Source of the DNA: Nitrosopumilaceae archaeon
Lineage (GTDB): Archaea > Thermoproteota > Nitrososphaeria > Nitrososphaerales > Nitrosopumilaceae
Length of the DNA: 64,000 bases
Direction of reading: 5' to 3'
Assembly (NCBI GenBank): GCA_965203465.1
Contig: CBDBCR010000002.1
Span: 99,876-163,875, forward strand
Shown here: positions 1 through 64,000 of the stretch, one piece after another
Numbering within the stretch: position 1 is the first letter of the stretch
Layout: every line of letters starts with the position of its first letter
The notes under the pieces: generated by a model
Databases searched by the model: none
What the model saw: the letters and a program-made list of their open reading frames with translations, nothing else
Told to the model about the DNA's origin: nothing
Translations under genes and position numbers: made by a program

Positions 1-885
1 GTGCAGTACTTTTTCACCCCCTACCCGCTCATCGAATCGGAGGTGGGCAGGCACAACACCGCCGTGCTAAAGATATACGAAAACGAGGGGCCGCAAAACC
101 TGTCGCACGTCTCGCTGGCCTTCGGCCTGCGCTCCGGGCAGGTCATATCGGAGAGCCTCGCGGTCATAAACTACGACATTTCGCACGACGGCTCCGGGAC
201 GGCCTCCGTCGTAGATCCGGAGGGCGCCATAGACCTCGAGACGCTCAGCGCCGAGCACGAGACCGTCGAGTGCTCGCCCGGCTCGGAGCTGCTGTGCGTG
301 CGGGTGTCCATAGGCCACATGTTCAGGGCCCCGCTCGAGTTCGACATCGTGGGTACCGACGTGTGGGATTCGCAGCGCAACGCGTGGCAGAACTACTTCA
401 ACCACGGCATACGGGTGTCGGGCGAGCCGCTCGACCCGCAGCCCGGAATGGAGGCCAACGGCGGGCAGCTGGTGCTCTACCCGATATCGCCCGGCTCGGC
501 AAACACGGACGTCATGGCAGACTCTGCGGGGCGCCTGTACAAGCTCTCGCCGGACGGCCTGTACCGGGAGCTTGCCAACCAGTCGCGCCTGTACCACATC
601 ATAGACGAATCGATGTACCTGACCGACGGGATGCCGATGCAGGGGTACGACCGCTCCGATCCGCGGTTCAGGGAGCACCTAGAGGCGCAGATACTGGCGG
701 CCCAGCAGGTGATGGACGCGCTCGTGCCGTCGCAATACGAGTACCCGCCGCAGGCCCCGTCCGAGGCGCCAGACCAGGCCGCCGCCGATGCGCGCCTGCG
801 CGCCGCCGTGGCGGCCGAGCAGCAGAGGGCGCTTTTGCTCTTCGAGGAGCTGTTCGGGTACCAGGGAATCAACGATCAAAACTAG
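1..885 (+). CDS. 3' end of a giant secreted surface-protein paralog (conserved C-terminal domain); truncated by the window edge
   Basis: Shares FFTxYP..N.AVLKIYENxG, LAFGLRSG, FRAPLEFDIVGTxVWD..RNAWQNYFNHGI and GYDR.DPRF motifs with the C-termini of the three complete paralogs downstream. Confidence 0.9.
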   Translation: MQYFFTPYPLIESEVGRHNTAVLKIYENEGPQNLSHVSLAFGLRSGQVISESLAVINYDISHDGSGTASVVDPEGAIDLETLSAEHETVECSPGSELLCVRVSIGHMFRAPLEFDIVGTDVWDSQRNAWQNYFNHGIRVSGEPLDPQPGMEANGGQLVLYPISPGSANTDVMADSAGRLYKLSPDGLYRELANQSRLYHIIDESMYLTDGMPMQGYDRSDPRFREHLEAQILAAQQVMDALVPSQYEYPPQAPSEAPDQAAADARLRAAVAAEQQRALLLFEELFGYQGINDQN

Positions 886-1143
886 GGCGCGCGGCTCGAT
901 CGCGGCAAAGTCCGCGGCGGCGCCGCGCATGCGGCCGCCCGACGCGTCGGCGGGCGCTTGGCAGAAAACCTGTCTCCAACTACGCGTTTTACACGCGCGT
1001 CGGGATTTTTGAATCGCGTGCATGCCGCGTCTGCGGCCGTTCGTCCGGCCGGATGCGGCGCCGCGCCCGCCTTCGCAAGTGCAGTAAACCAAACAAAACG
1101 CCCGTCAAAGCGGCCCGCCCGCGTCAAAAAAGGCGGCTAGGCA

Positions 1144-1461
1144 CTACTGCTGGGGCGCGGCCCCTCCGGACAGCAGCGAGAGCACGGGCATGGCGTCCCA
1201 CCCGTACATGGTGTACTCTAGCTTGTCCGAGCAGGCCTCGTCGTACTTTTTGAAAAAGTCGTCCGCCTCGTCCTTGGCCGCCTCGAAGACCGCCATGCCG
1301 GTGGCTCCGTCGTCGAACGATCCGGACCACATGATCCTGCCCTTCGACTGCCATTCGTCGACGAGTTCCCTGACGCGCGGTGCGACCGCCTCCAACTCCT
1401 CCCGCGTGGTGCCGTCCTTGATCACAGAGATCAGCACCCACGGCTTCTGTTCCTGGCTCAT
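1144..1461 (-). CDS. Small dimeric alpha-beta barrel protein (YCII/muconolactone-isomerase-like), hypothetical
   Basis: ATG at 1461 with an AT-rich TATA-like element about 25 bp upstream; W..GRIMWSGSFDDGATGMAVFEA pattern. Confidence 0.65.
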   Translation of the reverse strand: MSQEQKPWVLISVIKDGTTREELEAVAPRVRELVDEWQSKGRIMWSGSFDDGATGMAVFEAAKDEADDFFKKYDEACSDKLEYTMYGWDAMPVLSLLSGGAAPQQ

Positions 1462-1536
1462 GGCGGGCGGCGTGCCCGCGTAGATAATAAAGCATGGGCG
1501 GAATGCACGCGCCTGTTCCAAGCCCGGATAACGGGC

Positions 1537-1977
1537 CTACGCGATCCGGGCGCTGCCGAAGAGCACGCCGAACGCCTTGCACCATATGAGGACCTCGTCG
1601 TACTTTTCCAGGTCCGTCCCGTCGGGTATGGCGTAGTTTTGGTTGCCAGAATTCCCCTTTAGGGTGCCGAGGCTCACGTAGTCCGACGCGCTCTGGTCGG
1701 TGGCCAGGTACACGTACAGGTCGGGGCCGTTGGTGGACCTAAAGTCTTCCAGGCGGAGCACGCGGGATCCGTCCGCCTCCAGGACAGAGGCGGTCCCCTG
1801 CGCGTCGTGGATGCCGTCGCCCACGCCCACGAACGTGCCGCTGTACGCGGTGGCGGGGGCGCTCCCCATCTGCGGCGCGGCCTCGTCCACCTCGGTCTCC
1901 GTAAAGTACGGGCTGAGCGCGTACGCGGCCACCGCCACGGCCACCACCGCGGCCGCCACGGCCGCCGTCTTTATCAC
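1537..1977 (-). CDS. DM13 (electron transfer) domain membrane-anchored protein
   Basis: N-terminal hydrophobic anchor; GxF..G.HDAQG, LRLEDF.STNGPDLYVYL, LGTLKGNSGNQNY, VLIWCKAFGVLFG motifs. Confidence 0.9.
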   Translation of the reverse strand: MIKTAAVAAAVVAVAVAAYALSPYFTETEVDEAAPQMGSAPATAYSGTFVGVGDGIHDAQGTASVLEADGSRVLRLEDFRSTNGPDLYVYLATDQSASDYVSLGTLKGNSGNQNYAIPDGTDLEKYDEVLIWCKAFGVLFGSARIA

Positions 1978-2148
1978 GCCGAACCTTGCAGGCGGGAGGA
2001 TTTAACTGATGTTCCGAATCGCGGCAGACGTGCGGACGGTTCCCGACCGCGGGCGCGCCCGGATCGGGGCGCAGGGGCGGACGGCGCCGGGCGCCGCGGG
2101 TTTGCGTGCCTGGATCGAGACCAGATTCGCCGGCCCGCCGGAGATATC

Positions 2149-2156
2149 TTAATAAA
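2149..2156 (+). promoter_or_regulatory. Archaeal TATA box for surface-protein paralog 1
   Basis: TTAATAAA in a GC-rich context, 22-29 bp upstream of ATG 2178 (leaderless spacing). Confidence 0.65.
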
Positions 2157-2177
2157 CTCGACCGGCTAGCGTCAAGC

Positions 2178-5100
2178 ATGCGCGGCGCGCTCTATGCTGT
2201 GGCGGCGATCTCGGCCTTGGCGGCAGCGGCCCTCGCGCTGCCGGGGGCCGAGGCGCACGAAGGCACCATCACCGTCTCGTCGGCGGCGATCGTGGGCCCG
2301 CACAGCATAGACGTCGTGTTCACCGACAGGATAGGGTACGTCCGCGACGGCACCGACGCCCAGCAAAACGCGCTCTACAGCAACGATCCGAGCGCGCACG
2401 CGCCGGCCATCCACAACCAGATGAAGGCTCTGTACAACAGGGCCGTCGGCGGAGACAGCTCGGCGTGCCCTGAATTGAAGACGATGGGCGCGAGGTACTC
2501 GCAGCTCTTTTACAGCAACGTCGTGCTCTCGCCTGGCGGCGCCAAGCAGATATACCTCGTAGAGCCGGTCAACATAACCACCGACCGCATACACCTCAAC
2601 CCGTGCGAGAACATCCCGAGGGGCGCGACGGCCACGCTGCACATAGCAGACGCCTCGTACGGGACACACCCAAACTCGGTGTACAACAGGCAGTTCAACT
2701 ATACGGAAAATCCGGGCGACTACTTCAGCTTTGGCTGGATCGGCACGCACGGCCACGACATCAACGCGGCGACGATCCACGTGATAGAAGGCCGCCCGCC
2801 GGTGGTGCTAGACAACCCGCTGGTCAACGTGAACACCGGGAGGGTGTTCTTCCACTTTGACGGCCCCGGCGCCAACGGATCCCTCACCGACCCGTCAAAG
2901 ATAACGATCGGCGGCGTCAACATGGCCGGCGCATACCACACCACCACGACGGGGGCAGTCTCGCTCACGCTGCACGGCGGACAGAGGGAGGCGCTCGCCG
3001 AGGTGCAGGATACGAAACTGACAAAGGGCGGCGCCCCGGTGCCCGGCAGCGTGGTGCTGGCAGCCGGCGCGTTCGCCCGCGCGAGCGGCCACGCCACCGA
3101 GGCCGTCACGCTCACGCCGCGGGTCATAAAGGACACCTCGCCGCCGGAGCTGTCGTTCCTCTTTTCGGAGTTCGACTTGGGCCACGGCCTCATCAAACTG
3201 AGGTTCGACGAGCCCGTCTCGACCTCGGCGGACTTGGGCAAGACGCGTATGTTCAACTCCGGCGCGTACATGACGCTGGCGGGCGCCTCGATACAGGAGA
3301 GCGCGCCGTACTCGGAGCGCATCACGATACAGCTCACCCCGTCGCAAAAGGCGACGATCATGGATCCGGGCTCGTTCCCGCCGCGCATACAGTACGGGTT
3401 CCGGGACCAGGCCAGCTTTCCCGACTCGCACGGGTTCTCCAACAGCCTGCGGAACATCAACATGTCGGGCGGCGCGTTCAGCGACGCGGCCGGAATCGCC
3501 GCCCGCGTCAACCACTACTTTGGAACGATCGCCAGCGTCCACCTCGACCACGGCTTCGAGGACAGGGTGGCGCCGCGCGTGCTAGCGCAGTCGCTGTACC
3601 TTGGCAACGACGGCGAGCTGAGGATAACGCTGGACGAGTACGTCAGGGCCCGCTCGGCCGACCTGACCGGCGTGAGCCTGTCCGGCTCGGGGCAGTCCGT
3701 GAGCCTATCGGCGGCCAGCTCGCTAAAGTCCAACGGCGAGGAACTCCGCATATCGCTCACCGAGGAGCAGAGGCAGTCGGCGATAGGCATGGGCGCGCGC
3801 GTGGACTTGGGCGTGCGGGCCGGCGCGCTCAACGATCTGGCCGGCAACCCGATCGCGCAGCTCTCCGGCGCGCAGCTCTCGCTGGTACGGGACGGGCAGG
3901 GCCCGTCGTTCGTGTCCGCTTCGCTGGACGACGAGACCGGCGTGCTGACCGTCACGTTCGACGAAAGGATAGACGTGACGCCCGCGTCCAGGGTGGATCA
4001 GTCCGGTATCGTCATCTGCGCCTCGGGGCGTTCGGACGCCGCCCGGCCCGCGGACGGCCCGCACGCAGACCCGACAGTGAACAGGCTCGGCATCTGCGCC
4101 TCGGGGCATTCGGACGCAGTCCGGCTCTCGGGGCAGACGGTCCTCGGCACCGCCGCCGACGCGGCGACCGTGCGGCTCACGCTCACCGAGGCGCAGAGGT
4201 CGGCCGTCTCCGCGTACAATTCGGGCTCGCTGGTGCTGGAGATGGACGCCGGGGCGGTGCGCGACACGTCGGGCAACCCGTCCCCGCAGCTCTCCGAGCA
4301 CCTCAACGCGTCGGCCGACAAGACGGCCCCCTCCGCGCAGTCGGCCTCGATAGACCTCGGCACGGGCGAGCTCTCGGTGACGTTCGACGAGACAGTCGAC
4401 GCCACGCCGGCGTACAGGGTGGACCTTTCGAGGGTGAAACTGCACGAGGCGGGTAGCGCTGCGATGCTGCCGCTCTCCGGCGCGCAGGTCTCCGAGGCCG
4501 ACAGCCCGGTTGTGCGCGTGACACTTACGGAAAGCCAGAGACAGCAGGCCGTCTCGTACGCCTCGGGGCTGGCCGTCACGCTCGAGGCCGGCGCCGTGCA
4601 CGACGCGGCGCGCAACATGGCGGCGAGAACCGCCGGCCTGTCCGTGTCCGTCTCGGCGCAGGACGAGACGGCGCCGTCGCTGTCCGCCGCCTCGCTCGAC
4701 GGCGGCACCGGGGTGCTGACGCTGCTCTTCGACGAGACGGCCGACGCGTCCGCGGCCGACACGTCGAAGATGTGGCTAAAGGACAGGGGCTCGGCAGACG
4801 CGGCGCGCCTATCCCTCTCGTCGGCCTCGTCGGTCTCTGCGCACGACGCAGAATCGATCGAAGTCACGCTCAGCGGCGCCCAGCGCCAGGCGGCGCTGGC
4901 GTTCGCGGACCTGCTGCTGGACTTGGACGCGTCCGCGGTGGCAGACACGTCGGGCAACGGGATCGAGGCCGCGCGGGACGCCGAGGTCGGAGACAGGCTG
5001 GACGCGGTGGCCCCCTCGCTGGTCTCTGCCTCGCTCTCGGGCCCCAAGGAGGTACGGGTGTTCTTTAGCGAGGATCTGCTGGATTCGTCGGTGCAGCAGT

Positions 5101-7661
5101 CCGACTTTGAGGTCAGCGCGCACACGGTAAGCTCTGTCTCGGAGAGCGCCGGCGCGGTCACTATCGGGCTGGCCGAACCCGTATCGCCCGACTCGGGCGA
5201 GACGGTGCGCGTGACCACGTCGGGCCCGGTCTCGGATCTGGCCGGCAACGAGCTGGCCGCCGGCGCGTACCACGACGTGCTCAACAACCTCGACTTTGCC
5301 GAGATCAGGGAGTTTACAGTCACGTCGAGCAACGAAAACAACGAGTACGCAAAGAGCGGCGACACGGTGACCCTAAAGTTCGCGGCAAAGGCGGCCATAG
5401 ACATCGACGGCAGCACCGTGACGGTCAACTCGCAGAGCTTGGATCTCACCCGGGTGGCCGCCGACGAGTTCACCGCGACGTACGCGGTGGCCGGCGGGGA
5501 CGGGCCGCTGGAGATAGAGGCGCAGATAAAGACGCCCGGGGACAACCCCACGGTGGCCGTGTTCGACGAGTCGGACCTGTGGTCGGTCGACTCCGAGGGA
5601 CAGGCGGGGCCCTCGCCCAACGTGACGCTGGACAACACGGCACCGCGATTCCTGTCCGGCTCGCTGGCCGGGTTCGCGTCCATATACGTCCACTATACCG
5701 AGGAGGTCGTGACCGAAAAATTCGACTATTCGGACATACAGATAAGCGGCGGCGGGACACAGCACGAGCCCTCCTCGGTGTCCGGCTCGGGCGAGTCCTC
5801 GCACATACTGGTCATGTGGCAGGCAAACTACGACGAGAGGGTGATAGGGCGCGAGATAGGCTTCACGGTGGGCCCGCGCGTCACGGATCTGGCGGGCAAC
5901 GACATAGCCAACCCCGCCAGGTACACCGTCCCTGCCGTCACCGACGCGGACGCGCTGAGCACCATACACCTGACCAGCGGGCCGTCGGGCCAGGCCCAGC
6001 TGTCCATGCCGCACGACACGCTGATCAGGAACGTGCACGCGGGGGCCGGCACCGTCCCCACGCTCAACGTCGAAAACTTCCAGAGGCCGGGCGTCTCGCA
6101 CCTTCCCGGAAACCCGTCCGATCACATCGCCTTCCCGCCCGGCGATCCGCTCGTGGTGCACACGCAGACCAGCTCGGTGACGTTCCCGCCCGACGTCCAC
6201 GTGGCTGGCTTCGACGAAGACTTGGGCCACACCATAAGGGCGCAGGTCTCGGAGCGCGAGCCCGACGCCGACTTTGTCGCGGCCCACCCGCACATAGACA
6301 CGGACAGCGCGCACATACTCGAATTCGGCCACCCCGACGTGGATCTGACTTTCAGCCACCCCGTAAAGGTGGACTTTCAGGCCGGCATCGGGCGCGCCGA
6401 CGCGGTCTTTTCGATAGACTCGGCGGGCAGCACGCTGCTGATAGCGGACTGCGGCAACGAGGTGTACGACGCGGGCGCCTCGCAGTCCGACCCGCGGGAG
6501 CGCGACGAGGCCGAGAGGCGCGCGGCCGAGCAGTACCTGCGCAGCGACCCGGCCGAGCTAAAGCCGGCGACGGTCGACGGCGGCGCGTGCGTGGAGCGGG
6601 AGCGCAGCGTGATATGGACGCTGCACTTTTCGTCGTTCGGCTCGGCCTCGCCTGTCCGGACCAGCTCCGAGTGCGACGACTGCACCGCGCCCACGCTCGG
6701 CCTCGGCGACGACGGGGCGCGGATAGTCTCGGGAGGGTTCTCGTACAACGGGCACGCCGCCGACGTGGGCTCTTTCTTTACGGACTATCCGCAGATAACC
6801 GCGCAGGTGGGAGTGGAAAACACCGCGGTGCTAAAGGTGTACGACGAGGGGGGGACCGACCAGGTGAGGCACGCGGCCATCGCGTTCGGCCTGCGCTCGG
6901 GCCAGTCCATCTCGGAGAGCAGGGCCGAGATAGCTTGGGACAGGGACCACGCCGGGACCGAGACCGTCACGGTGACCGATCCGCACAACGCCCTCGAGGG
7001 CTCGGCCGTGTCGGTGAGCGCTTCGGAGGCGCAGTGCAGGCCCGGCTCGACCGACCAGTGCCTCTCGGTCTCCATAACGCACTCTTTCCGGGCCCCGCTG
7101 GACTTTGACATGGTGGGCACCAACGTCTGGGACGCGGACCGCAACGGGCGCCAAAACTACTTCAACCACGGCATACACATAGAGGGCGAATCGCTCAACG
7201 AGATTCCGGGGATGCTGGTGGACGGCCTGAGGCTGTACCCCATCAGGGCAGGCTCTGACCACGTGACGGTCATGACAGACGGGGACGGCCAACTGTACCG
7301 GCTGGCGCCGGACGGGACGTACAAGCCGCTGACCAACCAGTCTGCCCTTCACATGAGCGCCGACGAGCTGTGGTGGGTGACGGCCAACGTGGACGACGAT
7401 CCGATGGGAGGGTACGACCGCTACGATCCGCGCTTTGCCGGCGCGCTGGCCCTCGAAGAGCTGGCGGCCCTCGAGGTGCTCGGGGAACTGACGGGCCACG
7501 CGCCGCTGTCGAACCCGGACTTTGGCGCGCCGGCGCCCCTGGTGTACCACGAGCAGACCTATTCGGACCGCTCGTCCGACGAGGCGCTGGGCGCCGCCAT
7601 TCTGGCCGAGCGGGAGCGCGCGGCGCTGCTGTACGAGGCGCTGTTCGGGGACGGGTGGTAG
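2178..7661 (+). CDS. Giant secreted surface protein, paralog 1 (signal peptide, variable His-tipped domain, Ig-like repeats, HFS motif, conserved C-terminal domain)
   Basis: Long ORF; signal MRGALYAVAAISALAAAALALPGAEA|H; recurring LD.GTG.L.V.FDE...GAV.D..GN repeats; CDDCTAPTLG domain. Confidence 0.9.
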   Translation: MRGALYAVAAISALAAAALALPGAEAHEGTITVSSAAIVGPHSIDVVFTDRIGYVRDGTDAQQNALYSNDPSAHAPAIHNQMKALYNRAVGGDSSACPELKTMGARYSQLFYSNVVLSPGGAKQIYLVEPVNITTDRIHLNPCENIPRGATATLHIADASYGTHPNSVYNRQFNYTENPGDYFSFGWIGTHGHDINAATIHVIEGRPPVVLDNPLVNVNTGRVFFHFDGPGANGSLTDPSKITIGGVNMAGAYHTTTTGAVSLTLHGGQREALAEVQDTKLTKGGAPVPGSVVLAAGAFARASGHATEAVTLTPRVIKDTSPPELSFLFSEFDLGHGLIKLRFDEPVSTSADLGKTRMFNSGAYMTLAGASIQESAPYSERITIQLTPSQKATIMDPGSFPPRIQYGFRDQASFPDSHGFSNSLRNINMSGGAFSDAAGIAARVNHYFGTIASVHLDHGFEDRVAPRVLAQSLYLGNDGELRITLDEYVRARSADLTGVSLSGSGQSVSLSAASSLKSNGEELRISLTEEQRQSAIGMGARVDLGVRAGALNDLAGNPIAQLSGAQLSLVRDGQGPSFVSASLDDETGVLTVTFDERIDVTPASRVDQSGIVICASGRSDAARPADGPHADPTVNRLGICASGHSDAVRLSGQTVLGTAADAATVRLTLTEAQRSAVSAYNSGSLVLEMDAGAVRDTSGNPSPQLSEHLNASADKTAPSAQSASIDLGTGELSVTFDETVDATPAYRVDLSRVKLHEAGSAAMLPLSGAQVSEADSPVVRVTLTESQRQQAVSYASGLAVTLEAGAVHDAARNMAARTAGLSVSVSAQDETAPSLSAASLDGGTGVLTLLFDETADASAADTSKMWLKDRGSADAARLSLSSASSVSAHDAESIEVTLSGAQRQAALAFADLLLDLDASAVADTSGNGIEAARDAEVGDRLDAVAPSLVSASLSGPKEVRVFFSEDLLDSSVQQSDFEVSAHTVSSVSESAGAVTIGLAEPVSPDSGETVRVTTSGPVSDLAGNELAAGAYHDVLNNLDFAEIREFTVTSSNENNEYAKSGDTVTLKFAAKAAIDIDGSTVTVNSQSLDLTRVAADEFTATYAVAGGDGPLEIEAQIKTPGDNPTVAVFDESDLWSVDSEGQAGPSPNVTLDNTAPRFLSGSLAGFASIYVHYTEEVVTEKFDYSDIQISGGGTQHEPSSVSGSGESSHILVMWQANYDERVIGREIGFTVGPRVTDLAGNDIANPARYTVPAVTDADALSTIHLTSGPSGQAQLSMPHDTLIRNVHAGAGTVPTLNVENFQRPGVSHLPGNPSDHIAFPPGDPLVVHTQTSSVTFPPDVHVAGFDEDLGHTIRAQVSEREPDADFVAAHPHIDTDSAHILEFGHPDVDLTFSHPVKVDFQAGIGRADAVFSIDSAGSTLLIADCGNEVYDAGASQSDPRERDEAERRAAEQYLRSDPAELKPATVDGGACVERERSVIWTLHFSSFGSASPVRTSSECDDCTAPTLGLGDDGARIVSGGFSYNGHAADVGSFFTDYPQITAQVGVENTAVLKVYDEGGTDQVRHAAIAFGLRSGQSISESRAEIAWDRDHAGTETVTVTDPHNALEGSAVSVSASEAQCRPGSTDQCLSVSITHSFRAPLDFDMVGTNVWDADRNGRQNYFNHGIHIEGESLNEIPGMLVDGLRLYPIRAGSDHVTVMTDGDGQLYRLAPDGTYKPLTNQSALHMSADELWWVTANVDDDPMGGYDRYDPRFAGALALEELAALEVLGELTGHAPLSNPDFGAPAPLVYHEQTYSDRSSDEALGAAILAERERAALLYEALFGDGW
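4013..4117 (+). repeat. 27-bp intragenic direct repeat (one mismatch), 78 bp apart
   Basis: CATCTGCGCCTCGGGGCGTTCGGACGC (4013-4039) and CATCTGCGCCTCGGGGCATTCGGACGC (4091-4117); encodes ICASG(R/H)SDA twice. Confidence 0.85.
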
Positions 7662-7701
7662 ATTCCATGGCTGAGCGGGCTTACGTACCAGGCGAGCGGC
7701 G

Positions 7702-10700
7702 ATGCTTGTGAAGGGCAGGATCGCGCAGGTCGTGCTCGTATCGCTGGTTCCGGCGTTGCTGGTCGGATACGGCGCGCTGGACGGGGGCTGGCAGGCCGTC
7801 CTGCCGGAGGCCGAGGCGCACGCGGGCACGATACACGTCACCCGGGCCGCGCTGACCGGCCCCAACACCATCGTGATCACGTACTCTGGCGTCGTCGGGG
7901 CCCCGGAGCAGACGAGGCCCACCGTGCAGTGCTTTTACGGCGGTTGCATCCGGACCGGCACCGAGACCGTCATCACCGACGCGGGCCGGTATTCGGACAT
8001 CGTGATCAATCCGGGGGGCTCGGTGGGGATCACCTCCCGCGACCGGCACGGGTACGGCGGCAACGAGCACCGCATCACCTTCGGCGGGAGCGGCGCCGCG
8101 CCGGACGCGACCGGCTCGCTAAGCGTGGCGTCGGGCGGCCCGTGGTCGAATTCGTACCACCGCCACACGCGCGCCGCGGCGACCGTCACGGTGCAGGACG
8201 GACAGGCGCCCGGGCTGGTACCCTCGAGCGTGTCGCTGGATCTGAACAACACCGGCGTCTTTTCGTTCAGAGCCAATGAGGATCTGCTAAAGTCGGCCAC
8301 CGACCCGTCTAAAATAACCATAGCCGGCGTGAGCCTCTCGAGCGCCACCGTACTGGACTTGGGCGGCGAGCGCGGCGTGTACGTGACCATCACCGAGGAT
8401 CAGAGGTCGCGCCTGGCCGCGCTGCAGGACGGCGGCCTGACGGCCGACTTTGCGGGGGCGGCGTTCGCAGACGCGCTGGGCAACAGGTCGGCCCCCGCTT
8501 CGGGCGTGCAGATATCCGTTACAAAGGACACGACGCCCCCTGCGCTGCTGCTAGGCGACTCGAGCCTGGACTTGGGCACGGGCGCCCTGAGGCTCGCGTT
8601 CAGCGAGTACGTGGACGTGTCCGAGGCGGACATGTCCGCGGTGCGGCTGCAGGATTCTTCGGGAGGCAGGGGACTGAGCCTCGCGGGCAGCGCCGTCCTT
8701 GAGGAGGACGACGGCTACGGCGTCTCGGTGCAGCTGACCGACCTGCAGAGGGCGCAGATAGCAAACCCCGACGCGTTCCCGCCCGGCGCCTCCCCCGGCG
8801 CCGTCCCGGGCGCGCAGCTGCCCGCCGTCGGCGATCTTCCCGAGGCGTACACGCTCACGTACCTAAAGGCGCCCTCGGCGGCGTTCAGCGATCTGGCCGG
8901 GATCCCGCTGTCCCGCGCGCCTGACGGCGCAAAACTGCCCACGACGGACGACTCCGCCCCGCCTTCGGTACTGGGCAGCCCGGCGCCCTCGCTGGCCCTC
9001 GACACCGGAATATTGCGCTTCGAGTTGGACGAGTACGTCCGCGCACGCGCGATCGATCTAGAAAACGTCGCCATAAAGGACAGGTTCGACGGGAGCGTCT
9101 CGCTGGAGAACGCCGAGCTCCGCTCGGACGGCAAGGCCGTGATGCTGACGCTGCCGGATCCGGACAGGGAGGCTGCCATCAACATGCAGACCGACCTGCT
9201 CTTGAGCGTGCCGGCCGGCGCGGTCGAGGACGTCTCGGGCAACGGCATCGCCGGATCGGAGACGGGCATCGAGGTGGCGCGGGACAGGACCGCCCCTTCG
9301 CTGGTCCGCGCGTCGCTGGCCGGCGACAAGCTGGCGCTGGTCTTCAGCGAGACGGTCGACGCCACCCCGTCGGGCCAGGTCGTCCTGTCGAAGATGTCGC
9401 TGCGCGCCCCGCAGACGGCCGAGGCCGGCGCGGTGCGCCTCTCGTCGGGGCAGGACGTAGCGACGGTCGAGACGTCGGCCGACGGCCCGCGCGTCGACAT
9501 CACGCTGACGGCCAGCCAGAGATCGGCGCTGGCAGCCGGCCAGAGCTCCACGCTGCTGCTCTCACTCGAGGCCGACGCGGTCCGAGACCTTTCGGGCAAC
9601 CCGGTGCAGGCCAACAGCGAGCTGCCGGTCGGCGCGTCGCTGGACCTGGCCGGGCCGGCGGCGCTTTCCGTGACGCTCGACACGGGCACCGGAACCATGT
9701 CGGTCACGTTCGACGAGATCATAGACGCCACGCCGGCATCCAAAGTGGACGCGTCAAAGTTTTCCATACGCGACTCGTCGGGCAGCGCCGACGCGGTGCG
9801 CACGGCCCTTGCGAACGCCAAAGTCTCCGGGTTCGATCGCGCTACGCTGGAGCTAAAGCTCACCGAGGCGCAGAGGCAGGCGGCCCTGTCGTACGGCGGC
9901 GCGCCGGTCTTGGACGTCGCCGCCGGCGCCGTCCGGGATCTGGCCGACAACCCGTCGTCCGCCTCCGCGGGGCTGCCCGTGGCGGTCTCCGGCGCGGACA
10001 CGTTCGTGCCCCAGCTGCTCTCGGCGTACCTGAACCGCGGAACCGGCAACTTGGAGATGCTGTTCGGCGAGACGGTGGACGTATCCGAGATTGACCTTGC
10101 AAAGCTGAGGATACAAGAGATCGCGGTGGTGGTAGAGGCGCCCGAAAACACGGGCACCGCAGTGTGCGCCTTGGATCTAAACAACATATACCGGTGGCTC
10201 ACCGGCCCGAATGCGGGCCAGACGTGCACCCCGCCGACCGCGCCGCCGCCCGTGCCGCAGGCGTTCGTGCAGCTAAAGACGGACACGACTTCGGCCTCGG
10301 TACTGACCACGTCTGACGGCGCCTCGGTCGCCGTGGCCCTGACCGAGGAGCAACTGGGGTGGGTCGAGGCGTTCGAGCGCGCAGCGCAGCTTGACATAGA
10401 GGCGGGCGCCGTAAAGGACACGTCGGCCAACCCGATCCAGGCCCGCTCCGACGTCCCGCTCTCCGTGCAGGCCGACACCGTCCCGCCGGCGCTGGTCTCG
10501 GCGGCGATCACAGGCCCCAATTCGGTCCGCGTGCAGTTCAGCGAGGATCTGCTGAATTCGTCGGTGGACGCCTCCGACTTTGCGGTGCGCGGCCACGCGA
10601 TCGCCGGCGTCGAGGAGACAAAGGGCACGGTGGACATCGAGCTGTCCACGCGCATCGACAACACGTCGGGCCAGACCGTGCGCGTCTCGGTGACCGGCAG

Positions 10701-13089
10701 CGTCTCGGACACCGAGGACAACGTGCTCGACGGGGCCGTAGCACAAATCCACGCGTACGCCCCCAACGATCTGGTCTTTGCCGACGCGGCAGAGTTCACC
10801 GTGTCTTCGAGCAACCCCAACCCCATGTACGCGCGCGCCGGCGAGACGGTCACGCTGACCTTCAAAGCGGACGTGGACATACTGCCCGCAAACGAGACGG
10901 GCGTGCTGTTCAACCTGAATGACGCCTCGTCGATATCGAGCGTCACGGCGCGCGGGTTCACCGCCACGTACGTCGTGCAGCAGTCCGACCGCGACGGCCC
11001 GCTGGACCTGGTGGTCGCGGTGGAGACGACCGACGCGATATCGACCTTTACGGCGGCCGACATTACGTCGGGCGGCAACGTGACGGTGGACACCACGCCG
11101 CCCCGGTACATGTCCGCGACGCTGGCCGGGATGCAGTCCATACACGTCCACTATTCGGAGCCGGTGCAGACCTCGGCGACCGACTATACGGGCATCGGCA
11201 TAGGGTGCCCCGACTGCACGCCGCAGCCCGCCTCTTCGGCGTCCAACCCCGGCCCGTCCTCGCACGTGCTGGTGTCGTGGGCCACGCAAGTCCCCGGCAC
11301 GGAGCGCTCCAACGTGGAATTCACGATCAGCTCGTCGGTGACGGATCTTGCAGGCAACGGCCTGTCCAACCACGGCGTCAAGACCATGCCGCCGCCCGAG
11401 AACCTCGAGGCGGTCAGCAGGCTGCAGCTGGACACCACGGACAGCGGCGTCTCGGGCGTGGCGCTGCCGCACGACACGCTGGTGCGCACGGTCGTGGCCA
11501 CGCCGGGGACGGTCCCGGTCATCGACGTGTCGGGGTTCAAGGAGCCGGGCTCGGTGCACGGCGGCGTGGCCGGCGCCGGCGGCAACAGGGTAGAGTTCCC
11601 GCCGGGCAGGGAGCTCATGGTGGAGACGGACATGGCGACCGTGACGTTCCAGCCGATGGTGCAGGCCGGCGGCTTCCCCAACCGGGACGGCTCTGACGCG
11701 GGCAGCACCATAACAGTCGACGTCTCGCAAAAGGATCCAGACTCGGAGTTCACGGAACTACACCCGCACGTGGATCCGGAGTTTTCGCTGATACTGGAGT
11801 TCGGCAGGCCCGACGTGGATCTTGCCTTCAGCGCGCCGGTCCAAGTCGCGCTAAAGAGCGACATACTGCCCAGCTCCACCGTGTTCACGATAAACGCGGC
11901 AGGCTCCACGCGCGAGGTGCTAGAGTGCGGCTCGGACGTGCGGGACTCTGCCACCGCGCTGGACTTCATAGTCTCGTCGGTCGCGCCGCTCGGATCCGCG
12001 ACGGTCGACGGCGGCGCATGCGTCGACAAGGACTTCAACGTCATCTGGACTATGCACTTTTCGGCGTTCGGCGTCTCGCTGCCGTCCCCGTCCTCGTCGG
12101 CAAGATCCAGCTGCGACGACTGCACGCCGCCCACCCTGGGCCGCGACGAGGGCGGCGATCTGGTAGTCGCCGGCGGGTTCACCTACAACGGCCGCGAGGC
12201 CAACGTGGAGACGTTCTTCACGGCGTACCCGCGCATAGAGACGCAGGTGGGCTCGCCCAACGTGGCCGTCGTAAAGATATACGAGAACGGCGGGCCCGAC
12301 AATATACGGCACGCCTCGCTTGCCTTCGGGCTGCGCTCCGGCGAGGTGATATCGGAGAGCACCGCTGCCATCGAGTGGAACCGTGACCACGCCGGCGCCG
12401 AGTCGGTCACGCTCTTCGATCCGCACAACGCCATCGACGGCGCCAGCTTGGGCGTGGACGCCTCGGAGACAGAGTGCGCGGCCGGCTCTTCTCTTCAGTG
12501 CCTGCGGCTGGAGTTCCGCCACACGTTCCGGGCCCCGCTAGAGTACGACATCGTGGGCACCAACGTCTGGGACGCCGACCGCAACGCATGGCAGAACTAC
12601 TTCAACCACGGCATACACATCGAGGGCGAATCGCTCAACGAGATACCGGGGATGCTGGTCGACGGCATGAGGCTGTACCCCATCAGGGCCGGCTCGGACC
12701 ACGTGACGGTCATGTCAGACGGGGACGGCCAGCTGTACAGGCTGGCCCCGGACGGCCAGTACCGGCCGCTGACGAACTCGTCGGCGCTGTACAGGAACGC
12801 CGACGAGTCCATATGGCTGCAGGCAAACGGGATGGAGCCGATGGGCGGCTACGACCGGCACGATCCGCGCTTTGCAGGCGAGCTGGCCTCGGAGGAGCTG
12901 GCGGCCCTCGAGGTGCTCGCCTCTCTTACCCGCGACGCCCCGCTGGAAAACCCAGGGTTCGGCGCGCCCGCGCCCCTGGTGTACCACGAGCAGACCTATT
13001 CGGACCGCTCGTCCGACGAGGCGCTGGGCGAGGCGCTGCTGGCCGAGCAGGAGCGCGCGGCGCTGCTCTACGAGGTTCTGTTCGGGTAG
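7702..13089 (+). CDS. Giant secreted surface protein, paralog 2
   Basis: 1795-aa ORF; hydrophobic N-terminus ending LPEAEA|H; same architecture as paralogs 1 and 3. Confidence 0.9.
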   Translation: MLVKGRIAQVVLVSLVPALLVGYGALDGGWQAVLPEAEAHAGTIHVTRAALTGPNTIVITYSGVVGAPEQTRPTVQCFYGGCIRTGTETVITDAGRYSDIVINPGGSVGITSRDRHGYGGNEHRITFGGSGAAPDATGSLSVASGGPWSNSYHRHTRAAATVTVQDGQAPGLVPSSVSLDLNNTGVFSFRANEDLLKSATDPSKITIAGVSLSSATVLDLGGERGVYVTITEDQRSRLAALQDGGLTADFAGAAFADALGNRSAPASGVQISVTKDTTPPALLLGDSSLDLGTGALRLAFSEYVDVSEADMSAVRLQDSSGGRGLSLAGSAVLEEDDGYGVSVQLTDLQRAQIANPDAFPPGASPGAVPGAQLPAVGDLPEAYTLTYLKAPSAAFSDLAGIPLSRAPDGAKLPTTDDSAPPSVLGSPAPSLALDTGILRFELDEYVRARAIDLENVAIKDRFDGSVSLENAELRSDGKAVMLTLPDPDREAAINMQTDLLLSVPAGAVEDVSGNGIAGSETGIEVARDRTAPSLVRASLAGDKLALVFSETVDATPSGQVVLSKMSLRAPQTAEAGAVRLSSGQDVATVETSADGPRVDITLTASQRSALAAGQSSTLLLSLEADAVRDLSGNPVQANSELPVGASLDLAGPAALSVTLDTGTGTMSVTFDEIIDATPASKVDASKFSIRDSSGSADAVRTALANAKVSGFDRATLELKLTEAQRQAALSYGGAPVLDVAAGAVRDLADNPSSASAGLPVAVSGADTFVPQLLSAYLNRGTGNLEMLFGETVDVSEIDLAKLRIQEIAVVVEAPENTGTAVCALDLNNIYRWLTGPNAGQTCTPPTAPPPVPQAFVQLKTDTTSASVLTTSDGASVAVALTEEQLGWVEAFERAAQLDIEAGAVKDTSANPIQARSDVPLSVQADTVPPALVSAAITGPNSVRVQFSEDLLNSSVDASDFAVRGHAIAGVEETKGTVDIELSTRIDNTSGQTVRVSVTGSVSDTEDNVLDGAVAQIHAYAPNDLVFADAAEFTVSSSNPNPMYARAGETVTLTFKADVDILPANETGVLFNLNDASSISSVTARGFTATYVVQQSDRDGPLDLVVAVETTDAISTFTAADITSGGNVTVDTTPPRYMSATLAGMQSIHVHYSEPVQTSATDYTGIGIGCPDCTPQPASSASNPGPSSHVLVSWATQVPGTERSNVEFTISSSVTDLAGNGLSNHGVKTMPPPENLEAVSRLQLDTTDSGVSGVALPHDTLVRTVVATPGTVPVIDVSGFKEPGSVHGGVAGAGGNRVEFPPGRELMVETDMATVTFQPMVQAGGFPNRDGSDAGSTITVDVSQKDPDSEFTELHPHVDPEFSLILEFGRPDVDLAFSAPVQVALKSDILPSSTVFTINAAGSTREVLECGSDVRDSATALDFIVSSVAPLGSATVDGGACVDKDFNVIWTMHFSAFGVSLPSPSSSARSSCDDCTPPTLGRDEGGDLVVAGGFTYNGREANVETFFTAYPRIETQVGSPNVAVVKIYENGGPDNIRHASLAFGLRSGEVISESTAAIEWNRDHAGAESVTLFDPHNAIDGASLGVDASETECAAGSSLQCLRLEFRHTFRAPLEYDIVGTNVWDADRNAWQNYFNHGIHIEGESLNEIPGMLVDGMRLYPIRAGSDHVTVMSDGDGQLYRLAPDGQYRPLTNSSALYRNADESIWLQANGMEPMGGYDRHDPRFAGELASEELAALEVLASLTRDAPLENPGFGAPAPLVYHEQTYSDRSSDEALGEALLAEQERAALLYEVLFG

Positions 13090-13336
13090 GGGCCGGGCGC
13101 TGACGCGATCCGCCTGCCGGGCCGGTCTTGGGACGCGAACCGATCCGCGCGCGGCGCTTTTCCGCGCCCCGGCGGTCTGGACTGGCAGGTTGCGCCCGCC
13201 GGACGCGATCTGACGGCTTTTTTGGCCGACTGGACGGATGTCTTGCCGAACGCGGATGTACCGCAAAAGCGTGCGCTCGCGGGCGGGCGGCCGCGCCCGA
13301 GGCGCGCGCGGGCGTACGGTTTGGGCGACACATGTC

Positions 13337-13367
13337 TTATATACCAAAAGCTGCGGGGGGGGGGGGG
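13337..13367 (+). promoter_or_regulatory. TATA box (TTATATA, 13337-13343) followed by a G13 homopolymer (13355-13367) running into the probable GTG start
   Basis: Sequence cTTATATAccaaaagctgc-G13-tg; the last G is the first base of the in-frame GTG at 13367. Confidence 0.7.
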
Positions 13368-16300
13368 TGGCAGAACGGTGCGAATCGGCGAGGCGCGGGC
13401 TCTTCCGCGCGGACAAGCTGCTCGCGCTGGCGGCCCCGGCGGTGCTCGCGCTGGCAGTATGCGGCGCCCTCGACATGTCCGGCGCGTGGCCTGATCTGCT
13501 GCCCGAGGCCGAGGCTCACGCGGGCAAGATCCACATCACCAACGCCGTGCTGACCAACCACAACACGATACTGGTAACGTATTCGGGCTCCATCGCGCCG
13601 CCCTCTTCCAGGCAGGTCCCGCAGTCGCAGTGCTACGGCGCGTTCGGCTGCTCGTTCACCGGCTACAAGACGGTCTGGAACGTGGCCTCGCGGTATTCGG
13701 ACGTGTCGATGAACCCGGGCGGGGCCATGGGCATCGCGAGAGTCTCGTACAGCGCGTACAACGCGCACTTTATACACCTGTCCGGCAGCGTGCCGTCTCC
13801 GGACGCGACCGGCTCGCTCAGCGTGGCCTCGTCGGGCTCCGTGAGTTGGACCAACTCGCAGCACAGCCACACGCGCGACGCGGCGACGGTCACCGTCCAC
13901 GACGGGCAGGGCCCGGGCCTGGCGTCTTCGGGCGCGTCCCTGGATCTGAACGCGGGCATCTTTTCGTTCACGGCCAACGAGGATCTGCAAAAGTCGGCCA
14001 CCGACCCGTCAAAAATAACCATAGCCGGCGTGAACCTCTCTAGCGCCACCGCGCTGGACTTGGGCGGCGAGCGTAGCGTATCGATCGTCATCACCGAGGA
14101 TCAGAGGTCGCGCCTGGCCGCGCTGCAGGACGGCGCCGGCCTGACGGCCGACTTTGCCGGGGCGGCGCTTGCAGACGCGGCGGGCAACCGGTCGGGCCCC
14201 GCTTCGGGCGTGCAGATATCCCTGACAAAAGACACGACGCCCCCGGCGCTGTCGCTGGCCTCTTCCAGCCTGGACTTGGGCACCGGCACGATGAAGCTCC
14301 TGTTCACAGAGTACGTTGACGTGTCCGAGGCGGACATGTCGGCGGTGCGGCTACAAAACCCCTCGGGAGGCGCGGGGTTCAGCCTGGCCGGCAGCGCCGT
14401 CCTGGAGGAGGACGACGGCTACGGCGTCTCGGTGCAGCTGACCGACCTGCAGCGGGCGCAGATAATCAACCCGGCCGCGTTCCCGGCCGGGGCGCCCCCC
14501 GAGACGGTTCCAGATCTGATGCTGCCCGTCATCAGGGAGCCCCCGCCGGGCGCCGCGCTGACGCACCTGAAAGTGGACCCCGCGGCGTTCCGCGATCTGG
14601 CCGGCATCGCGCTCTCGCGGGCCGTCGAAGGGCAGATTCCGGCGACCCCCGACGCGACGGCGCCTTCGGTACTGGGCAGCCCGGCGCCCTCGCTGGCCCT
14701 GGACACGGGGGTGCTGCGCTTCGAGTTCGACGAGTACGTCAACGCCCGCGCGGTCGATTTCGACGACATGGCGATAAAGGACAGGTTCGACGGGAGCGTC
14801 TCGCTGGAGAACGCCGGCGTCCGCTCGGACGGCAAGACCGTGATACTGACGCTGCCCGACCGGGACAGGGAGGCTGCCATCAACATGCAGACCGACCTGC
14901 TCTTGCACGCAAAAACCGGCGCGGTCAAGGACGTCTCGGGCAACGGCATCGCCGAATCGGATACGGGCATCGAGGTGGCGCGGGACAGGACCGCCCCGTC
15001 GCTGGTCCGCGCATCGCTGGATCCGAGCAGCGGCAATCTGGCGCTGGTCTTCAGCGAGACAGTCGACGCCACCCCGTCGGGCCAGGTCGTCCTGTCGAAG
15101 ATGTCGCTGCGCGCCCCGCAGACGGCCGAGGCCGACGCGGTGCGCCTTTCGTCGGGGCAGGACAGGGCGACGGTGACCACCGCCGCCGACGGCCCGCGGG
15201 TCGACATCACGCTGACGGCCAGCCAGAGATCGGCGCTGGCAGCCGGCCAGAGCGCCACGCTGCTGCTCTCGCTCGAAGCCGACGCCGTCCGGGATCTTTC
15301 GAACAACCCTGTCCAGGCCAACAGCGAGCTGCCGGTCGGCACGTCGCTGGATCTGGGAGGGCCGACGGCGCTTTCAGTCTCCCTCGAGACGGGCACCGGC
15401 ACCATGACGGTCACGTTCGACGAGACCGTCGATGCCACGCCAGCATCGAAGGTCGACACGTCAAAGTTCTCCATCCGCGACTCGTCGGGCGGCGCCGACG
15501 CCGTGCGCACCGCGCTGACGTCGGCCAAGGTCTCCGAGTTTGACCGCCTCTCGCTGGAGCTAAAGCTCACCGAGGCGCAGAGGCAGGCGGCCCTGTCGTA
15601 CGGCGGCGCGCCGTTCCTGGACATCGCCGCCGGCGCCGTCCGCGACTCGGCGGACAACCCGTCGTCGGCTACCAGCGACATGACCGTCAACGTAACCGGA
15701 ACGGACACGCTGGTGCCCGGGTTGCTCTCGGCGTACCTGAACTGGGGGACCGGCAACCTCGAGATGCTGTTCGGCGAGACGGTGGACGTATCCGAGATAG
15801 ACCTTGCAAAGCTGAGGATACAAGAGATCGCGGTGGTCGTAGAGGCGCCCGAAAACACGGGCCCGGGCGTGTGCACGCCGGATCTGCAAAACATCTACCG
15901 CTGGGCAGGCGGCCCCAACGACGGCCAGCTGTGCACCCCGCCGACCGCGCCGCCGCCCGTGCCGCAGGCGTTCGTGCAGCTAAAGACGGACACGACTTCG
16001 GCCTCGGTGCTGACCACCGCGGACGGCGCCTCGGCCACCGTGGCCCTGACCGAGGAGCAGCTGGGGTGGGTCGAGGCGTTCGAGCGCGCAGCGCAGCTGG
16101 ACATCGAAGCGGGCGCCGTAAAGGACACGTCGGCCAACCCGATCCAGGCCCGCTCGGACATCCCGCTCTCCGTCCAAGCTGACACCGTCCCGCCGGCGCT
16201 GGTCTCGGCGGCGATCACCGGCCCCGATTCGGTACGCGTGCAGTTCAGCGAGGATCTGCTGAATTCGTCGGTGGACGCCTCCGACTTTGCGGTGCGCGGC

Positions 16301-18805
16301 CACGCGATCGCCGGCGTCGAGGAGACAAAGGGCACGGTGGACATCGAGCTGTCCACGCGCATCGACAACACGTCGGGCCAGACCGTGCGCGTCTCGGTGA
16401 CGGGCAGCGTCTCGGACACCGAGGACAACGTGCTCGACGGGGCCGTCGCACAAATTTACATAGATGCCCCCAACGACCTTGTCTTTGCCGACGTGGCCGA
16501 GTTCACCGTGTCTTCGAGCAACCCCAACCCCGTGTACGCGCGCGCCGGCGATACCGTAACGCTGACCTTCAGGGCCGACGTGGACATCCTGCCCGCAAAC
16601 GAGACGGGCGTGCTGTTCAACCTAAACGACGCCGCGTCGATCTCGAACGTCACGGCGCGCGGGTTCACGGCCACTTACGTCGTGCAGCAGTCCGACCGCG
16701 ACGGCCCGCTCGACCTGGTGGTCGCGGTGGAGACAACCGACGCGATATCTGCCTTTACGGCGGCCGACATTACGTCGGGCGGCAACGTGACGGTGGACAC
16801 CACGCCGCCCCGGTACCTGTCGGCCACGCTAGCCGGGATGCAGTCCATACACGTCCACTATTCGGAGCCGGTAAAGACGTCCGCCTCCGACTATACGGGC
16901 ATCGGCATCGGGTGCCCCGACTGCACGCCGCAGCCCGCCTCGTCCGCGTCCAACCCGGGACCGTCCTCACACGTGCTGGTGTCGTGGGCCACGGAGGTGC
17001 CGGACACAGAGCGCTCCGACGTGGACTTTACGATCAGCTCGTCGGTGACGGATCTTGCGGGCAACGCACTGTCCAACTCGGGCGCAAAGACCATGCCGCC
17101 GCCCGAGAACCTCGAGGCGGTCAGCCGGCTGCAGCTGGACACGACGGACAGCGGCGTCTCGGGCGTGGCGCTGCCGCACGACACGCTGGTGCGCACGGTC
17201 GTGGCCACGCCGGGGACGGTCCCGGTCATAGACGTGTCGGGGTTCAAGGAGCCGGGCTCGGTGCACGGCGGCGTGGCCGGCGCCGGAGGCAACCGCGTCC
17301 AATTCCCGTCTGGCAGCGAGCTGACCGTCGATACGGACATGGCCACCGTGACGTTCCAGCCGATGGTGCAGGCGGGCGGCTTCCCCAACCAGGACGGCGC
17401 GGACGCGGGCAGCACCATAACCGTCGACGTCTCGCAAAAGGATCCAGACTCGGAGTTCACGGAACTGCACCCGCACGTGGATCCGGAGTTTTCGCTGATA
17501 CTGGAGTTCGGCAGGCCCGACGTTGACCTTGCCTTCAGCGCGCCGGTGCAGGTCGCGCTAAAGAGCGACATACTGCCCAGCTCCACCGTGTTCACGATAA
17601 ACGCGGCAGGCTCCACGCGCGAGGTGCTAGAGTGCGGCGACGGCGTCGAGGATTCGGCGACCGCGCTGGACTTCATAACATCGTCTGTCGCTCCGTTGGG
17701 GTCTGCCACGGTAGACGGCGGCGCATGCGTCGACAAGGACTTCAACGTAATCTGGACTATGCACTTTTCGGCGTTCGGCGTGTCTCTGCCCAACCCGTCC
17801 TCGTCGGGAGGCTCCACGTGCGACGACTGCACGCCGCCCACCTTGGGCAGGAACGAGGCCGGCGATCTGGTAGTCGCCGGCGGGTTCACCTACAACGGCC
17901 GCGAGGTCAACGTGGAGACGTTCTTCACGGCGTACCCGCGCATAGAGACGCAGGTGGGCTCGCCCAACGTGGCCGTCGTAAAGATATACGAAAACGGCGG
18001 GCCCGACAACGTGCGGCACGCCTCGCTTGCCTTCGGGCTGCGCTCCGGCGAGGTGATATCGGAGAGCACCGCTGCCATCGAGTGGAACCGTGACCACGCC
18101 GGCGCCGAGTCGGTCACGCTCTTCGATCCGCACAACGCCATCGACGGCGCCAGCTTGGGCGTGGACGCCTCGGAGACAGAGTGCGCGGCCGGCTCTTCTC
18201 TTCAGTGCCTGCGGCTGGAGTTCCGCCACACGTTCCGGGCCCCGCTAGAGTACGACATCGTGGGCACCAACGTCTGGGACGCCGACCGCAACGCATGGCA
18301 GAACTACTTCAACCACGGCATACACATCGAGGGCGAATCGCTCAACGAGATACCGGGGATGCTGGTCGACGGCATGAGGCTGTACCCCATCAGGGCCGGC
18401 TCGGACCACGTGACGGTCATGTCAGACGGGGACGGCCAGCTGTACAGGCTGGCCCCGGACGGCCAGTACCGGCCGCTGACGAACTCGTCGGCCCTGTACA
18501 GGACCGCCGACGAGTCCATATGGCTGCAGGCAAACGGGATGGAGCCGATGGGCGGCTACGACCGGCACGATCCGCGCTTTGCCGGCGAGCTGGCCTCGGA
18601 GGAGCTGGCGGCCCTTGAGGTGCTCGCCTCTCTTACCCGCGACGCCCCGCTGGAAAACCCAGGGTTCGGCGCGCCCGCGCCCCTGGTGTACCACGAGCAG
18701 ACCTATTCGGACCGCTCGTCCGACGAGGCGCTGGGCGAGGCGCTGCTGGCCGAGCAGGAGCGCGCGGCGCTGCTCTACGAGGCCATGTTCGCAAACAGGC
18801 GCTAG
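13367..18805 (+). CDS. Giant secreted surface protein, paralog 3
   Basis: ORF 13238-18805, probable start GTG 13367 given TATA spacing; signal ends LPEAEA|H; long stretches near-identical to paralog 2 at an offset of 5707 bp. Confidence 0.88.
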   Translation: MAERCESARRGLFRADKLLALAAPAVLALAVCGALDMSGAWPDLLPEAEAHAGKIHITNAVLTNHNTILVTYSGSIAPPSSRQVPQSQCYGAFGCSFTGYKTVWNVASRYSDVSMNPGGAMGIARVSYSAYNAHFIHLSGSVPSPDATGSLSVASSGSVSWTNSQHSHTRDAATVTVHDGQGPGLASSGASLDLNAGIFSFTANEDLQKSATDPSKITIAGVNLSSATALDLGGERSVSIVITEDQRSRLAALQDGAGLTADFAGAALADAAGNRSGPASGVQISLTKDTTPPALSLASSSLDLGTGTMKLLFTEYVDVSEADMSAVRLQNPSGGAGFSLAGSAVLEEDDGYGVSVQLTDLQRAQIINPAAFPAGAPPETVPDLMLPVIREPPPGAALTHLKVDPAAFRDLAGIALSRAVEGQIPATPDATAPSVLGSPAPSLALDTGVLRFEFDEYVNARAVDFDDMAIKDRFDGSVSLENAGVRSDGKTVILTLPDRDREAAINMQTDLLLHAKTGAVKDVSGNGIAESDTGIEVARDRTAPSLVRASLDPSSGNLALVFSETVDATPSGQVVLSKMSLRAPQTAEADAVRLSSGQDRATVTTAADGPRVDITLTASQRSALAAGQSATLLLSLEADAVRDLSNNPVQANSELPVGTSLDLGGPTALSVSLETGTGTMTVTFDETVDATPASKVDTSKFSIRDSSGGADAVRTALTSAKVSEFDRLSLELKLTEAQRQAALSYGGAPFLDIAAGAVRDSADNPSSATSDMTVNVTGTDTLVPGLLSAYLNWGTGNLEMLFGETVDVSEIDLAKLRIQEIAVVVEAPENTGPGVCTPDLQNIYRWAGGPNDGQLCTPPTAPPPVPQAFVQLKTDTTSASVLTTADGASATVALTEEQLGWVEAFERAAQLDIEAGAVKDTSANPIQARSDIPLSVQADTVPPALVSAAITGPDSVRVQFSEDLLNSSVDASDFAVRGHAIAGVEETKGTVDIELSTRIDNTSGQTVRVSVTGSVSDTEDNVLDGAVAQIYIDAPNDLVFADVAEFTVSSSNPNPVYARAGDTVTLTFRADVDILPANETGVLFNLNDAASISNVTARGFTATYVVQQSDRDGPLDLVVAVETTDAISAFTAADITSGGNVTVDTTPPRYLSATLAGMQSIHVHYSEPVKTSASDYTGIGIGCPDCTPQPASSASNPGPSSHVLVSWATEVPDTERSDVDFTISSSVTDLAGNALSNSGAKTMPPPENLEAVSRLQLDTTDSGVSGVALPHDTLVRTVVATPGTVPVIDVSGFKEPGSVHGGVAGAGGNRVQFPSGSELTVDTDMATVTFQPMVQAGGFPNQDGADAGSTITVDVSQKDPDSEFTELHPHVDPEFSLILEFGRPDVDLAFSAPVQVALKSDILPSSTVFTINAAGSTREVLECGDGVEDSATALDFITSSVAPLGSATVDGGACVDKDFNVIWTMHFSAFGVSLPNPSSSGGSTCDDCTPPTLGRNEAGDLVVAGGFTYNGREVNVETFFTAYPRIETQVGSPNVAVVKIYENGGPDNVRHASLAFGLRSGEVISESTAAIEWNRDHAGAESVTLFDPHNAIDGASLGVDASETECAAGSSLQCLRLEFRHTFRAPLEYDIVGTNVWDADRNAWQNYFNHGIHIEGESLNEIPGMLVDGMRLYPIRAGSDHVTVMSDGDGQLYRLAPDGQYRPLTNSSALYRTADESIWLQANGMEPMGGYDRHDPRFAGELASEELAALEVLASLTRDAPLENPGFGAPAPLVYHEQTYSDRSSDEALGEALLAEQERAALLYEAMFANRR

Positions 18806-19743
18806 GCCAGCAGCTCTTCGTAGAACCGGGCGTACCCGGGCATGACGTTCTCCGAGGAAAACATGCGCTGCGCCTCGGCGCGCGCGGCGCGCGCCATCTT
18901 GAGCGACGCCTGCCGGTCAGAGAGCGCGCCGTTGATCGCGTCTGCCAGCGCGGCTGGATCGCCGGGCGGGACCAGCGCGCCGGTCCTGCCGTGCTCGACC
19001 AGCTCGGGCACGCCGCCGACCGACGAGGCCACCACGGGCACGCCCATGAAGAACGCCTCGATGATTATGCGGGGCAGCGACTCGATGCGGGACGGGACGG
19101 CGAGCACCTGCGAGGACTTTACCTGCGACATGGCCTCGGGCCACCCCGCGTCGGTGACGTACGAGACACGGCCGTCTATGCGCTTTTCGGCCGCCTCCAA
19201 CACGTCCCTGCCCTTTTCGCGGCTGTCGCGGCCGACAAAGCAGACCCTGCCGGGCACCTCTTTTACCGAGTCGAACCGTTCCAGCATGCCCGGATCCATC
19301 GGGTGGCGCAGGCGGACGAACTCCAGGCCGAGCATCCTTTCGTACGCGCAGGCGGTGAACTCGGAATCGGCGGTGCGCGCGTCGGCCCAGCGCATCACCC
19401 TGCGCTCTACAAAAGAGGCCAGCGCGGCCAGCGGCCGCGAGTGGGATTCGCGTATGTACCGGCTCCACACGGCGTCGGACGTGAGGATCTTTTTGCGCGC
19501 CCGCGAGCAGAGCATGGCAAAGGCCGACGGCGCGTTGAAGGCGTGCACGATGTCGTATTTTTTGCCCAAGACTGCGAGGGCCGAGCTCGACAGCGCGAAG
19601 CTGGCGCTCTTTAGGGTTCTTGCCGGCAGGTGCGGCGCCTCGAGCCTCGAGACCGAGTGGCCGCGCGCCCGCATCTGGCGCTCGAGCTCTGCTATCTGCC
19701 CCGCGCCTTGCCTGTACGCGGGCGAGACGTACAGTATGTCCAA
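18802..19743 (-). CDS. Glycosyltransferase family 4 (GT-B)
   Basis: FVGR...EKG, LAVPSRIESLPRIIIEAF..GVPVVASSVGGVPELVEHGRTGALV motifs. Confidence 0.92.
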   Translation of the reverse strand: MDILYVSPAYRQGAGQIAELERQMRARGHSVSRLEAPHLPARTLKSASFALSSSALAVLGKKYDIVHAFNAPSAFAMLCSRARKKILTSDAVWSRYIRESHSRPLAALASFVERRVMRWADARTADSEFTACAYERMLGLEFVRLRHPMDPGMLERFDSVKEVPGRVCFVGRDSREKGRDVLEAAEKRIDGRVSYVTDAGWPEAMSQVKSSQVLAVPSRIESLPRIIIEAFFMGVPVVASSVGGVPELVEHGRTGALVPPGDPAALADAINGALSDRQASLKMARAARAEAQRMFSSENVMPGYARFYEELLA

Positions 19744-19788
19744 CGCGGCGGGGGCGCCCGTTGTCTTAATGTGCTTTTCCGGAATCTC

Positions 19789-20260
19789 CAGTTAACCACA
19801 AAGTTCCGCCGGCGGGCGGATAATTTCCGATCGCGAATCGGCCAAAATGGGCAGAACGGCGGCAATCTCCAAAAGGCGTGCTCGTCCGGCTCCGTTCCGG
19901 GCGCTGCCCGAGCCGGCCGGCGCGCAGCGTCCCCGCCCGTCCAGGGCCGTCTTGTCGGATCAGCCGGGCGGCCCGGGTCCGGACTACAGAAAGAACGGCA
20001 TCGCCGCCAGCGCCGAGCGCAGCGGGATTGCAGGCTCGGGCCCCTGCGCGGCGCAGGCCGGGCGGCGGAGCGCGTCTGTAACACGTTGCACAGCATCATC
20101 GTCAGCGCCACGTACAGCACCCTCGGGCCGTGGAGGCTGCTGCGCGTCTTTGCCCGGATGTCTTCTATGACTGTATCCCGTCGGGCCTGTCCCGGGCGGT
20201 TCCTTTTCATGCAGGCTGAGGCGCCGTCCAAGACGCCCGTTTTCGGATCTTTCGGCGGGT
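19789..20260 (-). mobile_element. Degraded IS4/ISH3-like transposase remnant
   Basis: Minus-strand 20171-20076 encodes VIEDIRAKTRSSLHGPRVLYVALTMMLCNVLQ, resembling ISH3-family transposase C-termini; CAGTTAACCACAAAG at 19789 resembles an ISH3-type terminal repeat (from memory). Confidence 0.45.
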
Positions 20261-20293
20261 CCTGCAGGCGATCGCTTTTCGGGCCCGATCGGG

Positions 20294-21559
20294 CTATTGG
20301 GTCAACTGCACGCGGCAGGCAGAGCCGCACAGGCGGCTGGCCGCCGAGGACAGCTCCGATACGAGACCGGGCCTCCTTGCCTCCAGCGCCTCGGCCTCGG
20401 CCAGGGCCTCTGCCGCGCGCGTCCTTGCAAGCTCGGCGTCGGCACGGGCCTTTGCCGCGGCGGCCTCGTCCCTCTTCATCTCGCCTATGTCGGCCTCCTC
20501 CAGCTCGGATTCCAGCCTGCGCTTTTCGCCGAAATACTTTAGCACCTGGGATATCATCTCGTCCAGGCGCGAGGCCGCCTCGTCCAGGCAAGAGGCGGTC
20601 TTTGACGGATCCTTTACCGACATGTGGCCGTTCTCGACAGCCTTTTTCGTGTTCGAGAGTATCTGGGCTATGTCGGCCCTGTTTTCCTGCACGAACGCCT
20701 CGAGCGGCGATTCGAGCATGGCGCCGGCAAGAGAAAGCTGATCCTTGTCCAGCGACGAGCCGTATCTGTACTTTGAGACGGCCTTCGATATGGGGGCCGT
20801 CACGGCCCCTATCGATCTCTCCGTGCTTTTGCGCTTCCCCTCGAGGGATTCCATCTCCGAGAGTACGGCGGCGTACCTCCTGTACGTGTCCGTCTCCATG
20901 AACCTGGATGCGGCCTTTTCTTTGGCGGCCGCCTCGGCGTCGAGCTTTACCGCGCCCGCAGACGCCGCTTCCGCGCGGGCGCGCGCCTCTTTTGCGCCGC
21001 TCTGGCCGCTGCGTATCTGCCGGAGCAGCTCCGAGGCCCTGGCGTGCTCGGACTCGGAGGCCTCGTACATTTTCAGCAGCTCCGAGGCGCTCTTTGCGTC
21101 CTCCGAATAGGATTCGAGTATCTCCTTGAGGCGCGCCGCGTGCTTTTTGGCGAACACGTGTATGACCCGCGTCTGCTTGCCGAGCATGTCGCCCACGTGC
21201 GCCAGCGCGTGGGAAGAGGCCTTGTCGAAGGCGCGCGCCTCGTCCACCGACGAGACGGGGGGGACCCCGTGGCCGGCCTGCTTGCGGATGGAATCGAGCA
21301 CCTGCTTCTTGCCGCGCCTGACCACCGCGGCCACCCTGGCGTCGACGTCGCCGCCGAGCGGCTCGGACTCCATCTGGGCGGCGACCCTGACCATCTCGGA
21401 CATGTGGGCTTCCACTGCGTCGCGCAGGCTGCGCGTCCTGTCCACCAGCCGCCTCGCCTCTTGGCCCAGCACGCGGTCTATCTCCGATTCCACCTCGCCT
21501 AGATCCAGCACGCGCGGCTCGACGGCCTCCTCCTGCTTTTTGCGCCCCCAGCCGAACAC
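20294..21559 (-). CDS. Coiled-coil hypothetical protein
   Basis: 421-aa ORF with GC-rich codon usage, long E/A/K-rich heptad regions, MFGWG start and an upstream TTAAT element. Confidence 0.8.
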   Translation of the reverse strand: MFGWGRKKQEEAVEPRVLDLGEVESEIDRVLGQEARRLVDRTRSLRDAVEAHMSEMVRVAAQMESEPLGGDVDARVAAVVRRGKKQVLDSIRKQAGHGVPPVSSVDEARAFDKASSHALAHVGDMLGKQTRVIHVFAKKHAARLKEILESYSEDAKSASELLKMYEASESEHARASELLRQIRSGQSGAKEARARAEAASAGAVKLDAEAAAKEKAASRFMETDTYRRYAAVLSEMESLEGKRKSTERSIGAVTAPISKAVSKYRYGSSLDKDQLSLAGAMLESPLEAFVQENRADIAQILSNTKKAVENGHMSVKDPSKTASCLDEAASRLDEMISQVLKYFGEKRRLESELEEADIGEMKRDEAAAAKARADAELARTRAAEALAEAEALEARRPGLVSELSSAASRLCGSACRVQLTQ

Positions 21560-21657
21560 GGGCGGTGCGCCCGCCGAGAGTTGATTAAATGTGTCGGCGC
21601 CCCGCGCTCGGCACTCGCGGCCAACGCTTTAAGAGGAGCTGCCCTCCCCGGGCGGGC

Positions 21658-22093
21658 ATGGCGACGTACGCCGGCGCGGTGGCGAGGCGCGTGACGGTGC
21701 GGCAGACGCCCCGCATGGCGTGGAGGGCGCTCTCGGACATAACCGGCATGCCCGGCTGGGGCCGACGGCGTGGTCTCGTGCACCGCGCTGGCCGGGCCGC
21801 GCAGGGGCGTGGGCGCGAGGCGGCTGGTCCGGTTCGAAGACGGCCGCAGGATAGAGGAGCACTTTACCGAATGGGGCCCCCGCTCGTACACGTACGCGGC
21901 GGTCTCGGGCCTGGACCTGCGCGCGTACGTGGCCACCATGTCGGTCGGGCCGTCGCGGCGGGGCTGCACGATAACCTGGAGGTCGTACATGGCAAGCGGC
22001 CAGACCACGCGCGCGCGGTTCGAGGCCGCGCGCTCTGGGATGGGCGACTTTTACTCCGCGTCTCTGCGCGCCCTGGCTGGGATCCTCGAATGA
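21658..22093 (+). pseudogene. SRPBCC/polyketide-cyclase (MxaD-like) protein with a +1 frameshift at the G4 run 21758-21761
   Basis: MATYAGAVARRVTV..AWRALSDITGMPGW in one frame continues as ADGVVSC..RGVGARRLVRFEDG..IEEHFTEW in another; removing one G restores a single ORF. Confidence 0.7.
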
Positions 22094-22398
22094 GCGACAC
22101 GCGGCAGCTCATGGCGGGCGTGGCCCTCGTCTTTGCCGGGTTCGTGGTGCTCGGCGCGTTCGGCGCGCCGTACGTGGAGGGGACGATAGAGTCCGAAGAG
22201 TTTTCCGACTGCTACGACTATTCGCCCGACGCCCCGCCCGTGCAGGTGGACTGCGCCCAGCTCGAGGCGCAAAAGTCGGCCTTTTTCGCGCTCGTCGTCG
22301 GCCTGATAGGCGCCGGCGCCGTGTTCCTCGTCAGGGGCGCGCGCGGCAAGTGGGATCAGCAGACCGATCCCTCCGAGATGGTCGGCCCGTCTTCTTGA
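22090..22398 (+). CDS. Small two-TM membrane protein with an extracellular Cys pair
   Basis: ATG overlaps the upstream TGA; two hydrophobic helices flank a C..C loop. Confidence 0.75.
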   Translation: MSDTRQLMAGVALVFAGFVVLGAFGAPYVEGTIESEEFSDCYDYSPDAPPVQVDCAQLEAQKSAFFALVVGLIGAGAVFLVRGARGKWDQQTDPSEMVGPSS

Positions 22399-22479
22399 CC
22401 CGGCCTTCCGTCTCTTCGTCGCGCATGCGCTGTATGTACACTTCCTCGTAGGGCACGGCGCAGATCTCCGACTCCGTAT

Positions 22480-22716
22480 TTAAGCCGGATCTTTCTTGAT
22501 CAGCGTCACCGTCGAGCGTATCTTTGCGAGCTTTTGTATCTCCCACGCTATTACGCCGCGCAGATCCTCGAGGTGGCTCCCCTCCACCCGGACCATGATG
22601 TCGTGGGCCCCGAAGGTGCCGAACACGTCGGAGACCTGCGGTATGGCGCGCACCTGCTCTATGATCTCCTCCTCCGCGCCCAGCTCGCAGTTTATCAGCA
22701 CGTACCCGGTGGTCAC
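22480..22716 (-). CDS. Lrp/AsnC ligand-binding (RAM) domain protein
   Basis: YVLINCELGAEEEI..V...FGTFGAHDIMVRVE..L..VI...IQKL..IRSTVTLI; GTG start at 22716. Confidence 0.85.
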   Translation of the reverse strand: MTTGYVLINCELGAEEEIIEQVRAIPQVSDVFGTFGAHDIMVRVEGSHLEDLRGVIAWEIQKLAKIRSTVTLIKKDPA

Positions 22717-22742
22717 CGAGGCGCCGGCCGGCGGTTGGTATT

Positions 22743-23264
22743 TCAAAGTTGGGGTGGGCGGCAGGCCCACCTCGAGACGAAAGGCATCTCAAAGTCGCGC
22801 AGGCGCTTCTCTGATCTCTGCCCCTCCAGGAGCGCGTACGTCTGGCCGTCGTACGTGCAGACGCACGAGACCGGCTCGTCCGAGCGGTCCCACTCTTTGT
22901 AGAATTCGCGCAGCCTGCGGCCCGTGTAAGTGCCGGTGCCCGTCCTCTTTTTGGAGAGGAACTTGAAGGCGAACACCACCCTGCGGTCCCGGTAGGCGCC
23001 GAGCGCGTCGGTCCAGCGCCGGCACCTCGTGACCTGGTCGGCGGGCACCTGCAGGGTGGTGCCGGTCCCCGACTTTGCCTCTATCACGATCAGCGACTTT
23101 GAGCCGTTGTTGACGGCAAGTATGTCGGGCAGCGCCACGCTCGGCGAGCCGAGCCGGAAGCCGAGCCAGCCCTCCGAGCCGTTGAGCCGCTTTACCAGGG
23201 CGTCTTCCCACGCGTACCCGCGGCTCCTCCTGGCACGCGAGGCCTTCTCTGTCGCGCTGCTCAC
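22743..23264 (-). CDS. Holliday-junction-resolvase-like PD-(D/E)xK nuclease (Hjc family)
   Basis: RGYAWEDALVKRL, LPDILAV, VIEAKSG motifs; GTG start at 23264. Confidence 0.8.
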   Translation of the reverse strand: MSSATEKASRARRSRGYAWEDALVKRLNGSEGWLGFRLGSPSVALPDILAVNNGSKSLIVIEAKSGTGTTLQVPADQVTRCRRWTDALGAYRDRRVVFAFKFLSKKRTGTGTYTGRRLREFYKEWDRSDEPVSCVCTYDGQTYALLEGQRSEKRLRDFEMPFVSRWACRPPQL

Positions 23265-23377
23265 GGGGGGCCCTCGCCGTGCGGGTAAAAAAGCCCGGCG
23301 CGGGCCCCGGCGAGCTCGGGTTTGCGACGGTGCGCCTCCGGCGCGGGCCCGGCTACCGGGCGCCTTTCGGGAGCGGG

Positions 23378-24319
23378 CTAGACGACGTCGCCCTCCGGCG
23401 CGGCCTTGCGCACGAACGCCTGCGCCGGCGTCTCGCTGTTGTCCCAGTCGAGCGAGCGGTGCGGCTTGCCGTTGTACCATTCTACGAACCTTTCGACCGG
23501 ATCGCGGGGCTTGTCGGCGCAGAACGGGCCGCCCACGTGGACGGCAGAGCCGCCGCGCTGCCGGACGGCCTTGCCTGCAGAGGCGTCTATGAACCTGGGC
23601 AGCTTGCGCTGCATGTCGCCGTAGAACCGTCCCAGCTTGCCGCCGGTCTGGGAGCTGTTGGCGCGCGCGCGTACGTGCCTGATGCCGAGCGCGATCAGCT
23701 CCTTTTCGAACTGCGACGCGCCCCCCGCGGCGTTCTCTTTGCCGCTGGCGTAAAACTGCGGTCCGCGGCCGGTCATCACGGAAGCCGGCTTTCCGTGGCT
23801 GGAAATGGCCTCTTTCAGGACTTTTACGGCGTGTTTTCCGGTGGCCTCCTTGAACGCGCCGAACCCCACTATCTTGCGCGACGCGTCGTCCTGGTAGGCG
23901 ATGAACCACCTCCCGTCGCCCATCATCTTGTAGCCGGCGTGCCACATGGAGTTCGAGTACTTGCGATCGTGCCTGGCCTGCTTGCGCCGCCCCGTCTCGG
24001 ACTCGGCCCACGAGTCGCCGGACTCCCCCATCGTCCTGCGCACGATCCCGCGCGGTATATTGGTTACCCGCGCGTCCATCGCTCGCTTCTTGGCGTCTAC
24101 GCCCGCCCGCGCCGCGGCGGGCCGAGTGCCCCGCGCCCGTGCGGCCCGTTGGCCGGCCTGCCCGTGGGCCGGGGGCACCGCATGCCAATCTTGGCGTGCC
24201 CGTACCCCGCCCGCGGCTTGAACCGGATTCCGGAGACTTGCGGGTGCGGCTATGGCCTTTTGGCCCTTGCGCTTTTCGCGCATCGTCCGCCCGGCTTGGC
24301 CCTCGCCCAACTTGCGCAT
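23378..24319 (-). mobile_element. IS481-like (rve integrase core) transposase, degenerate or inactive
   Basis: YSNSMWH, IAYQDDASRKIVG, HGKPASVMT.RGPQF, F..EL..LGIRH..AR...QT.GKL.R, EWYN..PHRSL...TPA motifs; the three expected catalytic acids are all Gly. Confidence 0.8.
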
Positions 24320-24557
24320 GATGCGCGCCCGGCGACCCCCCGCGCTCGAACCTGCCGCTCTTGCGTACGGCCGACGCGCCCCTCTTCCGCTCCTGCACCC
24401 CGCTGCGCCCGTCCCCTGCTGGCTGCTACTTTGGCCTCCGGCAGTGCGTGCTATTTGTACACCGGACGCTGCGGGCCGAGCAGCGTCTCGACTACGGAAA
24501 GACGCCGTTCGCGCCGCGATCCGGGTCGGCATTAAACGCCGGGGCGCGAAAAACGGC

Positions 24558-24827
24558 CTACGGGTCTGGCAATATCCTGACCTCGGCGCCGTCGCCGACA
24601 AGCTCGGCCGTCCTGCCGGGGGCCGGCATGCCCGACGAGACGGGGCAGATGATGCGCACGCCCCCAAAGTCCGCTGCGCAAAAAACGCTGCCCCCCATCT
24701 CGGAGCATTCCACGACGGTGCCCCGGCGCGGGGCCTCGGCCAGCTCGCCGCGGCCCAGGCACGACGGGCACGTCGGCGAGTCGTGGATCCAGCGCGCCCC
24801 GCACGCGCGGCAGCCGCGCAGCATCAT
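24558..24827 (-). CDS. DUF35-type Zn-ribbon/OB-fold protein (thiolase partner)
   Basis: CxxCG..CPxC followed by GTVV; overlaps the thiolase stop codon. Confidence 0.75.
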   Translation of the reverse strand: MMLRGCRACGARWIHDSPTCPSCLGRGELAEAPRRGTVVECSEMGGSVFCAADFGGVRIICPVSSGMPAPGRTAELVGDGAEVRILPDP

Positions 24828-25915
24828 CTTCCGATCACCACCGCCGACGAGGATGTGCCTGCCGCCGCCATCGTGTGGACCAAGCCCGTGCGCGCCCCGT
24901 CCACCTGCCGCCTGCCGGCCGTGCCCGAGACCTGGAAGTATATCTCGGCCGCCTGGGCTATGCCGGTGGCCGCGAACGGGTGGCCCGCGCCGACCAGCCC
25001 GCCGCGCGGGTTTATCTTTTTGTCGCCGGCCTCGTGCATCCTCTCCAGCATCCGGGCGCCGCCGCGGGCAGGGGCCAGCCCGCACGCCTCGGCTGCCATG
25101 GCCTCGAGGGCCGCAAACGCGTCGTGGATCTCGGCCACGTCCACTTTTTCGGGCCCGATCCGAGCGGCCTCGTAGGCCCTCGAAGAGGCAAGCTCGGCCG
25201 ACTCGAGCCTGTCGAGCCTGCCGGCGCTCGCAAAGCTCGCACCCGTCGTGGCGCGCCCCACGCCCCGCACGAGGGCCGGGCCGCTGCCCGCAAGCTCTTC
25301 GGAGGCCAGCAGCAGGGCCGCCCCGCCGCTCGCCGGCCTCGAGCACTCGAGCAGGCGCAGGTCGGCGCTGACCCGGCGCGAGCCGAGCACGTCCTGCGCG
25401 CCGGCCGCCGCGCCGGGCAGCGCCGCGGGGTTGTCGCGCGCGCGCGCGTGGGCCTTTGCCGCGACGGCCGCTATCTGCTCCCTCGTGGCCCCCGAGTAGC
25501 GGCGGTATGCGCGCGTCATCAGCGACCCCCAGTACAGCGGGCTGGAAAGGCCGCCGCGCGAGGCGTCCCGTTCCAGCACGTGGCCGGGCCCGTCCGCGGA
25601 GTCGGCGCCCGCCACCAGGGCCGCGTCTGCCAGGCCAGAGGCCACGTACGCGTACGCGGAGACGAGCGCGTCTGCCCCCGAGCAGCACATGCTCTCGACG
25701 CCGTGGCTCGAGCCGGGGCGCAGCCCGAGGCACTCCGAGAGTATCGCGCCAGAGTACGTCCCCCCGCCGGCGCAGACGACGGCGCCTATCCTGCCGCGCT
25801 CGATCGCGCACGATCCGAGCAGCCGCGCGGAAGCTTCGAGCATGGCGGCGCCCGGATCCGCCGGCTTTTCGGAGAACTTTTCGACGCGCGCGCCGGCTAC
25901 CGCCACCCTCCTCAA
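24824..25915 (-). CDS. Thiolase-family protein (SCP2/archaeal type)
   Basis: VESMCCSG, AEIHDAF, INPRGGLVGAGHPFAATG motifs; TTG start overlaps the upstream stop. Confidence 0.88.
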   Translation of the reverse strand: MRRVAVAGARVEKFSEKPADPGAAMLEASARLLGSCAIERGRIGAVVCAGGGTYSGAILSECLGLRPGSSHGVESMCCSGADALVSAYAYVASGLADAALVAGADSADGPGHVLERDASRGGLSSPLYWGSLMTRAYRRYSGATREQIAAVAAKAHARARDNPAALPGAAAGAQDVLGSRRVSADLRLLECSRPASGGAALLLASEELAGSGPALVRGVGRATTGASFASAGRLDRLESAELASSRAYEAARIGPEKVDVAEIHDAFAALEAMAAEACGLAPARGGARMLERMHEAGDKKINPRGGLVGAGHPFAATGIAQAAEIYFQVSGTAGRRQVDGARTGLVHTMAAAGTSSSAVVIGR

Positions 25916-26856
25916 AAAAACTCGCCCGCCAAAAGCTCGAACGATTCGCGCACGTCGCCGACCGGGTTGAACTGTAGTATGGGCATGTCGATGCCGGCCG
26001 CGCGGAACCTTTCCAGCTGCGCCCTGCACTCGGACGGCGAGCCGCACACGGCCAGCTCGTCGAGCATCGCGTCGGTCACGCGCGAGGCCGCAGCGTCCAG
26101 GCCGGATTCGGAATACGCGCGCGCTATCCCCTCCACGCCGTACCCGAAAGGCTCGAGGAACTTCCTGTATATCGAGCCCACCGAGACGTAGAAGGCCAGC
26201 GTGCGCGCCGCGCGGGCGCGCGCCGCGCCGGCGTCGTCCGACACCGCGGTTATCAGCTGGCAGGCCACGTCGGTCCCGGTGCCGGCAAACCTCCCGGCCG
26301 CGCGGGGCACCTCGCCGAGCGGCCGCAGGTAGAGTATCACGCCGTCGGCCGCCTCGGCGGCGAGGGACATCATGCCGGGGTTGACCGCCGCCAGGTATAT
26401 GGGGATCCTTTCCTGGACCGGCCTGACCAGCAGCCTGAACCCGGACAGCCTGAAATGGCGCCCCTCGTAGTCTATCCTCTCGCCGGAGCAGGCCAGCCGG
26501 ACCACCTCGACGTACTCGCGCATCCTGTCCAGCGGGGCCTCGAAGCCGGCGCCGTGGAGGCGGCCCACGATGGCCGGGCTGCTCGTGCCGAGGCCCAGCG
26601 TCATCCTGCCGCCAGATATCCTGTCCAGGGTCGAGGCCCCCATGGCGGCCAGCGCCGGGCTGCGCGAGTACGAGTTGACGACCGACGAGCCTATCCGGGC
26701 CCCCGTGCGCCCAGAGGCCGCCGCCAGGACAGAAAAGCACTCCATGCCCCACGTCTCGGGCACCCAGACGTGGTCAGGCTCGGACTCTAGGGAATCGAGG
26801 CACTCGAGTATCTGCTCGACGCCCAGCAGCGATCCGAGGCTCAGGGCGGTCCTCAC
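25912..26856 (-). CDS. LLM-class flavin/F420-dependent oxidoreductase
   Basis: VWVPETWG, SRSPALAAM.A.TLD.ISGGR..LGLG, IPIYLAAV..ADG motifs. Confidence 0.9.
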   Translation of the reverse strand: MRTALSLGSLLGVEQILECLDSLESEPDHVWVPETWGMECFSVLAAASGRTGARIGSSVVNSYSRSPALAAMGASTLDRISGGRMTLGLGTSSPAIVGRLHGAGFEAPLDRMREYVEVVRLACSGERIDYEGRHFRLSGFRLLVRPVQERIPIYLAAVNPGMMSLAAEAADGVILYLRPLGEVPRAAGRFAGTGTDVACQLITAVSDDAGAARARAARTLAFYVSVGSIYRKFLEPFGYGVEGIARAYSESGLDAAASRVTDAMLDELAVCGSPSECRAQLERFRAAGIDMPILQFNPVGDVRESFELLAGEFF

Positions 26857-26974
26857 GCCGGCCGGGGCCGGGGCCCCCTAGTTTACCCTTGCGGATTGTG
26901 TGAAAAAATCTACACATCTTGTAAAATAAAACAGACCACCAACACTTAACAACGACCGCCTGGGGGGATCGGCC

Positions 26975-27787
26975 ATGGCAAAGAGGTTCCGCTCGCCGAT
27001 CGAGTACAGGCTGCGCCACGTACCCGTGAAGAGCATAATCGTCTGGAAGGACGCCCAGGCGCGCAAGCTCGACCGCGACGGCATAGCAGAGCTTGCAAAG
27101 TCCATACGCGCCGAGGGCCTCCAGAACCCGCCCCTGGTCCAGCGCGAGGGGCGCGGGACGTACAAGCTCATGGCGGGCCAGCGGCGCCTGGCGGCCCTAA
27201 AGCACCTGCGCGCAAAGACGGTCCCGGTGCTGGTCATAACGAAGGCCACCGAGTACGAGATAGGCGACGCAAAGGCCGCCTCGGTCATCGAAAACATACA
27301 CCGCAAGGGGATGAGCCAGCGCGACTTGGCATCCTCGTGCGTCTTTCTGGCAGAGACGATGGGCACGCAGGCAAAGGCCGCGCGCACCCTCGGCATGTCC
27401 GTCCCCACCTTCAAAAAACTGCACGGCTTCGCCGGGGTGCCGGAAAAGCTGAAAAGCCTGGTTCCGGGCACCATATCGAGGGACGAGGCCACCCGGCTGC
27501 ACGTGGCGATGCCGTCGACGACCAGGGCGGTGGCCGTCGCGCAGCGCATAGCAAAGTACCCGCCGCCAATACGGCGCCAGTACGTGCGGGTACTGGCCGA
27601 CAACCCGCGCATGGGGCACGCGGCCGTGCTCAAGCGGGCCAAAAAGATGCGCACGCAGCAAAAGGTGCCCGTCGTGCTATCCAAGAGGCAGGCCACCTTC
27701 CTCGACAGGCAGGCCGAAAAGCGCGGCATGGAGCAGGACGAACTGGCCAAAAGGATAGTCGCCGACTGGATACGCAAGCGCATATAG
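26975..27787 (+). CDS. parB: ParB/RepB/Spo0J-family protein
   Basis: ELAKSIRAEGLQNPPLV, LMAGQRRLAAL, ENIHR motifs plus an HTH region. Confidence 0.8.
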   Translation: MAKRFRSPIEYRLRHVPVKSIIVWKDAQARKLDRDGIAELAKSIRAEGLQNPPLVQREGRGTYKLMAGQRRLAALKHLRAKTVPVLVITKATEYEIGDAKAASVIENIHRKGMSQRDLASSCVFLAETMGTQAKAARTLGMSVPTFKKLHGFAGVPEKLKSLVPGTISRDEATRLHVAMPSTTRAVAVAQRIAKYPPPIRRQYVRVLADNPRMGHAAVLKRAKKMRTQQKVPVVLSKRQATFLDRQAEKRGMEQDELAKRIVADWIRKRI

Positions 27788-27816
27788 CTTAAATGCGCAT
27801 TCGGCGCTTTTGTACC

Positions 27817-27939
27817 ATGGCATCGGTCAACGAGCGGTTCTGGCGGAGCGTGGACCGGTACGCCTCGCGCCGCGACGACGAGGCGTTCCTCGGCGAGGTG
27901 GCGTACCTGATGGTGACGCTACACCGGCACGGCGCATGA
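27817..27939 (+). CDS. Putative 40-aa microprotein
   Basis: TTAAAT box at 27789, ATG 27817, MASVNERFWRSVDRYASRRDDEAFLGEVAYLMVTLHRHGA; antisense to the low-complexity tail of the next gene. Confidence 0.5.
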   Translation: MASVNERFWRSVDRYASRRDDEAFLGEVAYLMVTLHRHGA

Positions 27940-28585
27940 TCCGGCCGCACTCTTCCAAGTCCTTGTGGGAGTCGATCGACATCCACGAGGCGCCTCCGAA
28001 CTTTACGGCCCTCAAAAGGCCCGCGGCCGCCATGGCCGGGAACGCGTCGCGCTCTATGCTGCCGCGCGCCGGCAGTCTTTTCGCGGACTTTTGCGAGATG
28101 CAGTATATGCCGGCGTTCATCCAGACCCCGGGCACGACCCTCTTTTCGAAAAACCCGGTCACGCGCGGGCCGTCCGTCTCCACTGTGCCGTAGCCGGTGC
28201 GCATCTCGACGCAGGCCACCGAATCGGGCACCATCCTTGAAAGGTCGATGTCGGTGAAAGTGTCGCCGTTGATCACGAAGAACGGGTCGGGCAGGCGCGG
28301 CGCGGCCCTCTTTACCGCCCCGCCCGTGCCGAGGGGGCTCTTTTCTGCGAGCACCTCGGCGTCCATGCCGAACCCCCCGCGCGCCTCGACGTACCCGCGC
28401 ACCTGGTCTGCGCGGTACCCCGCGCACACGACCAGCTTTCCGACGCCGTGACTCTTGAGGTATCCTGCCTGCCATTCGAGCACCGGCGCGCCGGCGACCG
28501 GCACGAGCGGCTTCGGGAGGTAGTCGGTGACCGGCTTTAGGCGCACGCCGCGCCCGCCGGCCAGTATCGCCGCGCCCGCCGTCAT
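27827..28585 (-). CDS. NDP-sugar pyrophosphorylase-family nucleotidyltransferase
   Basis: ILAGGRGVRLKPVT..LPKPLV, PLGTGGA, VINGD, NAGIY motifs. Confidence 0.9.
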   Translation of the reverse strand: MTAGAAILAGGRGVRLKPVTDYLPKPLVPVAGAPVLEWQAGYLKSHGVGKLVVCAGYRADQVRGYVEARGGFGMDAEVLAEKSPLGTGGAVKRAAPRLPDPFFVINGDTFTDIDLSRMVPDSVACVEMRTGYGTVETDGPRVTGFFEKRVVPGVWMNAGIYCISQKSAKRLPARGSIERDAFPAMAAAGLLRAVKFGGASWMSIDSHKDLEECGRIMRRAGVASPSGTPPRRGTPRRRGARRTGPRSARTAR

Positions 28586-28636
28586 GCCCCGCTTTTTTTC
28601 GCCAACTTTATTAACTGTCTGGCAGCGCCGGCGCGC

Positions 28637-29005
28637 ATGCCGTCGGTGGCGATCGCTCTGGTCGGGATAGCCATAGCGCTTCTGGCGGTGTACGGCGCCG
28701 ACGTGGCGGCATCGCAGTCGGGCGCCGGGTTCTTGCCGCTCAGCGAGGCCGAGCGGGGCATGGGCCTGGGGATACCCTCGCTGGTATTGCCGTTCGCCGC
28801 CTACGCGGTGGGAAGAAAGTCAAAGTCGGCCCTTTTGGGGGGCATGCTGGTGGCGGCCGGCGTGCTGGTCATGGCCGGCGGGGCCGCCGTCCTGGGCGCG
28901 GATTCGCCCGATCGCGATCCGGCCTCGGCGGCCGGGATGCTGTTCGGCGGAGGGGCCGCGCACGCGGCGCTGGGCGCGCTGGTGCTGCGCAGCTCCAAGG
29001 GCTGA
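28637..29005 (+). CDS. Four-TM hypothetical membrane protein
   Basis: Hydrophobic segments; TTTATTAA box upstream. Confidence 0.75.
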   Translation: MPSVAIALVGIAIALLAVYGADVAASQSGAGFLPLSEAERGMGLGIPSLVLPFAAYAVGRKSKSALLGGMLVAAGVLVMAGGAAVLGADSPDRDPASAAGMLFGGGAAHAALGALVLRSSKG

Positions 29006-29121
29006 TGCCGCGCTGCCCCGGGTGCGGATCGGAGGCGGGCCGCCTCTACGAGTGCGATCATACGGCCGGCCTCTGCAGGGAATGCTACCAGGACCTGCAC
29101 TTTGAGATGACGCAGCCATGA
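29005..29121 (+). CDS. 38-aa Zn-finger microprotein
   Basis: MPRCPGCGSEAGRLYECDHTAGLCRECYQDLHFEMTQP; coupled by TGATG upstream and ATGA downstream. Confidence 0.7.
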   Translation: MPRCPGCGSEAGRLYECDHTAGLCRECYQDLHFEMTQP

Positions 29122-29648
29122 TAGAAGAGTGGTCTGCCTGGGTGGTATCGCTGGTCTCGGAGAACCTGTACCCGGGGATATTCGCCGCCGCGTTCGCAGA
29201 GACGGTCTTTCCGCCCATACCGAGCGAGGTGATATTCCCGCTGGCCGGGTACACGATACTGCACGGGGGCCTGCACGAGCTCCACGTGATCGGGGCCGGC
29301 GTGGCCGGCGGCGGAGGGGCCACGGCCGGCGGGCTGGTCATATTCGCCGCCTCGCGGGTGCTTGGCAGGGCCGCGGTGGTGCGCCTGGCCGCGAGGCTGC
29401 GCGTGGGCGAGGAGCGCGTGGAGCGCGCCGAGCGCTGGTTCGAAAGGCACGGGGACCGCTCCGTGCTGTTCGGCAGGCTGGTGCCCGGCGTGCGCTCGCT
29501 GATCTCGGTGCCGGCGGGGATCCTGGCCATGAGGCCGGCCAAGTTCCTGCTGTACACGTTCGCCGGATCGTGCGCCTGGAGCACGGCGCTGGTCGCCGCC
29601 GGGTACTATTTCGGCGTGGCCCAGGTCAGCTTTTGGCCGGAACCATGA
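29118..29648 (+). CDS. DedA-family membrane protein
   Basis: AETVFPPIPSEVIFPLAG, WFERHG..SVLFGRLVPGVRSLISVPAG motifs. Confidence 0.92.
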   Translation: MIEEWSAWVVSLVSENLYPGIFAAAFAETVFPPIPSEVIFPLAGYTILHGGLHELHVIGAGVAGGGGATAGGLVIFAASRVLGRAAVVRLAARLRVGEERVERAERWFERHGDRSVLFGRLVPGVRSLISVPAGILAMRPAKFLLYTFAGSCAWSTALVAAGYYFGVAQVSFWPEP

Positions 29649-30756
29649 ACTCGTGGGCCCTGATCCGCTCCAGCTCCGGCTCCAGATCCCGCACGCTCTG
29701 CCCGCCGCGCGCCACGATGTTGGCGTGGCCCATCTTGCGCCCGGGCCTTGACGAGGCCTTGCGGTACATCTTTGTGTGCACGCTGCCGCCGCGCGGCTCC
29801 GAGACCTCGTAGGGGCCCTCGAAGCTGCCGAGCACGTTGTGCATTATCGTGGGCCTCTCTATGCGGGCCGGCCCGAGCGGCATGCCGAGCACGGCGCGCA
29901 GGTGCTGCTCGAACTGCGAGACGGCGCACGACTGGAGCGTGTGGTGGCCCGAGTTGTGCACGCGCGGCGCTATCTCGTTGACGAGCAGCCCGTCGCCGCG
30001 CACGAACATCTCTATGCCGAAGACGCCCTCGCCTTCCAGGGCGCCCATGACGCGGCCGGCGAGCTCTTCGGCCTTTCGCGAAACCTGCGGGCCCGCGCGC
30101 GCCGGCGCGAACGTGGTCCGCAGTATGCCGGCCTCGTGGACGTTCTCGACGGCCGGGTAGGCCGCGCGCGCGCCGCCGGCCCCCCTCGCCGCCACGACCG
30201 AGACTTCCATGGAGAATGGTATCTTTTTTTCGAGCATGAGCGGGCCCGCGAGGGCGCCGAACGCCTCTTCGACGACGCCGTCCCAGGAGACCTCAAAGTT
30301 GCCCCTGCCGTCGTAGCCCCCCCGCCTCGACTTTGCTATGACCGGGTAGCCCAGGGAGCGCGCGGCCTCTCTGGCCTCTTTTGGCGAGGGCGCGTCGGCG
30401 AACGGGGCGACCGGTATCCCGTTCTCCTCCAGCATGCGCTTTTGGAGCAGCTTGTCCTGTATCGTGCGGAGCGTCGAGGGCGGGGGGCTGATGCGGGCCT
30501 CGCCCTGCAGGCCGGCGAGCACGGAGCTGTCCCCAGACTCTATCTCGTAGGTTATGACGTCGGCGCGGCGCGCCAGCTCTTGCAGCGCGGCCCCGTCGGC
30601 AAAGCCGGCCGTTATCTGCCGCGCGCCCGCCTGCGAGGCGGGGCAGTCCGGCGTCGGATCCAGCACCACGACCTCGGACACTTGGGGCATCCTGGAGGCC
30701 GCCTCGGTGAGCATCATGCCGAGCTGGCCCCCTCCGATGATGCCCAGCACGGTCAC
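29626..30756 (-). CDS. purK: 5-(carboxyamino)imidazole ribonucleotide synthase
   Basis: LGIIGGGQLGMM, GYDGRGN, NEIAPRVHNSGH, SQFEQHLRA, RKMGH motifs. Confidence 0.95.
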   Translation of the reverse strand: MTVLGIIGGGQLGMMLTEAASRMPQVSEVVVLDPTPDCPASQAGARQITAGFADGAALQELARRADVITYEIESGDSSVLAGLQGEARISPPPSTLRTIQDKLLQKRMLEENGIPVAPFADAPSPKEAREAARSLGYPVIAKSRRGGYDGRGNFEVSWDGVVEEAFGALAGPLMLEKKIPFSMEVSVVAARGAGGARAAYPAVENVHEAGILRTTFAPARAGPQVSRKAEELAGRVMGALEGEGVFGIEMFVRGDGLLVNEIAPRVHNSGHHTLQSCAVSQFEQHLRAVLGMPLGPARIERPTIMHNVLGSFEGPYEVSEPRGGSVHTKMYRKASSRPGRKMGHANIVARGGQSVRDLEPELERIRAHEFMVPAKS

Positions 30757-30808
30757 GCAGGCGGCCCCCAGAGTTCTCAATTTATCGCTTCGGCCGCCCG
30801 GGGCGCTT

Positions 30809-30984
30809 GGGGTATACTATCCGTACACCACGCGGGGGTATACTACTTTCCGTACACGACCCGAAAAATTCCTGTGATACCAAAGTGTCCCTCTAAGACA
30901 GTACGGTTGCACAAAGTCTCTGCGCCTGAAGATTTTTATGGTACCTACTTGTCCCCACAAGACAGCATGGTTGCACAAAGTCTC
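30809..30984. repeat. Two sets of direct repeats in the purK/abiEi intergenic region (candidate operators)
   Basis: GGGGTATACTA..CCGTACAC at 30809 and 30835; GGTTGCACAAAGTCTC exact at 30905-30920 and 30969-30984, inside a longer imperfect repeat. Confidence 0.75.
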
Positions 30985-31788
30985 CAGTTCGGCCCCCAAG
31001 AGACCAAGCTGATGCTCGGCCTCGAGCAGAAAGAGTTCTCCGTCTTTGAGACCGAGGACGCCAGAAGGATACTCGGAACCGGGCCGGCGGCGGTCAACCT
31101 GGTGCTCAGCGGACTGAACAAAAAGGGGCGCGTCAAGCGCATAACGAGGGGCAGGTACCTGCTGGTCCCCGCGCGCGCCGGCATGGAGGGGTACTGGACG
31201 GACTACTACGGGGCGGTGGTGCCGCACCTGGCCGACGAATACTATGTGGCGTTTGCCACCGCCATGGATTTCTGGGACATGACCGAGCAGATCTCGCGCG
31301 TGGTGTACGTGGCCACCCCCAAGCGCAAAAAGAACCCGGCCATCGAGTTCATAGGCGTGAGGTACGAGTTTGTGACGCTGGCGCAGAAAAAGTTCTTCGG
31401 CATCGTAGAGTCCCCCGGCGACTTGAAGTTCAACGTCTCCAGCAGGGAAAAGACGATAGTCGACGGCCTCATGCACCCGCAGTACTGCGGGGGGATATCG
31501 GAGATGGCAAAGGCCATGTGGGACATTCGGGAGGACGCCGACTGGAGCGCGGTGCTCGAGATGGCCGAGCGCACGGGGGTAAGCGTGGTGCTCCAGAGGC
31601 TGGGCTACCTGCTGGAAAAGCTGGAGATGGAAGGGAACATCGCCGAATCTATCAGCTCCAAGGTGCAGGGACGCCCTTACCAGCGTCTGGATCCTTACCT
31701 TTTGAGCGAAACGGTCGAGACATCCCGCAGGTACAGGCTGAAGGTCAATATGGACTCGGAGCACCTGCTGGGGTGGATGGACACTTGA
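30967..31788 (+). CDS. Type IV TA antitoxin, AbiEi family
   Basis: N-terminal wHTH (L..KGRVKRITRGRYLLVP), YYVAFATA..FW.MTEQ, SREKTIVD, RLGYLLE motifs. Confidence 0.85.
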   Translation: MVAQSLQFGPQETKLMLGLEQKEFSVFETEDARRILGTGPAAVNLVLSGLNKKGRVKRITRGRYLLVPARAGMEGYWTDYYGAVVPHLADEYYVAFATAMDFWDMTEQISRVVYVATPKRKKNPAIEFIGVRYEFVTLAQKKFFGIVESPGDLKFNVSSREKTIVDGLMHPQYCGGISEMAKAMWDIREDADWSAVLEMAERTGVSVVLQRLGYLLEKLEMEGNIAESISSKVQGRPYQRLDPYLLSETVETSRRYRLKVNMDSEHLLGWMDT

Positions 31789-32552
31789 ACAAGAGCCAGC
31801 TGCAGAGCTTGTCTGCCAAGCACGACGTGCCGATGGGAACCATAGAAAAGGACTACACTCTGACGTGCATCCTCTGCACGATGGCCGAGTTCCCGAAGCT
31901 CGGCTCCATGATGTTCAAGGGGGGCACCGCGATCAACAAAATACACTACAAAGACGCCCGGTTCTCCGAGGATCTCGACTTTGCCTGCACGGAGGACGTC
32001 TCGGCAGAATTCTGCGATTTCGTAGAAAACAGCATGGCCGGACTGAGCGTAAAGTTCGAAAAAATCGCGGGCAGAGTGAGGAGGGAAGACAGTTTCAGGT
32101 TCAAGATGCGGTACGTCCAGTGCAACGGGACGCGCGAGAGCATAAGGATAGACATGAGCCTGCGCGGGGACATACTGGACAGGGCCGAGACCAAGCCCAT
32201 CCTGCACGGCTACGAATTTCGGCACGATCTGCGCATGCCGGTCATGTCTCCCGAGGAGATCATGGCAGAAAAGGTCAGAGCCGTCATATACACGGGGCAC
32301 CCGAGGCACCTGAACGATCTTTACTTCCTGCACAACAAAGGCGTCAAGCTCAACGCAGGATGGGTGGAGACCAAGATCAGGGACGTGTACGGGGGCGAGT
32401 TCAACATGGACCAGTTTACAAAAACCGTATCTGAGAAACAAGAATTTTGGAAGCGCGATCTGAAGCGGTTCATACCGGGCGGCCCCCCGCCGTTCGAAGA
32501 GGCGTCAGAGAAAGTGGTAGAGGTCGTGCGCGAGGCCATGGGCGCCGCATAG
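31785..32552 (+). CDS. Type IV TA toxin, AbiEii nucleotidyltransferase
   Basis: IEKDY, FKGGTAI, RFSEDLDF, EEIMAEKVRA, RHLNDLY motifs; TTG start overlaps the antitoxin stop. Confidence 0.9.
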   Translation: MNKSQLQSLSAKHDVPMGTIEKDYTLTCILCTMAEFPKLGSMMFKGGTAINKIHYKDARFSEDLDFACTEDVSAEFCDFVENSMAGLSVKFEKIAGRVRREDSFRFKMRYVQCNGTRESIRIDMSLRGDILDRAETKPILHGYEFRHDLRMPVMSPEEIMAEKVRAVIYTGHPRHLNDLYFLHNKGVKLNAGWVETKIRDVYGGEFNMDQFTKTVSEKQEFWKRDLKRFIPGGPPPFEEASEKVVEVVREAMGAA

Positions 32553-32581
32553 CTTAATTATCGCAGCCGGGCTGGGCGGGC

Positions 32582-33082
32582 GTGGACTTGTACGCCCTCC
32601 GGCACGGCAAGGCGGAAGAGCCGGGCCCGCGCGGCGACGCGGCGCGGCGCCTCACGCAGGAGGGCGCCAAGGAGATGGCGCGCATCGCAGACGCGCTGTA
32701 CCGGCTCGGGTACAGGCCGGGGCGCGTGGCCTCGAGCCCGCTAAAGAGGGCTAGGCAGACCGCGGAAGCCGTCGTGGCCGCCGCCCCGCAGGCAAAGCGG
32801 CCGACCATCGAGGTGTGGGACGAGCTCGTGCCGGAGGCCGACCCGCAGAGCGCGATGGCGCGCCTGTCCGGATCGGAGCCGGACGGCTCGGTGATGGTAG
32901 TCGGGCATTTGCCGCACCTGGCGCACCTGGTAGGCCGGGCCGTCTCCGCAGGGGCTGGCGCGCAGCTGGAGATCAAAAAGGGGGCGCTTGCGCACGTGCG
33001 CGTCTCGTCGTTCTCGCACAGGCCGCACGGCCACCTGCGCGCTCTGCTCTCGCCGCGCGCGCTGCGCGCGTGCGCAAGGTGA
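32582..33082 (+). CDS. sixA: Phosphohistidine phosphatase SixA
   Basis: LRHGKAE, RRLTQEG, SSPLKRARQTA, VVGHLP motifs. Confidence 0.88.
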   Translation: MDLYALRHGKAEEPGPRGDAARRLTQEGAKEMARIADALYRLGYRPGRVASSPLKRARQTAEAVVAAAPQAKRPTIEVWDELVPEADPQSAMARLSGSEPDGSVMVVGHLPHLAHLVGRAVSAGAGAQLEIKKGALAHVRVSSFSHRPHGHLRALLSPRALRACAR

Positions 33083-33088
33083 GGCGCG

Positions 33089-34549
33089 GTGCACGGCGGG
33101 CCTCCCCAGGGCAGGGCCAGCGTGGTCGACATGGGCTCCAACTCGATAAAGCTGGCAAACTACTACGTCTGGCCCGACAACAGCTACAAGCCCTACCACC
33201 ACGAATCGATAGAGGTGCGCCTCGGCGACGGCCTGCAGGACGGGGCCATCAGGCCAAAGTACGCCGAGCGGGCCGTCGAGGCGCTCAGGATGTTCCGCAG
33301 CGTGGTGCAGTTCGAGCAGATAGAGTACGTGGTGGCCGTGGCCACCAGCGCGGTGCGCGAGGCCTCCAACCGCGGGGCCATGCTCACAGAGATATCTGAA
33401 AAGACGGGGTTTTCGTTCAGCGTGCTCTCGGAGCGCCACGAGGCAGAGTACTCGTTCGTCGGCGCCATGCGCTCGCTGGACGTGCCCTCGTGCGTCATGT
33501 TCGACCTGGGCGGCGGCAGCCTCGAGCTGGTGAGGTCCGAAGACGGCCGCATAACGGACGTCAGGTCGCTGCCGCTGGGATCGCTGCGCCTGACGCGCGA
33601 GTTCGGCAGCGCCAAAAAGATGCGCGAGCGCGTGCGCTCCGTGTTGCCCTCGGCTGCCGAGCTGGGCGCCGAAGGGCTGCCGCTGGTCGGCGTCGGCGGG
33701 GCGGTGCGGGCGCTCGCAAAGCACGAGCAGCACCTGCGCGGCTACAAGCTATCAAAGGCGCACAACTACCGGCTGGAGCCCGATTCGGTCTCCGACATCT
33801 ACGGCTCGCTCTCGGGCATGGAGCCGGAACAGATAGCGCAGCTTGGCACCATAGGGCGCGGGCGCTCCGAGACCATGGCCGCGGGCGCGTGCGTGGTCGC
33901 CGAGCTTTCGCGCGAGCTGGGCCCGGTCACGGTCAGCGCGCAGGGGCTCCGCGAGGGCGTGCTAGCAGCGGCGCTGTGCGGGCACCCCGCCGGCAGGGAG
34001 GGGTCAGAGTACGAGCAGGCGCTCGTCGGGCCCGAGCGCGCGCTGCCAGAGACCTCCGAGGCGCTGCTCGGGGCGCTCTGGGCGGCGCGGGCCGTCTCGG
34101 AGCGCGAGGCGCGCCTGCTGCGCGAGGCGCTGGGCGCGGCCGGCAAGCTCTGGGAGTTCCGCGACGCGGCCAACGTGCTCTCGTCGATAATGGACGACGA
34201 CAGCCACCTGGACCACCGCGACCAGCTCGTCGTGGCCCTCTCGCTGGTCTCTTCCAAAAAGCGCCGCCGCGCCGGGGCGCTCGCCTCCGATCACGCCGGC
34301 CTGCTCGGGGAGGGCGACGCGGCGTCCGCGAGGCGCATGGGCTCGGTGGTGGCGGTCTGCGACCTGCTGCACAGGACGGGGGCGCGCCTGAAAGCGCAGG
34401 GCGGCGCCGACGGCGTGCGCCTGGAGGTCATGCCTCCCGGCGGCGCATTCCCCGAGGCGCTGATGGGGCGGGCCTGCGCCAAGCTCCGAGAGGATCTCGG
34501 AATAGGGGTGGAGCAGTCGGTCGTGGGCGCGCGCGCCCAGGAGGCCTGA
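33089..34549 (+). CDS. ppx: Ppx/GppA exopolyphosphatase-family protein
   Basis: VVDMGSNSIKL, VATSAVREASN, FDLGGGSLE, SLPLGSLRL, GLREG motifs. Confidence 0.9.
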   Translation: MHGGPPQGRASVVDMGSNSIKLANYYVWPDNSYKPYHHESIEVRLGDGLQDGAIRPKYAERAVEALRMFRSVVQFEQIEYVVAVATSAVREASNRGAMLTEISEKTGFSFSVLSERHEAEYSFVGAMRSLDVPSCVMFDLGGGSLELVRSEDGRITDVRSLPLGSLRLTREFGSAKKMRERVRSVLPSAAELGAEGLPLVGVGGAVRALAKHEQHLRGYKLSKAHNYRLEPDSVSDIYGSLSGMEPEQIAQLGTIGRGRSETMAAGACVVAELSRELGPVTVSAQGLREGVLAAALCGHPAGREGSEYEQALVGPERALPETSEALLGALWAARAVSEREARLLREALGAAGKLWEFRDAANVLSSIMDDDSHLDHRDQLVVALSLVSSKKRRRAGALASDHAGLLGEGDAASARRMGSVVAVCDLLHRTGARLKAQGGADGVRLEVMPPGGAFPEALMGRACAKLREDLGIGVEQSVVGARAQEA

Positions 34550-34584
34550 AGGTGGCCGGCGCGAGCGCACACAGCGGCCACGGC

Positions 34585-35250
34585 ATGCCGGGCAGGCTCG
34601 TGGTGGTCGAGGGGATAGACGGCTCGGGCAAGTCCACGCAGATCCGCCTGCTGGAAAAGTGGCTCAAGTTCAACGGGCTGGACGTGTTCCTGACCGAGTG
34701 GAACTCGTCTGACTTGGTAAAGGAGGTCACCTCGAGGGGCAAGAAAAAGGCCAACCTGACGCCTACCACATTCAGCCTGCTGCACGCGACCGACTTTGCC
34801 GACCGCTTCGAGCGCAACATATCTCCGCTGCTGCACGCGGGGTACGTCGTGCTGGCCGACAGGTACGTCTATACCGCGTACGCGCGCGACGCCACGCGGG
34901 GCTGCGATCCGCGCTGGGTGCGCAAGCTGTACAGCTTTGCCATAAAGCCGGACATCGCGTTCTACTTCCGCGTGCCCGTCGACATATCCGTGGACCGGAT
35001 ACTGTCGGGCAGGCCCAAGCTAAAGCACTACGAGGCCGGCATGGACCTGGGGCTGAGCGGCGACACGTACGAGAGCTACCGCATATTCCAGAGCCGCATA
35101 CAGGGCCAGTACGATTCGATGGTCGAGGCGGAGGGGTTTTCCGTGATCGACGGCACCCGCGGGATACGCCAGCAGCAGTCGCTGATGCGCTCGGAGGTGC
35201 TGCGCGTGCTGCCGCCCTCGGTAGCGCGCCGGCTCAGGGGGGCGCCCTAG
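34585..35250 (+). CDS. tmk: Thymidylate-kinase-like P-loop protein A
   Basis: VVEGIDGSGKSTQ and LADRYVYTAYA motifs. Confidence 0.8.
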   Translation: MPGRLVVVEGIDGSGKSTQIRLLEKWLKFNGLDVFLTEWNSSDLVKEVTSRGKKKANLTPTTFSLLHATDFADRFERNISPLLHAGYVVLADRYVYTAYARDATRGCDPRWVRKLYSFAIKPDIAFYFRVPVDISVDRILSGRPKLKHYEAGMDLGLSGDTYESYRIFQSRIQGQYDSMVEAEGFSVIDGTRGIRQQQSLMRSEVLRVLPPSVARRLRGAP

Positions 35251-35251
35251 G

Positions 35252-35962
35252 ATGGCGCGCAGGCCGTCGTGGTACGGCAGCGGGCGCTCGCGCGGTGCCC
35301 CGTACCTGAGGGACCTCGAGATCGAGGGGAGGCTCATCGTCATAGAGGGGCCCGACGCCTCGGGGCGCAGCTCGCAGGTGCAGCTGCTGACCGAGAAACT
35401 GGAGGCCGACGGGCACGCGGTGCTCAACACGGGCATACGCAGATCCGACCTGGTCAGCCGCGGCATACTGGAGGCCAAGCGCAACGTCACGCTCGGCAAG
35501 CGCACGCTGGCCATATTCTACGCGGCCGACTTTGCCGACCAACTCGAGCACAAGATAATCCCGGCGCTCCAGTCGGGCCACGTGGTGCTGGCCGACAGGT
35601 ACGTGTACACGCTGATGGCGCGCAACACGGTGCGCGGGATGAGCCGCAGGTGGTCCGACGACCTGTACGGGTTTGCCATGGTGCCCGACCTGGTGTTCTA
35701 CCTCGACGTGGATCCGTACAACCTTGTACACAGGGTCTTTGAAAAGCGGCAGAGCCTCGACTACTACGAGTCGGGCGCCGACATGGGCATCTACGACGAC
35801 GTCTTCAAGTCGTTCATCGCCTACCAGCAGAGGCTGGCGCGCGAGTTCGAGCACCTCAAGAAAAAGTACGGCCTGACGCCGGTGGACGGCAACCGGCCGG
35901 CCGAGGCCGTGCACAGGGATCTGGAGGCGCAGATATCGGGGTACCTTGCCGGCGCGCAGTAG
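35252..35962 (+). CDS. Thymidylate-kinase-like P-loop protein B (variant Walker A)
   Basis: VIEGPDASGRSSQ (Lys replaced by Arg) and LADRYVYTL motifs. Confidence 0.8.
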   Translation: MARRPSWYGSGRSRGAPYLRDLEIEGRLIVIEGPDASGRSSQVQLLTEKLEADGHAVLNTGIRRSDLVSRGILEAKRNVTLGKRTLAIFYAADFADQLEHKIIPALQSGHVVLADRYVYTLMARNTVRGMSRRWSDDLYGFAMVPDLVFYLDVDPYNLVHRVFEKRQSLDYYESGADMGIYDDVFKSFIAYQQRLAREFEHLKKKYGLTPVDGNRPAEAVHRDLEAQISGYLAGAQ

Positions 35963-35989
35963 GGCGCGAGACGCCGCGCTCGGCCAGAG

Positions 35990-38900
35990 TCAGATCATCG
36001 ACTGGTAGGACGCGCCCTTCATGTATTTTTCGAGGCTGTCGCTTTCCGGCTTCCATCCGGGGCCCGGTTCGAACTCTTTGGGGAGCTGCTTGATTATGCG
36101 CTCGGACTCTAGGCCGACGTGTACGGCCCGCTCTATGACGGCCACTATGTCGGTGCCGGTGCACGGATCGTTGGTGATGCCTATGTCCTCGCGCGTTTCC
36201 TTCTTGTACCGATCTTTGATCCATTCTAGCGGCGTGCGGCCGTTGACGCGGTACGTGGTTTCTGGTATCTTGTCAAACAGCACGGCACCGTCTGCACGAA
36301 TGATCGTACGATCCTCGCCTGAGCTCTTTCTCCCAAAAGACAGTCTTGCAAACCCCGTGGGATTGAACTTTGGCTTGCCGAGGCTGTGCCTCTTACAGGA
36401 ATCGAAATTGAGGTGTAGATCTGCGAGAGACTTGCCTGCGTTGCGGAATGCGGCAAAGTCTGGCGCCATGGGGATGCGGGGAAGCTCTCGGGTCAGGTTG
36501 TTGGCGAACTTTTCCTTATAGCCTGGATGATGCAGAAGTCCATAGATGTAGTTGAATATATCAAACTTTGAAATTTTTAGACCGTAGTGGTTACGGTATT
36601 CTGACAGTGTGGAGTCGCTAATGTTGTCTTGTTTTATGTCGTTTTTGTAGACGTACAATGGAAAACATTGGTTGGCCGCGATTATATGCAGATCTGGAGT
36701 TATGTCGGTTATGAGAGCTGAAAATCTCCCTGCAAACTTGTACGGTACGCAGATGGTGGGGTTTTTAGTGTCGTTGCAGGGGAAAAATTCTGGTGTTAAC
36801 GAGATCCGTTCGTTGAACACTCTGTCAAAATACAGATACTGAGCGAAAAAAGGGCGGTAGCACGCTTTGCGTATATTTCCGGCGGAGAATTTTGGGACGT
36901 GTTTTTTGAGCCTTTTTGAGAGATCAGTGCTCCATTTTGCTTGTTTGGAATCTACTGGAGACGGTTTAGCCGAGATGTGTTTGCTACAATAACTAACGTG
37001 TGTTTTCATGTTTGTTTCAAGTTTATCTACGGATGAATTGTACACCCACGCATCGCGGCTGGTCCCAACGCCCAATGATTGGGTGTTGAATATCGTCTGT
37101 TCGTTTTTGGATGACACATTTCCAAGCGCACGATACTTTGAAAAATCACCACCACGCTGATCCAGCCAATCATAGTGACTGTCGGGTGTTATGATGATCC
37201 AATCTTTAATGCCGCCTATGGACTTTGAATCTCGTACGATCTCAAGCTTTTGTTCCCTGTTCAAATAATCTCCAATGTCTTTGTACCTGACGGTGCAGCC
37301 TTTCATGCGGGGGCTCTTTACCAAGAGTGTGATGGCTACTGCGGCCCTCGAACCGGATCCGAATATCTTGCCTCCTTCGCGCCTAGACATCTCGCCCTGC
37401 GTTCGCTGGTTGCCACGCAGATCAAAGCACCAGATCTCGTTGAATTCTTCAGCTAAAGATGCGCGTATTCCTGCGCCTGCTTCGGACTTCAAAAATCCTG
37501 CGTTGGTGATCACCGCAACGATCCCAGAGTCGCCTATTCTGTCGCTAGCCCAGCGAAGAGATCGAATATATGAGTCGTACATTGATCTTTTCTGGGTCAC
37601 GTTACATTTTTGCAAGTACGTGTATTCTATTCTTTTATCCAACTTTGGATATTTGAGGTTCTTGTTTTCATCGTGGTAGTCGCTCTGGCCGGCAGAGTAC
37701 GGCGGGTTGCCGATGATCACGTGTACGTGCGATCCACGTTGCGCCATGATTCGTTCGTGTGCTGCCTTGAATTGGCTGTCCATCTTGGTCTGTTCGCCAC
37801 GGTGCTCGGCATCTTCTCTGTAGCGAGGGTTTATGCGGAGTGTATCCGTGTAACTGATCCCTTCGAACGGCACATATTTGCCGCCCCGGCGTAAACTGGA
37901 ATATGTGGTCTCGATGTTTACCGTAGCAATGTAATATGCAAGCAGGATAAGCTCGTCTGCAAACAAATCATTCTTGTACTTTTCGTACAAGTTGTCTCTT
38001 ATCAGATCTGATTCCAACAGTCTCGTGAGGAACGTACCAGTTCCTGCGAATGGATCCAGCACCTTGACAGGCCTGTCGTTTAGGCATACACCGAAGTGCT
38101 TTCTCAGCAGATGTTCCACACTGTGTATGATAAAATCGACTATCTCGACTGGCGTGTAGACCACACCATGCCGTCTGACACTTTGATTATCGGCGCTCTC
38201 GAAAAAGTTGCCGTATATCTTTTTGATAAAGTTCTGCCGTGCCTCTCTGGTTTTTATGCCGTCCAGCTCGCGGTTGACATCTTCGTAGAATCCGGCCAGA
38301 TCGCGCAGCTCTTCCTGCATTCCAATTTTTTTGGCTACCGCGTCGAGCACATTTGCTATTGGATTGTGCGACGTGAACTGTCCGGAGAAGAGCTGATCAA
38401 AGACGCGCGAGAGGACGATGTGCTGGGATACGGTCTGTACGGCTGCGTCCTGTGTGACCGAATCTCCTACCATCTCCTTCAGGTCTGCGTGAAGCTTTTC
38501 GATCTCCTTCCGAGCTGCAGGGTTCTTTTTCATCCGGTTTCGTATCCTGCCTTCTATGGTGGTCGCGGCATCACCCAGTTTCTTCCCGTACTTGTCGTAG
38601 TAGTTGATGTCGCCTACCTTTTCGACCAGTTTTGACTTTATGCTGGAAAAGAACTTGGTGAGCGGCTCGCCGTCTACCGTTTCGTCCAAGACTGAGACGC
38701 TGACGCGGGGAGGGCCGGTGGCCTCTGTATTCTTGTCCAGAATCAGCTGGTTTATCTCGTGGCCGAAATCCTCGTCGTGGGATCGCAGGGCGTTGAGGAC
38801 CTGCCATACGACGCGGAAAGTCTTGTTGTCGTTGAGAGCCTCGTGGTATTGCAGGCCGGCGGGTATGGCCACCGGGAGTATCACGTATCCGTATTTTTTG

Positions 38901-40609
38901 CCGGCGGCCCGGCGCATGACGCGCCCAACCGACTGGACTACGTCTACCCTCGACTTGCGGGGATTGAGGAACACTATGCCGTCGAGCGCCGGCACGTCCA
39001 CTCCTTCTGCTAGGCAGCGCGCGTTGGACAGTATCCTGCATGTCTTGGGATCGCCGACGCTCCCGTCCAGCCACCGCATGCGGTCGCGCCTCTGCAGCGC
39101 CCGGGTCTTGCCGTCTATGTGATCCACCTCTGCGCGGTGGCCCGTGGGGTTCCACTTTTCGTATTCTGCCACCACGCTCTCGAAACTGCGGTCGGCGCCT
39201 TCCTCGTCCTTTACATGGCCGGCGAACATCATGGATCTGTCTATGCGGTTGGCAAACGCGATCACACGCTGTAGAATCTTCGGCTTTTTGCCGTCGTCGG
39301 GGTGGTTGATGCCGTGCCAGACGGCGGCCAGCAGGGTGCGCTCGTCTAGCGGCATGGACTTTTCCCTGCCGCCCACCGACTGCTGGAACTCCTTGTCGAC
39401 CCTGTCTGCGGGCACTATTGCTATCTTTACGCGGAAATCTGACAGGATGCCCTTCCGGACGGCTTCTGCAAAGCTGAGCCGGTGAAGCCGGGGGCCGTAC
39501 TTGCCCTCGTCGTCCATGGAGTAGACTACCTTGCCCGTGCGGGCAAGTATGGCGTCGCTGTACACCCGGGGCGTGGCGGTCATGTAGAGGCGCTTTTTTC
39601 CGCGCACCTTGGAGTCGCTGTGCACGTCGGTAAAGAACGACTTGTCCTCGGCCCCGGTAGTCCTGTGCGCCTCGTCGCACAGTATCAGGTCGAACGGCTC
39701 CTTGAAGGCCCTGCGCACCACCGACAGCGAATGGTAGGTGGAGAACACCACGGTCAGCGCGTCGGCCGGCCTCTTTTCCAGGTACTCGGCGAGGGCCTCC
39801 GCGTCGGTGGAGACGGGCGACTCTAGCTCCGTTATGGAGCCGTCCTCGCCCGTGCTCTTGTCCGAGCATACTGCCAGATAGTAGTGGCGCATGTTGGAGT
39901 TGTCCGACCACTCGCGCATGCTCTGCAGAATCAGCGATATTGACGGGACCAGGTACAGCACGATCCCGCCCCTGCGGCAGTGCTTCTCGGCCACGTGCAG
40001 GGACGCCAGGGTCTTGCCCGTCCCGCAGGCCATGATGAGCTGTCCCCTGTCGTGCTTGGCCAGGCCTTTCACCGCGTCAGAGACGGCCGCCTCTTGGTGG
40101 GGGCGGAGCTTTTTGGGGCGCTTGGCCGAGAGCTTTGGGAACCCGCTCCAGTCCACCCCGCTGTCGCGGAAGTGATCCGGGCCAATTATCTTGCAGTCGT
40201 TCTGCTCCAGCAGCCTCCTCGCGTTGGAAGTTATCGCCTCGCCGGTATAGACCAGGATCCGGTGCGGCATCCGGAGTCCTGCAGCCTTTGCCAGAAACTT
40301 GCTGACCTGCTTTGTGTCCAAGCTGCCGTCGTCAGCGTAGCACTTGCATTGGATTGCGCACAGCCCACCGTCGTGTTGCTCTGCCACCAGATCGATGCCG
40401 GTGTCTACTCCGTCCCTACCAGGCCAGTCCATCCACATCCACACCTTGGCGAACCTGTTCCGGTAGTGATTGTCCGAAGATAGAAAGTCCCTCGTCACCC
40501 TCTCGAACCGCTTCCCCAACTCTACCTTGTTCACCGCGCCGTCCTTGTCTAACGACTCGGCCCGAATCTTGGCCAGCACATCGTCGAACGTCTTGGGCCG
40601 AGGGGGCAT
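35990..40609 (-). CDS. Type ISP restriction-modification enzyme (Mrr-like nuclease, SF2 helicase, N6-adenine MTase, target-recognition domain)
   Basis: DTGIDLVA..AIQCK nuclease; MACGTGKT, DEAHRT and TATP helicase motifs; LDPFAGTG and GNPPY MTase motifs; YRPF..ELPRIP C-terminus. Confidence 0.93.
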   Translation of the reverse strand: MPPRPKTFDDVLAKIRAESLDKDGAVNKVELGKRFERVTRDFLSSDNHYRNRFAKVWMWMDWPGRDGVDTGIDLVAEQHDGGLCAIQCKCYADDGSLDTKQVSKFLAKAAGLRMPHRILVYTGEAITSNARRLLEQNDCKIIGPDHFRDSGVDWSGFPKLSAKRPKKLRPHQEAAVSDAVKGLAKHDRGQLIMACGTGKTLASLHVAEKHCRRGGIVLYLVPSISLILQSMREWSDNSNMRHYYLAVCSDKSTGEDGSITELESPVSTDAEALAEYLEKRPADALTVVFSTYHSLSVVRRAFKEPFDLILCDEAHRTTGAEDKSFFTDVHSDSKVRGKKRLYMTATPRVYSDAILARTGKVVYSMDDEGKYGPRLHRLSFAEAVRKGILSDFRVKIAIVPADRVDKEFQQSVGGREKSMPLDERTLLAAVWHGINHPDDGKKPKILQRVIAFANRIDRSMMFAGHVKDEEGADRSFESVVAEYEKWNPTGHRAEVDHIDGKTRALQRRDRMRWLDGSVGDPKTCRILSNARCLAEGVDVPALDGIVFLNPRKSRVDVVQSVGRVMRRAAGKKYGYVILPVAIPAGLQYHEALNDNKTFRVVWQVLNALRSHDEDFGHEINQLILDKNTEATGPPRVSVSVLDETVDGEPLTKFFSSIKSKLVEKVGDINYYDKYGKKLGDAATTIEGRIRNRMKKNPAARKEIEKLHADLKEMVGDSVTQDAAVQTVSQHIVLSRVFDQLFSGQFTSHNPIANVLDAVAKKIGMQEELRDLAGFYEDVNRELDGIKTREARQNFIKKIYGNFFESADNQSVRRHGVVYTPVEIVDFIIHSVEHLLRKHFGVCLNDRPVKVLDPFAGTGTFLTRLLESDLIRDNLYEKYKNDLFADELILLAYYIATVNIETTYSSLRRGGKYVPFEGISYTDTLRINPRYREDAEHRGEQTKMDSQFKAAHERIMAQRGSHVHVIIGNPPYSAGQSDYHDENKNLKYPKLDKRIEYTYLQKCNVTQKRSMYDSYIRSLRWASDRIGDSGIVAVITNAGFLKSEAGAGIRASLAEEFNEIWCFDLRGNQRTQGEMSRREGGKIFGSGSRAAVAITLLVKSPRMKGCTVRYKDIGDYLNREQKLEIVRDSKSIGGIKDWIIITPDSHYDWLDQRGGDFSKYRALGNVSSKNEQTIFNTQSLGVGTSRDAWVYNSSVDKLETNMKTHVSYCSKHISAKPSPVDSKQAKWSTDLSKRLKKHVPKFSAGNIRKACYRPFFAQYLYFDRVFNERISLTPEFFPCNDTKNPTICVPYKFAGRFSALITDITPDLHIIAANQCFPLYVYKNDIKQDNISDSTLSEYRNHYGLKISKFDIFNYIYGLLHHPGYKEKFANNLTRELPRIPMAPDFAAFRNAGKSLADLHLNFDSCKRHSLGKPKFNPTGFARLSFGRKSSGEDRTIIRADGAVLFDKIPETTYRVNGRTPLEWIKDRYKKETREDIGITNDPCTGTDIVAVIERAVHVGLESERIIKQLPKEFEPGPGWKPESDSLEKYMKGASYQSMI

Positions 40610-40667
40610 TCACGGCCCCCTCCCACGTTTACGTGCGGGGAATAGGGATGATGCTAGATCGGCTTTA

Positions 40668-40717
40668 CGTGCAGAGCCGTGCAGAGCCGTGCAGAGCCGT
40701 GCAGAGCCGTGCAGAGC
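40668..40717. repeat. Tandem repeat, 5 x CGTGCAGAGC, upstream of the Type ISP gene
   Basis: Five exact 10-bp units, starting 59 bp upstream of the minus-strand ATG at 40609. Confidence 0.95.
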
Positions 40718-40892
40718 TAATGAGCACCATGCAGGCCCCCCTTAGCATGGGCATATTTTAAGACACCCTGAACTCCGGCGTCTGGATTTTCCCGAACCGC
40801 CGAAAGGCGGGCCGGACGGCGGAGCCGCGGCGATCGGGCCAAGATTCCCAAACACCGCTATAGTTAAGTGGCTCCCTCGGGCGGCACATGCG

Positions 40893-41429
40893 GTGGACGT
40901 CGGAATAATCATGGGATCGGGCTCGGACAGCCGCGTTATGAAGGAGGCAGCGCGCGTGCTCGACGAGTTCGGCATAGACCACGAGGACATGGTCGTCTCG
41001 GCGCACCGGACCCCGGAGCGCTTGTCCGAGTACGCGCGGCACGCAGAGGATGCCGGCATGAGGGTGATAATCGCCGGCGCCGGCGGGGCGGCGCACCTGC
41101 CCGGCATGGTGGCCTCGTTCACGCACATACCGGTAGTGGGCGTGCCCATACTGTCGTACAGCGACAAGGGGGGTCCGGCAGGCGGCGCGTCCGCGTTCGG
41201 CGGCCTCGACGCGCTGCTGTCCATCTCGGAGATGCCGGCAGGCTCGCCGGTGGGGACCGTCGGCGTCAACAAGGCAGCCAACGCCGCCATCTACGCGGCA
41301 AAGATCCTCGCGCTCGGCTCGCCGGAGCTGCGCGCAAAGCTTTCAGAGTACAAGGATTCGAAGAGGAGGCAGGTCGTCTCCGAATCGGACCGCATGCGCG
41401 GCTCGGGCCTGGCCGGGTTCGAGCCCTGA
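40893..41429 (+). CDS. purE: 5-(carboxyamino)imidazole ribonucleotide mutase
   Basis: IIMGS.SD, VSAHRTPE, IAGAGGAAHLPGM, GLDALLS...MP motifs. Confidence 0.95.
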   Translation: MDVGIIMGSGSDSRVMKEAARVLDEFGIDHEDMVVSAHRTPERLSEYARHAEDAGMRVIIAGAGGAAHLPGMVASFTHIPVVGVPILSYSDKGGPAGGASAFGGLDALLSISEMPAGSPVGTVGVNKAANAAIYAAKILALGSPELRAKLSEYKDSKRRQVVSESDRMRGSGLAGFEP

Positions 41430-42626
41430 TCAGAGCAGCCGGAACTGTATGCCCCTGCTGCGCATGTGCCCGATGAGCCGCTCGGCGTACTCGTTGCCCT
41501 CCGTCTCGAGGCTGAGCGTGACGCCCACGTAGCCGGCGTCCACGCTTATGCGGTCGTGGACAACCTCGACGATGTTGGCGTTGGCCGCCGTTATCTCGTC
41601 CACCACGTCCTTGAGGGCGCCGGGCTTGTCCTTCAGCACTATCTCGACCTTTAGCAGGCGCCCCACAGAGACGAGGCCCTTGTCGACTATCTGGCCGAGC
41701 AGGTACATGTCCACGTTGCCGCCGCCGAGTATGGCCGCCACCTTTTTTCCGGGGGCCGGCCTGCACGCCTGCAGGTACGCGAGCGGCGCGGCGCCGGCAG
41801 GCTCCACGACCGTCTTGCTCCTCTCCATGAGAAGGAACATCGTCTTTATTATCTGGCGGTCGTCGACGGTGACCATCTCGTCCAGCTTTGACTGCAGTAT
41901 CTTGAACGTCAGGCTGCCGGGCGACTTTACCGATATGCCGTCGGCGATGGTGCGCCCGCCTGACACCTGCGTGACGCCCCCCTCCTCGAGCGAGGCCTTC
42001 ATGGACGGGAACGCGGACGACTGCACGCCGACGACGCGCACCGACGGCTTTATCCCCTTGGCCGCGATGGCGATGCCCGCAGCTAGGCCGCCGCCGCCGA
42101 CCGGCACGTATATCTCGTCCACGTCCGGCAAGTCCTCGAGTATCTCCAGGCCTATGACGCCCTGCGCCGCTATTACGTGCGGATCGTCGAATGCGTGTAT
42201 CACGGTGGGGCCCGTCTCCGCTATCTTTAGCGCGTGCGCGTACGATTCCTCGTAGTTGTACCCCTCTAGCACCACGTTGGCGCCGTACCCGCGCGTGGCC
42301 GCCACCTTGGCCGGCGAGGCGGTCTTTGGCATGACGATGGTGCAGGGGATGCCCTCGGCGAACGCCGCGTACGCGACGCCCTGCGCGTGGTTTCCGGCCG
42401 ACGCTGCCACCACCCCGCGCGACTTTTCTGGGCCCGAAAGCATCCGGATCTTGTGGTACGCGCCGCGTATCTTGAACGAGCCGGTCTTTTGCGCGTACTC
42501 GGCCTTTAGGTACACGTCCGAGCCGGACAGATCGCTGAACATCGAAGAGTACGCCAGCGGGGTGCGGCGCACCTGGGCGCCGCGCATCCGGTCTGCCTCT
42601 TGGATGTCCTCCAGCGTCGGCTCCAC
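41430..42626 (-). CDS. ilvA: Threonine ammonia-lyase with a C-terminal ACT domain
   Basis: KAE..QKTGSFKIRGA, ASAGNHAQG, PVGGGGL, DKPGAL motifs. Confidence 0.93.
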   Translation of the reverse strand: MEPTLEDIQEADRMRGAQVRRTPLAYSSMFSDLSGSDVYLKAEYAQKTGSFKIRGAYHKIRMLSGPEKSRGVVAASAGNHAQGVAYAAFAEGIPCTIVMPKTASPAKVAATRGYGANVVLEGYNYEESYAHALKIAETGPTVIHAFDDPHVIAAQGVIGLEILEDLPDVDEIYVPVGGGGLAAGIAIAAKGIKPSVRVVGVQSSAFPSMKASLEEGGVTQVSGGRTIADGISVKSPGSLTFKILQSKLDEMVTVDDRQIIKTMFLLMERSKTVVEPAGAAPLAYLQACRPAPGKKVAAILGGGNVDMYLLGQIVDKGLVSVGRLLKVEIVLKDKPGALKDVVDEITAANANIVEVVHDRISVDAGYVGVTLSLETEGNEYAERLIGHMRSRGIQFRLL

Positions 42627-42777
42627 TGCCGGCCCGCGCCGGCGCCCGGATTATATGTTGTCCGCCGCGATCGCAAAAGCCCGGGATGGATCGGGCCCGG
42701 GGGGTCGGTTTCGGCCGGCGGGGGGAGTTTCTAGGCGTGAAAAGGCCCAAAAAACTCAAATAACGAGGGCCGGGCGA

Positions 42778-43668
42778 TCAGGGCAAATCGGGAGGACCTG
42801 ATCTCCCTCTGAGACCCTCCTCAGTATCGGCCTCCCGATTGACCACCAACATCGCCTCTTCCAGTTCCGCAAGCGATCTCTCGATCCAGGCCATCGCCGC
42901 GTCGGGTATCTCGGACTGATCAAAGTGGCCCTCTCGCGCCCCGCCCACGGTCCTCTCCAGATCCGCAGAGCACACCAGGCCCTCCTCGCCGGTCACGAGG
43001 CGCGCCTCGTCTATCAGAACGCAGCTGGTCTGGTACGTCTCCATCAAAAGCGAGTCCAGCTCGCCCACCAGCTCCTGCCTGCGGGCCGACAGCTCGCGGT
43101 GCCTTTCGTCCCCGCCCGTCTCGGACTGTATCCTCTCGCGCAGCCCGTCGTCGTTGTACAGGGCCTCAAAGACGCCCTGCTCGTCCAGGCCGCCGTACCC
43201 CGCCTCCTCCAGCATGCGGGCCACGACCGCGTCGGACTGCTCTGCCGCGCCGCCCTCGACGGAGCGCAGAGAGTCGACTACCTCTGCCAGCTCCTTGCGG
43301 GCGCCGGCGACCCGCGCGTCGGGCCGGTAGTGGAGCAGCACGTGGTACTGCACCGACAGGTGGCAGTACAGCGTGTGCTCCCCGCTGCTCGCGGAAAACT
43401 TTGCGAACGCCCTGCGCACGTCCTCGTTGCGCGTCTCCTGCACGCCGTCGGTCTCCCACCCTTCCAGCCTGCCGAGCACCGAGTTCATGTACTCCAAGAC
43501 CCGGGCGGGATCGAACGTGGACTGGTCGGACACCGTAGAGTCGGGCATCATCACCTTTACGTCGACGTGGGCCGCGCGCGCGGAGACCCCGGCTAGGAAC
43601 GCGGACCGGACGCGCTCGGCCGCGCCCTCCAGGCCGCCCAGCCTGCCCGAACCTGCCCCGACTCTCAC
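42778..43668 (-). CDS. Conserved hypothetical protein
   Basis: Coding-like acidic sequence from GTG 43668; TTTAT element about 25 bp upstream. Confidence 0.7.
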   Translation of the reverse strand: MRVGAGSGRLGGLEGAAERVRSAFLAGVSARAAHVDVKVMMPDSTVSDQSTFDPARVLEYMNSVLGRLEGWETDGVQETRNEDVRRAFAKFSASSGEHTLYCHLSVQYHVLLHYRPDARVAGARKELAEVVDSLRSVEGGAAEQSDAVVARMLEEAGYGGLDEQGVFEALYNDDGLRERIQSETGGDERHRELSARRQELVGELDSLLMETYQTSCVLIDEARLVTGEEGLVCSADLERTVGGAREGHFDQSEIPDAAMAWIERSLAELEEAMLVVNREADTEEGLRGRSGPPDLP

Positions 43669-43741
43669 GGGAGGGCCGGCCCGGCGCCCCGATAAATACC
43701 GCACCGCCAAGATCTTAAGGGGGGCGCGGGCGGGCGGCGCG

Positions 43742-44275
43742 TTGGCCCGCGTCAGAACCAGGGTGCTGATGATGAGGCAGGACGATCCGGCAAAGTGCAC
43801 CGCGGCCCGCCTCGCAAAGCTGGGCCTGGCCCTGCCCGTAAAGAGGGTGCCGCGCGGCTCGCTGGTGCTCGACCCGTTCGCCGCGCAGACGCTCGCGCCG
43901 TCCGACGCGCGCCGCTCCCGGACAGTCACGGCGGTCGACTGCTCGTGGCGCCTCGCCGGCGGCGTCTTTGGCAGGTTTCCGGGCGCCGCGCGCAGGCTGC
44001 CGCCGCTGCTGGCCGGCAACCCGCTCAACTACTCTCGGCAGGGCCTGCTGAGCACCGCCGAGGCGCTGGCAGGCGCGCTGTACATACTCGGCGACGCGGC
44101 GGGCGCGGGCGCGCTGCTGGCAAGATTCCGGTGGGGCCACACGTTCTACGAGCTCAATTCGGGCCTGCTGGGCGAGTACTGCCGGGCCCGGAGGGAGCAG
44201 ATGCCCGGAATCGCCGCAAGCTATGGCCTTAATACGGAGGACGGCGGCCGCCCGGGCATGGACGGGCATGCCTAA
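43742..44275 (+). CDS. tsr3: rRNA aminocarboxypropyltransferase Tsr3 (DUF367)
   Basis: QDDPAKCTA, AVDCSW, RRLPPLLAGNP.NY, LSTAEAL, FRWGHTF motifs. Confidence 0.92.
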   Translation: MARVRTRVLMMRQDDPAKCTAARLAKLGLALPVKRVPRGSLVLDPFAAQTLAPSDARRSRTVTAVDCSWRLAGGVFGRFPGAARRLPPLLAGNPLNYSRQGLLSTAEALAGALYILGDAAGAGALLARFRWGHTFYELNSGLLGEYCRARREQMPGIAASYGLNTEDGGRPGMDGHA

Positions 44276-45017
44276 CATACTGGACATGATGGGCGGGCGC
44301 AGGGGTGAGCGCGTGGTCGATTCGGACACCCTCATACGCGAGACGCAGCAGCGCGTGCGCGACGCCCTGGTGCGGGGCTACGAGTACAAGGGCCCGACCA
44401 ACGAGTCCGAAAAGTTCCTGCGCAAGAACGTCTGGTCGCGCGTCTCGATGGTGACCGTCTACGTGGACCTGGTGGGCTCCACGCAGATGACCCTCGAGCT
44501 GCCGAGCGAAAAGATAGCCGTGATAATCAGCTCGTTCGCCCAGGAGATGGCCTCGGTCATACACAAGTGCGACGGGTACGTGCTAAAGTTCGTCGGCGAC
44601 GCGGTGATAGGCTACTTTGCCGGGCCCAACCCGCTGCGCGCCTCGGACGCGGCCGTCACGTGCGCAAAGTCGGCCATAGCGGTCGTGCGCGGAGGCATCA
44701 ACCCGGTGCTGGCCCGCCACGACTACCCGGAGCTGCGCGTCAAGATAGGGATGGACTACGGCGAGAACGTGATAGCCAGGTACGGCGCGGATCCCGAAAA
44801 GTCGCACGTCGACATCATCGGCCCGGTGATGAACATCGCCGCCAAGATACAGGGCATGGCCAAGCCGGACCAGATACTGGTCGGCGACGATGTCTACGCG
44901 CGCCTGCACCCGGACGTGCAGGCCGAGTTCCGGCAGGTGGCCTGGAAGCACGGCGAATGGAAGTACCGCTCCCGCGTCACCGGCGAGCTCTACAAGGTGT
45001 ACGAGCACTCCGGCTAG
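44268..45017 (+). CDS. Class III adenylate/guanylate cyclase domain protein
   Basis: YVDLVGST, KFVGDAV, KIGMDYG, DIIG..MNIAAKIQ motifs. Confidence 0.88.
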   Translation: MPNILDMMGGRRGERVVDSDTLIRETQQRVRDALVRGYEYKGPTNESEKFLRKNVWSRVSMVTVYVDLVGSTQMTLELPSEKIAVIISSFAQEMASVIHKCDGYVLKFVGDAVIGYFAGPNPLRASDAAVTCAKSAIAVVRGGINPVLARHDYPELRVKIGMDYGENVIARYGADPEKSHVDIIGPVMNIAAKIQGMAKPDQILVGDDVYARLHPDVQAEFRQVAWKHGEWKYRSRVTGELYKVYEHSG

Positions 45018-45148
45018 ACGCCGAACGCGGGGCACTCCACGTGCTCGTAGTGGTGCTCGGTGAACCTGTCGCGCACCACGTATATCACGATCTTGTGCAA
45101 GTCGTCGTCCTTTATCTGGCCCTTGCACAGCCTGCACCTTTTTTCCAT
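45014..45148 (-). CDS. 44-aa Zn-binding microprotein
   Basis: MEKRCRLCKGQI...HYEHVECP (CxxC...HxxC); TTAT box upstream. Confidence 0.7.
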   Translation of the reverse strand: MEKRCRLCKGQIKDDDLHKIVIYVVRDRFTEHHYEHVECPAFGV

Positions 45149-45323
45149 GCCTGTATTCCGCCCGAAAATGCAATAAGCGGTCGTGTCATATTTTTTTGAC
45201 AAATAGTGCCCGCCGCGTGGCCCGCCGATACCGTAAAAGACGGTTCAAAGCGCGCGGCCGCGCCCCCGGCGGCGCGCTTTTGCGCCGTGGCAAGGCAGAA
45301 ATATGCCGCCCCGCGAGCCGGGC

Positions 45324-45699
45324 CGTGGACGAGGCCCTCGCACACCTGCGCGCCCTTTGGGGGCTCGACGGGCTGCACCCCGCGCTCCGCTTTCCGCGCG
45401 CGCCGCCCGGCCGCATGAACCAGCTGGCCAGCGCATTTGCGGTCCCGCCTCGGGGGCCGGCGCAGCCGGCAGTACCGGACATGGAGCAGGCGCGCCGCGC
45501 GCATTCGGATCTTGCCTCTAGGCTGCTCGATCCGGATTCGCGGCAGGTGCCGCCGCCGGGCCACCCGTTGCACGACCGGCAGGATTCGCTTGCGGCGCTG
45601 CGCGCCGAAAACGACCGCCTCGCCAAGGAAAACGCGGATCTGAGGAAGGAATCCGGCCGAGACGCCGGCCGCGAGGCCGGGGGCCCCGCCGCCTTTTAA
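45324..45699 (+). CDS. Hypothetical protein with a C-terminal coiled coil (start uncertain)
   Basis: SLAALRAENDRLAKENADLRKE heptads. Confidence 0.4.
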
Positions 45700-45754
45700 G
45701 ACCATACTGTAGGGTACCGTACCATTTATTAAGCCGGTGCCGTACCCGCCCCCC

Positions 45755-45907
45755 ATGGCATACGTATATCCGCCGCTGACGACCTCGCGGATGAGGCCGG
45801 CAGAGTGCCGCCTCTGCGGCCGCGGCCTGGACGATGTCGGGCTGAGCGCGAAGCAGATGCCCGACGGGCTGGCGCTCCTCTGCCACCGGCACTTCCACAT
45901 AGACTAG
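45755..45907 (+). CDS. 50-aa Zn-finger microprotein
   Basis: TTTATTAA at 45725; MAYVYPP..ECRLCGRGL...LLCHRHFHID (CxxC...CxxH). Confidence 0.7.
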   Translation: MAYVYPPLTTSRMRPAECRLCGRGLDDVGLSAKQMPDGLALLCHRHFHID

Positions 45908-47574
45908 GCCGGCGAGGTGACGGCCCCGAGCGAGGCCGAGCCGACCAGCGAGGCGTATTTTGCGAGGGCGCCCGACGCGTAGTTGGGCTCCGGCCTCTTC
46001 CATTCGGATCTGCGCCTCTGAATCTCTTGGTCCCCGACGCACAGGTCGATGGTTCCAGAATCGGTGTCTATCGTTATCCTGTCGCCGTCGCGCACCAGCG
46101 CTATGGGGCCGCCCGAATGCGCCTCGGGGGCCACGTGGCCCACCATGAACCCGCGCGTGCCGCCGGAGAACCTGCCGTCGGTGACCATGGCCACCTTCTT
46201 GCCAAGGCCCTGCCCCACGAGCGCCGCCGTGGTGGCCAGCATCTCGCGCATGCCGGGGCCGCCGCGCGGTCCCTCGTACCTTATCACGACCGCCTCGCCC
46301 CCCGAGATGCCGCCGCGCGCCACTTCGGCGAACGCATCCTCCTCGCGGTCAAAGACGCGCGCCGAGCCTTCGAACCTGTCCATCTCGACGCCGGCAGTCT
46401 TTATGACGGCCCCGTCGGGCGCCAGCGAGCCGCGCAGTATCAGCGCGGTGCCGGACGGGTGCAGCGGGCGCTCGACGGGCCGCACTATCGGGTGGTCGGC
46501 GGGCCTTACGCCGGACAGGTTCTGCGCGACGCTCCTGCCGGTCACCGTCGCGCACGAGCCGTGCAGCAGGCCGCGCTCGAGCAGCTTTTTGAGCACCACC
46601 GGTACCCCGCCTATCTTGTCGAGGCTGTTCATGACGTAGCCGCCGCCAGGCTTCATGTCGGCTATGTGCGGCGTCCTTTTGCGCACCCTCTCAAAGTCGT
46701 CGTAGGAGAGCTTTACGCCCGCCTCGTGAGCCATGGCCAGCAGGTGGAGTACCCCGTTGGTCGAGCCGCCCACCGCGTTCAGGGCAGCTATCGCGTTCTC
46801 GAAGGCCTCGAACGTCATTATGTCCCTCGGCCGGACGCCGGTCTCGAGCAGGCGCGCGCACGCGGCACCGGACGCGCGCACCGCCTCGGCCCGCCGCGCG
46901 TCCTCGGCCGGCGGGCTCGCGCTTCCGGGCAGCGAGATCCCGATGGCCTCCGATATCGACGCCATCGTGTTGGCCGTGAACATGCCGCCGCACGAGCCGG
47001 CGCCGGGGCACGCGGCGTCCTCTATCTTGCTCAGCTGCTCGGCCGAGAGCCTGCCAGCGTCGTGCGCGCCGACCGCCTCGTACACGTCCACTATCGTAAG
47101 CTCGTCCCCGTCCAGCGCGCCGGGCATTATGGTGCCGCCGTACACGAAGACGGAGGGCACGTCGAGCCGCGCCATGGCCATCATGGTGCCGGGCAGGCTC
47201 TTGTCGCAGCCGGCTATGCCGACCAGCGCGTCGTACTGGTGCGCCCTGACCATCAGCTCTATCGAGTCGGCGATGACCTCGCGCGAGACCAGCGACGCCT
47301 TCATGCCCTCGTGGCCCATGGCTATGCCGTCGCTCACCGCGATGGTCGAAAAGACGCGCGGCGTGGCCCCGCCTGACAGCACGCCCTCCTTGGCGCTCTC
47401 GGCCAGGGACGGCAGCAGTATGTTGCACGGGGTCGCCTCGTTGCCGGTGTGGCACACGCCGACCATGTGGCGCCCCAGGTCCTCGTCGGACAGGCCCATG
47501 GCCTTGTACATGGCCCGCTGCGGGGCCCGCGCGGGGCCCTCGAGCACGTTCCTGCTGGATATGGAGCCGGGCAA
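45904..47574 (-). CDS. ilvD: Dihydroxy-acid dehydratase
   Basis: PCN, SDGIAMGHEGM, GCDKSLPG, CGGMFTANTM, GPGMREM, TDGRFSGGT motifs. Confidence 0.96.
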   Translation of the reverse strand: MPGSISSRNVLEGPARAPQRAMYKAMGLSDEDLGRHMVGVCHTGNEATPCNILLPSLAESAKEGVLSGGATPRVFSTIAVSDGIAMGHEGMKASLVSREVIADSIELMVRAHQYDALVGIAGCDKSLPGTMMAMARLDVPSVFVYGGTIMPGALDGDELTIVDVYEAVGAHDAGRLSAEQLSKIEDAACPGAGSCGGMFTANTMASISEAIGISLPGSASPPAEDARRAEAVRASGAACARLLETGVRPRDIMTFEAFENAIAALNAVGGSTNGVLHLLAMAHEAGVKLSYDDFERVRKRTPHIADMKPGGGYVMNSLDKIGGVPVVLKKLLERGLLHGSCATVTGRSVAQNLSGVRPADHPIVRPVERPLHPSGTALILRGSLAPDGAVIKTAGVEMDRFEGSARVFDREEDAFAEVARGGISGGEAVVIRYEGPRGGPGMREMLATTAALVGQGLGKKVAMVTDGRFSGGTRGFMVGHVAPEAHSGGPIALVRDGDRITIDTDSGTIDLCVGDQEIQRRRSEWKRPEPNYASGALAKYASLVGSASLGAVTSPA

Positions 47575-47575
47575 T

Positions 47576-48178
47576 TCAACCCCTGATGTCGAGGACTATG
47601 GAGTCGAGTTCCGCAAGCTGGGCCCCTATCTCGTCGTCGGTCTCGTCCCCGTACGAGATCAGTATCCGGTCGTCCTCCTGCACAACGTACTCGGATATAG
47701 AATCGCGCCTCTCGCCGTTGACGTAGTACTTTAGCGAGTACGTGTCGTCGGTGCAGAACTCGCGCTCGTCGGGGAACACGTAGCAGCTCTCGTCGGCCAC
47801 TATGCCTATGGAATCGAACAGGTACCCCGTCTTTACGCCGGTGGCGTGCCTGTGTATGGTGTCGCCGTTCTGGCCCTCGAAGTGTATCCAGGGCGTCTTT
47901 ATCTGGTATGCGGGCAGCGAAAAGTCGAACGTGTCGCCGAATATCTTGACCAGTATGCCGGCGTGGGCATGGTCGCTGTTGAGCGGCCCGGCGCCCTCCG
48001 GCCCGCCCGGGGCGTCGACGGTTATGGTGGTGAACGTGTACCCCGCGTACCCCACGATGGCCGCCACGGCGGCCAGCGCCCCGATCGCTATGATCTTGTT
48101 CTTGTTGTTCTGGCGCGCCTGCCGGGCCGCGTACCTTTCGCGCTTTTCCTCGCGGTCGCGCTGGTGCTTCTTGCCCAT
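47576..48178 (-). CDS. Membrane-anchored hypothetical protein with His motifs
   Basis: Basic N-terminus, one TM helix, HAHA, IHFE..IHRHA and C..C motifs. Confidence 0.8.
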   Translation of the reverse strand: MGKKHQRDREEKRERYAARQARQNNKNKIIAIGALAAVAAIVGYAGYTFTTITVDAPGGPEGAGPLNSDHAHAGILVKIFGDTFDFSLPAYQIKTPWIHFEGQNGDTIHRHATGVKTGYLFDSIGIVADESCYVFPDEREFCTDDTYSLKYYVNGERRDSISEYVVQEDDRILISYGDETDDEIGAQLAELDSIVLDIRG

Positions 48179-48274
48179 CCGGCTGCGGCCCCCCGAGTTC
48201 CCTAATTAATGGTTCGCACCCCGGCGCCGGGCGCGCCCGCAACCGAAATAAACGGGGCCGGCCGGCCGCCGCCG

Positions 48275-48682
48275 GTGGCCTGCGTGTTCTGCGAGATACT
48301 GCGGGGCCGCCAGAGCTGCCACGAGGTCCACTCGGACGCCGGCCACGTGGCGTTCCTCGACCGCTATCCAATAGACCTGGGCCACCTGCTGGTGGTGCCG
48401 CGCAGGCACTACGAGCGCATAACCGACATGCCCGGCCCCGAGGTGGCGCGCCTCTTCGAGCTGGTGCCGCGCGTGGCGCGCGCGGCGCTGCGGGCGACGG
48501 GGGCGTCGGGGTTCAGCATAGCGCAGAACAACGGGCGCGACGCGCGCCAGATAGTCCCGCACGTGCACGTCCACGTGATACCGCGCTACCGCGGGCGGGG
48601 CGCCGTCTGGACGGGCCGCAGGATAACGGGGGACGGCGAGCTGGAGAGCCTCGCCTCCAAGATACGCTCTCAAGAGCCGTAG
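48275..48682 (+). CDS. HIT-family hydrolase
   Basis: CVFCEI, GHLLVVPRRH, QIVPHVHVHVIPR motifs. Confidence 0.92.
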   Translation: MACVFCEILRGRQSCHEVHSDAGHVAFLDRYPIDLGHLLVVPRRHYERITDMPGPEVARLFELVPRVARAALRATGASGFSIAQNNGRDARQIVPHVHVHVIPRYRGRGAVWTGRRITGDGELESLASKIRSQEP

Positions 48683-49956
48683 GCGGGGTTGTAGCGCAGT
48701 ATGGCGCCGACGCTGCCCAGGCTGGCCAGCATCGCGCCGTGCTCCGACGTGCCGGATATGACCTCTATCTTGGCGCCGGTCTTGTCGGCCAGCAGCGCCA
48801 GGTGGTCCACCATGTCCTGCCTGCCCGTCTCCGAATCCGGGGATCCGCACGAGCCGCACGGCTCGGACTGCATCCGGGCGGCCTCCGCGATGGCGCGCGG
48901 CTGCTCTACGATCGCTTCTGCCTCGGCCGAGCACTTGCGGCACCTGGCCCAGACGCGCACTAGGCCCGTAGAGTCGGTGACCAGCAGGGTGGCAACGACG
49001 CTGTTCTTGAGCAGCCCGACCGTCTCTGCCAGCCCGTAGGCCCCCAGGCCGCTGCGCGAGTTGACGTGCCTGAACAGCTCCTCGACCAGCGCCTTTTCCT
49101 CGACCATGCGGTAGTCCGAGAGCACCGGGGCGGCCTTGGCGAACGCCTCCCTGATGCCCTCCGGCCCCGCGTACGAGGCGTCCACGGTGGCAAGCACCGC
49201 CTTTTGCAGCCTGTACTCCAGGTACCCGCCGTTGACGAACTCCTCCTTGGTCGGGCCCGGCCCCGAGACGACCAGCCCCTTGACGGGGTGCATGTCGACG
49301 AAGTAGCGGCGCGTGGTGTCGGCAACGCGGTTAAAGTAGTAGGTCATCTCCATCTCGCGCAGCTTTTGGAAGCGCTTGGCAGACTGGCCGCCCTGCCTGT
49401 GCTTGCCGGCCACGCCCGACGAGGTGTGGTCGAGCACCTCGACGCGGTCGCCGCGCAGCAGGCCCCACCCGGCGTCCTTTGCGTCGATGGCCAGGAACCC
49501 CACCACGTCGTCGTCCTTTAGCATGTCCTTGAGTATGTCGGTGTGGAAGTGGTCGTCGCACCTGTACAGGTACTGCCGCAGGTCCTTGGGCGGGTCTATC
49601 TCCCATATCTGCACGGTCTCGCTGCCCAGCGGCCCGCCGCCCTCGGGCGGCAGCGCCCCGCAGAAGACGGCCAGCCCGCGCTCGGGAGTCTTTTTGAGCA
49701 GCTTTAGGCGCTGGACGACCTTGCCCAGCGAGGCGACCACGTGCGTGCGCGTCAAGTCCGACTTTATGTTGTCCGCCGTGCCCTGCTCCTGCTGCAGCGT
49801 GCCTATGATCTCGTGGAGCTGCTTGTTCTTTGGTATGTACACGGTTATCAGCTCGGTCCCCCTGCCGGACTTTAGCGAGAGCTCTTGTATGGTCCTGCGT
49901 ATCTGGTACATGCGGACCGAGTCGTGCGCCATGTCCCACGCGGCCGATCTTGGCAT
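48670..49956 (-). CDS. prf1: Peptide chain release factor aRF1
   Basis: GTELITVYIP, NIKS, YRCD, GGQS motifs. Confidence 0.96.
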   Translation of the reverse strand: MPRSAAWDMAHDSVRMYQIRRTIQELSLKSGRGTELITVYIPKNKQLHEIIGTLQQEQGTADNIKSDLTRTHVVASLGKVVQRLKLLKKTPERGLAVFCGALPPEGGGPLGSETVQIWEIDPPKDLRQYLYRCDDHFHTDILKDMLKDDDVVGFLAIDAKDAGWGLLRGDRVEVLDHTSSGVAGKHRQGGQSAKRFQKLREMEMTYYFNRVADTTRRYFVDMHPVKGLVVSGPGPTKEEFVNGGYLEYRLQKAVLATVDASYAGPEGIREAFAKAAPVLSDYRMVEEKALVEELFRHVNSRSGLGAYGLAETVGLLKNSVVATLLVTDSTGLVRVWARCRKCSAEAEAIVEQPRAIAEAARMQSEPCGSCGSPDSETGRQDMVDHLALLADKTGAKIEVISGTSEHGAMLASLGSVGAILRYNPAYGS

Positions 49957-49957
49957 A

Positions 49958-50599
49958 TTAACTTTGACCGAGGCTCTCCATCACCCTGTGGAAGACCTCG
50001 GCCGGCTGGTTGCCGCGCACCTTTACCACGCTCTGCCCGTCGAATATGAGGAACGAGGGGGTCGCGTCTATGCCCATCGAGCCGCCGCGCTCGTACGATT
50101 CGAGCACGGCGGGGCGGTGCCGGCCCTCGTCCATGCACGACTCGAACGGGGCAAGCTCGGCGCCCGCCTCGGAGGCGAACGAGCCGAGCGCCTGCCGCGT
50201 GACCCACCCGGTCCTCTCGCCGCCCCAGTTTTCGTACAGCAGGCCGTGGTACCGCCAGTACAGGCCCTGCTCGGCCGCGCAGCGCGAGGCCTGCGCGGCC
50301 AGGACGGAATCCTCGCCGTTGAGCGGAAAGTCCTGGAAGACGATGCTGGCCCTGCCCTCCTCTACGTATCCCATCAGCTGCGGGAGCGTGTCGCGGTGGA
50401 ACCGGTAGCAGTACGTGCACTGGTAGTCTCCGTATTCCACTATGGTTATGGGCGCCGAGGCCGAGCCCATCCTGGGCGAGCCGCCCTCCTCTATGGCCGA
50501 CGGCGTCAGGCCGCCGGGCTCGCCTGCGAGCAGGCCGGCCGACAGGATGCCGGCAGCCGCGCCGCCGGCGGCAACTGCGGCCACTAGCAGGTACTTCAC
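49958..50599 (-). CDS. DsbA-family thiol-disulfide oxidoreductase
   Basis: EYGDYQCTYC, DFPL, GIDATPSF motifs; N-terminal anchor. Confidence 0.88.
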   Translation of the reverse strand: MKYLLVAAVAAGGAAAGILSAGLLAGEPGGLTPSAIEEGGSPRMGSASAPITIVEYGDYQCTYCYRFHRDTLPQLMGYVEEGRASIVFQDFPLNGEDSVLAAQASRCAAEQGLYWRYHGLLYENWGGERTGWVTRQALGSFASEAGAELAPFESCMDEGRHRPAVLESYERGGSMGIDATPSFLIFDGQSVVKVRGNQPAEVFHRVMESLGQS

Positions 50600-50669
50600 G
50601 GGGGGCCCGGCGGCCGGGCCGCGTAAAAACCTTCGAAACAGTAAAAACCGGCCGCACCCCGGCGCCCCC

Positions 50670-50801
50670 GTGATCTGCGCAGAGTGCGAAAAGAGGCGAC
50701 ATTTCGCCTGCATAGACTGCAAGAGCAACCACAGCACCTACCTGTGCGGGTGCGAGTGCCACGACGAAAACACCCAGCCGCACGAGGTGGAGGGGCACTA
50801 G
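50670..50801 (+). CDS. 43-aa Cys-rich metal-binding microprotein
   Basis: MICAECEKRRHFACIDCKSNHSTYLCGCECHDE...; 7 Cys. Confidence 0.65.
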   Translation: MICAECEKRRHFACIDCKSNHSTYLCGCECHDENTQPHEVEGH

Positions 50802-50874
50802 CCGGCGGGCGGTTAAAAAACCATGCCATGCCGCCAAAGTTCATAAGCAAAAACCCCTTCCCGTGCGGCGATCC

Positions 50875-52581
50875 ATGGACGACGGGTTCGGCAGTCTAGA
50901 GTACGTGATGGACAGGTACTCAAAGTCGTGGTGCTGGAAGGTGACCGGCGACGGGGCCGTCGGCATGATCTCGCGGCTGGTGCCAAGCTCCTGGTACGGC
51001 GACGGGGAAGACGCGGTCATAATCCCTGACAACCCCGAGAACGTGGGCCACCTGAAATGGATGAACGAAAAGCACCCGCTCGAGATCCTCTCAAAGGTGG
51101 CCTGGCGGCGGCGCGCCGCGCGCGCGGCCCCGCGCCGGCCCGACGAGCCGCTGCCCGACCTGGAGGAGGCCGAGCCGGGCCCGCAGTTCCTCGGCGAGCT
51201 GCTCGGCTTCCAGAAGCAGGGCCTCGACTTTCTGATAAAGTCCTCGGGCAACGCGCTGCTGGCCGACGAGATGGGCCTCGGCAAGACGGTCCAGACGCTG
51301 GCGTACCTCTCCACCGAGAGGCGGCCGTTCCCGGCGCTGGTGGTGTCCCCGCTGGTCACGCTGGGCAACTGGAGGCGCGAGATAGGCAGGTTCATGGGCA
51401 GGCGCAGCAGGAACGGCCGGATAAACGCGTCCGGCTCGCCCGAATCGGTGACGATAAGGACAGGCAGGCGCGGCGCGCTGCCGCCGGCCGACATTTACAT
51501 CACGAACTACGAGCTGGTGTACAAGCGCGCCGACGACCTCGCGCGCGCGAACCTGCGGACGATCGTGTGCGACGAAGTGCACAACCTGCGATCAAAGTCC
51601 ACGCAAAAGTACCGGGCCGTGCGGCGACTCTCATCGCTGCCGTCGGTCGAGTACCGGATAGGCCTTTCGGGCACGCCCATATACAACCACGGCTCGGAGA
51701 TCTGGCCCATCGTCAACATACTGCGCCCCGGCCTGCTGGGCAACTACCGCGAGTTCTGCCAGTACTTTTGCTACATCAACGACAGGGGCAAGGCCATCGT
51801 GCTCGAAAAGAGGCGCGAGTCGCTGCGCCGCGTGCTGCAGCAGCACGTGATGCTGCGCCGCAAAAAGTCCGACGTGGCCCTCGAGCTCAAGGACAAGGTC
51901 AGGTACAAGGAGGTCATCGAATCCGACGCCGACTATTACGAATCCGAGCTGGGCCGGATCTGGCGCAGGCTCGAGGAGGAGCAGCGCGCCGGCGGCGCCG
52001 ATTTCGACAAGTCGGCCTCCTACCAGCGGGCCATAGCCGGGGAGCGCAAGGCCGCCGCGGTCGCCAAGATGCCGCACGTCATAAAGTTCGTGCGCAACAT
52101 CATGGAGATAGAGGAGAGCGTCGTGGTCTTTTGCCACCACCGGACGATACACTCGTTGCTCCACGAGAGCCTCTCGTCGTTCTCGCCCTCGTCGATAATA
52201 GGCGGGCAGAGGGACGAGGAGCGCCAGCGCAACATGGACGACTTCCAGGACGGCAAGTCGCGCCTGATGATAGCGGGCCTGCGGGCCGGCAACGTGGGGA
52301 TAAACCTGACGCGCGCAAAGTACGTCGTCTTCGCCGAGCTGGACTGGAGCCCGGCGGTCCACAGGCAGGCCGAGGACCGCCTTCACCGCATAGGCCAAAA
52401 GGGGACCGTCTTTGCGTACTATCTGATAGGCAGCGGCACGCTCGACGAGCACGTGGCCGGCGTCCTGGTGGACAAGAGCTACGAGATAGACAGCATTCTG
52501 GACGAGGGCGCCGAGCAGTTCGACCAGCGCGACAAGGCGCGCCTCATACTGGAGCACATACACGCGAGGGGCGCCAGGTGA
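50875..52581 (+). CDS. SNF2-family (HARP-like) helicase, copy 1
   Basis: LLADEMGLGKT, DEVH, LSGTP, GINLT, QAEDRLHRIGQ motifs. Confidence 0.93.
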   Translation: MDDGFGSLEYVMDRYSKSWCWKVTGDGAVGMISRLVPSSWYGDGEDAVIIPDNPENVGHLKWMNEKHPLEILSKVAWRRRAARAAPRRPDEPLPDLEEAEPGPQFLGELLGFQKQGLDFLIKSSGNALLADEMGLGKTVQTLAYLSTERRPFPALVVSPLVTLGNWRREIGRFMGRRSRNGRINASGSPESVTIRTGRRGALPPADIYITNYELVYKRADDLARANLRTIVCDEVHNLRSKSTQKYRAVRRLSSLPSVEYRIGLSGTPIYNHGSEIWPIVNILRPGLLGNYREFCQYFCYINDRGKAIVLEKRRESLRRVLQQHVMLRRKKSDVALELKDKVRYKEVIESDADYYESELGRIWRRLEEEQRAGGADFDKSASYQRAIAGERKAAAVAKMPHVIKFVRNIMEIEESVVVFCHHRTIHSLLHESLSSFSPSSIIGGQRDEERQRNMDDFQDGKSRLMIAGLRAGNVGINLTRAKYVVFAELDWSPAVHRQAEDRLHRIGQKGTVFAYYLIGSGTLDEHVAGVLVDKSYEIDSILDEGAEQFDQRDKARLILEHIHARGAR

Positions 52582-53000
52582 GGTTCGAGGTCCGGTTCCG
52601 CGGCCACCCGTGCGTGCGCTCCACGCACGGCTCGACCGTCGAGATCACCGGCTCGGGCTCGCTCACGCCGGCGGGCGACTGCATAGTGGGGGTCTCGGCC
52701 TCGTGCGGGTGCGCCGGCCTGCCCGGCCCGCTCAAGGAAACGCTGCGCGACGGCTCCTCGCGCGTGCGCCTGACGCTCTCGGCCGGCCCGCACGAGTTCT
52801 CGTTCGAGGGGCGGGGGTCGCCGGCGCTGGAACTTTCGGATCCGCGCGACATGGTGATGAGGACCAGCACGCACGCGTGCCCGCGCACGCTGGCAGTCTC
52901 GTGCACGCGCGCCTCGGATTCGGTGCCGCGCTCCATGGTCGCCGCGCTCCGGGATCCGGGCGCGCGCGGGACGCTGGCCATCGAGGCCGGCCCGCCATGA
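52578..53000 (+). CDS. DUF371 archaeal protein
   Basis: GHP.VRSTH.ST.EIT...LTP.GDCIVGV motif; GTGA overlap. Confidence 0.85.
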   Translation: MRFEVRFRGHPCVRSTHGSTVEITGSGSLTPAGDCIVGVSASCGCAGLPGPLKETLRDGSSRVRLTLSAGPHEFSFEGRGSPALELSDPRDMVMRTSTHACPRTLAVSCTRASDSVPRSMVAALRDPGARGTLAIEAGPP

Positions 53001-53122
53001 CCCCGCCCGATCCGTCCGCCCGCGCAGCAAAAGAGTTTGATCCCTTGTCTAAACCAATTCACCCGTGCGCGATCTCCGCCGCGGCGCAATGACCTATATA
53101 CGGGGCGTCTAGCCGCGCCGGC

Positions 53123-54997
53123 ATGGAGAAGGCCGAGTACGGATCGCTTCTGCAGCGCCTGCTTGCCAAGGAGGAAAAGCCCGAGCGCGCAAAGAGGGTG
53201 CGATCGTCCACGCAGAAGCGCAAGCGCAAGATCGAGCCGGAGCAGTCGGTGTACGGCGAGATCACGGTGCGCGCCATAAAGGGCAAGGAGTGGATCATAG
53301 TCGAGTGCGGTTACGTCTTGGAAATGCACCTGCTCAGATCGGTCTTTTGCGCCGCGTACCCGCCCGTGCACGTCTCCCCTCACATAGACAACGTGCTCGT
53401 GCTGCGCAAGGTGCTGGAGCGCTACCCCATGAAGATAAACACCCCGAAAAAGTGGGAGGAGATCCAGGGCAGGGTGGACGCCGAGCTCGCGCTCGCCGGG
53501 CGCCTCTCGTCGCTGGAGCACAGGTCGCCCGATCCGGACATGTTCCGAGGCGAGCTGATGGAGTTCCAAAAGCTGGGCCTGGACTTTTTCGAAAAGACGC
53601 GCGGCGTGGCCCTGCTGGCAGACGAGATGGGCCTCGGCAAGACCGTCCAGACGCTGGCGTACCTGTCGGGCCACCCAGAGGCGATGCCGGCCGTCGTGGT
53701 GGCCCCCCTCATCACGCTGGACAACTGGGCAAGGGAGGTGCGCAGGTTCCTCAGGACGCCGGGGGCCGGCGGCGAGCCGGCCGTGCCCCGCATCGCCAAG
53801 ATCCGCAAGGGCGCCCGCAAGGCCCTGCCCGAGGCCGACATTTACCTGATAAACTACGAGCTGGTCAGCAAGCGCATAAAGGATCTGGTAAACTCGGGGC
53901 CGGCCACCGTGGTGTTCGACGAGATACAGCACCTGCGCAACCCCTCGTCCAAGCGGTTCGCCGCGTGCCAGGCGCTCGCGGGGGCAGACGGGGTGGACAG
54001 GCGCATAGGGCTGTCGGGCACGCCCATATACAACCACGGCATCGAGATGCACGGGATATCCGACGTGCTAAAGCCGGGCGTGCTCGGCGAGCGCTACGAG
54101 TTCGTCGGCAAGTACTGCGACAGGGACACCTCGTCGACGTCGAGGGACAGGCGCAAGCCGCTCTCGGAGGTGCTCGGCAGGAGCATCCTGCTGAGGCGCC
54201 GCAAGTCCGAGGTCATGTCGGACATGCCCGACAAGAACCGCCTGGTCCAGAACATCGACATAGACGAGGAGCAGTACGACATGGCCGTCGAGGCCATGTA
54301 CCAAAAGATGGAGGCCGCAAAGGCACTGGCCGACGCGGCCTCGGGCGCCGAGCGCAGCAGCCTCATGTCCGAGTTCAACCAGGAGGCGCGCCAGATGAGG
54401 ATACAGGAGAGGCAGGTGGCCGGCATCGCAAAGGCGCCGCACGTCGTCGAGTACCTCAACATGCTGCTCTCGGATCACGAGGAGGAAAAGTTCGTCGTGT
54501 TCTGCCACCACAAGGAGGTGCGCCGGATACTGTTCCGCGGCCTGCGCCAGGCCAGCCCGGTGCAGGTAATGGGGGGGCAGACCGACAGGGCCAGGCAGGC
54601 GTCCATCGATTCGTTCCAGGAGGATCCGGACTGCCGCGCCATAATCTGCGGCCTGCGCGCGGGCAACCTCGGCATAAACCTGACGCGCGCGGCGTACGTC
54701 ATATTCGCCGAGCTGGACTGGAGCCCGGCGGTGCACATCCAGGCCGAGGACCGGCTGCACCGCATCGGGCAGAAGCGCGCGGTCTTTTCGCACTATCTGG
54801 TGGGCCGGGGGACGTTCGACGAGTTTCTGGTCGGGACGCTCTCGGACAAGGCCGAGCAGATAGGCAACGCGCTGGGCGACAAGGTCGAAAAGATAGACAA
54901 CGCGCGCGCCCTCGAGGCCCTTCGCGCCAGGTTCGGGAGCAAGGCCGCCCGGGACGCGGGGCGCGGCGGCGCCGAAGCCGACCAGCTGTCCATCTAG
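53123..54997 (+). CDS. SNF2-family helicase, copy 2
   Basis: LLADEMGLGKT, DEIQ, LSGTP, QAEDRLHRIGQ motifs; TATATA box upstream. Confidence 0.92.
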   Translation: MEKAEYGSLLQRLLAKEEKPERAKRVRSSTQKRKRKIEPEQSVYGEITVRAIKGKEWIIVECGYVLEMHLLRSVFCAAYPPVHVSPHIDNVLVLRKVLERYPMKINTPKKWEEIQGRVDAELALAGRLSSLEHRSPDPDMFRGELMEFQKLGLDFFEKTRGVALLADEMGLGKTVQTLAYLSGHPEAMPAVVVAPLITLDNWAREVRRFLRTPGAGGEPAVPRIAKIRKGARKALPEADIYLINYELVSKRIKDLVNSGPATVVFDEIQHLRNPSSKRFAACQALAGADGVDRRIGLSGTPIYNHGIEMHGISDVLKPGVLGERYEFVGKYCDRDTSSTSRDRRKPLSEVLGRSILLRRRKSEVMSDMPDKNRLVQNIDIDEEQYDMAVEAMYQKMEAAKALADAASGAERSSLMSEFNQEARQMRIQERQVAGIAKAPHVVEYLNMLLSDHEEEKFVVFCHHKEVRRILFRGLRQASPVQVMGGQTDRARQASIDSFQEDPDCRAIICGLRAGNLGINLTRAAYVIFAELDWSPAVHIQAEDRLHRIGQKRAVFSHYLVGRGTFDEFLVGTLSDKAEQIGNALGDKVEKIDNARALEALRARFGSKAARDAGRGGAEADQLSI

Positions 54998-55068
54998 CCC
55001 GTTCCGGGGGCGCCTGTTCTACAGGATTGGGACAAATGCTTTTAACCGCTCCCGGGCCAGCCAGCCCA

Positions 55069-56397
55069 ATGAATGCTACAAAGTACGGATTATACGCGAT
55101 GCTTCCGCTGCTGGCAGTCGCGCTGCTGGCCGGCCAGGCCGGCGAGGCGGCAAAGTCGGGCGGCGCGCCGCTGAGCTCTTACGGTTCGGCAAACTCTGTC
55201 GTCTGCGGCGACCGCCTCTGCTCGGAGTATCCGGGCGGGCGCGCGGCGTTCGAGGCCATGATGCGGGGCGAGACGTCCCCGCCCGGCCGCGGATCCTCGC
55301 CCCAGGTCGGCGACGAGGCCATGGCCGTCCCGTCCGAGACGGACGCCATGACGGAAGATTCCATGATGGACGGAGCCATGATGGAGCAGGACGCCATGAC
55401 GGAAGGCTCCATGACGGAGGACGCCATGGTGGATACTGCCAAAAAACTGACGCTCGGGAGGGCAAGCGTGCCCGCGGTCATGCCCATGCACATGGGCTAC
55501 TATGACGGCGAGCCGGTCTACTATATCGTCACCGATTCCAGCGAGCAGACCCACGCAGACACGGTCACGGAGATGCAGGGCTGGAAGGTAGAGCTTGCCC
55601 CGCCCCTGGCGCAGACGCCGGATTCGGCGCTCTCGCCCGTCTACTTCTTCACCAACGGCGTGGAAGGCGACGGCGTGCACGGGTACCAGAACCAGGTCTT
55701 TACGTCGGTGCCCGGGCAGGAAGGCTACAGCGCCCTCACCTCGCACGTGCACGTGACGTGGAACGACGGGGACGAGGCGCGCGAGCTGACATCCGCGGCG
55801 CAGGTAATGCAGGCTGCCGACGACGGCGCGGTCATACTTACGGATCTGCCCGTGGTGATGAACATGCCTCAGATAGTCTGGCCCGGCGGCCAGCTGCAGA
55901 CCGTTGACCGCGAACTGACAGACGACTCGCCGTACGGCGGCGGGCAGGTGCTCGACATCGACACCGACGGCATGGAGGTGACCTTCATAGCGCACAGGGG
56001 ATGGGGGCCCGACGGCCGCACCATCTACTACATCGTGACGGACGCCACGCCCAGCGGGCCCGCAGAGGCCATGGGGGTCGTAGACGCGCCCTCTGCTGCG
56101 GCGCTCGTGGCCAGCCCGGCCGCGGTGGACCTGTACCAGTTCCGCAACGGCATCGCCGGCCCCGGGCCGCTCGGCTTCCAGCCGGGCATAGCCACGGGGG
56201 CGCCGGGAGACGAGAACTACAGCCCGATGTGGCGCATATTCGTGGTCGGGTGGGAAGACCCGTCCGAAGCCGCGCTGCTCGAAACCGTAGGGGACATCAA
56301 CGCGTACCGTCAATCAGGGCAGGTCTCGATCGAGATCGCGCGCCCGATGGACAGCGATCACATCGTAAACTGCCCGTTCATAGACCCGTTCCAGTAG
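55069..56397 (+). CDS. Secreted protein with a Met/acidic-rich linker and a duplicated YYIVTD...YS domain
   Basis: Signal peptide; VCGDRLCSE motif; DAM/SMM repeats; two homologous G..VYYIVTD...Y.F.NG..G.G..G.Q...PG...YS domains. Confidence 0.85.
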   Translation: MNATKYGLYAMLPLLAVALLAGQAGEAAKSGGAPLSSYGSANSVVCGDRLCSEYPGGRAAFEAMMRGETSPPGRGSSPQVGDEAMAVPSETDAMTEDSMMDGAMMEQDAMTEGSMTEDAMVDTAKKLTLGRASVPAVMPMHMGYYDGEPVYYIVTDSSEQTHADTVTEMQGWKVELAPPLAQTPDSALSPVYFFTNGVEGDGVHGYQNQVFTSVPGQEGYSALTSHVHVTWNDGDEARELTSAAQVMQAADDGAVILTDLPVVMNMPQIVWPGGQLQTVDRELTDDSPYGGGQVLDIDTDGMEVTFIAHRGWGPDGRTIYYIVTDATPSGPAEAMGVVDAPSAAALVASPAAVDLYQFRNGIAGPGPLGFQPGIATGAPGDENYSPMWRIFVVGWEDPSEAALLETVGDINAYRQSGQVSIEIARPMDSDHIVNCPFIDPFQ

Positions 56398-56421
56398 GAT
56401 CGGGCGATTCTCATTTTTCGG

Positions 56422-57060
56422 CTAGGGCGGCACGACGCACGTGCCGGTGGCCGGGTTGTACGCGAGCCCCGGGCCGCACGAGGGAGCGATGCACGAGCCG
56501 GACTCCTCGTCGAGTATGGCGCCGCTCCCGCACGAGGGGCGGGTGCAGACGCCGCCCTCCATGACGAGGCCGAGGCCGCACCTCGAATCCTGCAGCACGC
56601 CCGGCGCCTCCGGCCCCCAAAGGTCGATCTGCGTGTAGGCGAGCGCGCCGCCCGCCGCCACGGCGGCCGCTGCGGCCGCCAGTATTATCCACTTTTTGCC
56701 GACGCTGCGCCTCCGCGCCGGCGCCTCTGTCTTTTTGACGGGCGGCTCCGGGGCCGGGGGCGATTCCTTGCCTATGTCGAACAGGGCCGCCCCGCACCAC
56801 ATGCAGTAGTTGCCGCCCACCTGGTTCTTTTTGCCGCACTTCCAGCAGTGTATCAGGGTGAGGTGATCCTCCTTTTCTTCCTCTTCGGGCTTTATCCTGA
56901 CGAGGTACTTTTCCTTAAGCTCGGCCAGGTACTTTTGGTCGCTGTCCCACAGCGTCTTGTTGTGTATGTACGACTGCTTGATGTGCTCCAGCCTGAACAC
57001 GTCGCCGACCCCGAGGCGGAGCAGCTCGTTGACCTCGTCTACGATGTCGGCCGATTCCAC
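56422..57060 (-). CDS. Zn-ribbon membrane protein with a Cys-rich external tail
   Basis: CWKCG..YCMWCG, one TM helix, three CG.G....C repeats. Confidence 0.8.
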   Translation of the reverse strand: MESADIVDEVNELLRLGVGDVFRLEHIKQSYIHNKTLWDSDQKYLAELKEKYLVRIKPEEEEKEDHLTLIHCWKCGKKNQVGGNYCMWCGAALFDIGKESPPAPEPPVKKTEAPARRRSVGKKWIILAAAAAAVAAGGALAYTQIDLWGPEAPGVLQDSRCGLGLVMEGGVCTRPSCGSGAILDEESGSCIAPSCGPGLAYNPATGTCVVPP

Positions 57061-57111
57061 GGAAGCGCCCCGGGGGGGCCATTGAAAACCGTTTCTATCC
57101 GCCCGCGGGCC

Positions 57112-57406
57112 TCAGTCGGGGCGTTCGGACAGCTTGTAGAGCGGCTTGCGGTGCGCGTTTCGCCCGACCTCGACTAGCCTGACCGTGCGGACGTATTCGT
57201 CAAAGCCGCGCTCCGCCCCTGACTTCCCTGCCGCGCCTACACGCTTGGACGTGCTCGATCACCCGGGAGCGCGTCGCGCCGGCCTCTGGCGTAATGGAGT
57301 TTTCAAAGCACATCTCCAAGGCCAGATCCAGTATCGACGGCTCAGATTAGGACGATTTGGTTTCCACGACCGCGGGACTGTTGGACTGCGCGTCCGGCTC
57401 CGCCAT
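57112..57406 (-). pseudogene. Probable decayed small (wHTH-like) gene
   Basis: ATG 57406 MAEPDAQS.., internal TAA, in-frame SILDLALEMCFENS.., then frameshifted GFDEYVRTVRLVEVGRNAHRKPLYKL. Confidence 0.35.
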
Positions 57407-57538
57407 GTCCGGGCGACGCCGCAGCGCGCAATAACTTCTCTGCGAAGCCGGCGATCCGGGCCGCACTCCGGACGCGCCCGCGCAGGAAAAGCCCGGCAGA
57501 ACCAAAGGGCTAAATCCGCCCGCCCCGGCGGGGCCGGC

Positions 57539-57778
57539 GTGGACTTTATGCTCGAAGAGGAGCTGGTGGACCTGATCACCGAGTGCCTGCAGAATCCGGG
57601 CGACGCCAAAAAGGAGGAGCGCATAACCCAGATAGGCAAGATTCTCCACGAGGACGGCGGGCTTGACGCCATGGAGAACTTTTTCTTCGCCGCCGGCAAC
57701 CGTGTGATGGGTGAGACCGGAAAGGACCCGGCGCCCCTGCGCAGGCTGTGGTCGGGGATAGACCCGGGCTGGCGCTAG
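57539..57778 (+). CDS. Small conserved hypothetical protein
   Basis: MDFMLEEELVDLITECLQNP...LWSGIDPGWR; coding-like composition. Confidence 0.75.
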   Translation: MDFMLEEELVDLITECLQNPGDAKKEERITQIGKILHEDGGLDAMENFFFAAGNRVMGETGKDPAPLRRLWSGIDPGWR

Positions 57779-58185
57779 CCGACGCTGATGTCCAAATACG
57801 AGACGTCGGCGAGCGGCAGCTGTGTGGCAAGGTCCTGCCAGACGAATATCTCGGCCCGGTACTGGCCCGGCTCCGGGGGAGTCCAAGACAGCGCCATGTT
57901 GGCAGAGCCGCCCGGCGCCAGGCTGTTGCCGAGCCAGCTCAGCTGCACGACGGCCCCGCCCCCGTCCTTTATCTGCACGATGTACAGCAGGTCCTGCCCC
58001 GAGCCGCCCGAATTCGATATGTGCGAAGAGACGTTGAGGGCCGTGTTGGAGCTGACCGTGGTGCCCAGCGCCTCGCCGAACGAGTTGGTCAGGCTCGTCC
58101 CCGAGACGGCCACCGGCCAGCCGTGCTCGGCCGCGAGCGCGCAGGGTACGGCGGCGCACAGCAGGGCCAGGGCGAGGGGGGTCAT
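57775..58185 (-). CDS. Secreted Ig-like domain protein
   Basis: Signal peptide; YIVQIKD..G.VVQLSW, SWTP..PG.Y..EIFVW motifs. Confidence 0.8.
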   Translation of the reverse strand: MTPLALALLCAAVPCALAAEHGWPVAVSGTSLTNSFGEALGTTVSSNTALNVSSHISNSGGSGQDLLYIVQIKDGGGAVVQLSWLGNSLAPGGSANMALSWTPPEPGQYRAEIFVWQDLATQLPLADVSYLDISVG

Positions 58186-59507
58186 AGCGCGATCCTGTAG
58201 TAGTCCCACCTTTCGGGATCGAACTTTGCCACGAATTCCACGCCCTCTTCGACGGCCATCCTCCTCTCTATGACGTCCCTGAGCCCAAAGCTGGTCATGT
58301 ACTTGAAGCCCATCGAGGAGGCCTGCATCACTATGAGGTGGCGCATCTCGCTGCCGCCGCGCAGTCCCCAGTAGCCCATCTTGAGCGCTATCGGCTCCAG
58401 AAACAGCGTGTTGCCCAGGCCGCAGTTCTCGTCGCCTGTCTTTTCCCGCAGGTCGTATGCCTCCAGCGGCCCGCCCTTTGCGAAGCCTATCACGGGGCCG
58501 GCGGGCCCGCCGCGCCTGAGCGTGTTCAGAACGTAGCGCGGATCGGCGACAGTCTCACTGAACGTCTCGCGCGTGATCTGCAGCGGGCGCGGCAGCTCGT
58601 CGTATATGGACAGCAGCCGGTCGGCGAACCCGGCCTCCGAGCGCTCGTCGGCCCTCTCTATCTTGGGCACCAGTTTCAGGTCGTCGAACATGTACTCGGA
58701 CTGTATCCGTATCTCCTCCTGCCTGAGGCGCAGGAACGCCTGGACGGTGTCGAAAAAACTCCTGCGCATCGGGGTGGGCATGGCGCGCAGCACGTACTGG
58801 CACATGCGGGCCTCGGCGTTGAGCAGGTCGTCGAAATACGCGACCGCCCTGCGCACGATGAGGGCCGGGTGCCAGGCCGAGGCGTGCGCGTTCATCTTGG
58901 CCATCTCCATGGCCTTTGCAAAGTCGCCCATCGCGTACCCCGCCACCCTGTCGACCACCGAGAGCACCCACCCGAGCCGCTCTATCTTCTGGCGGCGGGC
59001 CGGCTCGCCGCCGCCGGCCTCCCACCTGTCGAGGCACTCTCTTATCGCGCGCTCGGCCGAGGCCCGCGGCGAGTCGTGCCACGGGTACGTGGTCCTCATT
59101 ATCATGGCCTTTACCACGTCCTGGTCTATGTGTGCAGATCGCATCAGCTCCCCGAGGTCGGCGTCCTGCGACATGTACCGAACCACGCTCTCCTCGTGGG
59201 GCTTGTCGACGCTCTTTTCGGGGTCGAAGTCGTGCAGCAGGGCCGCGACGAACAGGTGCCGCGCCTCGTATTCGTCTATCTCCCCCTCGCGCATGTAGTG
59301 GCGGCAGACCACGAGGGTGCCGTACACCACCTCCAGCTCGTGGTCTATGTTGTGGTACCCGTAGTACCCCGAGCCCATGCCGCGCGACTCGAACAGGTCG
59401 GCCGTGTAGTCGAGCATGAGGCCGTAGCACGGATCGCCCAGCCCGCACTCGGGGCGCAGGGCGTCTATCCTGTCGAGCAGGGCGTGGCGCGCCGCCAGTC
59501 TCTGCAT
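58182..59507 (-). CDS. HD-domain protein
   Basis: YHNIDHELEV, ALLHDFD, HEE, VVDR motifs. Confidence 0.85.
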   Translation of the reverse strand: MQRLAARHALLDRIDALRPECGLGDPCYGLMLDYTADLFESRGMGSGYYGYHNIDHELEVVYGTLVVCRHYMREGEIDEYEARHLFVAALLHDFDPEKSVDKPHEESVVRYMSQDADLGELMRSAHIDQDVVKAMIMRTTYPWHDSPRASAERAIRECLDRWEAGGGEPARRQKIERLGWVLSVVDRVAGYAMGDFAKAMEMAKMNAHASAWHPALIVRRAVAYFDDLLNAEARMCQYVLRAMPTPMRRSFFDTVQAFLRLRQEEIRIQSEYMFDDLKLVPKIERADERSEAGFADRLLSIYDELPRPLQITRETFSETVADPRYVLNTLRRGGPAGPVIGFAKGGPLEAYDLREKTGDENCGLGNTLFLEPIALKMGYWGLRGGSEMRHLIVMQASSMGFKYMTSFGLRDVIERRMAVEEGVEFVAKFDPERWDYYRIAL

Positions 59508-59574
59508 GCGGGCCGGGGCCCCCCGTGCCCTTAAAAGTAATGCGTTTTAATACCTCGGGCGCCCGCCGCCCCGC

Positions 59575-59889
59575 GTGCCTTGGACGGTGAGCGTGGGGGG
59601 TAGGCGCTTCGAGGCCTCTTTGGAGGGATCGTCGATCGGGCCCACGCCGGTGCGAAAGGCCGGCCTGCGCGGGGGCGCGTACCTTTCGGGCACCGATGCC
59701 GAGCTTCTCGAGTGCACCGTGCGCGACCCCGCCGTGTTGCCGCTGCTCACGCGCGCGATGCTCGGCCCCAGCGCCGACTTTGAGGAGATCGTGGCAGAAT
59801 CGCCGGGCGGCAGGCGCGTGAGGGCGCACCTTGCAAGCTACGTGGAAAAGGGCGGCGCGGTGCGCCTCCGCCTCGTCGTCGACGGCTAG
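59575..59889 (+). CDS. Hypothetical protein
   Basis: TTTTAATA box upstream; PTPVRK...RGG.Y.S motif. Confidence 0.6.
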   Translation: MPWTVSVGGRRFEASLEGSSIGPTPVRKAGLRGGAYLSGTDAELLECTVRDPAVLPLLTRAMLGPSADFEEIVAESPGGRRVRAHLASYVEKGGAVRLRLVVDG

Positions 59890-60248
59890 CCGGACAGCTC
59901 TTCGTAGGCGGAGTTTATGCGGGCCATGCGCTCGGCCGCGCCCTCCGAGCTGTCCCTGTCGGGGTGGTTCTCCCTCGCGAGCCGGCGGTACCTCTCGCGC
60001 ACCTGGCCTGCCGTGGCGCCCGGCTCCAGGCCCAGCGCCTCGTAGGCCCACCGCGGCCTTTGGCGCATCTGCTCGTCGCCGCCCCAGTCCGAGGCGTACT
60101 TTTCGCGGTCGCGGTCCCTCTGCGATTCGAGCTCTTCTTCGTCGTAGTCGGTCTTGCGGCGCAGTATCGCGTCGCGCGCGAGGTATACGGCGACGGCGAA
60201 GGCGCCGGCGCCGAACGCGGCTAGCACCGCCGCCTGCACAGGATCCAT
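59886..60248 (-). CDS. Membrane-anchored J-domain (DnaJ-like) protein
   Basis: YEALGL..YRRLARENHPD..INSAYE motif. Confidence 0.9.
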   Translation of the reverse strand: MDPVQAAVLAAFGAGAFAVAVYLARDAILRRKTDYDEEELESQRDRDREKYASDWGGDEQMRQRPRWAYEALGLEPGATAGQVRERYRRLARENHPDRDSSEGAAERMARINSAYEELSG

Positions 60249-60251
60249 GGC

Positions 60252-60734
60252 TCAGGTCAGCCTGTAGTCTTCCTTTACCGTGTTGAGCACCAAGCGCGTG
60301 ACCGTGTTGGTGATGTCGGGCACCTTTGCGAGGCCCTTTACGAAAGAGTCCAGCTCCGGCCTGCCCCTGAACTTTGCGATCACGACGATGTCCGTATCGC
60401 CTGTCACGTCGTAGACGCCGCAGACGCACTCCATGGTGGCCAGCCTCTTTTCGACCGCGTGGATGCCCGATCTCGTGGCCACCTCGACGACGGCGGTCAG
60501 CTCGTAGCCCAGCTTTTCGTGGTCTAGCTGCACCGTGTACCCGCGCACGATGCCGGCCTCCTCCATCTTTTTCACCCTGGAGATGACCGTGACGGTGGAC
60601 ATGCCGAGCCTCAGGCCCAGCTGCCTAGCCGACATGCGCCCGTCGGCCGTCAGGGTGTTGAGTATCCTCATGTCGGCCTCGTCGCCGGCCCACTCTCTGG
60701 GGACGCGCCTCTTGGGCTTTCTCGCTTTGGCCAC
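60252..60734 (-). CDS. Lrp/AsnC transcriptional regulator
   Basis: D.RIL..L..DGR.S...LG.S..TV..RV..ME..GIV.GY HTH; YDVTGDTD motif. Confidence 0.92.
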   Translation of the reverse strand: MAKARKPKRRVPREWAGDEADMRILNTLTADGRMSARQLGLRLGMSTVTVISRVKKMEEAGIVRGYTVQLDHEKLGYELTAVVEVATRSGIHAVEKRLATMECVCGVYDVTGDTDIVVIAKFRGRPELDSFVKGLAKVPDITNTVTRLVLNTVKEDYRLT

Positions 60735-60786
60735 CGGGAAGCGGGGGCCGTAAAATCTATTTAAGCATTGGCCGGGGCCCCGTTCT

Positions 60787-60999
60787 GTGGACGCTTCGGG
60801 AGTGCGGGGGCTGCTGATGGAAGGCAGGTTCGAGCTGGCCGCAAAAGAGGCGGAAGAGGCCCTGCGCGCAGACCTCGGAAACGCCGACCTGTGGAACGCG
60901 AGGGGGGCAGCGCTGCGCAGCCTGGGCCTGGTCTCGGAGGCCGAAAAATGCTTCGCCGAATCTCTGCGCCTCGAGCCGCGCGACCGCGCCTCCTCCTAA
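60787..60999 (+). CDS. Small TPR protein
   Basis: ADLWNARGAALRSLG...EA..CF..SL.LEP motif. Confidence 0.8.
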   Translation: MDASGVRGLLMEGRFELAAKEAEEALRADLGNADLWNARGAALRSLGLVSEAEKCFAESLRLEPRDRASS

Positions 61000-61148
61000 A
61001 AGACGGAGACGTCGCCGGGGGCCGCGCCGCGCTCCGAGCCGGGCCGCGCGCCGTGCTCCTTTTCCTGGTGGCAGCGCAACTGCTCCATGGTGGCAAAGCC
61101 GGCGTGGCACAGGTAGCACTTTGGCTCGGATTCGCGCGAGAGGGGCAT
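60996..61148 (-). CDS. 50-aa C2H2 zinc-finger microprotein
   Basis: MPLSRESEPKCYLCHAGFATMEQLRCHQEKEH...; TATAAATA about 30 bp upstream, shared with the divergent gene. Confidence 0.75.
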   Translation of the reverse strand: MPLSRESEPKCYLCHAGFATMEQLRCHQEKEHGARPGSERGAAPGDVSVF

Positions 61149-61207
61149 GACCACGGGATCCGCGCGGCTCGCGCCGTATTTATAGCAAGGCCGGGCCGCG
61201 CCCTGCG

Positions 61208-62317
61208 TTGGAGGCGCGCGGCGCGCTGCGGGATCTGCAGTCCAGATCCCACGCGCTCGACAAGATAGTGGCAGGCGAGCGGGTCTCGGTCAGCGAGGGC
61301 GCCGCGGCGCTGAGCGAGGACGTCCACGCGCTCGGCGCGGCGGCCGACGAGGCCCGCGCGGCGCGCTGCGGCGACGACGTCACGTTCGTGGCCTCGTACT
61401 ACATGAACTACACCAACGTCTGCGCTGCCAGCTGCCAGATGTGCGCGTTTTACCGCAAAAAGGGGCAGGAGGGCGCGTACACGCTGACGCCCGAGCAGAT
61501 AGAAGGGCGCGCCGTCGCGGCGGAGCAGATGGGCGCCACCGAGGTGCACATCGTCGGCGGGTTCCACCCGGATCTCCCGCTAGAATACTACGAGCAGATG
61601 CTGCGCTCGATAAAGTCGCGCAGCCCGTCCCTGCACGTAAAGGCGTTCACGGCGGCCGAGGTCTTCTTCATGGCGAGGCTGACGCGCAACAGCGTGCGCG
61701 AGGTGATATCGCGCCTCAAATCGGCCGGCCTCGGCTCCATGCCGGGCGGGGGCGCCGAGCTGTTCCACCCCGACGTGCGCGGCCAGATAGTGCGCGGCAA
61801 GTGCACGGGGGAGCAGTGGCTCGAGACGGTCCGCGAGGCGCACGGGCAGGGCGTGCGCAGCAACGTGACCATGCTGTACGGCCACATCGAAAAGCCCGAG
61901 CACGTGGTGGACCACCTGCTCCGGGTGCGCCGGCTGCAGGAAGAGACCGGCGGCTTTATCACGTTCATACCGCTAAAGTTCAGCAAGGACAACACGGATC
62001 TGGAAAGAGAGCACCACGTCGAGCACGAGTGCTCCAGCCTGTACGACCTGCGCGTGGTGGCCCTCTCGCGCCTGCTGCTCGCAGGCGCCCTGGACAACAT
62101 CTCCGTATATTGGGTGGCGTACGGCAAAAAGGTCGCGCAGGTGGCCCTCTCGCACGGGGGCAACGACATGGTGGGGACCGCCTTTTCCGAAGAGATCTAC
62201 CGCGCGGCCGGCAGGCCCGCCGAATCCTCCATAGACGAGCTCGCCGGGCTCATACGCGCGGCCGGCAGGCGCCCGGTGCAGCGAGACACGTTCTTCAGGC
62301 CCCTTCGGAGCCTCTGA
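61208..62317 (+). CDS. mqnE: CofH/MqnC/MqnE-family radical SAM protein (probably aminofutalosine synthase)
   Basis: NYTNVCAASCQMCAF (CxxxCxxC), EVHIVGG, MPGGGAE, TMLYGHIE motifs. Confidence 0.75.
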   Translation: MEARGALRDLQSRSHALDKIVAGERVSVSEGAAALSEDVHALGAAADEARAARCGDDVTFVASYYMNYTNVCAASCQMCAFYRKKGQEGAYTLTPEQIEGRAVAAEQMGATEVHIVGGFHPDLPLEYYEQMLRSIKSRSPSLHVKAFTAAEVFFMARLTRNSVREVISRLKSAGLGSMPGGGAELFHPDVRGQIVRGKCTGEQWLETVREAHGQGVRSNVTMLYGHIEKPEHVVDHLLRVRRLQEETGGFITFIPLKFSKDNTDLEREHHVEHECSSLYDLRVVALSRLLLAGALDNISVYWVAYGKKVAQVALSHGGNDMVGTAFSEEIYRAAGRPAESSIDELAGLIRAAGRRPVQRDTFFRPLRSL

Positions 62318-62618
62318 ACGAGGCGAGGTGGCGCCGGACCGACTCCACCTTGTCCTCGAGCGACGCGTCGCGGTCGTACCTGCAGTCCAGCTTTAACTGG
62401 GCGCCGACGCGCTCCGCCCCCAGGGCGCGCACCGCCGAGACCATCTTTCCGACCGCCTCGAGAACCGTCTCGAGCCTGTCCGACTCGAGCAGCGTGCCCA
62501 TGGGCGACAGCTGCAGGCGCAGGCCCTCCATGCCCTCGACTGATTCGACCGCGCGCGCTACGTAAAAGCCCATGCTCGTCGCGCCGGCCGGGTGTATGCT
62601 GACCTCGGCGTGTATCAA
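62295..62618 (-). CDS. MTH1187/thiamine-binding family protein
   Basis: AEVSIHP, PMGTLLE, LKLD.R.D....LEDKVESV motifs. Confidence 0.85.
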   Translation of the reverse strand: MIHAEVSIHPAGATSMGFYVARAVESVEGMEGLRLQLSPMGTLLESDRLETVLEAVGKMVSAVRALGAERVGAQLKLDCRYDRDASLEDKVESVRRHLASFRGSEGA

Positions 62619-62619
62619 G

Positions 62620-62901
62620 TCACACCCCGACTTCGGGCTTTTTGCGCATGTCGGCGGCCCCCTTTTTGCGCCTGCGCGCGCCGAACGATATGATGACCAG
62701 CAGCATCCCTATCCCGGCCACGATGCCGGCGAGCGTCCCCATGTCCTGCATCTCTTGCTGGCGCATCACCAGCTCGAGAGCCTCCTCCTCGGTTATGCCG
62801 GGCCCCGCAGTGGGGGAGGCGGAGCCGATGTACGCGGACAGCGATATGCCGACGGCCAGCATGGCGAGCCCGCCGGCTAGGAGGCGCCTGTCTATCAGCA
62901 C
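62620..62901 (-). CDS. Small two-TM membrane protein
   Basis: Two hydrophobic helices and a basic tail. Confidence 0.75.
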   Translation of the reverse strand: MLIDRRLLAGGLAMLAVGISLSAYIGSASPTAGPGITEEEALELVMRQQEMQDMGTLAGIVAGIGMLLVIISFGARRRKKGAADMRKKPEVGV

Positions 62902-63271
62902 GCGACCTGTCGCTCCCGGCCGTATTTAATCCTGACCTGGCCGGCTCCGGCACTAGCCCGCCTCCGGCGGGCAAAACGGCGGCGTCCGGAAGGCGGGCGC
63001 GCCCGGTTGGCCCGCGCCGCCTCCAGGGATGCGGGGATGCGCATCGTCCGCGGCCGCTGCCGCAGATCCGAATCTGCCGCATGCGGCAGCCGGAAAAAGA
63101 GCGGCGAAAATTCGGCCAACGCGCCGGCATGTTCTGGTCGGGGCCGGCCGCGCCCGGGTTTTTTCGCGCCGCTGCGGGTTCTTGCAGGGCTCCGTCCGAG
63201 CGATCCCTCCGCCGGCGCCCGCGCCGCTCGGTTGTGGGGCGGTTTATACGTGGCAGGATTGGCCGCGCGCC

Positions 63272-63682
63272 GTGGAGACCGACGGCCATACCGACGGGCA
63301 GATCCGAGCCGTGCTGTCGGGCAGGCGACTCGCGGTGATCGGCATGTCGTCCGATCCGGCAAAGGACGCGCACCGCGTCCCGGCCTACCTCGCCTCGCGA
63401 GGCTATTCGGTACTCCCGGTCAACCCCAACGCCGGCAGCATACTGGGAAAAAGGGCGCTGCCCGACGTCTCGGGGGCCGGCCCGGTCGATACGGTGGTGG
63501 TGTTCCGCCCCTCCGGGAGGGTGCGGGAGCTCGTCCCGTCGATACTCTCGGCGCGCCCCAAGGCGGTGTGGCTGCAGCGGGGCATACACGATCCCGCGTC
63601 CGAAAAAACAATTCGATCCGCCGGCATCGACGTGGTCTTCGACCGCTGCATGATGTCCGAGCACGCGAGGCTGGCCGCATGA
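63272..63682 (+). CDS. CoA-binding protein (YccU family)
   Basis: AVIGMS.DP.K.A..V..YL...GY.V.PVNP, VWLQ.GI, DRC motifs; TTTATA box upstream. Confidence 0.9.
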   Translation: METDGHTDGQIRAVLSGRRLAVIGMSSDPAKDAHRVPAYLASRGYSVLPVNPNAGSILGKRALPDVSGAGPVDTVVVFRPSGRVRELVPSILSARPKAVWLQRGIHDPASEKTIRSAGIDVVFDRCMMSEHARLAA

Positions 63683-64000
63683 ACATCGACGAGCTGGCCT
63701 CGGTGCTCGAAGAGGCCGCGCGCTCGGCGGGCCTCGAGGTCCGCACCGTCTCGATGCCCGGCTCCGTGCAGGTGGTGCCGCCAGGCTCCACGCCGCTGTT
63801 GCGGGCCCGCGCGGCCCTCGAAGAACTCGACGCGCTGGCGCTGGACACCGCCGAGCACCACCCGTACTGGGAGCACCTGTCGCTGTGCTGCCAGATAGCC
63901 CGGGCGGTGCTGGACGGCTGGGAGACGGAGGTGTCCGCAGAGGACGCGGGGCACGCGCGCCGCTGCTCCGACAAGCTCTCCGAGTCGTGCTCGCGGCCTC
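63679..64000 (+). CDS. Hypothetical protein, truncated by the window end
   Basis: ATGA overlap with the upstream gene; open to the end (MNIDELASVLEEAA..HHPYWE..). Confidence 0.7.
   Translation, partial: MNIDELASVLEEAARSAGLEVRTVSMPGSVQVVPPGSTPLLRARAALEELDALALDTAEHHPYWEHLSLCCQIARAVLDGWETEVSAEDAGHARRCSDKLSESCSRP

Follow-up and report, generated by a model that had tools for sequence, protein, structure and literature searches.

The question raised by this locus is why neighbouring genes for giant surface proteins should be nearly identical in DNA over some long blocks and divergent over others. To our knowledge, little has been established about the presentation and evolution of the cell surface in archaea that live as symbionts of animals. 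The window analyzed here, a stretch of 64,000 nucleotides from a Nitrosopumilaceae archaeon (GCA_965203465.1, CBDBCR010000002.1:99876-163875), carries such genes at positions 1-18805. A sequence-only reading had placed at least four paralogous giant genes there and had described the region as resembling an antigenic or adhesin variation locus, plausibly for host or virus interaction, in which recombination homogenises the constant parts while exposed loops diversify. The genome is that of a sponge-associated, ammonia-oxidising thaumarchaeon (2.26 Mb in 4 contigs, 65% G+C), and the window's DNA is present in sponge and marine metagenome runs; several sponge symbionts are described as having high G+C in the accessible parts of two reports (PMC7848895, PMC6697440).

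Four genes have been located as described, all on the + strand, and the array extends to five. The region 1-18805 forms the 3′ part of this tandem array and comprises the tail of one gene (p0) and three complete genes (p1, p2 and p3); the same contig carries the fifth member farther upstream, outside the window. Of p0 the last 294 codons are present (1..885); its whole open frame has 2694 codons (contig C2:92676-100760) and starts upstream of the window. Gene p1 (2178..7661, 1827 aa) encodes a signal peptide, an Ig-like domain chain and a C-terminal module; its start was taken at ATG 2178, the start of the orthologue P0014 from a related strain, the longest ORF being 2106-7661 from GTG 2106. 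The p2 ORF (7702..13089) encodes 1795 aa. Gene p3 (13367..18805) would yield a protein of 1812 aa with GTG 13367 as its start, the position at which the N-terminus of its strain orthologue P0005 aligns; the longest ORF is 13238-18805, from ATG 13238. All three are full ORFs with start codons, hydrophobic N-termini/signal peptides and a conserved AEAH site. A TATA-like box, TTAATAAA (2149..2156, +), precedes the p1 ATG by 29 nt in surroundings of 66% G+C and may act as promoter; another, TTATATA (13337..13343, +), lies 30 nt before the p3 GTG. The gap between p1 and p2 is only 40 nt and contains no AT-rich box, so p2 is likely to be co-transcribed with p1, and the T-runs 3′ of the p2 stop (at ~13162 and 13218-13223) appear terminator-like.

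The array proteins are secreted, acidic (pI 4.3-4.6), ~1,800-2,700 aa long and similarly built: after the signal peptide comes a first Ig-like domain that is specific to each paralogue and bears a disulfide-stapled hairpin (Cys77-Cys82 in p2), then a stalk made up of some twelve Ig-like beta-sandwiches and finally a C-terminal module of ~720 aa. Big_5 (PF13205) matches p1, p2 and p3 with 34.4, 41.8 and 26.4 bits, respectively (Pfam gathering cut-off 23.6). The module of p2 (723 aa; 10918..13086, +) is common to the whole family, that of p0 being 43% identical to it, and consists of an SbsC-like Ig domain, more beta domains, a beta-sandwich starting with the motif CDDCTPPT and a helical-hairpin tail. 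In AF2 models of p2 the module has a pLDDT of 84.2 and the head (the first Ig-like domain) of 83.

The near-identical DNA blocks claimed for p2 and p3 proved real. The stretch 10500-10740 of p2 is identical to 16207-16447 of p3 at 236/241 positions and includes an exact run of 167 nt (p2 10528..10694 = p3 16235-16401, +). The recent conversion tract of p2 (12160..13075, +) and its partner in p3 (17867..18782, +) are identical at 907/916 positions and contain exact runs of 479 nt (12307-12785 = 18014-18492) and of 166 nt (12910-13075). Divergence was found where it had been claimed, at the N-terminal tip and an internal loop: amino acid identity is 0.29-0.68 at the tip, where the p2 head (residues 42-170; 7822..8211, +) is the least p3-like part (p3 counterpart ~13520-13900), and 0.49-0.58, with dS 0.87, in the internal stretch 8725..8900 (+; p3 ~14429-14600). 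As for the patches said to be shared by the more divergent p1, the identities hold (7157-7275, 112/119 against p2 and likewise against p3; 7537-7592, 56/56), but a permutation test of their silent runs (20 codons; 64/2000 and 62/2000) gave marginal significance only. The second patch is covered by a 61-nt exact run common to all three genes (7533..7593 = p2 12970-13030 = p3 18677-18737, +), which might, with marginal support, mark the boundary of an earlier exchange between p1 and p2.

Silent sites distinguish exchange from mere conservation. In 60-codon windows the p2-p3 dS is ~0.9 at the 5′ tip and declines to 0 close to the 3′ end, and silent differences are heterogeneous over 31 windows (chi-square 162.5, df 30, p = 4e-20), by which a uniform divergence lacking conversion tracts is rejected. 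Over 1509 degenerate codons that encode identical amino acids, the longest stretch without a silent difference spans 153 codons; permutation gave a mean of 38 and a maximum of 78, and 0/2000 replicates reached 153.

The orthologues from related strains (P0014 of p1, P0006 of p2 and P0005 of p3), for which protein sequences only were used, place exchanges in time. Segment trees of residues 201-1000 grouped (p2, P0006) at 100/100 and (p3, P0005) at 99/99, and those of residues 1001-1560 grouped the same pairs at 98/96 and 86/86, whereas the tail (residues 1655-1795) gave (P0006, (p1, P0014)) at 100/99: in a related strain the p2 orthologue consists of a p2-type body and a p1-type tail. Over residues 1-1000 p2 has kept the state of its own orthologue at 198/222 diagnostic columns and p3 at 199/222; over residues 1501-1650 p3 shows the state of the p2 orthologue at 8/10. 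Moreover, residues 1777, 1779 and 1783 are encoded in both p2 and p3 by the derived codons GAG, CTG and CAG; the corresponding residues of P0005, P0006, p1, P0014 and P0007 are A, I and R. The paralogues thus swap sequence by non-reciprocal homologous recombination (gene conversion), and at least two events are younger than the divergence of the strains: one in this genome, from p2 to p3 at ~12300-12790, and one in a related strain, in which a p1-type tail was copied onto the p2 orthologue. Together they suggest that conversion proceeds in several directions. Most of the exchange falls toward the 3′ end. The C-terminal module therefore evolves in concert, and the N-terminal heads remain distinct and are stably inherited. 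The homogenisation of constant 3′ regions proposed earlier is therefore upheld by the zero dS within blocks, the incongruent trees and the shared derived codons, and at this locus gene conversion between paralogues of a thaumarchaeon is well supported as an ongoing process that can be seen on the timescale over which strains diverge.

We regard concerted evolution, by gene conversion, of an adhesin-like Ig-stalk surface-protein array as the probable explanation of the locus. The C-terminal module would be the cell-proximal end, by which the protein is tethered to the envelope or a common partner, and the heads would serve as putative ligand-binding tips in the sponge matrix. Conversion would reinforce itself, since the homology on which recombination depends is maintained by purifying selection on the module; it would preserve the compatibility of all family members with the common partner and occasionally join the head of one gene to the tail of another.

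The module itself is found well beyond the array. It occurs at 17 places in the genome, in open frames totalling 62,024 codons (~8% of the genome) and reaching 9,068 codons in single members. These genes are a candidate repertoire for meeting the sponge matrix. Among 60 other sampled genomes of the family Nitrosopumilaceae, 19 contain it (E<=1e-10), with at most 9 matches each versus 17 here. Its profile matched 1199 protein clusters (E<=0.001), many of them 400-700 aa long with the module at the very C-terminus, and the N-terminal parts of module-bearing proteins include beta-propeller, LVIVD and ANF_receptor domains. The most widely distributed part, present on many other thaumarchaeal secreted proteins, is the last 339 aa of p2 (12070..13086, +); these last ~330 aa comprise the sandwich from the CDDCTPPT motif onwards and then the helical hairpin. 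The modelled sandwich resembles V-set Ig domains with Z ~8.5, in a range that the comparison tool calls common. The C-terminal module matched no Pfam or NCBIfam entry and contains neither a transmembrane segment nor a known sorting signal. Given where it sits and the range of passenger domains that it accompanies, its probable function is attachment to the envelope. Family-wide, the silent-difference fraction is 0.17-0.36 over module residues 384-659, the last ~280 of the module, versus 0.31-0.47 upstream, although codon constraint could account for this instead. More tentatively, the ~330-aa CDDCTPPT sandwich and hairpin might be an undescribed attachment or sorting module of the Nitrosopumilaceae, which here would carry the 17 Ig-stalk proteins and whose conversion would keep attachment ends interchangeable, for re-pairing host-binding heads with stalks and anchors. 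If true, bacterial adhesin-repertoire evolution would have an archaeal counterpart here, linked to life in an animal host. A role of this widespread, unannotated module in attachment, sorting or assembly is testable in cultivated relatives of the genus Nitrosopumilus.

A comparable process has been described for babA/babB/babC of Helicobacter pylori, where intragenomic gene conversion yields chimeras that differ between strains (PMC4552749). As far as the accessible text of that report goes, both systems have full-length, separately encoded surface paralogues with homologous ends and divergent parts (ligand-binding ones in bab), and both form inter-paralogue chimeras, represented here by the p1-type tail of P0006 and the p2/p3 tract. 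The bab products, however, are bacterial beta-barrel outer-membrane adhesins, whereas the proteins studied here are archaeal Ig-domain chains of 1,800-9,000 aa, part of the family stands in a tandem array, and an adhesin function is putative. Surface proteins of sponge-associated ammonia-oxidising archaea (AOA) have been proposed to function within the sponge matrix in adhesion or in the recognition of surfaces (Moeller et al., PMC6790972), and Ca. Nitrosospongia ianthellae and Cenarchaeum symbiosum are likewise thaumarchaeal sponge symbionts with many large acidic surface proteins; the accessible part of that account mentions no gene conversion, shared C-terminal module or tandem array. The VARTIG modules of Thermococcales are also large archaeal Ig-domain proteins with recombination-made mosaics (PMC8416519), but in the portion of the description available their C-terminal Ig domain is hypervariable and followed by variable downstream genes, whereas the C-terminus here is constant and homogenised. 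Membership of the array in that group was rejected: its C-terminus is its most conserved part, and the ORFs scanned 3′ of p3 include no VARTIG-like downstream module (the five nearest have no Pfam match, and the next ones encode thiolase and NTP-transferase domains).

The genes could instead encode alternative S-layer lattice proteins, isoforms replacing or interspersing the main subunit, with 3′ homogenisation reflecting constraint on lattice contacts. The best Foldseek matches are indeed bacterial S-layer proteins (SbsC, Sap, SbsB and EA1); the modelled p2 head (Z 11.6, rmsd 2.5, 97 aligned) and the modelled Ig domain of the C-terminal module (Z 13.3) both resemble the SbsC domain of residues 258-359. 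The likeness to Big_5 or SbsC-type Ig domains of S-layer proteins is, however, limited to single domains, since overall TM-scores against SbsC and Sap are only ~0.14 and the domain arrangement is thus not one that they have in common. A length of ~1,800 aa, an acidic pI and a chain of Ig-like domains also recall the S-layer protein NmSLP of N. maritimus (Nmar_1547, PDB 8C8K; 1,734 residues, ten Ig-like domains), which has a 91%-identical paralogue, Nmar_1201 (PMC11153153, accessible part), and sponge AOA are reported, in the text available, to have many putative S-layer proteins, six of them detected by proteomics (Moeller et al., PMC6790972). Against this, a phmmer search of p2 against all PDB sequences (E<=1) found no match to 8C8K and a single chance-level one (5ujp, E 0.83), and a full-length NmSLP orthologue is encoded elsewhere in the genome (C3:734454-739664; 8c8k_A, E = 0, 1688 bits, chain residues 1-1734). 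Sizes up to 9,068 codons and unrelated passenger domains fit accessory appendages better than lattice subunits. We therefore consider S-layer isoforms unlikely.

Programmed antigenic or phase variation, in which one expressed gene is rewritten from silent donors (as in pilE/pilS, vlsE or msp2) and the surface changes rapidly under host or virus pressure, would agree with the mosaic of variable and constant segments and with conversion tracts that are real. It is nonetheless very improbable. Silent cassettes are absent from the array, each copy being a complete gene with a signal peptide; p1 and p3 each have a TATA-like box of their own; the signals of conversion appear to point in several directions; and it is the constant end, not the variable one, that conversion has overwritten. 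Nor do the variable regions change fast. The p2 and p3 heads are 93-100% identical to those of P0006 and P0005, the p3-type tip is the best-conserved part in comparison with a distant relative, and the p2-p3 dN/dS stays under 1 throughout the 60-codon windows, its maximum being 0.95. Because dS in the variable parts is as high as dN, they represent old, unconverted divergence rather than rapid protein change. Cassette-type variation is accordingly rejected, and the view of the locus as one of antigenic variation with actively diversifying loops finds no support; a role of the proteins in host or virus interaction is conjectural.

The opposite proposal dispenses with conversion and takes p2 and p3 for recent duplicates under purifying selection at the 3′ end and relaxed or positive selection at the 5′ end. 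Amino acid conservation is in fact highest, family-wide, in the C-terminal module. Selection on protein, however, leaves silent differences, and the fall of dS to zero and the 479-nt exact run contradict it, as do the strong conflict between segment trees and the derived codons that p2 and p3 share and their orthologues lack. Little credence can be given to this proposal.

The gene order p1-p2-p3 is supported by short-read contigs from runs of three studies, which bridge the p1-p2 junction (7564-8417, in one run) and the p2-p3 gap (13046-14118 in that same run, 13046-14010 and 12995-13446 in two others); among the contigs shown, which break within the repeats of p2 and p3, none connects a copy's unique 5′ parts with its identical 3′ block. 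That repeat collapse or chimeric joining created the identical blocks, as the fragmentation of public short-read contigs across p2 and p3 might imply, is scarcely credible, since an assembly of 4 contigs for a genome that contains 17 paralogous giant genes suggests that repeats were spanned, the identical block is short (0.5-0.9 kb), contigs of four short-read runs bridge both gene junctions, and metagenome proteins, whose assembly may be shared, match p1, p2 and p3 over their full length with 94-99% identity outside the exchanged tails. In short-read MAGs such families break or collapse, which should serve as a warning.

The window opens with 18.8 kb (G+C 66-70%) of a tandem array of paralogous genes, all on the + strand, that encode giant secreted, putative surface proteins. 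The source genome of 2.26 Mb is assembled in four contigs and the window corresponds to positions 99876-163875 of contig C2. Window positions 1-885 (+) hold the last 294 codons of p0, which begins upstream and forms a 2694-codon frame on contig C2; three complete long ORFs follow on the same strand, p1 (2106-7661), p2 (7702-13089) and p3 (13238-18805). Another family member of 1846 codons, pm1, precedes p0 on contig C2, so that the array counts five genes, in agreement with the sequence-only reading, which had claimed at least four. Alignment with strain orthologues suggests that translation really starts at ATG 2178 in p1 and at GTG 13367 in p3. A TATA-like AT-rich box lies 29-30 nt upstream of each of these codons, the 40 nt separating p1 from p2 contain no such box, and T-runs are located after the p2 stop codon; the boxes and T-runs are candidate promoter and terminator elements, respectively. 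The array is interrupted in the p0-p1 gap (1144-2001) by two small minus-strand genes, one encoding a 154-aa protein with a DM13 'electron transfer' domain (3.3e-22) and the other a 130-aa ORF with no match in Pfam.

The near-identical blocks that had been noticed in the sequence were all reproduced. The p2 segment 10500-10740 is identical to p3 16207-16447 at 236/241 positions and p2 12160-13075 to p3 17867-18782 at 907/916, the latter block including two stretches without any mismatch, of 479 nt (12307-12785) and 166 nt. The p1 patch 7157-7275 matches p2 at 112/119 positions and p3 equally, and the patch 7537-7592 (56/56 in both comparisons) sits inside an exact run of 61 nt that all three genes share. 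Overall identity between p2 and p3 is 88.5% for DNA and 86% for protein, and drops to its minimum in the N-terminal tip and around 8725-8875.

Silent differences were analyzed at codons encoding the same residue in both genes. Between p2 and p3 these codons number 1509, 216 of them with a silent difference, and the longest run free of silent differences extends over 153 codons (12307-12781), a length reached in 0/2000 permutations (mean 38, maximum 78). Nei-Gojobori dS in 60-codon windows is 0.66-0.91 in the tip, 0.87 in the stretch at 8785, 0.11-0.52 mid-gene and 0 at 12379-12738. Uniform divergence, which the sequence-only reading had named as evidence against conversion, was not seen: silent divergence is strongly heterogeneous (chi-square 162.5, df 30, p = 4e-20), also inside the gap-free 3' 3.8 kb alone (p = 1e-7). 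Since selection at the protein level is unable to erase silent differences, this gradient demonstrates recombination. For p1 the identity of the two patches was confirmed, but the conversion signal with p2 or p3 within this genome is weak, the observed runs being equalled in 64/2000 and 62/2000 permutations; dS is 0.35 and 0.24 in the patches and 0.5-0.9 in most neighbouring windows. The pair pm1-p0 shares a significant 23-codon run (1/2000), and the run test was non-significant for p0-p1, p0-p2, pm1-p1 and pm1-p2.

The identical blocks might have been created by the assembly, and public contigs indeed break up inside p2 and p3, as expected of repeats, with none of the contig pieces shown linking unique flanks across the blocks. 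Such an artefact is nevertheless unlikely, given that the genome was assembled into only four contigs, the identical block is short, full-length orthologues have been predicted separately, and both junctions are bridged by contigs of public short-read runs: p1-p2 in X10 (7564-8417), and p2-p3 in X10 (13046-14118), X1 (13046-14010) and X2 (12995-13446). The region is covered by contigs from runs of four studies, p1 by single contigs of 6.1-6.8 kb; contig depth is unable to yield copy number. The listed contig 'joints' were set aside, their sides being only 20-26 letters long and compatible with repeats or other organisms. At the homologous places 12361 (p2; X1) and 18068 (p3; X2), contigs from these two runs, which belong to different studies, diverge, and their 17 loose letters are the same; strains may differ here, inside a block that p2 and p3 of this genome have in identical form.

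Gene conversion among the paralogues was considered across strains. A search of 5.8 billion proteins retrieved 31 relatives, all of metagenome origin, among them orthologues of p1 (P0014, 90-100% identical per 50-residue window), p2 (P0006) and p3 (P0005), which were compared as proteins only and possibly come from more than one genome. Segment trees were built with eight relatives (p2 residue numbering). For residues 201-1000 each gene groups with its own orthologue, p2 with P0006 (100/100) and p3 with P0005 (99/99), as it does for residues 1001-1560 (98/96 and 86/86), and for the tail 1655-1795 P0006 joins p1 and P0014 (100/99), which implies that the p2 gene of a related strain received a copy of a p1-type tail. 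At the columns distinguishing P0006 from P0005 within residues 1-1000, p2 and p3 carry the state of their own orthologue in 198/222 and 199/222 cases; within residues 1501-1650, 8/10 columns of p3 show the p2-type state, a sign of p2-to-p3 conversion in this genome. Residues 1777, 1779 and 1783 are A, I and R in P0005, P0006, p1, P0014 and the outgroup P0007, and are specified by identical derived codons (GAG, CTG and CAG) in both p2 and p3, so a change younger than the strain split is now present in both paralogues. DNA of the strain orthologues was sought in genome contigs, yielding only two distant thaumarchaeal loci, and in metagenome contigs, yielding 15 loci of which 14 resemble the C-terminal module at 35-55% identity and one is a 47-residue fragment matching at 72%; close strain DNA was found in neither, and the cross-strain argument thus rests on proteins. 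The silent-site gradient, the incongruent segment trees and the shared derived codons together make gene conversion homogenising the constant parts, as originally proposed, well supported. A literature search of limited extent did not turn up any description of thaumarchaeal surface-protein paralogues undergoing gene conversion.

The further proposal, an antigenic-variation locus with diversifying exposed loops, fails, because dS in the variable parts is high along with dN, windowed p2-p3 dN/dS is ≤0.95 and never above 1, the heads (N-terminal Ig-like domains) are 93-100% identical between strain orthologues, and the p3-type head has 77-90% identity with its counterpart in the distant relative P0012, the rest of which is about 30-75% identical. 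Positive selection on the tips found no support in these windows; the tip is near saturation. With these properties the heads look like old and stable types, probably functional ones, and not like fast-changing decoys, and it is the constant end that is rewritten by recombination.

The constant end includes a family-wide C-terminal module of ~720 aa, found at 17 places in the genome, of which 15 hold it at full length, one holds it as two separate matches and one holds only part of it. The module-bearing open frames span 1,804-9,068 codons and together amount to 62,024 codons, or about 8% of the genome. One full-length copy has an internal TAG (in the family member at C3:602077-604101, - strand), and a 255-codon fragment at C1:941599-941955 (+) also contains TAG; both are probably decaying copies. 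Among dispersed members, the 3' parts of C3:185428-193332 and C3:509287-519678 are 97.8% identical over 6,180 nt and those of C3:403431-421838 and C3:57998-85204 90.3% identical over 8,964 nt, the 5' parts differing in both pairs, so the mosaic of constant tail and variable head extends beyond the tandem array. In 12 non-redundant members the silent-difference fraction at identical residues is 0.17-0.36 in the last ~280 module residues (384-659) and 0.31-0.47 upstream, which suggests homogenisation across the family, although codon constraint may account for it as well.

A profile search of 1.84 billion representatives found the module in 1199 clusters (E<=0.001). Many of the proteins are 400-700 aa long and carry a signal peptide and a Gly-rich linker, the module occupying their extreme C-terminus; DUF7948/SBBP propellers, LVIVD and ANF_receptor domains are among those on the N-terminal side. 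Such a pairing of one constant C-terminal module with varied passenger domains is what an attachment or sorting module would show, and we infer this role here. At E<=1e-10, 19 of the 60 further genomes sampled from the family Nitrosopumilaceae have the module, with at most nine matches each against 17 in this genome, and four same-genus representatives gave only weak and partial matches. In two genomes from another genus of the family (G024 and G048) the module ends open frames of 11,156, 14,652, 16,125 and 25,697 codons; it is thus also used by far larger giant proteins.

Big_5 was the sole Pfam family in p1, p2 and p3, above cut-off in all three; NCBIfam gave nothing above cut-offs for the array proteins, and the module itself matched no family in either database. 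The proteins are acidic (pI 4.3-4.6). An AF2 model of p2 residues 1-333 (pLDDT 83) predicts a disordered signal region followed by two Ig-like sandwiches, with residues 42-170 resembling an SbsC S-layer domain (Z 11.6, rmsd 2.5, 97 aligned). p2 and p3 differ most at residues 65-116, a part that includes a hairpin bearing Cys77 and Cys82. The last 723 residues are modelled (pLDDT 84, pTM 0.55) as a chain of beta domains ending in a tail of two long helices, with a predicted SbsC-like domain (Z 13.3) and a sandwich (400-571) that begins at the invariant CDDCTPPT motif and resembles V-set Ig domains at Z about 8.5, a range the tool calls common. Top Foldseek matches were the bacterial S-layer proteins SbsC, Sap, SbsB and EA1, at low overall TM-scores, and a protein-atlas search with the last 339 aa returned only unnamed clusters at 0.77-0.78, under the meaningful level. 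At 10100-10200 (p2) and 15800-15900 (p3) lies an Ig-like domain with an inserted two-cysteine loop (ENTG..VC..C..TPP), absent from p1.

A role as the S-layer lattice protein is unlikely by sequence: phmmer found no real match of p2 among PDB sequences, including the solved N. maritimus S-layer protein (NmSLP, PDB 8C8K; PMC11153153), which C3:734454-739664 matches end to end (E = 0). Two other large ORFs were rejected as S-layer orthologues, one having no PDB match and the other being a frame that holds leucyl-tRNA synthetase.

The stretch is present in sponge-metagenome and marine-metagenome runs. Several sponge thaumarchaeal symbionts are described as high in G+C (PMC7848895 and PMC6697440), and Moeller et al. 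(PMC6790972) describe an expanded set of putative S-layer proteins, with suggested adhesion or recognition roles, in sponge ammonia-oxidizing archaea. The array can plausibly be read as an adhesin-like repertoire, attached to the envelope and carrying a homogenised anchor module. Its nearest mechanistic parallel is the H. pylori bab family, in which conversion between intact paralogues yields strain-specific chimeras (PMC4552749). VARTIG differs, its variable end being the C-terminus (PMC8416519).

Elsewhere in the window, 35990-40609 (-) encodes a 1539-aa Type ISP restriction-modification enzyme with Mrr_cat_2, ResIII/helicase, ISP coupler, N6 methylase and Type_ISP_C (1.4e-78) domains. There the G+C content falls to 49-58%, with surroundings of about 66%, which suggests a horizontally acquired defence island. 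Near it, a 670-aa ORF at 29776-31788 (+) with an AbiEi antitoxin C-terminal domain (1.6e-06) may belong to an abortive-infection or toxin-antitoxin pair.

Follow-up and report, generated by a model that had tools for sequence, protein, structure and literature searches.

Three tandem genes encode giant surface proteins

The window, the whole 64,000-nucleotide stretch of DNA that was analyzed, comes from the 2.26 Mb, 65% GC genome of an ammonia-oxidizing Nitrosopumilaceae-like archaeon. Translation of its open reading frames identified three genes in tandem, each with a product of ~1,800 aa, and the end of a fourth member of the same family. The features are:

1..885, + strand: tail module at the C-terminal end of a fourth member of the family, with an open reading frame that begins upstream of the window
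2106..7661, + strand: gene 1 (P0001), 1,851 aa counted from the GTG at 2106; signal peptide, N-terminal head, stalk of Ig-like repeats (Big_5), HFS domain and tail module
5946..6647, + strand: ZU5/GAIN-like (MAIN-type) beta-sandwich of gene 1, predicted from an AF2 model and fold searches, ~aa 1281-1514
6624..6632, + strand: His1507-Phe1508-Ser1509 of gene 1, with the predicted scissile bond between Phe and Ser
6648..6671, + strand: Ser/Pro-rich linker SPVRTSSE of gene 1, between the last strand and CDDC, modeled with low confidence
6672..7661, + strand: tail module of gene 1, aa 1523-1851, with CDDCTAPTLG
7702..13089, + strand: gene 2 (P0002), 1,795 aa, a paralog with the layout of gene 1
11377..12078, + strand: HFS domain of gene 2, ~aa 1226-1459, with HFS codons at 12055-12063
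12112..13089, + strand: tail module of gene 2, aa 1471-1795
13238..18805, + strand: gene 3 (P0003), at most 1,855 aa with an uncertain start, a near-copy of gene 2
17084..17785, + strand: HFS domain of gene 3, ~aa 1283-1516, with HFS codons at 17762-17770
17819..18805, + strand: tail module of gene 3, aa 1528-1855

Translation of gene 1 likely starts at M25 (ATG 2178) rather than at GTG 2106, because a database protein of 98% identity, P0004, has 1,827 aa. The C-terminal modules of genes 2 and 3 are 97.5% identical. The fourth member is a 2,694-aa open reading frame (G000:C2:92676-100757) with the motif HFT, and a fifth lies further upstream (C2:86965-92502). A glycosyltransferase gene adjoins gene 3, and no RNA families were detected in the window with Rfam.

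Searches of the whole proteins against Pfam and NCBIfam returned Big_5 and weak repeats only. Kyte-Doolittle scans with a 19-residue window show a single hydrophobic peak per protein, which is N-terminal and resembles a signal peptide. The maximum in the last 400 residues is 1.08-1.34, in agreement with the original prediction, in which no C-terminal transmembrane anchor was seen. We conclude that the products are secreted, acidic, Ig-repeat surface proteins of a Nitrosopumilaceae-type ammonia oxidizer. No support was found for the idea that the three are the S-layer protein itself. Searching the literature on giant surface proteins of high-GC Thaumarchaeota yielded general sponge-symbiont genomics only.

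The HFS motif is conserved at a fixed position

The sequence VIWTxHFSxFG had been placed in all three paralogs as a candidate autoproteolytic site. Translation and a codon check locate it at the predicted His codons in each of them: the codons from 6624 read ERERSVIWTLHFSSFGSA in gene 1, and those from 12055 and from 17762 read DKDFNVIWTMHFSAFGVS in genes 2 and 3. The motif histidines are H1507 in P0001 (followed by F1508 and S1509), H1452 in P0002 and H1509 in P0003. The GGACV that was noted ahead of the motif is present, but it is separated from VIWT by five residues and not four. A Ser/Pro-rich linker of 10-16 residues follows and leads into CDDCT(A/P)PTLG, as described. This sequence does mark a conserved C-terminal part; the part is a module of ~325-329 aa and not a small domain. 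A cut at the motif would yield an N-terminal piece that measures ~1,455-1,480 aa once the signal peptide is removed.

The motif takes the form H-[F/Y/L]-[S/T] in 43 of the 45 proteins P0001-P0045 (24 HFS, 17 HFT, 1 HYS and 1 HLS); P0022 (RLA) and P0045 (GFS) depart from it. Within the source genome it is found in 15/16 proteins with the tail module and in 2/2 with another anchor, which is 17 of 18 copies, and the motif-less paralog has LSL. Alignment A4, which covers the domain alone (n = 19), has G, C, C, W, T and H as its only invariant residues, with the F and the final G near-invariant. With a profile of the domain alone, a search of 1.84 billion representatives retrieved 442 proteins at E ≤ 0.001, and 136 new relatives were listed. 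Six of these were left out, three as truncated fragments (P0069, P0101 and P0137) and three because they align, as repeats, to the N-terminal part of the profile only (P0070, P0090 and P0122). The motif is, by sequence comparison, more than chance, because H-x-[S/T] returns at the same aligned position in 126 of the 130 assessable relatives listed (HLT 59, HFT 36, HFS 24, HMT 6 and HLS 1); P0055, P0120, P0126 and P0166 do not have it. Serine and threonine exchange at the nucleophile position and the histidine is constant. The fixed histidine, the restriction of the +2 position to Ser/Thr and the variation of the middle residue among F, L, M and Y are the pattern to be expected of a base and a nucleophile, not of packing.

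The HFS domain is predicted to adopt a ZU5/GAIN-like fold

An AF2 model of aa 1278-1540 of gene 1 (pLDDT 88, pTM 0.85) contains a domain of ~235 aa. In this predicted structure HFS occupies model residues 230-232, in the turn that joins the final two strands (225-231 and 233-237), and the strand after the predicted cut is short, at five residues. Model residues 241-263, the linker region, have pLDDT values of 58-63. The fold comparison proposed earlier, against ZU5, Nup98 and GAIN, was run with Foldseek and VIA-align and gave a ZU5/GAIN-like result. The 10 best Foldseek rows against the PDB are nine ankyrin ZU5 chains and one GAIN domain (8oek, rank 9); the best match has E 2.7e-3 and a probability of 0.98, and no row reached E ≤ 0.001.

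VIA-align was run against 48,161 chains. No Z score reaches 8, and scores in this range can, by the tool's own remark, reflect a common arrangement. ZU5 domains were matched by 6m3q_E (Z 7.5, 140 aligned, 4.2 Å), 3f59_A (Z 7.1, 124/149 residues, 3.6 Å), a further ZU5 chain (Z 6.3) and UNC5b (Z 5.3). The GAIN domains followed at moderate Z values, with CD97 (Z 5.8, 135 aligned, 4.2 Å), BAI3 (5.2), Gpr126 (5.2), GPR97 (4.8) and CELSR1 (4.7). The FIIND domains of CARD8 (Z 4.4) and NLRP1 (3.7 and 3.5) were also found, and Nup98 (2q5x_A) reached Z 2.9 only. A repeat search placed ZU5 in the top nine rows (Z 6.5-7.9, led by 3kbu_D with Z 7.9, 130 aligned, 3.5 Å), followed by four GAIN rows. The HFS domains of genes 1 (window 5937-6725) and 2 had no match to any Pfam family at E ≤ 10, and so none to ZU5, GPS or Nup98. 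Neither P0001 (E ≤ 1) nor profile A4 (E ≤ 10) matched a PDB sequence, so a sequence relationship to a solved S-layer protein, GAIN or ZU5 is not detectable. The ESM Atlas returned unnamed clusters, and the nearest named one, a eukaryotic ZU5 cluster at 0.87, is a lead only. From the model, the HFS domain likely belongs to the ZU5/GPS-GAIN superfamily and is of the MAIN (Microbial Autoproteolysis INducing) type.

A domain of this fold need not cut itself. The top structural matches are ankyrin ZU5 domains, which are not known to cleave; an uncleaved GAIN domain (8oek) is among the Foldseek matches; and members that lack the motif are maintained (P0022 with RLA, the LSL paralog, P0055, P0120, P0126 and P0166). 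HFS could on these grounds be a structural turn in proteins that remain single chains. We consider this unlikely: a histidine with Ser/Thr two residues on and a variable middle residue recurs in 126/130 assessable listed distant relatives, and bacterial domains with the same motif in the same turn were reported to cleave. In YfkN of Bacillus subtilis the cut was mapped by Edman degradation between F and S of HFS; cleavage was lost with S1346A and regained when the Ser was replaced by Thr, and the two fragments were purified together (Brogan and Rudner, bioRxiv 10.64898/2026.05.12.724683). We infer that the archaeal HFS domain probably cleaves itself.

Domain architecture of the archaeal proteins and their bacterial relatives

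The HFS domain always lies directly before a C-terminal module, and the heads are diverse, with CopC, ANF_receptor/Peripla_BP_6, reprolysin-like and Big_5 domains. Two paralogs in the source genome carry it before CFI-box-CTERM (NF041770, 65 bits, cut-off 40) and have hydrophobic C-terminal segments. Bacterial relatives have an HFS-type domain before PG_binding_1 or SLH. One of them, P0246, combines Metallophos, 5'-nucleotidase (5_nucleotid_C) and SLH, with the enzyme set of B. subtilis YfkN. The A4 profile detects P0159 at E 1.8e-8, and the domain of P0159 in turn detects Bacillota SLH proteins and P0246 (2.3e-10); the archaeal profile scores P0246 itself at 22 bits only. This profile aligns W-T-x-H-F-[S/T] in 60 of the 65 proteins found from the P0159 domain, at 20-49 bits. 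The bacterial HF[S/T] domains come in two flavors, a compact one that matches Pfam ZU5 and a longer one that contains cysteines, and the archaeal HFS domain belongs with the longer flavor.

The tail module is a candidate envelope anchor

In the model of the gene 1 tail module, a V-set Ig-like sandwich (residues 15-183) is accompanied by a second, smaller beta region and a pair of long amphipathic helices. Searches of the module found no Pfam match at E ≤ 10 and no NCBIfam match at E ≤ 1, including NF041770. Among the genomes sampled it is confined to one Nitrosopumilaceae-like archaeal family, and 28 of the 43 sampled genomes of this family have it. In the source genome 16 proteins, the longest of 9,068 aa, carry it, always at the extreme C terminus and behind unrelated heads; together they account for ~7.8% of the genome. 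Its CxDCxxPTLG sequence is as conserved as HFS.

The terminal position and the modularity of the tail point, by a modest margin, to an envelope anchor. A rather unlikely alternative is that the domain is cleaved and the tail serves export or sorting, oligomerization or ligand binding (lectin-like), with the cut a step of maturation or release instead of the making of a force-sensitive tether. The module has no membrane helix and no match to a known anchor family. The first 170 aa of the module form a generic V-set Ig-like sandwich, and among its top Foldseek rows are sugar-binding adhesin domains of the Siglec-like type. In low-GC relatives the module is found at the end of small secreted proteins (490-580 aa) in which the HFS domain is absent. 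Against these points, an extreme C-terminal position behind unrelated heads, in 16 proteins of one genome and in 28/43 sampled genomes of the family, is like that of wall- and envelope-binding modules, and elsewhere the HFS domain precedes recognized anchors (CFI-box-CTERM, SLH and PG_binding_1).

In archaea and bacteria, dedicated enzymes commonly process C-terminal sorting signals. A protease or sorting enzyme other than the domain itself might recognize WTxHFSxFG...CxDC and cut near the motif, in keeping with the equal conservation of CxDCxxPTLG and HFS. We regard this as very unlikely, since a folded module of 325 aa far exceeds known sorting signals in size, the HFS domain also stands before anchors without a CxDC motif, and it has the fold and the motif of domains that cleave themselves.

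Proposed mechanism

The reading we favor, with a probability of roughly 0.6, is that the proteins carry a MAIN-type self-cleaving domain whose two pieces stay bound to each other, with the tail on the envelope. If the domain works as GAIN and bacterial MAIN domains do, export and folding would come first, and His1507 would then activate Ser1509 for attack on the carbonyl of Phe1508. An N-to-O acyl shift would produce an ester that is hydrolyzed by water, and the chain would be cut between Phe and Ser. The new ends would be ...VIWTLHF and, on the C-terminal side, SSFGSASPVR or SAFGVSLPSPSSSAR.

Hedgehog-type processing uses ester intermediates for transfer, and the ester might by the same chemistry be resolved by an envelope glycan or lipid instead of water, which would leave the head covalently attached. 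The glycosyltransferase gene beside gene 3 could be read in this light. GAIN, ZU5 and MAIN domains provide no precedent and YfkN, as reported, yields two free fragments, so we hold such a transfer to be extremely improbable.

With hydrolysis and self-cleavage by the domain, the C-terminal piece would begin with the last beta-strand (SSFGSA), still hydrogen-bonded in the sandwich. The ~1,450-aa head and stalk would thus be kept noncovalently on the tail piece, which would consist of this strand, the Ser-rich linker and the ~325-aa CxDC module and, with no membrane helix, would fasten the protein to the envelope. If cleavage occurs, we think it more likely than not that the fragments remain associated. 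Head and stalk would be let go only when the strand is drawn out by a pulling force or by unfolding. The original prediction spoke of a shedding site; GAIN and MAIN pieces stay bound after the cut, and shedding would therefore not be automatic but would depend on force or unfolding.

Discussion

The findings would extend MAIN self-cleaving domains to ammonia-oxidizing archaea, whose surface biology is little known. The HFS domain is a standard joint here, set between giant heads that vary and a tail that is specific to the family. Should both cleavage and anchoring hold, the system would represent a new form of archaeal envelope retention without a membrane helix or lipid anchor, and would explain the display and release of ~8% of the coding capacity of the genome. 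A broader and more tentative idea is that the CxDC tail docks proteins to the envelope or S-layer and is of a kind not described before. Combined with the HFS breakpoint, it might form a force-releasable display system for 16 giant adhesin-like proteins, plus two on CFI-box anchors, and controlled detachment of such adhesins might be a major trait of a possibly host- or particle-associated lineage.

Several known systems resemble the proposed one. The SEA/SEAL domains of mucins and RsgI anti-sigma factors are beta-sheet domains that self-cleave in surface proteins and whose bound fragments are separated by force. They have another fold and another motif (GSVVV type, cut after G), and they are not among the structural matches of the archaeal domain. 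Nup98 has, like the archaeal domain, an HFS sequence where a beta-sandwich ends on its C-terminal side, and in Nup98 it is cut between F and S. Its structural match is Z 2.9 only, there is no Pfam match, and its context is the nuclear pore.

ZU5 domains (ankyrin, UNC5 and PIDD) and FIIND domains give the best structural matches, at Z 6.3-7.9 for ankyrin, 5.3 for UNC5b and 4.4 for CARD8. The reported cleavage motif is HFS in PIDD-type ZU5 and SFS, cut between F and S, in FIIND. The archaeal proteins differ in being extracellular rather than cytosolic and in having no Pfam ZU5 match, no UPA and no death domain. The GAIN/GPS domains of adhesion GPCRs and polycystin-1 are of the same fold class (Z 4.6-5.8 to CD97, BAI3, Gpr126, CELSR1 and BAI2), carry H-hydrophobic-S/T at the last beta-turn and have a large adhesive ectodomain on the N-terminal side. 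Many distant relatives found with the archaeal profile have the classical HLT. The archaeal domain, in contrast, has no evident helical GAIN-A part, no CxC directly before the His and no Pfam GPS match. It is followed by neither a 7TM nor another hydrophobic segment, and so no signaling output is evident.

The closest parallel is the MAIN family. It was collected by PSI-BLAST from the YfkN domain and reported in bacteria and archaea (10.64898/2026.05.12.724683). MAIN domains, as the preprint describes them, share with the archaeal domain a GAIN-B/ZU5-like beta-sandwich with HX(S/T), often HFS, in the turn before the last strand, and they lie in very large proteins that run from a signal peptide through adhesion or enzyme domains to the domain and an anchor, which is putative here. 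The archaeal domain differs from that description in its greater length (~235 aa), an invariant Cys pair and the WT-x-HFS-x-FG signature, and in being followed by a ~325-aa module rather than a sortase signal, an SLH or a wall-binding domain. Cutting was demonstrated at the bench in bacteria; the archaeal domain is likened to MAIN by fold, motif and, with a putative anchor, layout, and its sequence link to YfkN is indirect. Zhang et al. (2012, PMC3482391) had grouped ZU5, GPS and Nup98 into one autopeptidase superfamily and pointed out domains of this kind in large surface proteins of bacteria. Self-cleavage as a mechanism is already known: its prediction for surface proteins of bacteria dates from 2012 and its demonstration in bacteria from 2026. 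The HFS domain is likely an archaeal example of this known self-cleaving class, because it combines a GAIN/ZU5 (MAIN) fold, as modeled, with a His-Phe-Ser turn for which cutting was shown in bacteria.

Three giant proteins end in the same two modules

GC content is 63–73% over most of the window. Archaeal genes in the window encode eRF1, a CofH-like radical SAM protein, and an F420-type luciferase-like monooxygenase. Between 36001 and 40000 the GC drops to 0.49–0.58, compared to 0.63–0.73 elsewhere, and this low-GC stretch is possibly an island or of foreign origin. The genome (G000) is 2.26 Mb in four contigs and 96.9% complete. It encodes an archaeal AmoA, and the host is therefore an ammonia-oxidizing archaeon. 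Genes 1 to 3 are arranged head to tail on the + strand among the following features.

Giant-protein genes and their neighbors (window positions unless a G000 contig is named)
C2:86965-92502, +, fifth family member, 1,846-aa ORF, upstream of the fourth member
1-885, +, fourth family member, 2,694-aa ORF from G000:C2:92676, motif HFT; the window opens inside its tail module
1537-2001, -, small DM13-domain protein gene, just before gene 1
2106-7661, +, gene 1, long ORF
7702-13089, +, gene 2, long ORF
13238-18805, +, gene 3, long ORF
18802-19791, -, GT4-family glycosyltransferase gene, directly after gene 3 on the opposite strand
48670-49980, -, eRF1, adjoining the helicase pair
50716-52581 and 53093-54997, +, two adjoining SNF2-family helicase genes beside eRF1

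The three proteins are acidic (pI 4.4–4.65) with paired cysteines, and their only Pfam match is a Big_5 Ig-like domain. The original prediction placed an HFS motif, a Ser-rich linker, and a CDDCTxPTLG domain in all three paralogs, and reading the His codons confirms this arrangement. The context of His codon 6624 reads SVIWTLHFSSFG in gene 1, and that of His codons 12055 and 17762 reads NVIWTMHFSAFG in genes 2 and 3. Five residues separate GGACV from VIWT. The motif closes the HFS domain (H1507-F1508-S1509 in gene 1) and is followed by a Ser/Pro-rich linker of 10–16 residues, CDDCT(A/P)PTLG, and about 325 residues to the stop; the tail module of gene 1 spans residues 1523–1851. Each protein has a single hydrophobic segment at its N terminus and none beyond it, in agreement with the predicted absence of a C-terminal transmembrane anchor.

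A search with the last 522 residues of gene 1 matched 42 proteins of 1,099–3,062 residues. Their C-terminal 500–570 residues are common to all, and their heads differ, with CopC, ANF_receptor/Peripla_BP_6 with EPTP, reprolysin-like peptidase, and NHL propellers among them. The aligned motif in 45 proteins, window proteins included, is HFS (24), HFT (17), HYS (1), or HLS (1), and the exceptions are P0022 (RLA) and P0045 (GFS). One Gly, two Cys, and the W, T, and H of WTxH are invariant in the HFS-domain alignments; the F and last G of WTxHFSxFG are near-invariant.

The HFS domain resembles ZU5 and GAIN domains

The AlphaFold2 model of gene 1 residues 1278–1540, based on 37 aligned sequences, shows a beta-sandwich into which a helical segment is inserted (pLDDT 88, pTM 0.85). 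The HFS motif (model residues 230–232) lies between the last two strands (225–231 and 233–237), and a disulfide is predicted between the two invariant cysteines, C1449 and C1495. Foldseek gave no match in the PDB at E ≤ 0.001; its best 10 rows were nine ankyrin ZU5 domains (best E 2.7e-3, probability 0.98) and one GAIN domain. A second structural search, independent of Foldseek and covering 48,161 chains, returned ZU5 domains (ankyrin Z 7.5, 7.1, and 6.3; UNC5b 5.3), GAIN domains (CD97 5.8; CD97, BAI3, and Gpr126 5.2 each; GPR97 4.8; CELSR1 4.7), FIIND domains (CARD8 4.4; NLRP1 3.7 and 3.5), and Nup98 (2.9), values that are moderate and in a range (Z < 8) that can reflect a common arrangement. 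An axonemal protein (Z 5.4) ranked between the CD97 GAIN domain and UNC5b. In a repeat look at the structural matches, the top nine rows were ZU5 (Z 6.5–7.9), and GAIN domains came next. The Pfam ZU5, GPS, and Nup98 models did not match the HFS domain.

The weight of the model comparison rests on the tops of both lists, which come nearly all from the sandwich group known for H-x-S/T self-cleavage, and on alignments that reach the end of the domain with the motif. Of the three folds originally proposed for comparison, ZU5 and GAIN are recovered and Nup98 is a weak match. Judged from the model, the HFS domain very probably belongs to the ZU5/GAIN-like fold class. The main rival to self-cleavage is that the HFS domain is an uncleaved structural domain, and ankyrin ZU5 as the best structural match favors it.

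The motif is retained in distant relatives

With a profile of the HFS domain alone (19 sequences, 246 positions), a search of 1.84 billion representatives detected 442 proteins at E ≤ 0.001. The 150 matches listed include 136 new proteins, and 130 are readable at the aligned motif. His-x-Ser/Thr is present in 126 of these 130 listed relatives (HLT 59, HFT 36, HFS 24, HMT 6, HLS 1) and lost in four. HLT, the commonest form among the distant relatives listed, is the classical motif form of GAIN. The His is fixed, Ser and Thr are interchangeable, and the position between them accepts any large hydrophobic residue. At the level of sequence, this pattern is the signature of a putative base plus nucleophile. 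The motif losses (P0022, an LSL paralog in G000, and the four listed relatives) fit an uncleaved structural domain, but the retention of His-x-Ser/Thr and its base-plus-nucleophile signature argue against it, as does the cleavage at HFS demonstrated in Bacillus subtilis YfkN (bioRxiv 10.64898/2026.05.12.724683).

Bacterial relatives among the profile matches have PG_binding_1 after the HFS-type domain. A search with one bacterial relative, P0159, found wall-binding proteins of Patescibacteria and SLH-anchored proteins from Clostridia, Negativicutes, and Syntrophomonadaceae. Of the 65 proteins from this search, 60 align with the archaeal profile at W-T-x-H-F-[S/T] (20–49 bits). One of them, P0246, has Metallophos, 5'-nucleotidase, and SLH domains. 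Another, P0225 (939 residues), has SLH, a Pfam ZU5 match, and two HFT domains. The first (residues 278–479) is of the long, Cys-containing type akin to the archaeal domain, and the second is compact, with the ZU5 match at 628–705 and HFT at 746. Thus, both sandwich flavors coexist in one protein.

The tail module is a separate unit

In its model (pLDDT 79.6), the tail module is built from a V-set Ig-like sandwich (residues 15–183), whose best structural match is generic (Z 8.5), together with a smaller beta part and a pair of long amphipathic helices. No membrane helix is present, and neither Pfam nor NCBIfam gives a family match. The module occurs in 29 of 301 sampled genomes of the phylum, all in the window's own family (28/43 family genomes, G000 aside; 0/257 elsewhere). 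The HFS-domain profile is found in 18 of the 301, in the same family only (17/43, G000 aside; 0/257 elsewhere). The tail module is a widespread feature of this family. Secreted proteins of 490–580 residues in low-GC relatives (Nitrosarchaeum and other Thaumarchaeota MAGs) carry it at their end and have no HFS domain, and those of the low-GC ammonia oxidizers have extra CxxC pairs near the end. Loci L001, L002, L039, and L040 of low-GC ammonia oxidizers join a small head directly to a CxxDC tail module (313–342 residues). Where low-GC relatives have the HFS domain, another C-terminal region follows it. The HFS domain and the tail module are therefore independent units that this lineage combines. 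We slightly favor the tail module as a candidate envelope anchor.

The family is expanded in G000

Sixteen G000 ORFs of 1,804–9,068 residues end in the HFS domain and tail module; measured stop to stop, they total 58,469 residues, or 7.8% of the genome. Their motif is HFS in 13, HFT in two, and lost in one (LSL), and five of the 16 genes are in tandem across the window start. Among the family's ORFs, three measure 9,068 (C3:58001-85204, -), 7,440 (C1:648397-670716, +), and 6,135 residues (C3:403434-421838, -) from stop to stop. A related genome has a 25,697-residue ORF with both modules (G036:C1 near 1047035).

In the LSL paralog (C3:574225-579813, -), VWALSLVSFG replaces WTxHFSxFG; the His and nucleophile are lost and the tail module is kept. 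It resembles P0022 and P0023 (HLS), and it is likely an uncleavable variant and natural control.

Two more G000 giants with an HFS domain (C3:708945-719480, - and C3:783384-790370, -) match CFI-box-CTERM (NF041770, 65 bits). The C-terminal part of both consists of a poly-Gly/PA-rich linker, a small domain containing Cys, the CFI-box-CTERM match, and hydrophobic segments. The 3,512-residue giant has its HFS domain mid-protein, followed by about 2,000 residues of repeats. A further, compact ZU5-like sandwich in this protein lacks the catalytic residues (..GRFASLSPVGIG).

Identity between genes 2 and 3 falls from 97.5% in the tail to 95% in the HFS domain, 86% in the stalk, and 68% in the head; for genes 1 and 2 the values are 71% (tail), 45% (HFS domain), and 33% (head). 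The constant end is therefore kept or homogenized while the heads diverge. The gene 2/3 gradient in sequence identity suggests either that the pair duplicated recently and the heads diversified, or that gene conversion has acted on the 3' ends.

Comparison with known self-cleaving domains

The most likely reading, by analogy, is that the HFS domain would be a self-cleaving joint of the Microbial Autoproteolysis INducing (MAIN) type between a variable adhesive head and the constant tail module. We put the probability that the HFS domain self-cleaves, as predicted, at roughly 0.7. The predicted cut is between Phe and Ser of HFS. It would leave new C termini ...SVIWTLHF or ...DFNVIWTMHF and new N termini SSFGSASPVR or SAFGVSLPSPSSSAR, and the two pieces would hold together until a pull separated them.

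MAIN domains are reported as GAIN-B-like sandwiches, found in both bacteria and archaea, that share a conserved HX(S/T); in the usual layout a signal peptide is followed by adhesion or enzyme domains, then by MAIN and an anchor (Brogan and Rudner, bioRxiv 10.64898/2026.05.12.724683). The Results, Discussion, and bioinformatics methods of that preprint contain no bench-tested archaeal MAIN domain. For YfkN, it reports that Edman degradation places the cut between F and S of HFS, that S1346A abolishes cleavage and Thr substitution restores it, that the fragments stay together, and that the ectodomain is releasable by SDS or heat. ZU5, GPS, and Nup98 were united earlier as one autopeptidase superfamily by Zhang et al. 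2012 (PMC3482391), who also noted related domains in large surface proteins of bacteria. This kind of self-cleaving sandwich is thus already described, and the HFS domains in the window are likely archaeal members of it.
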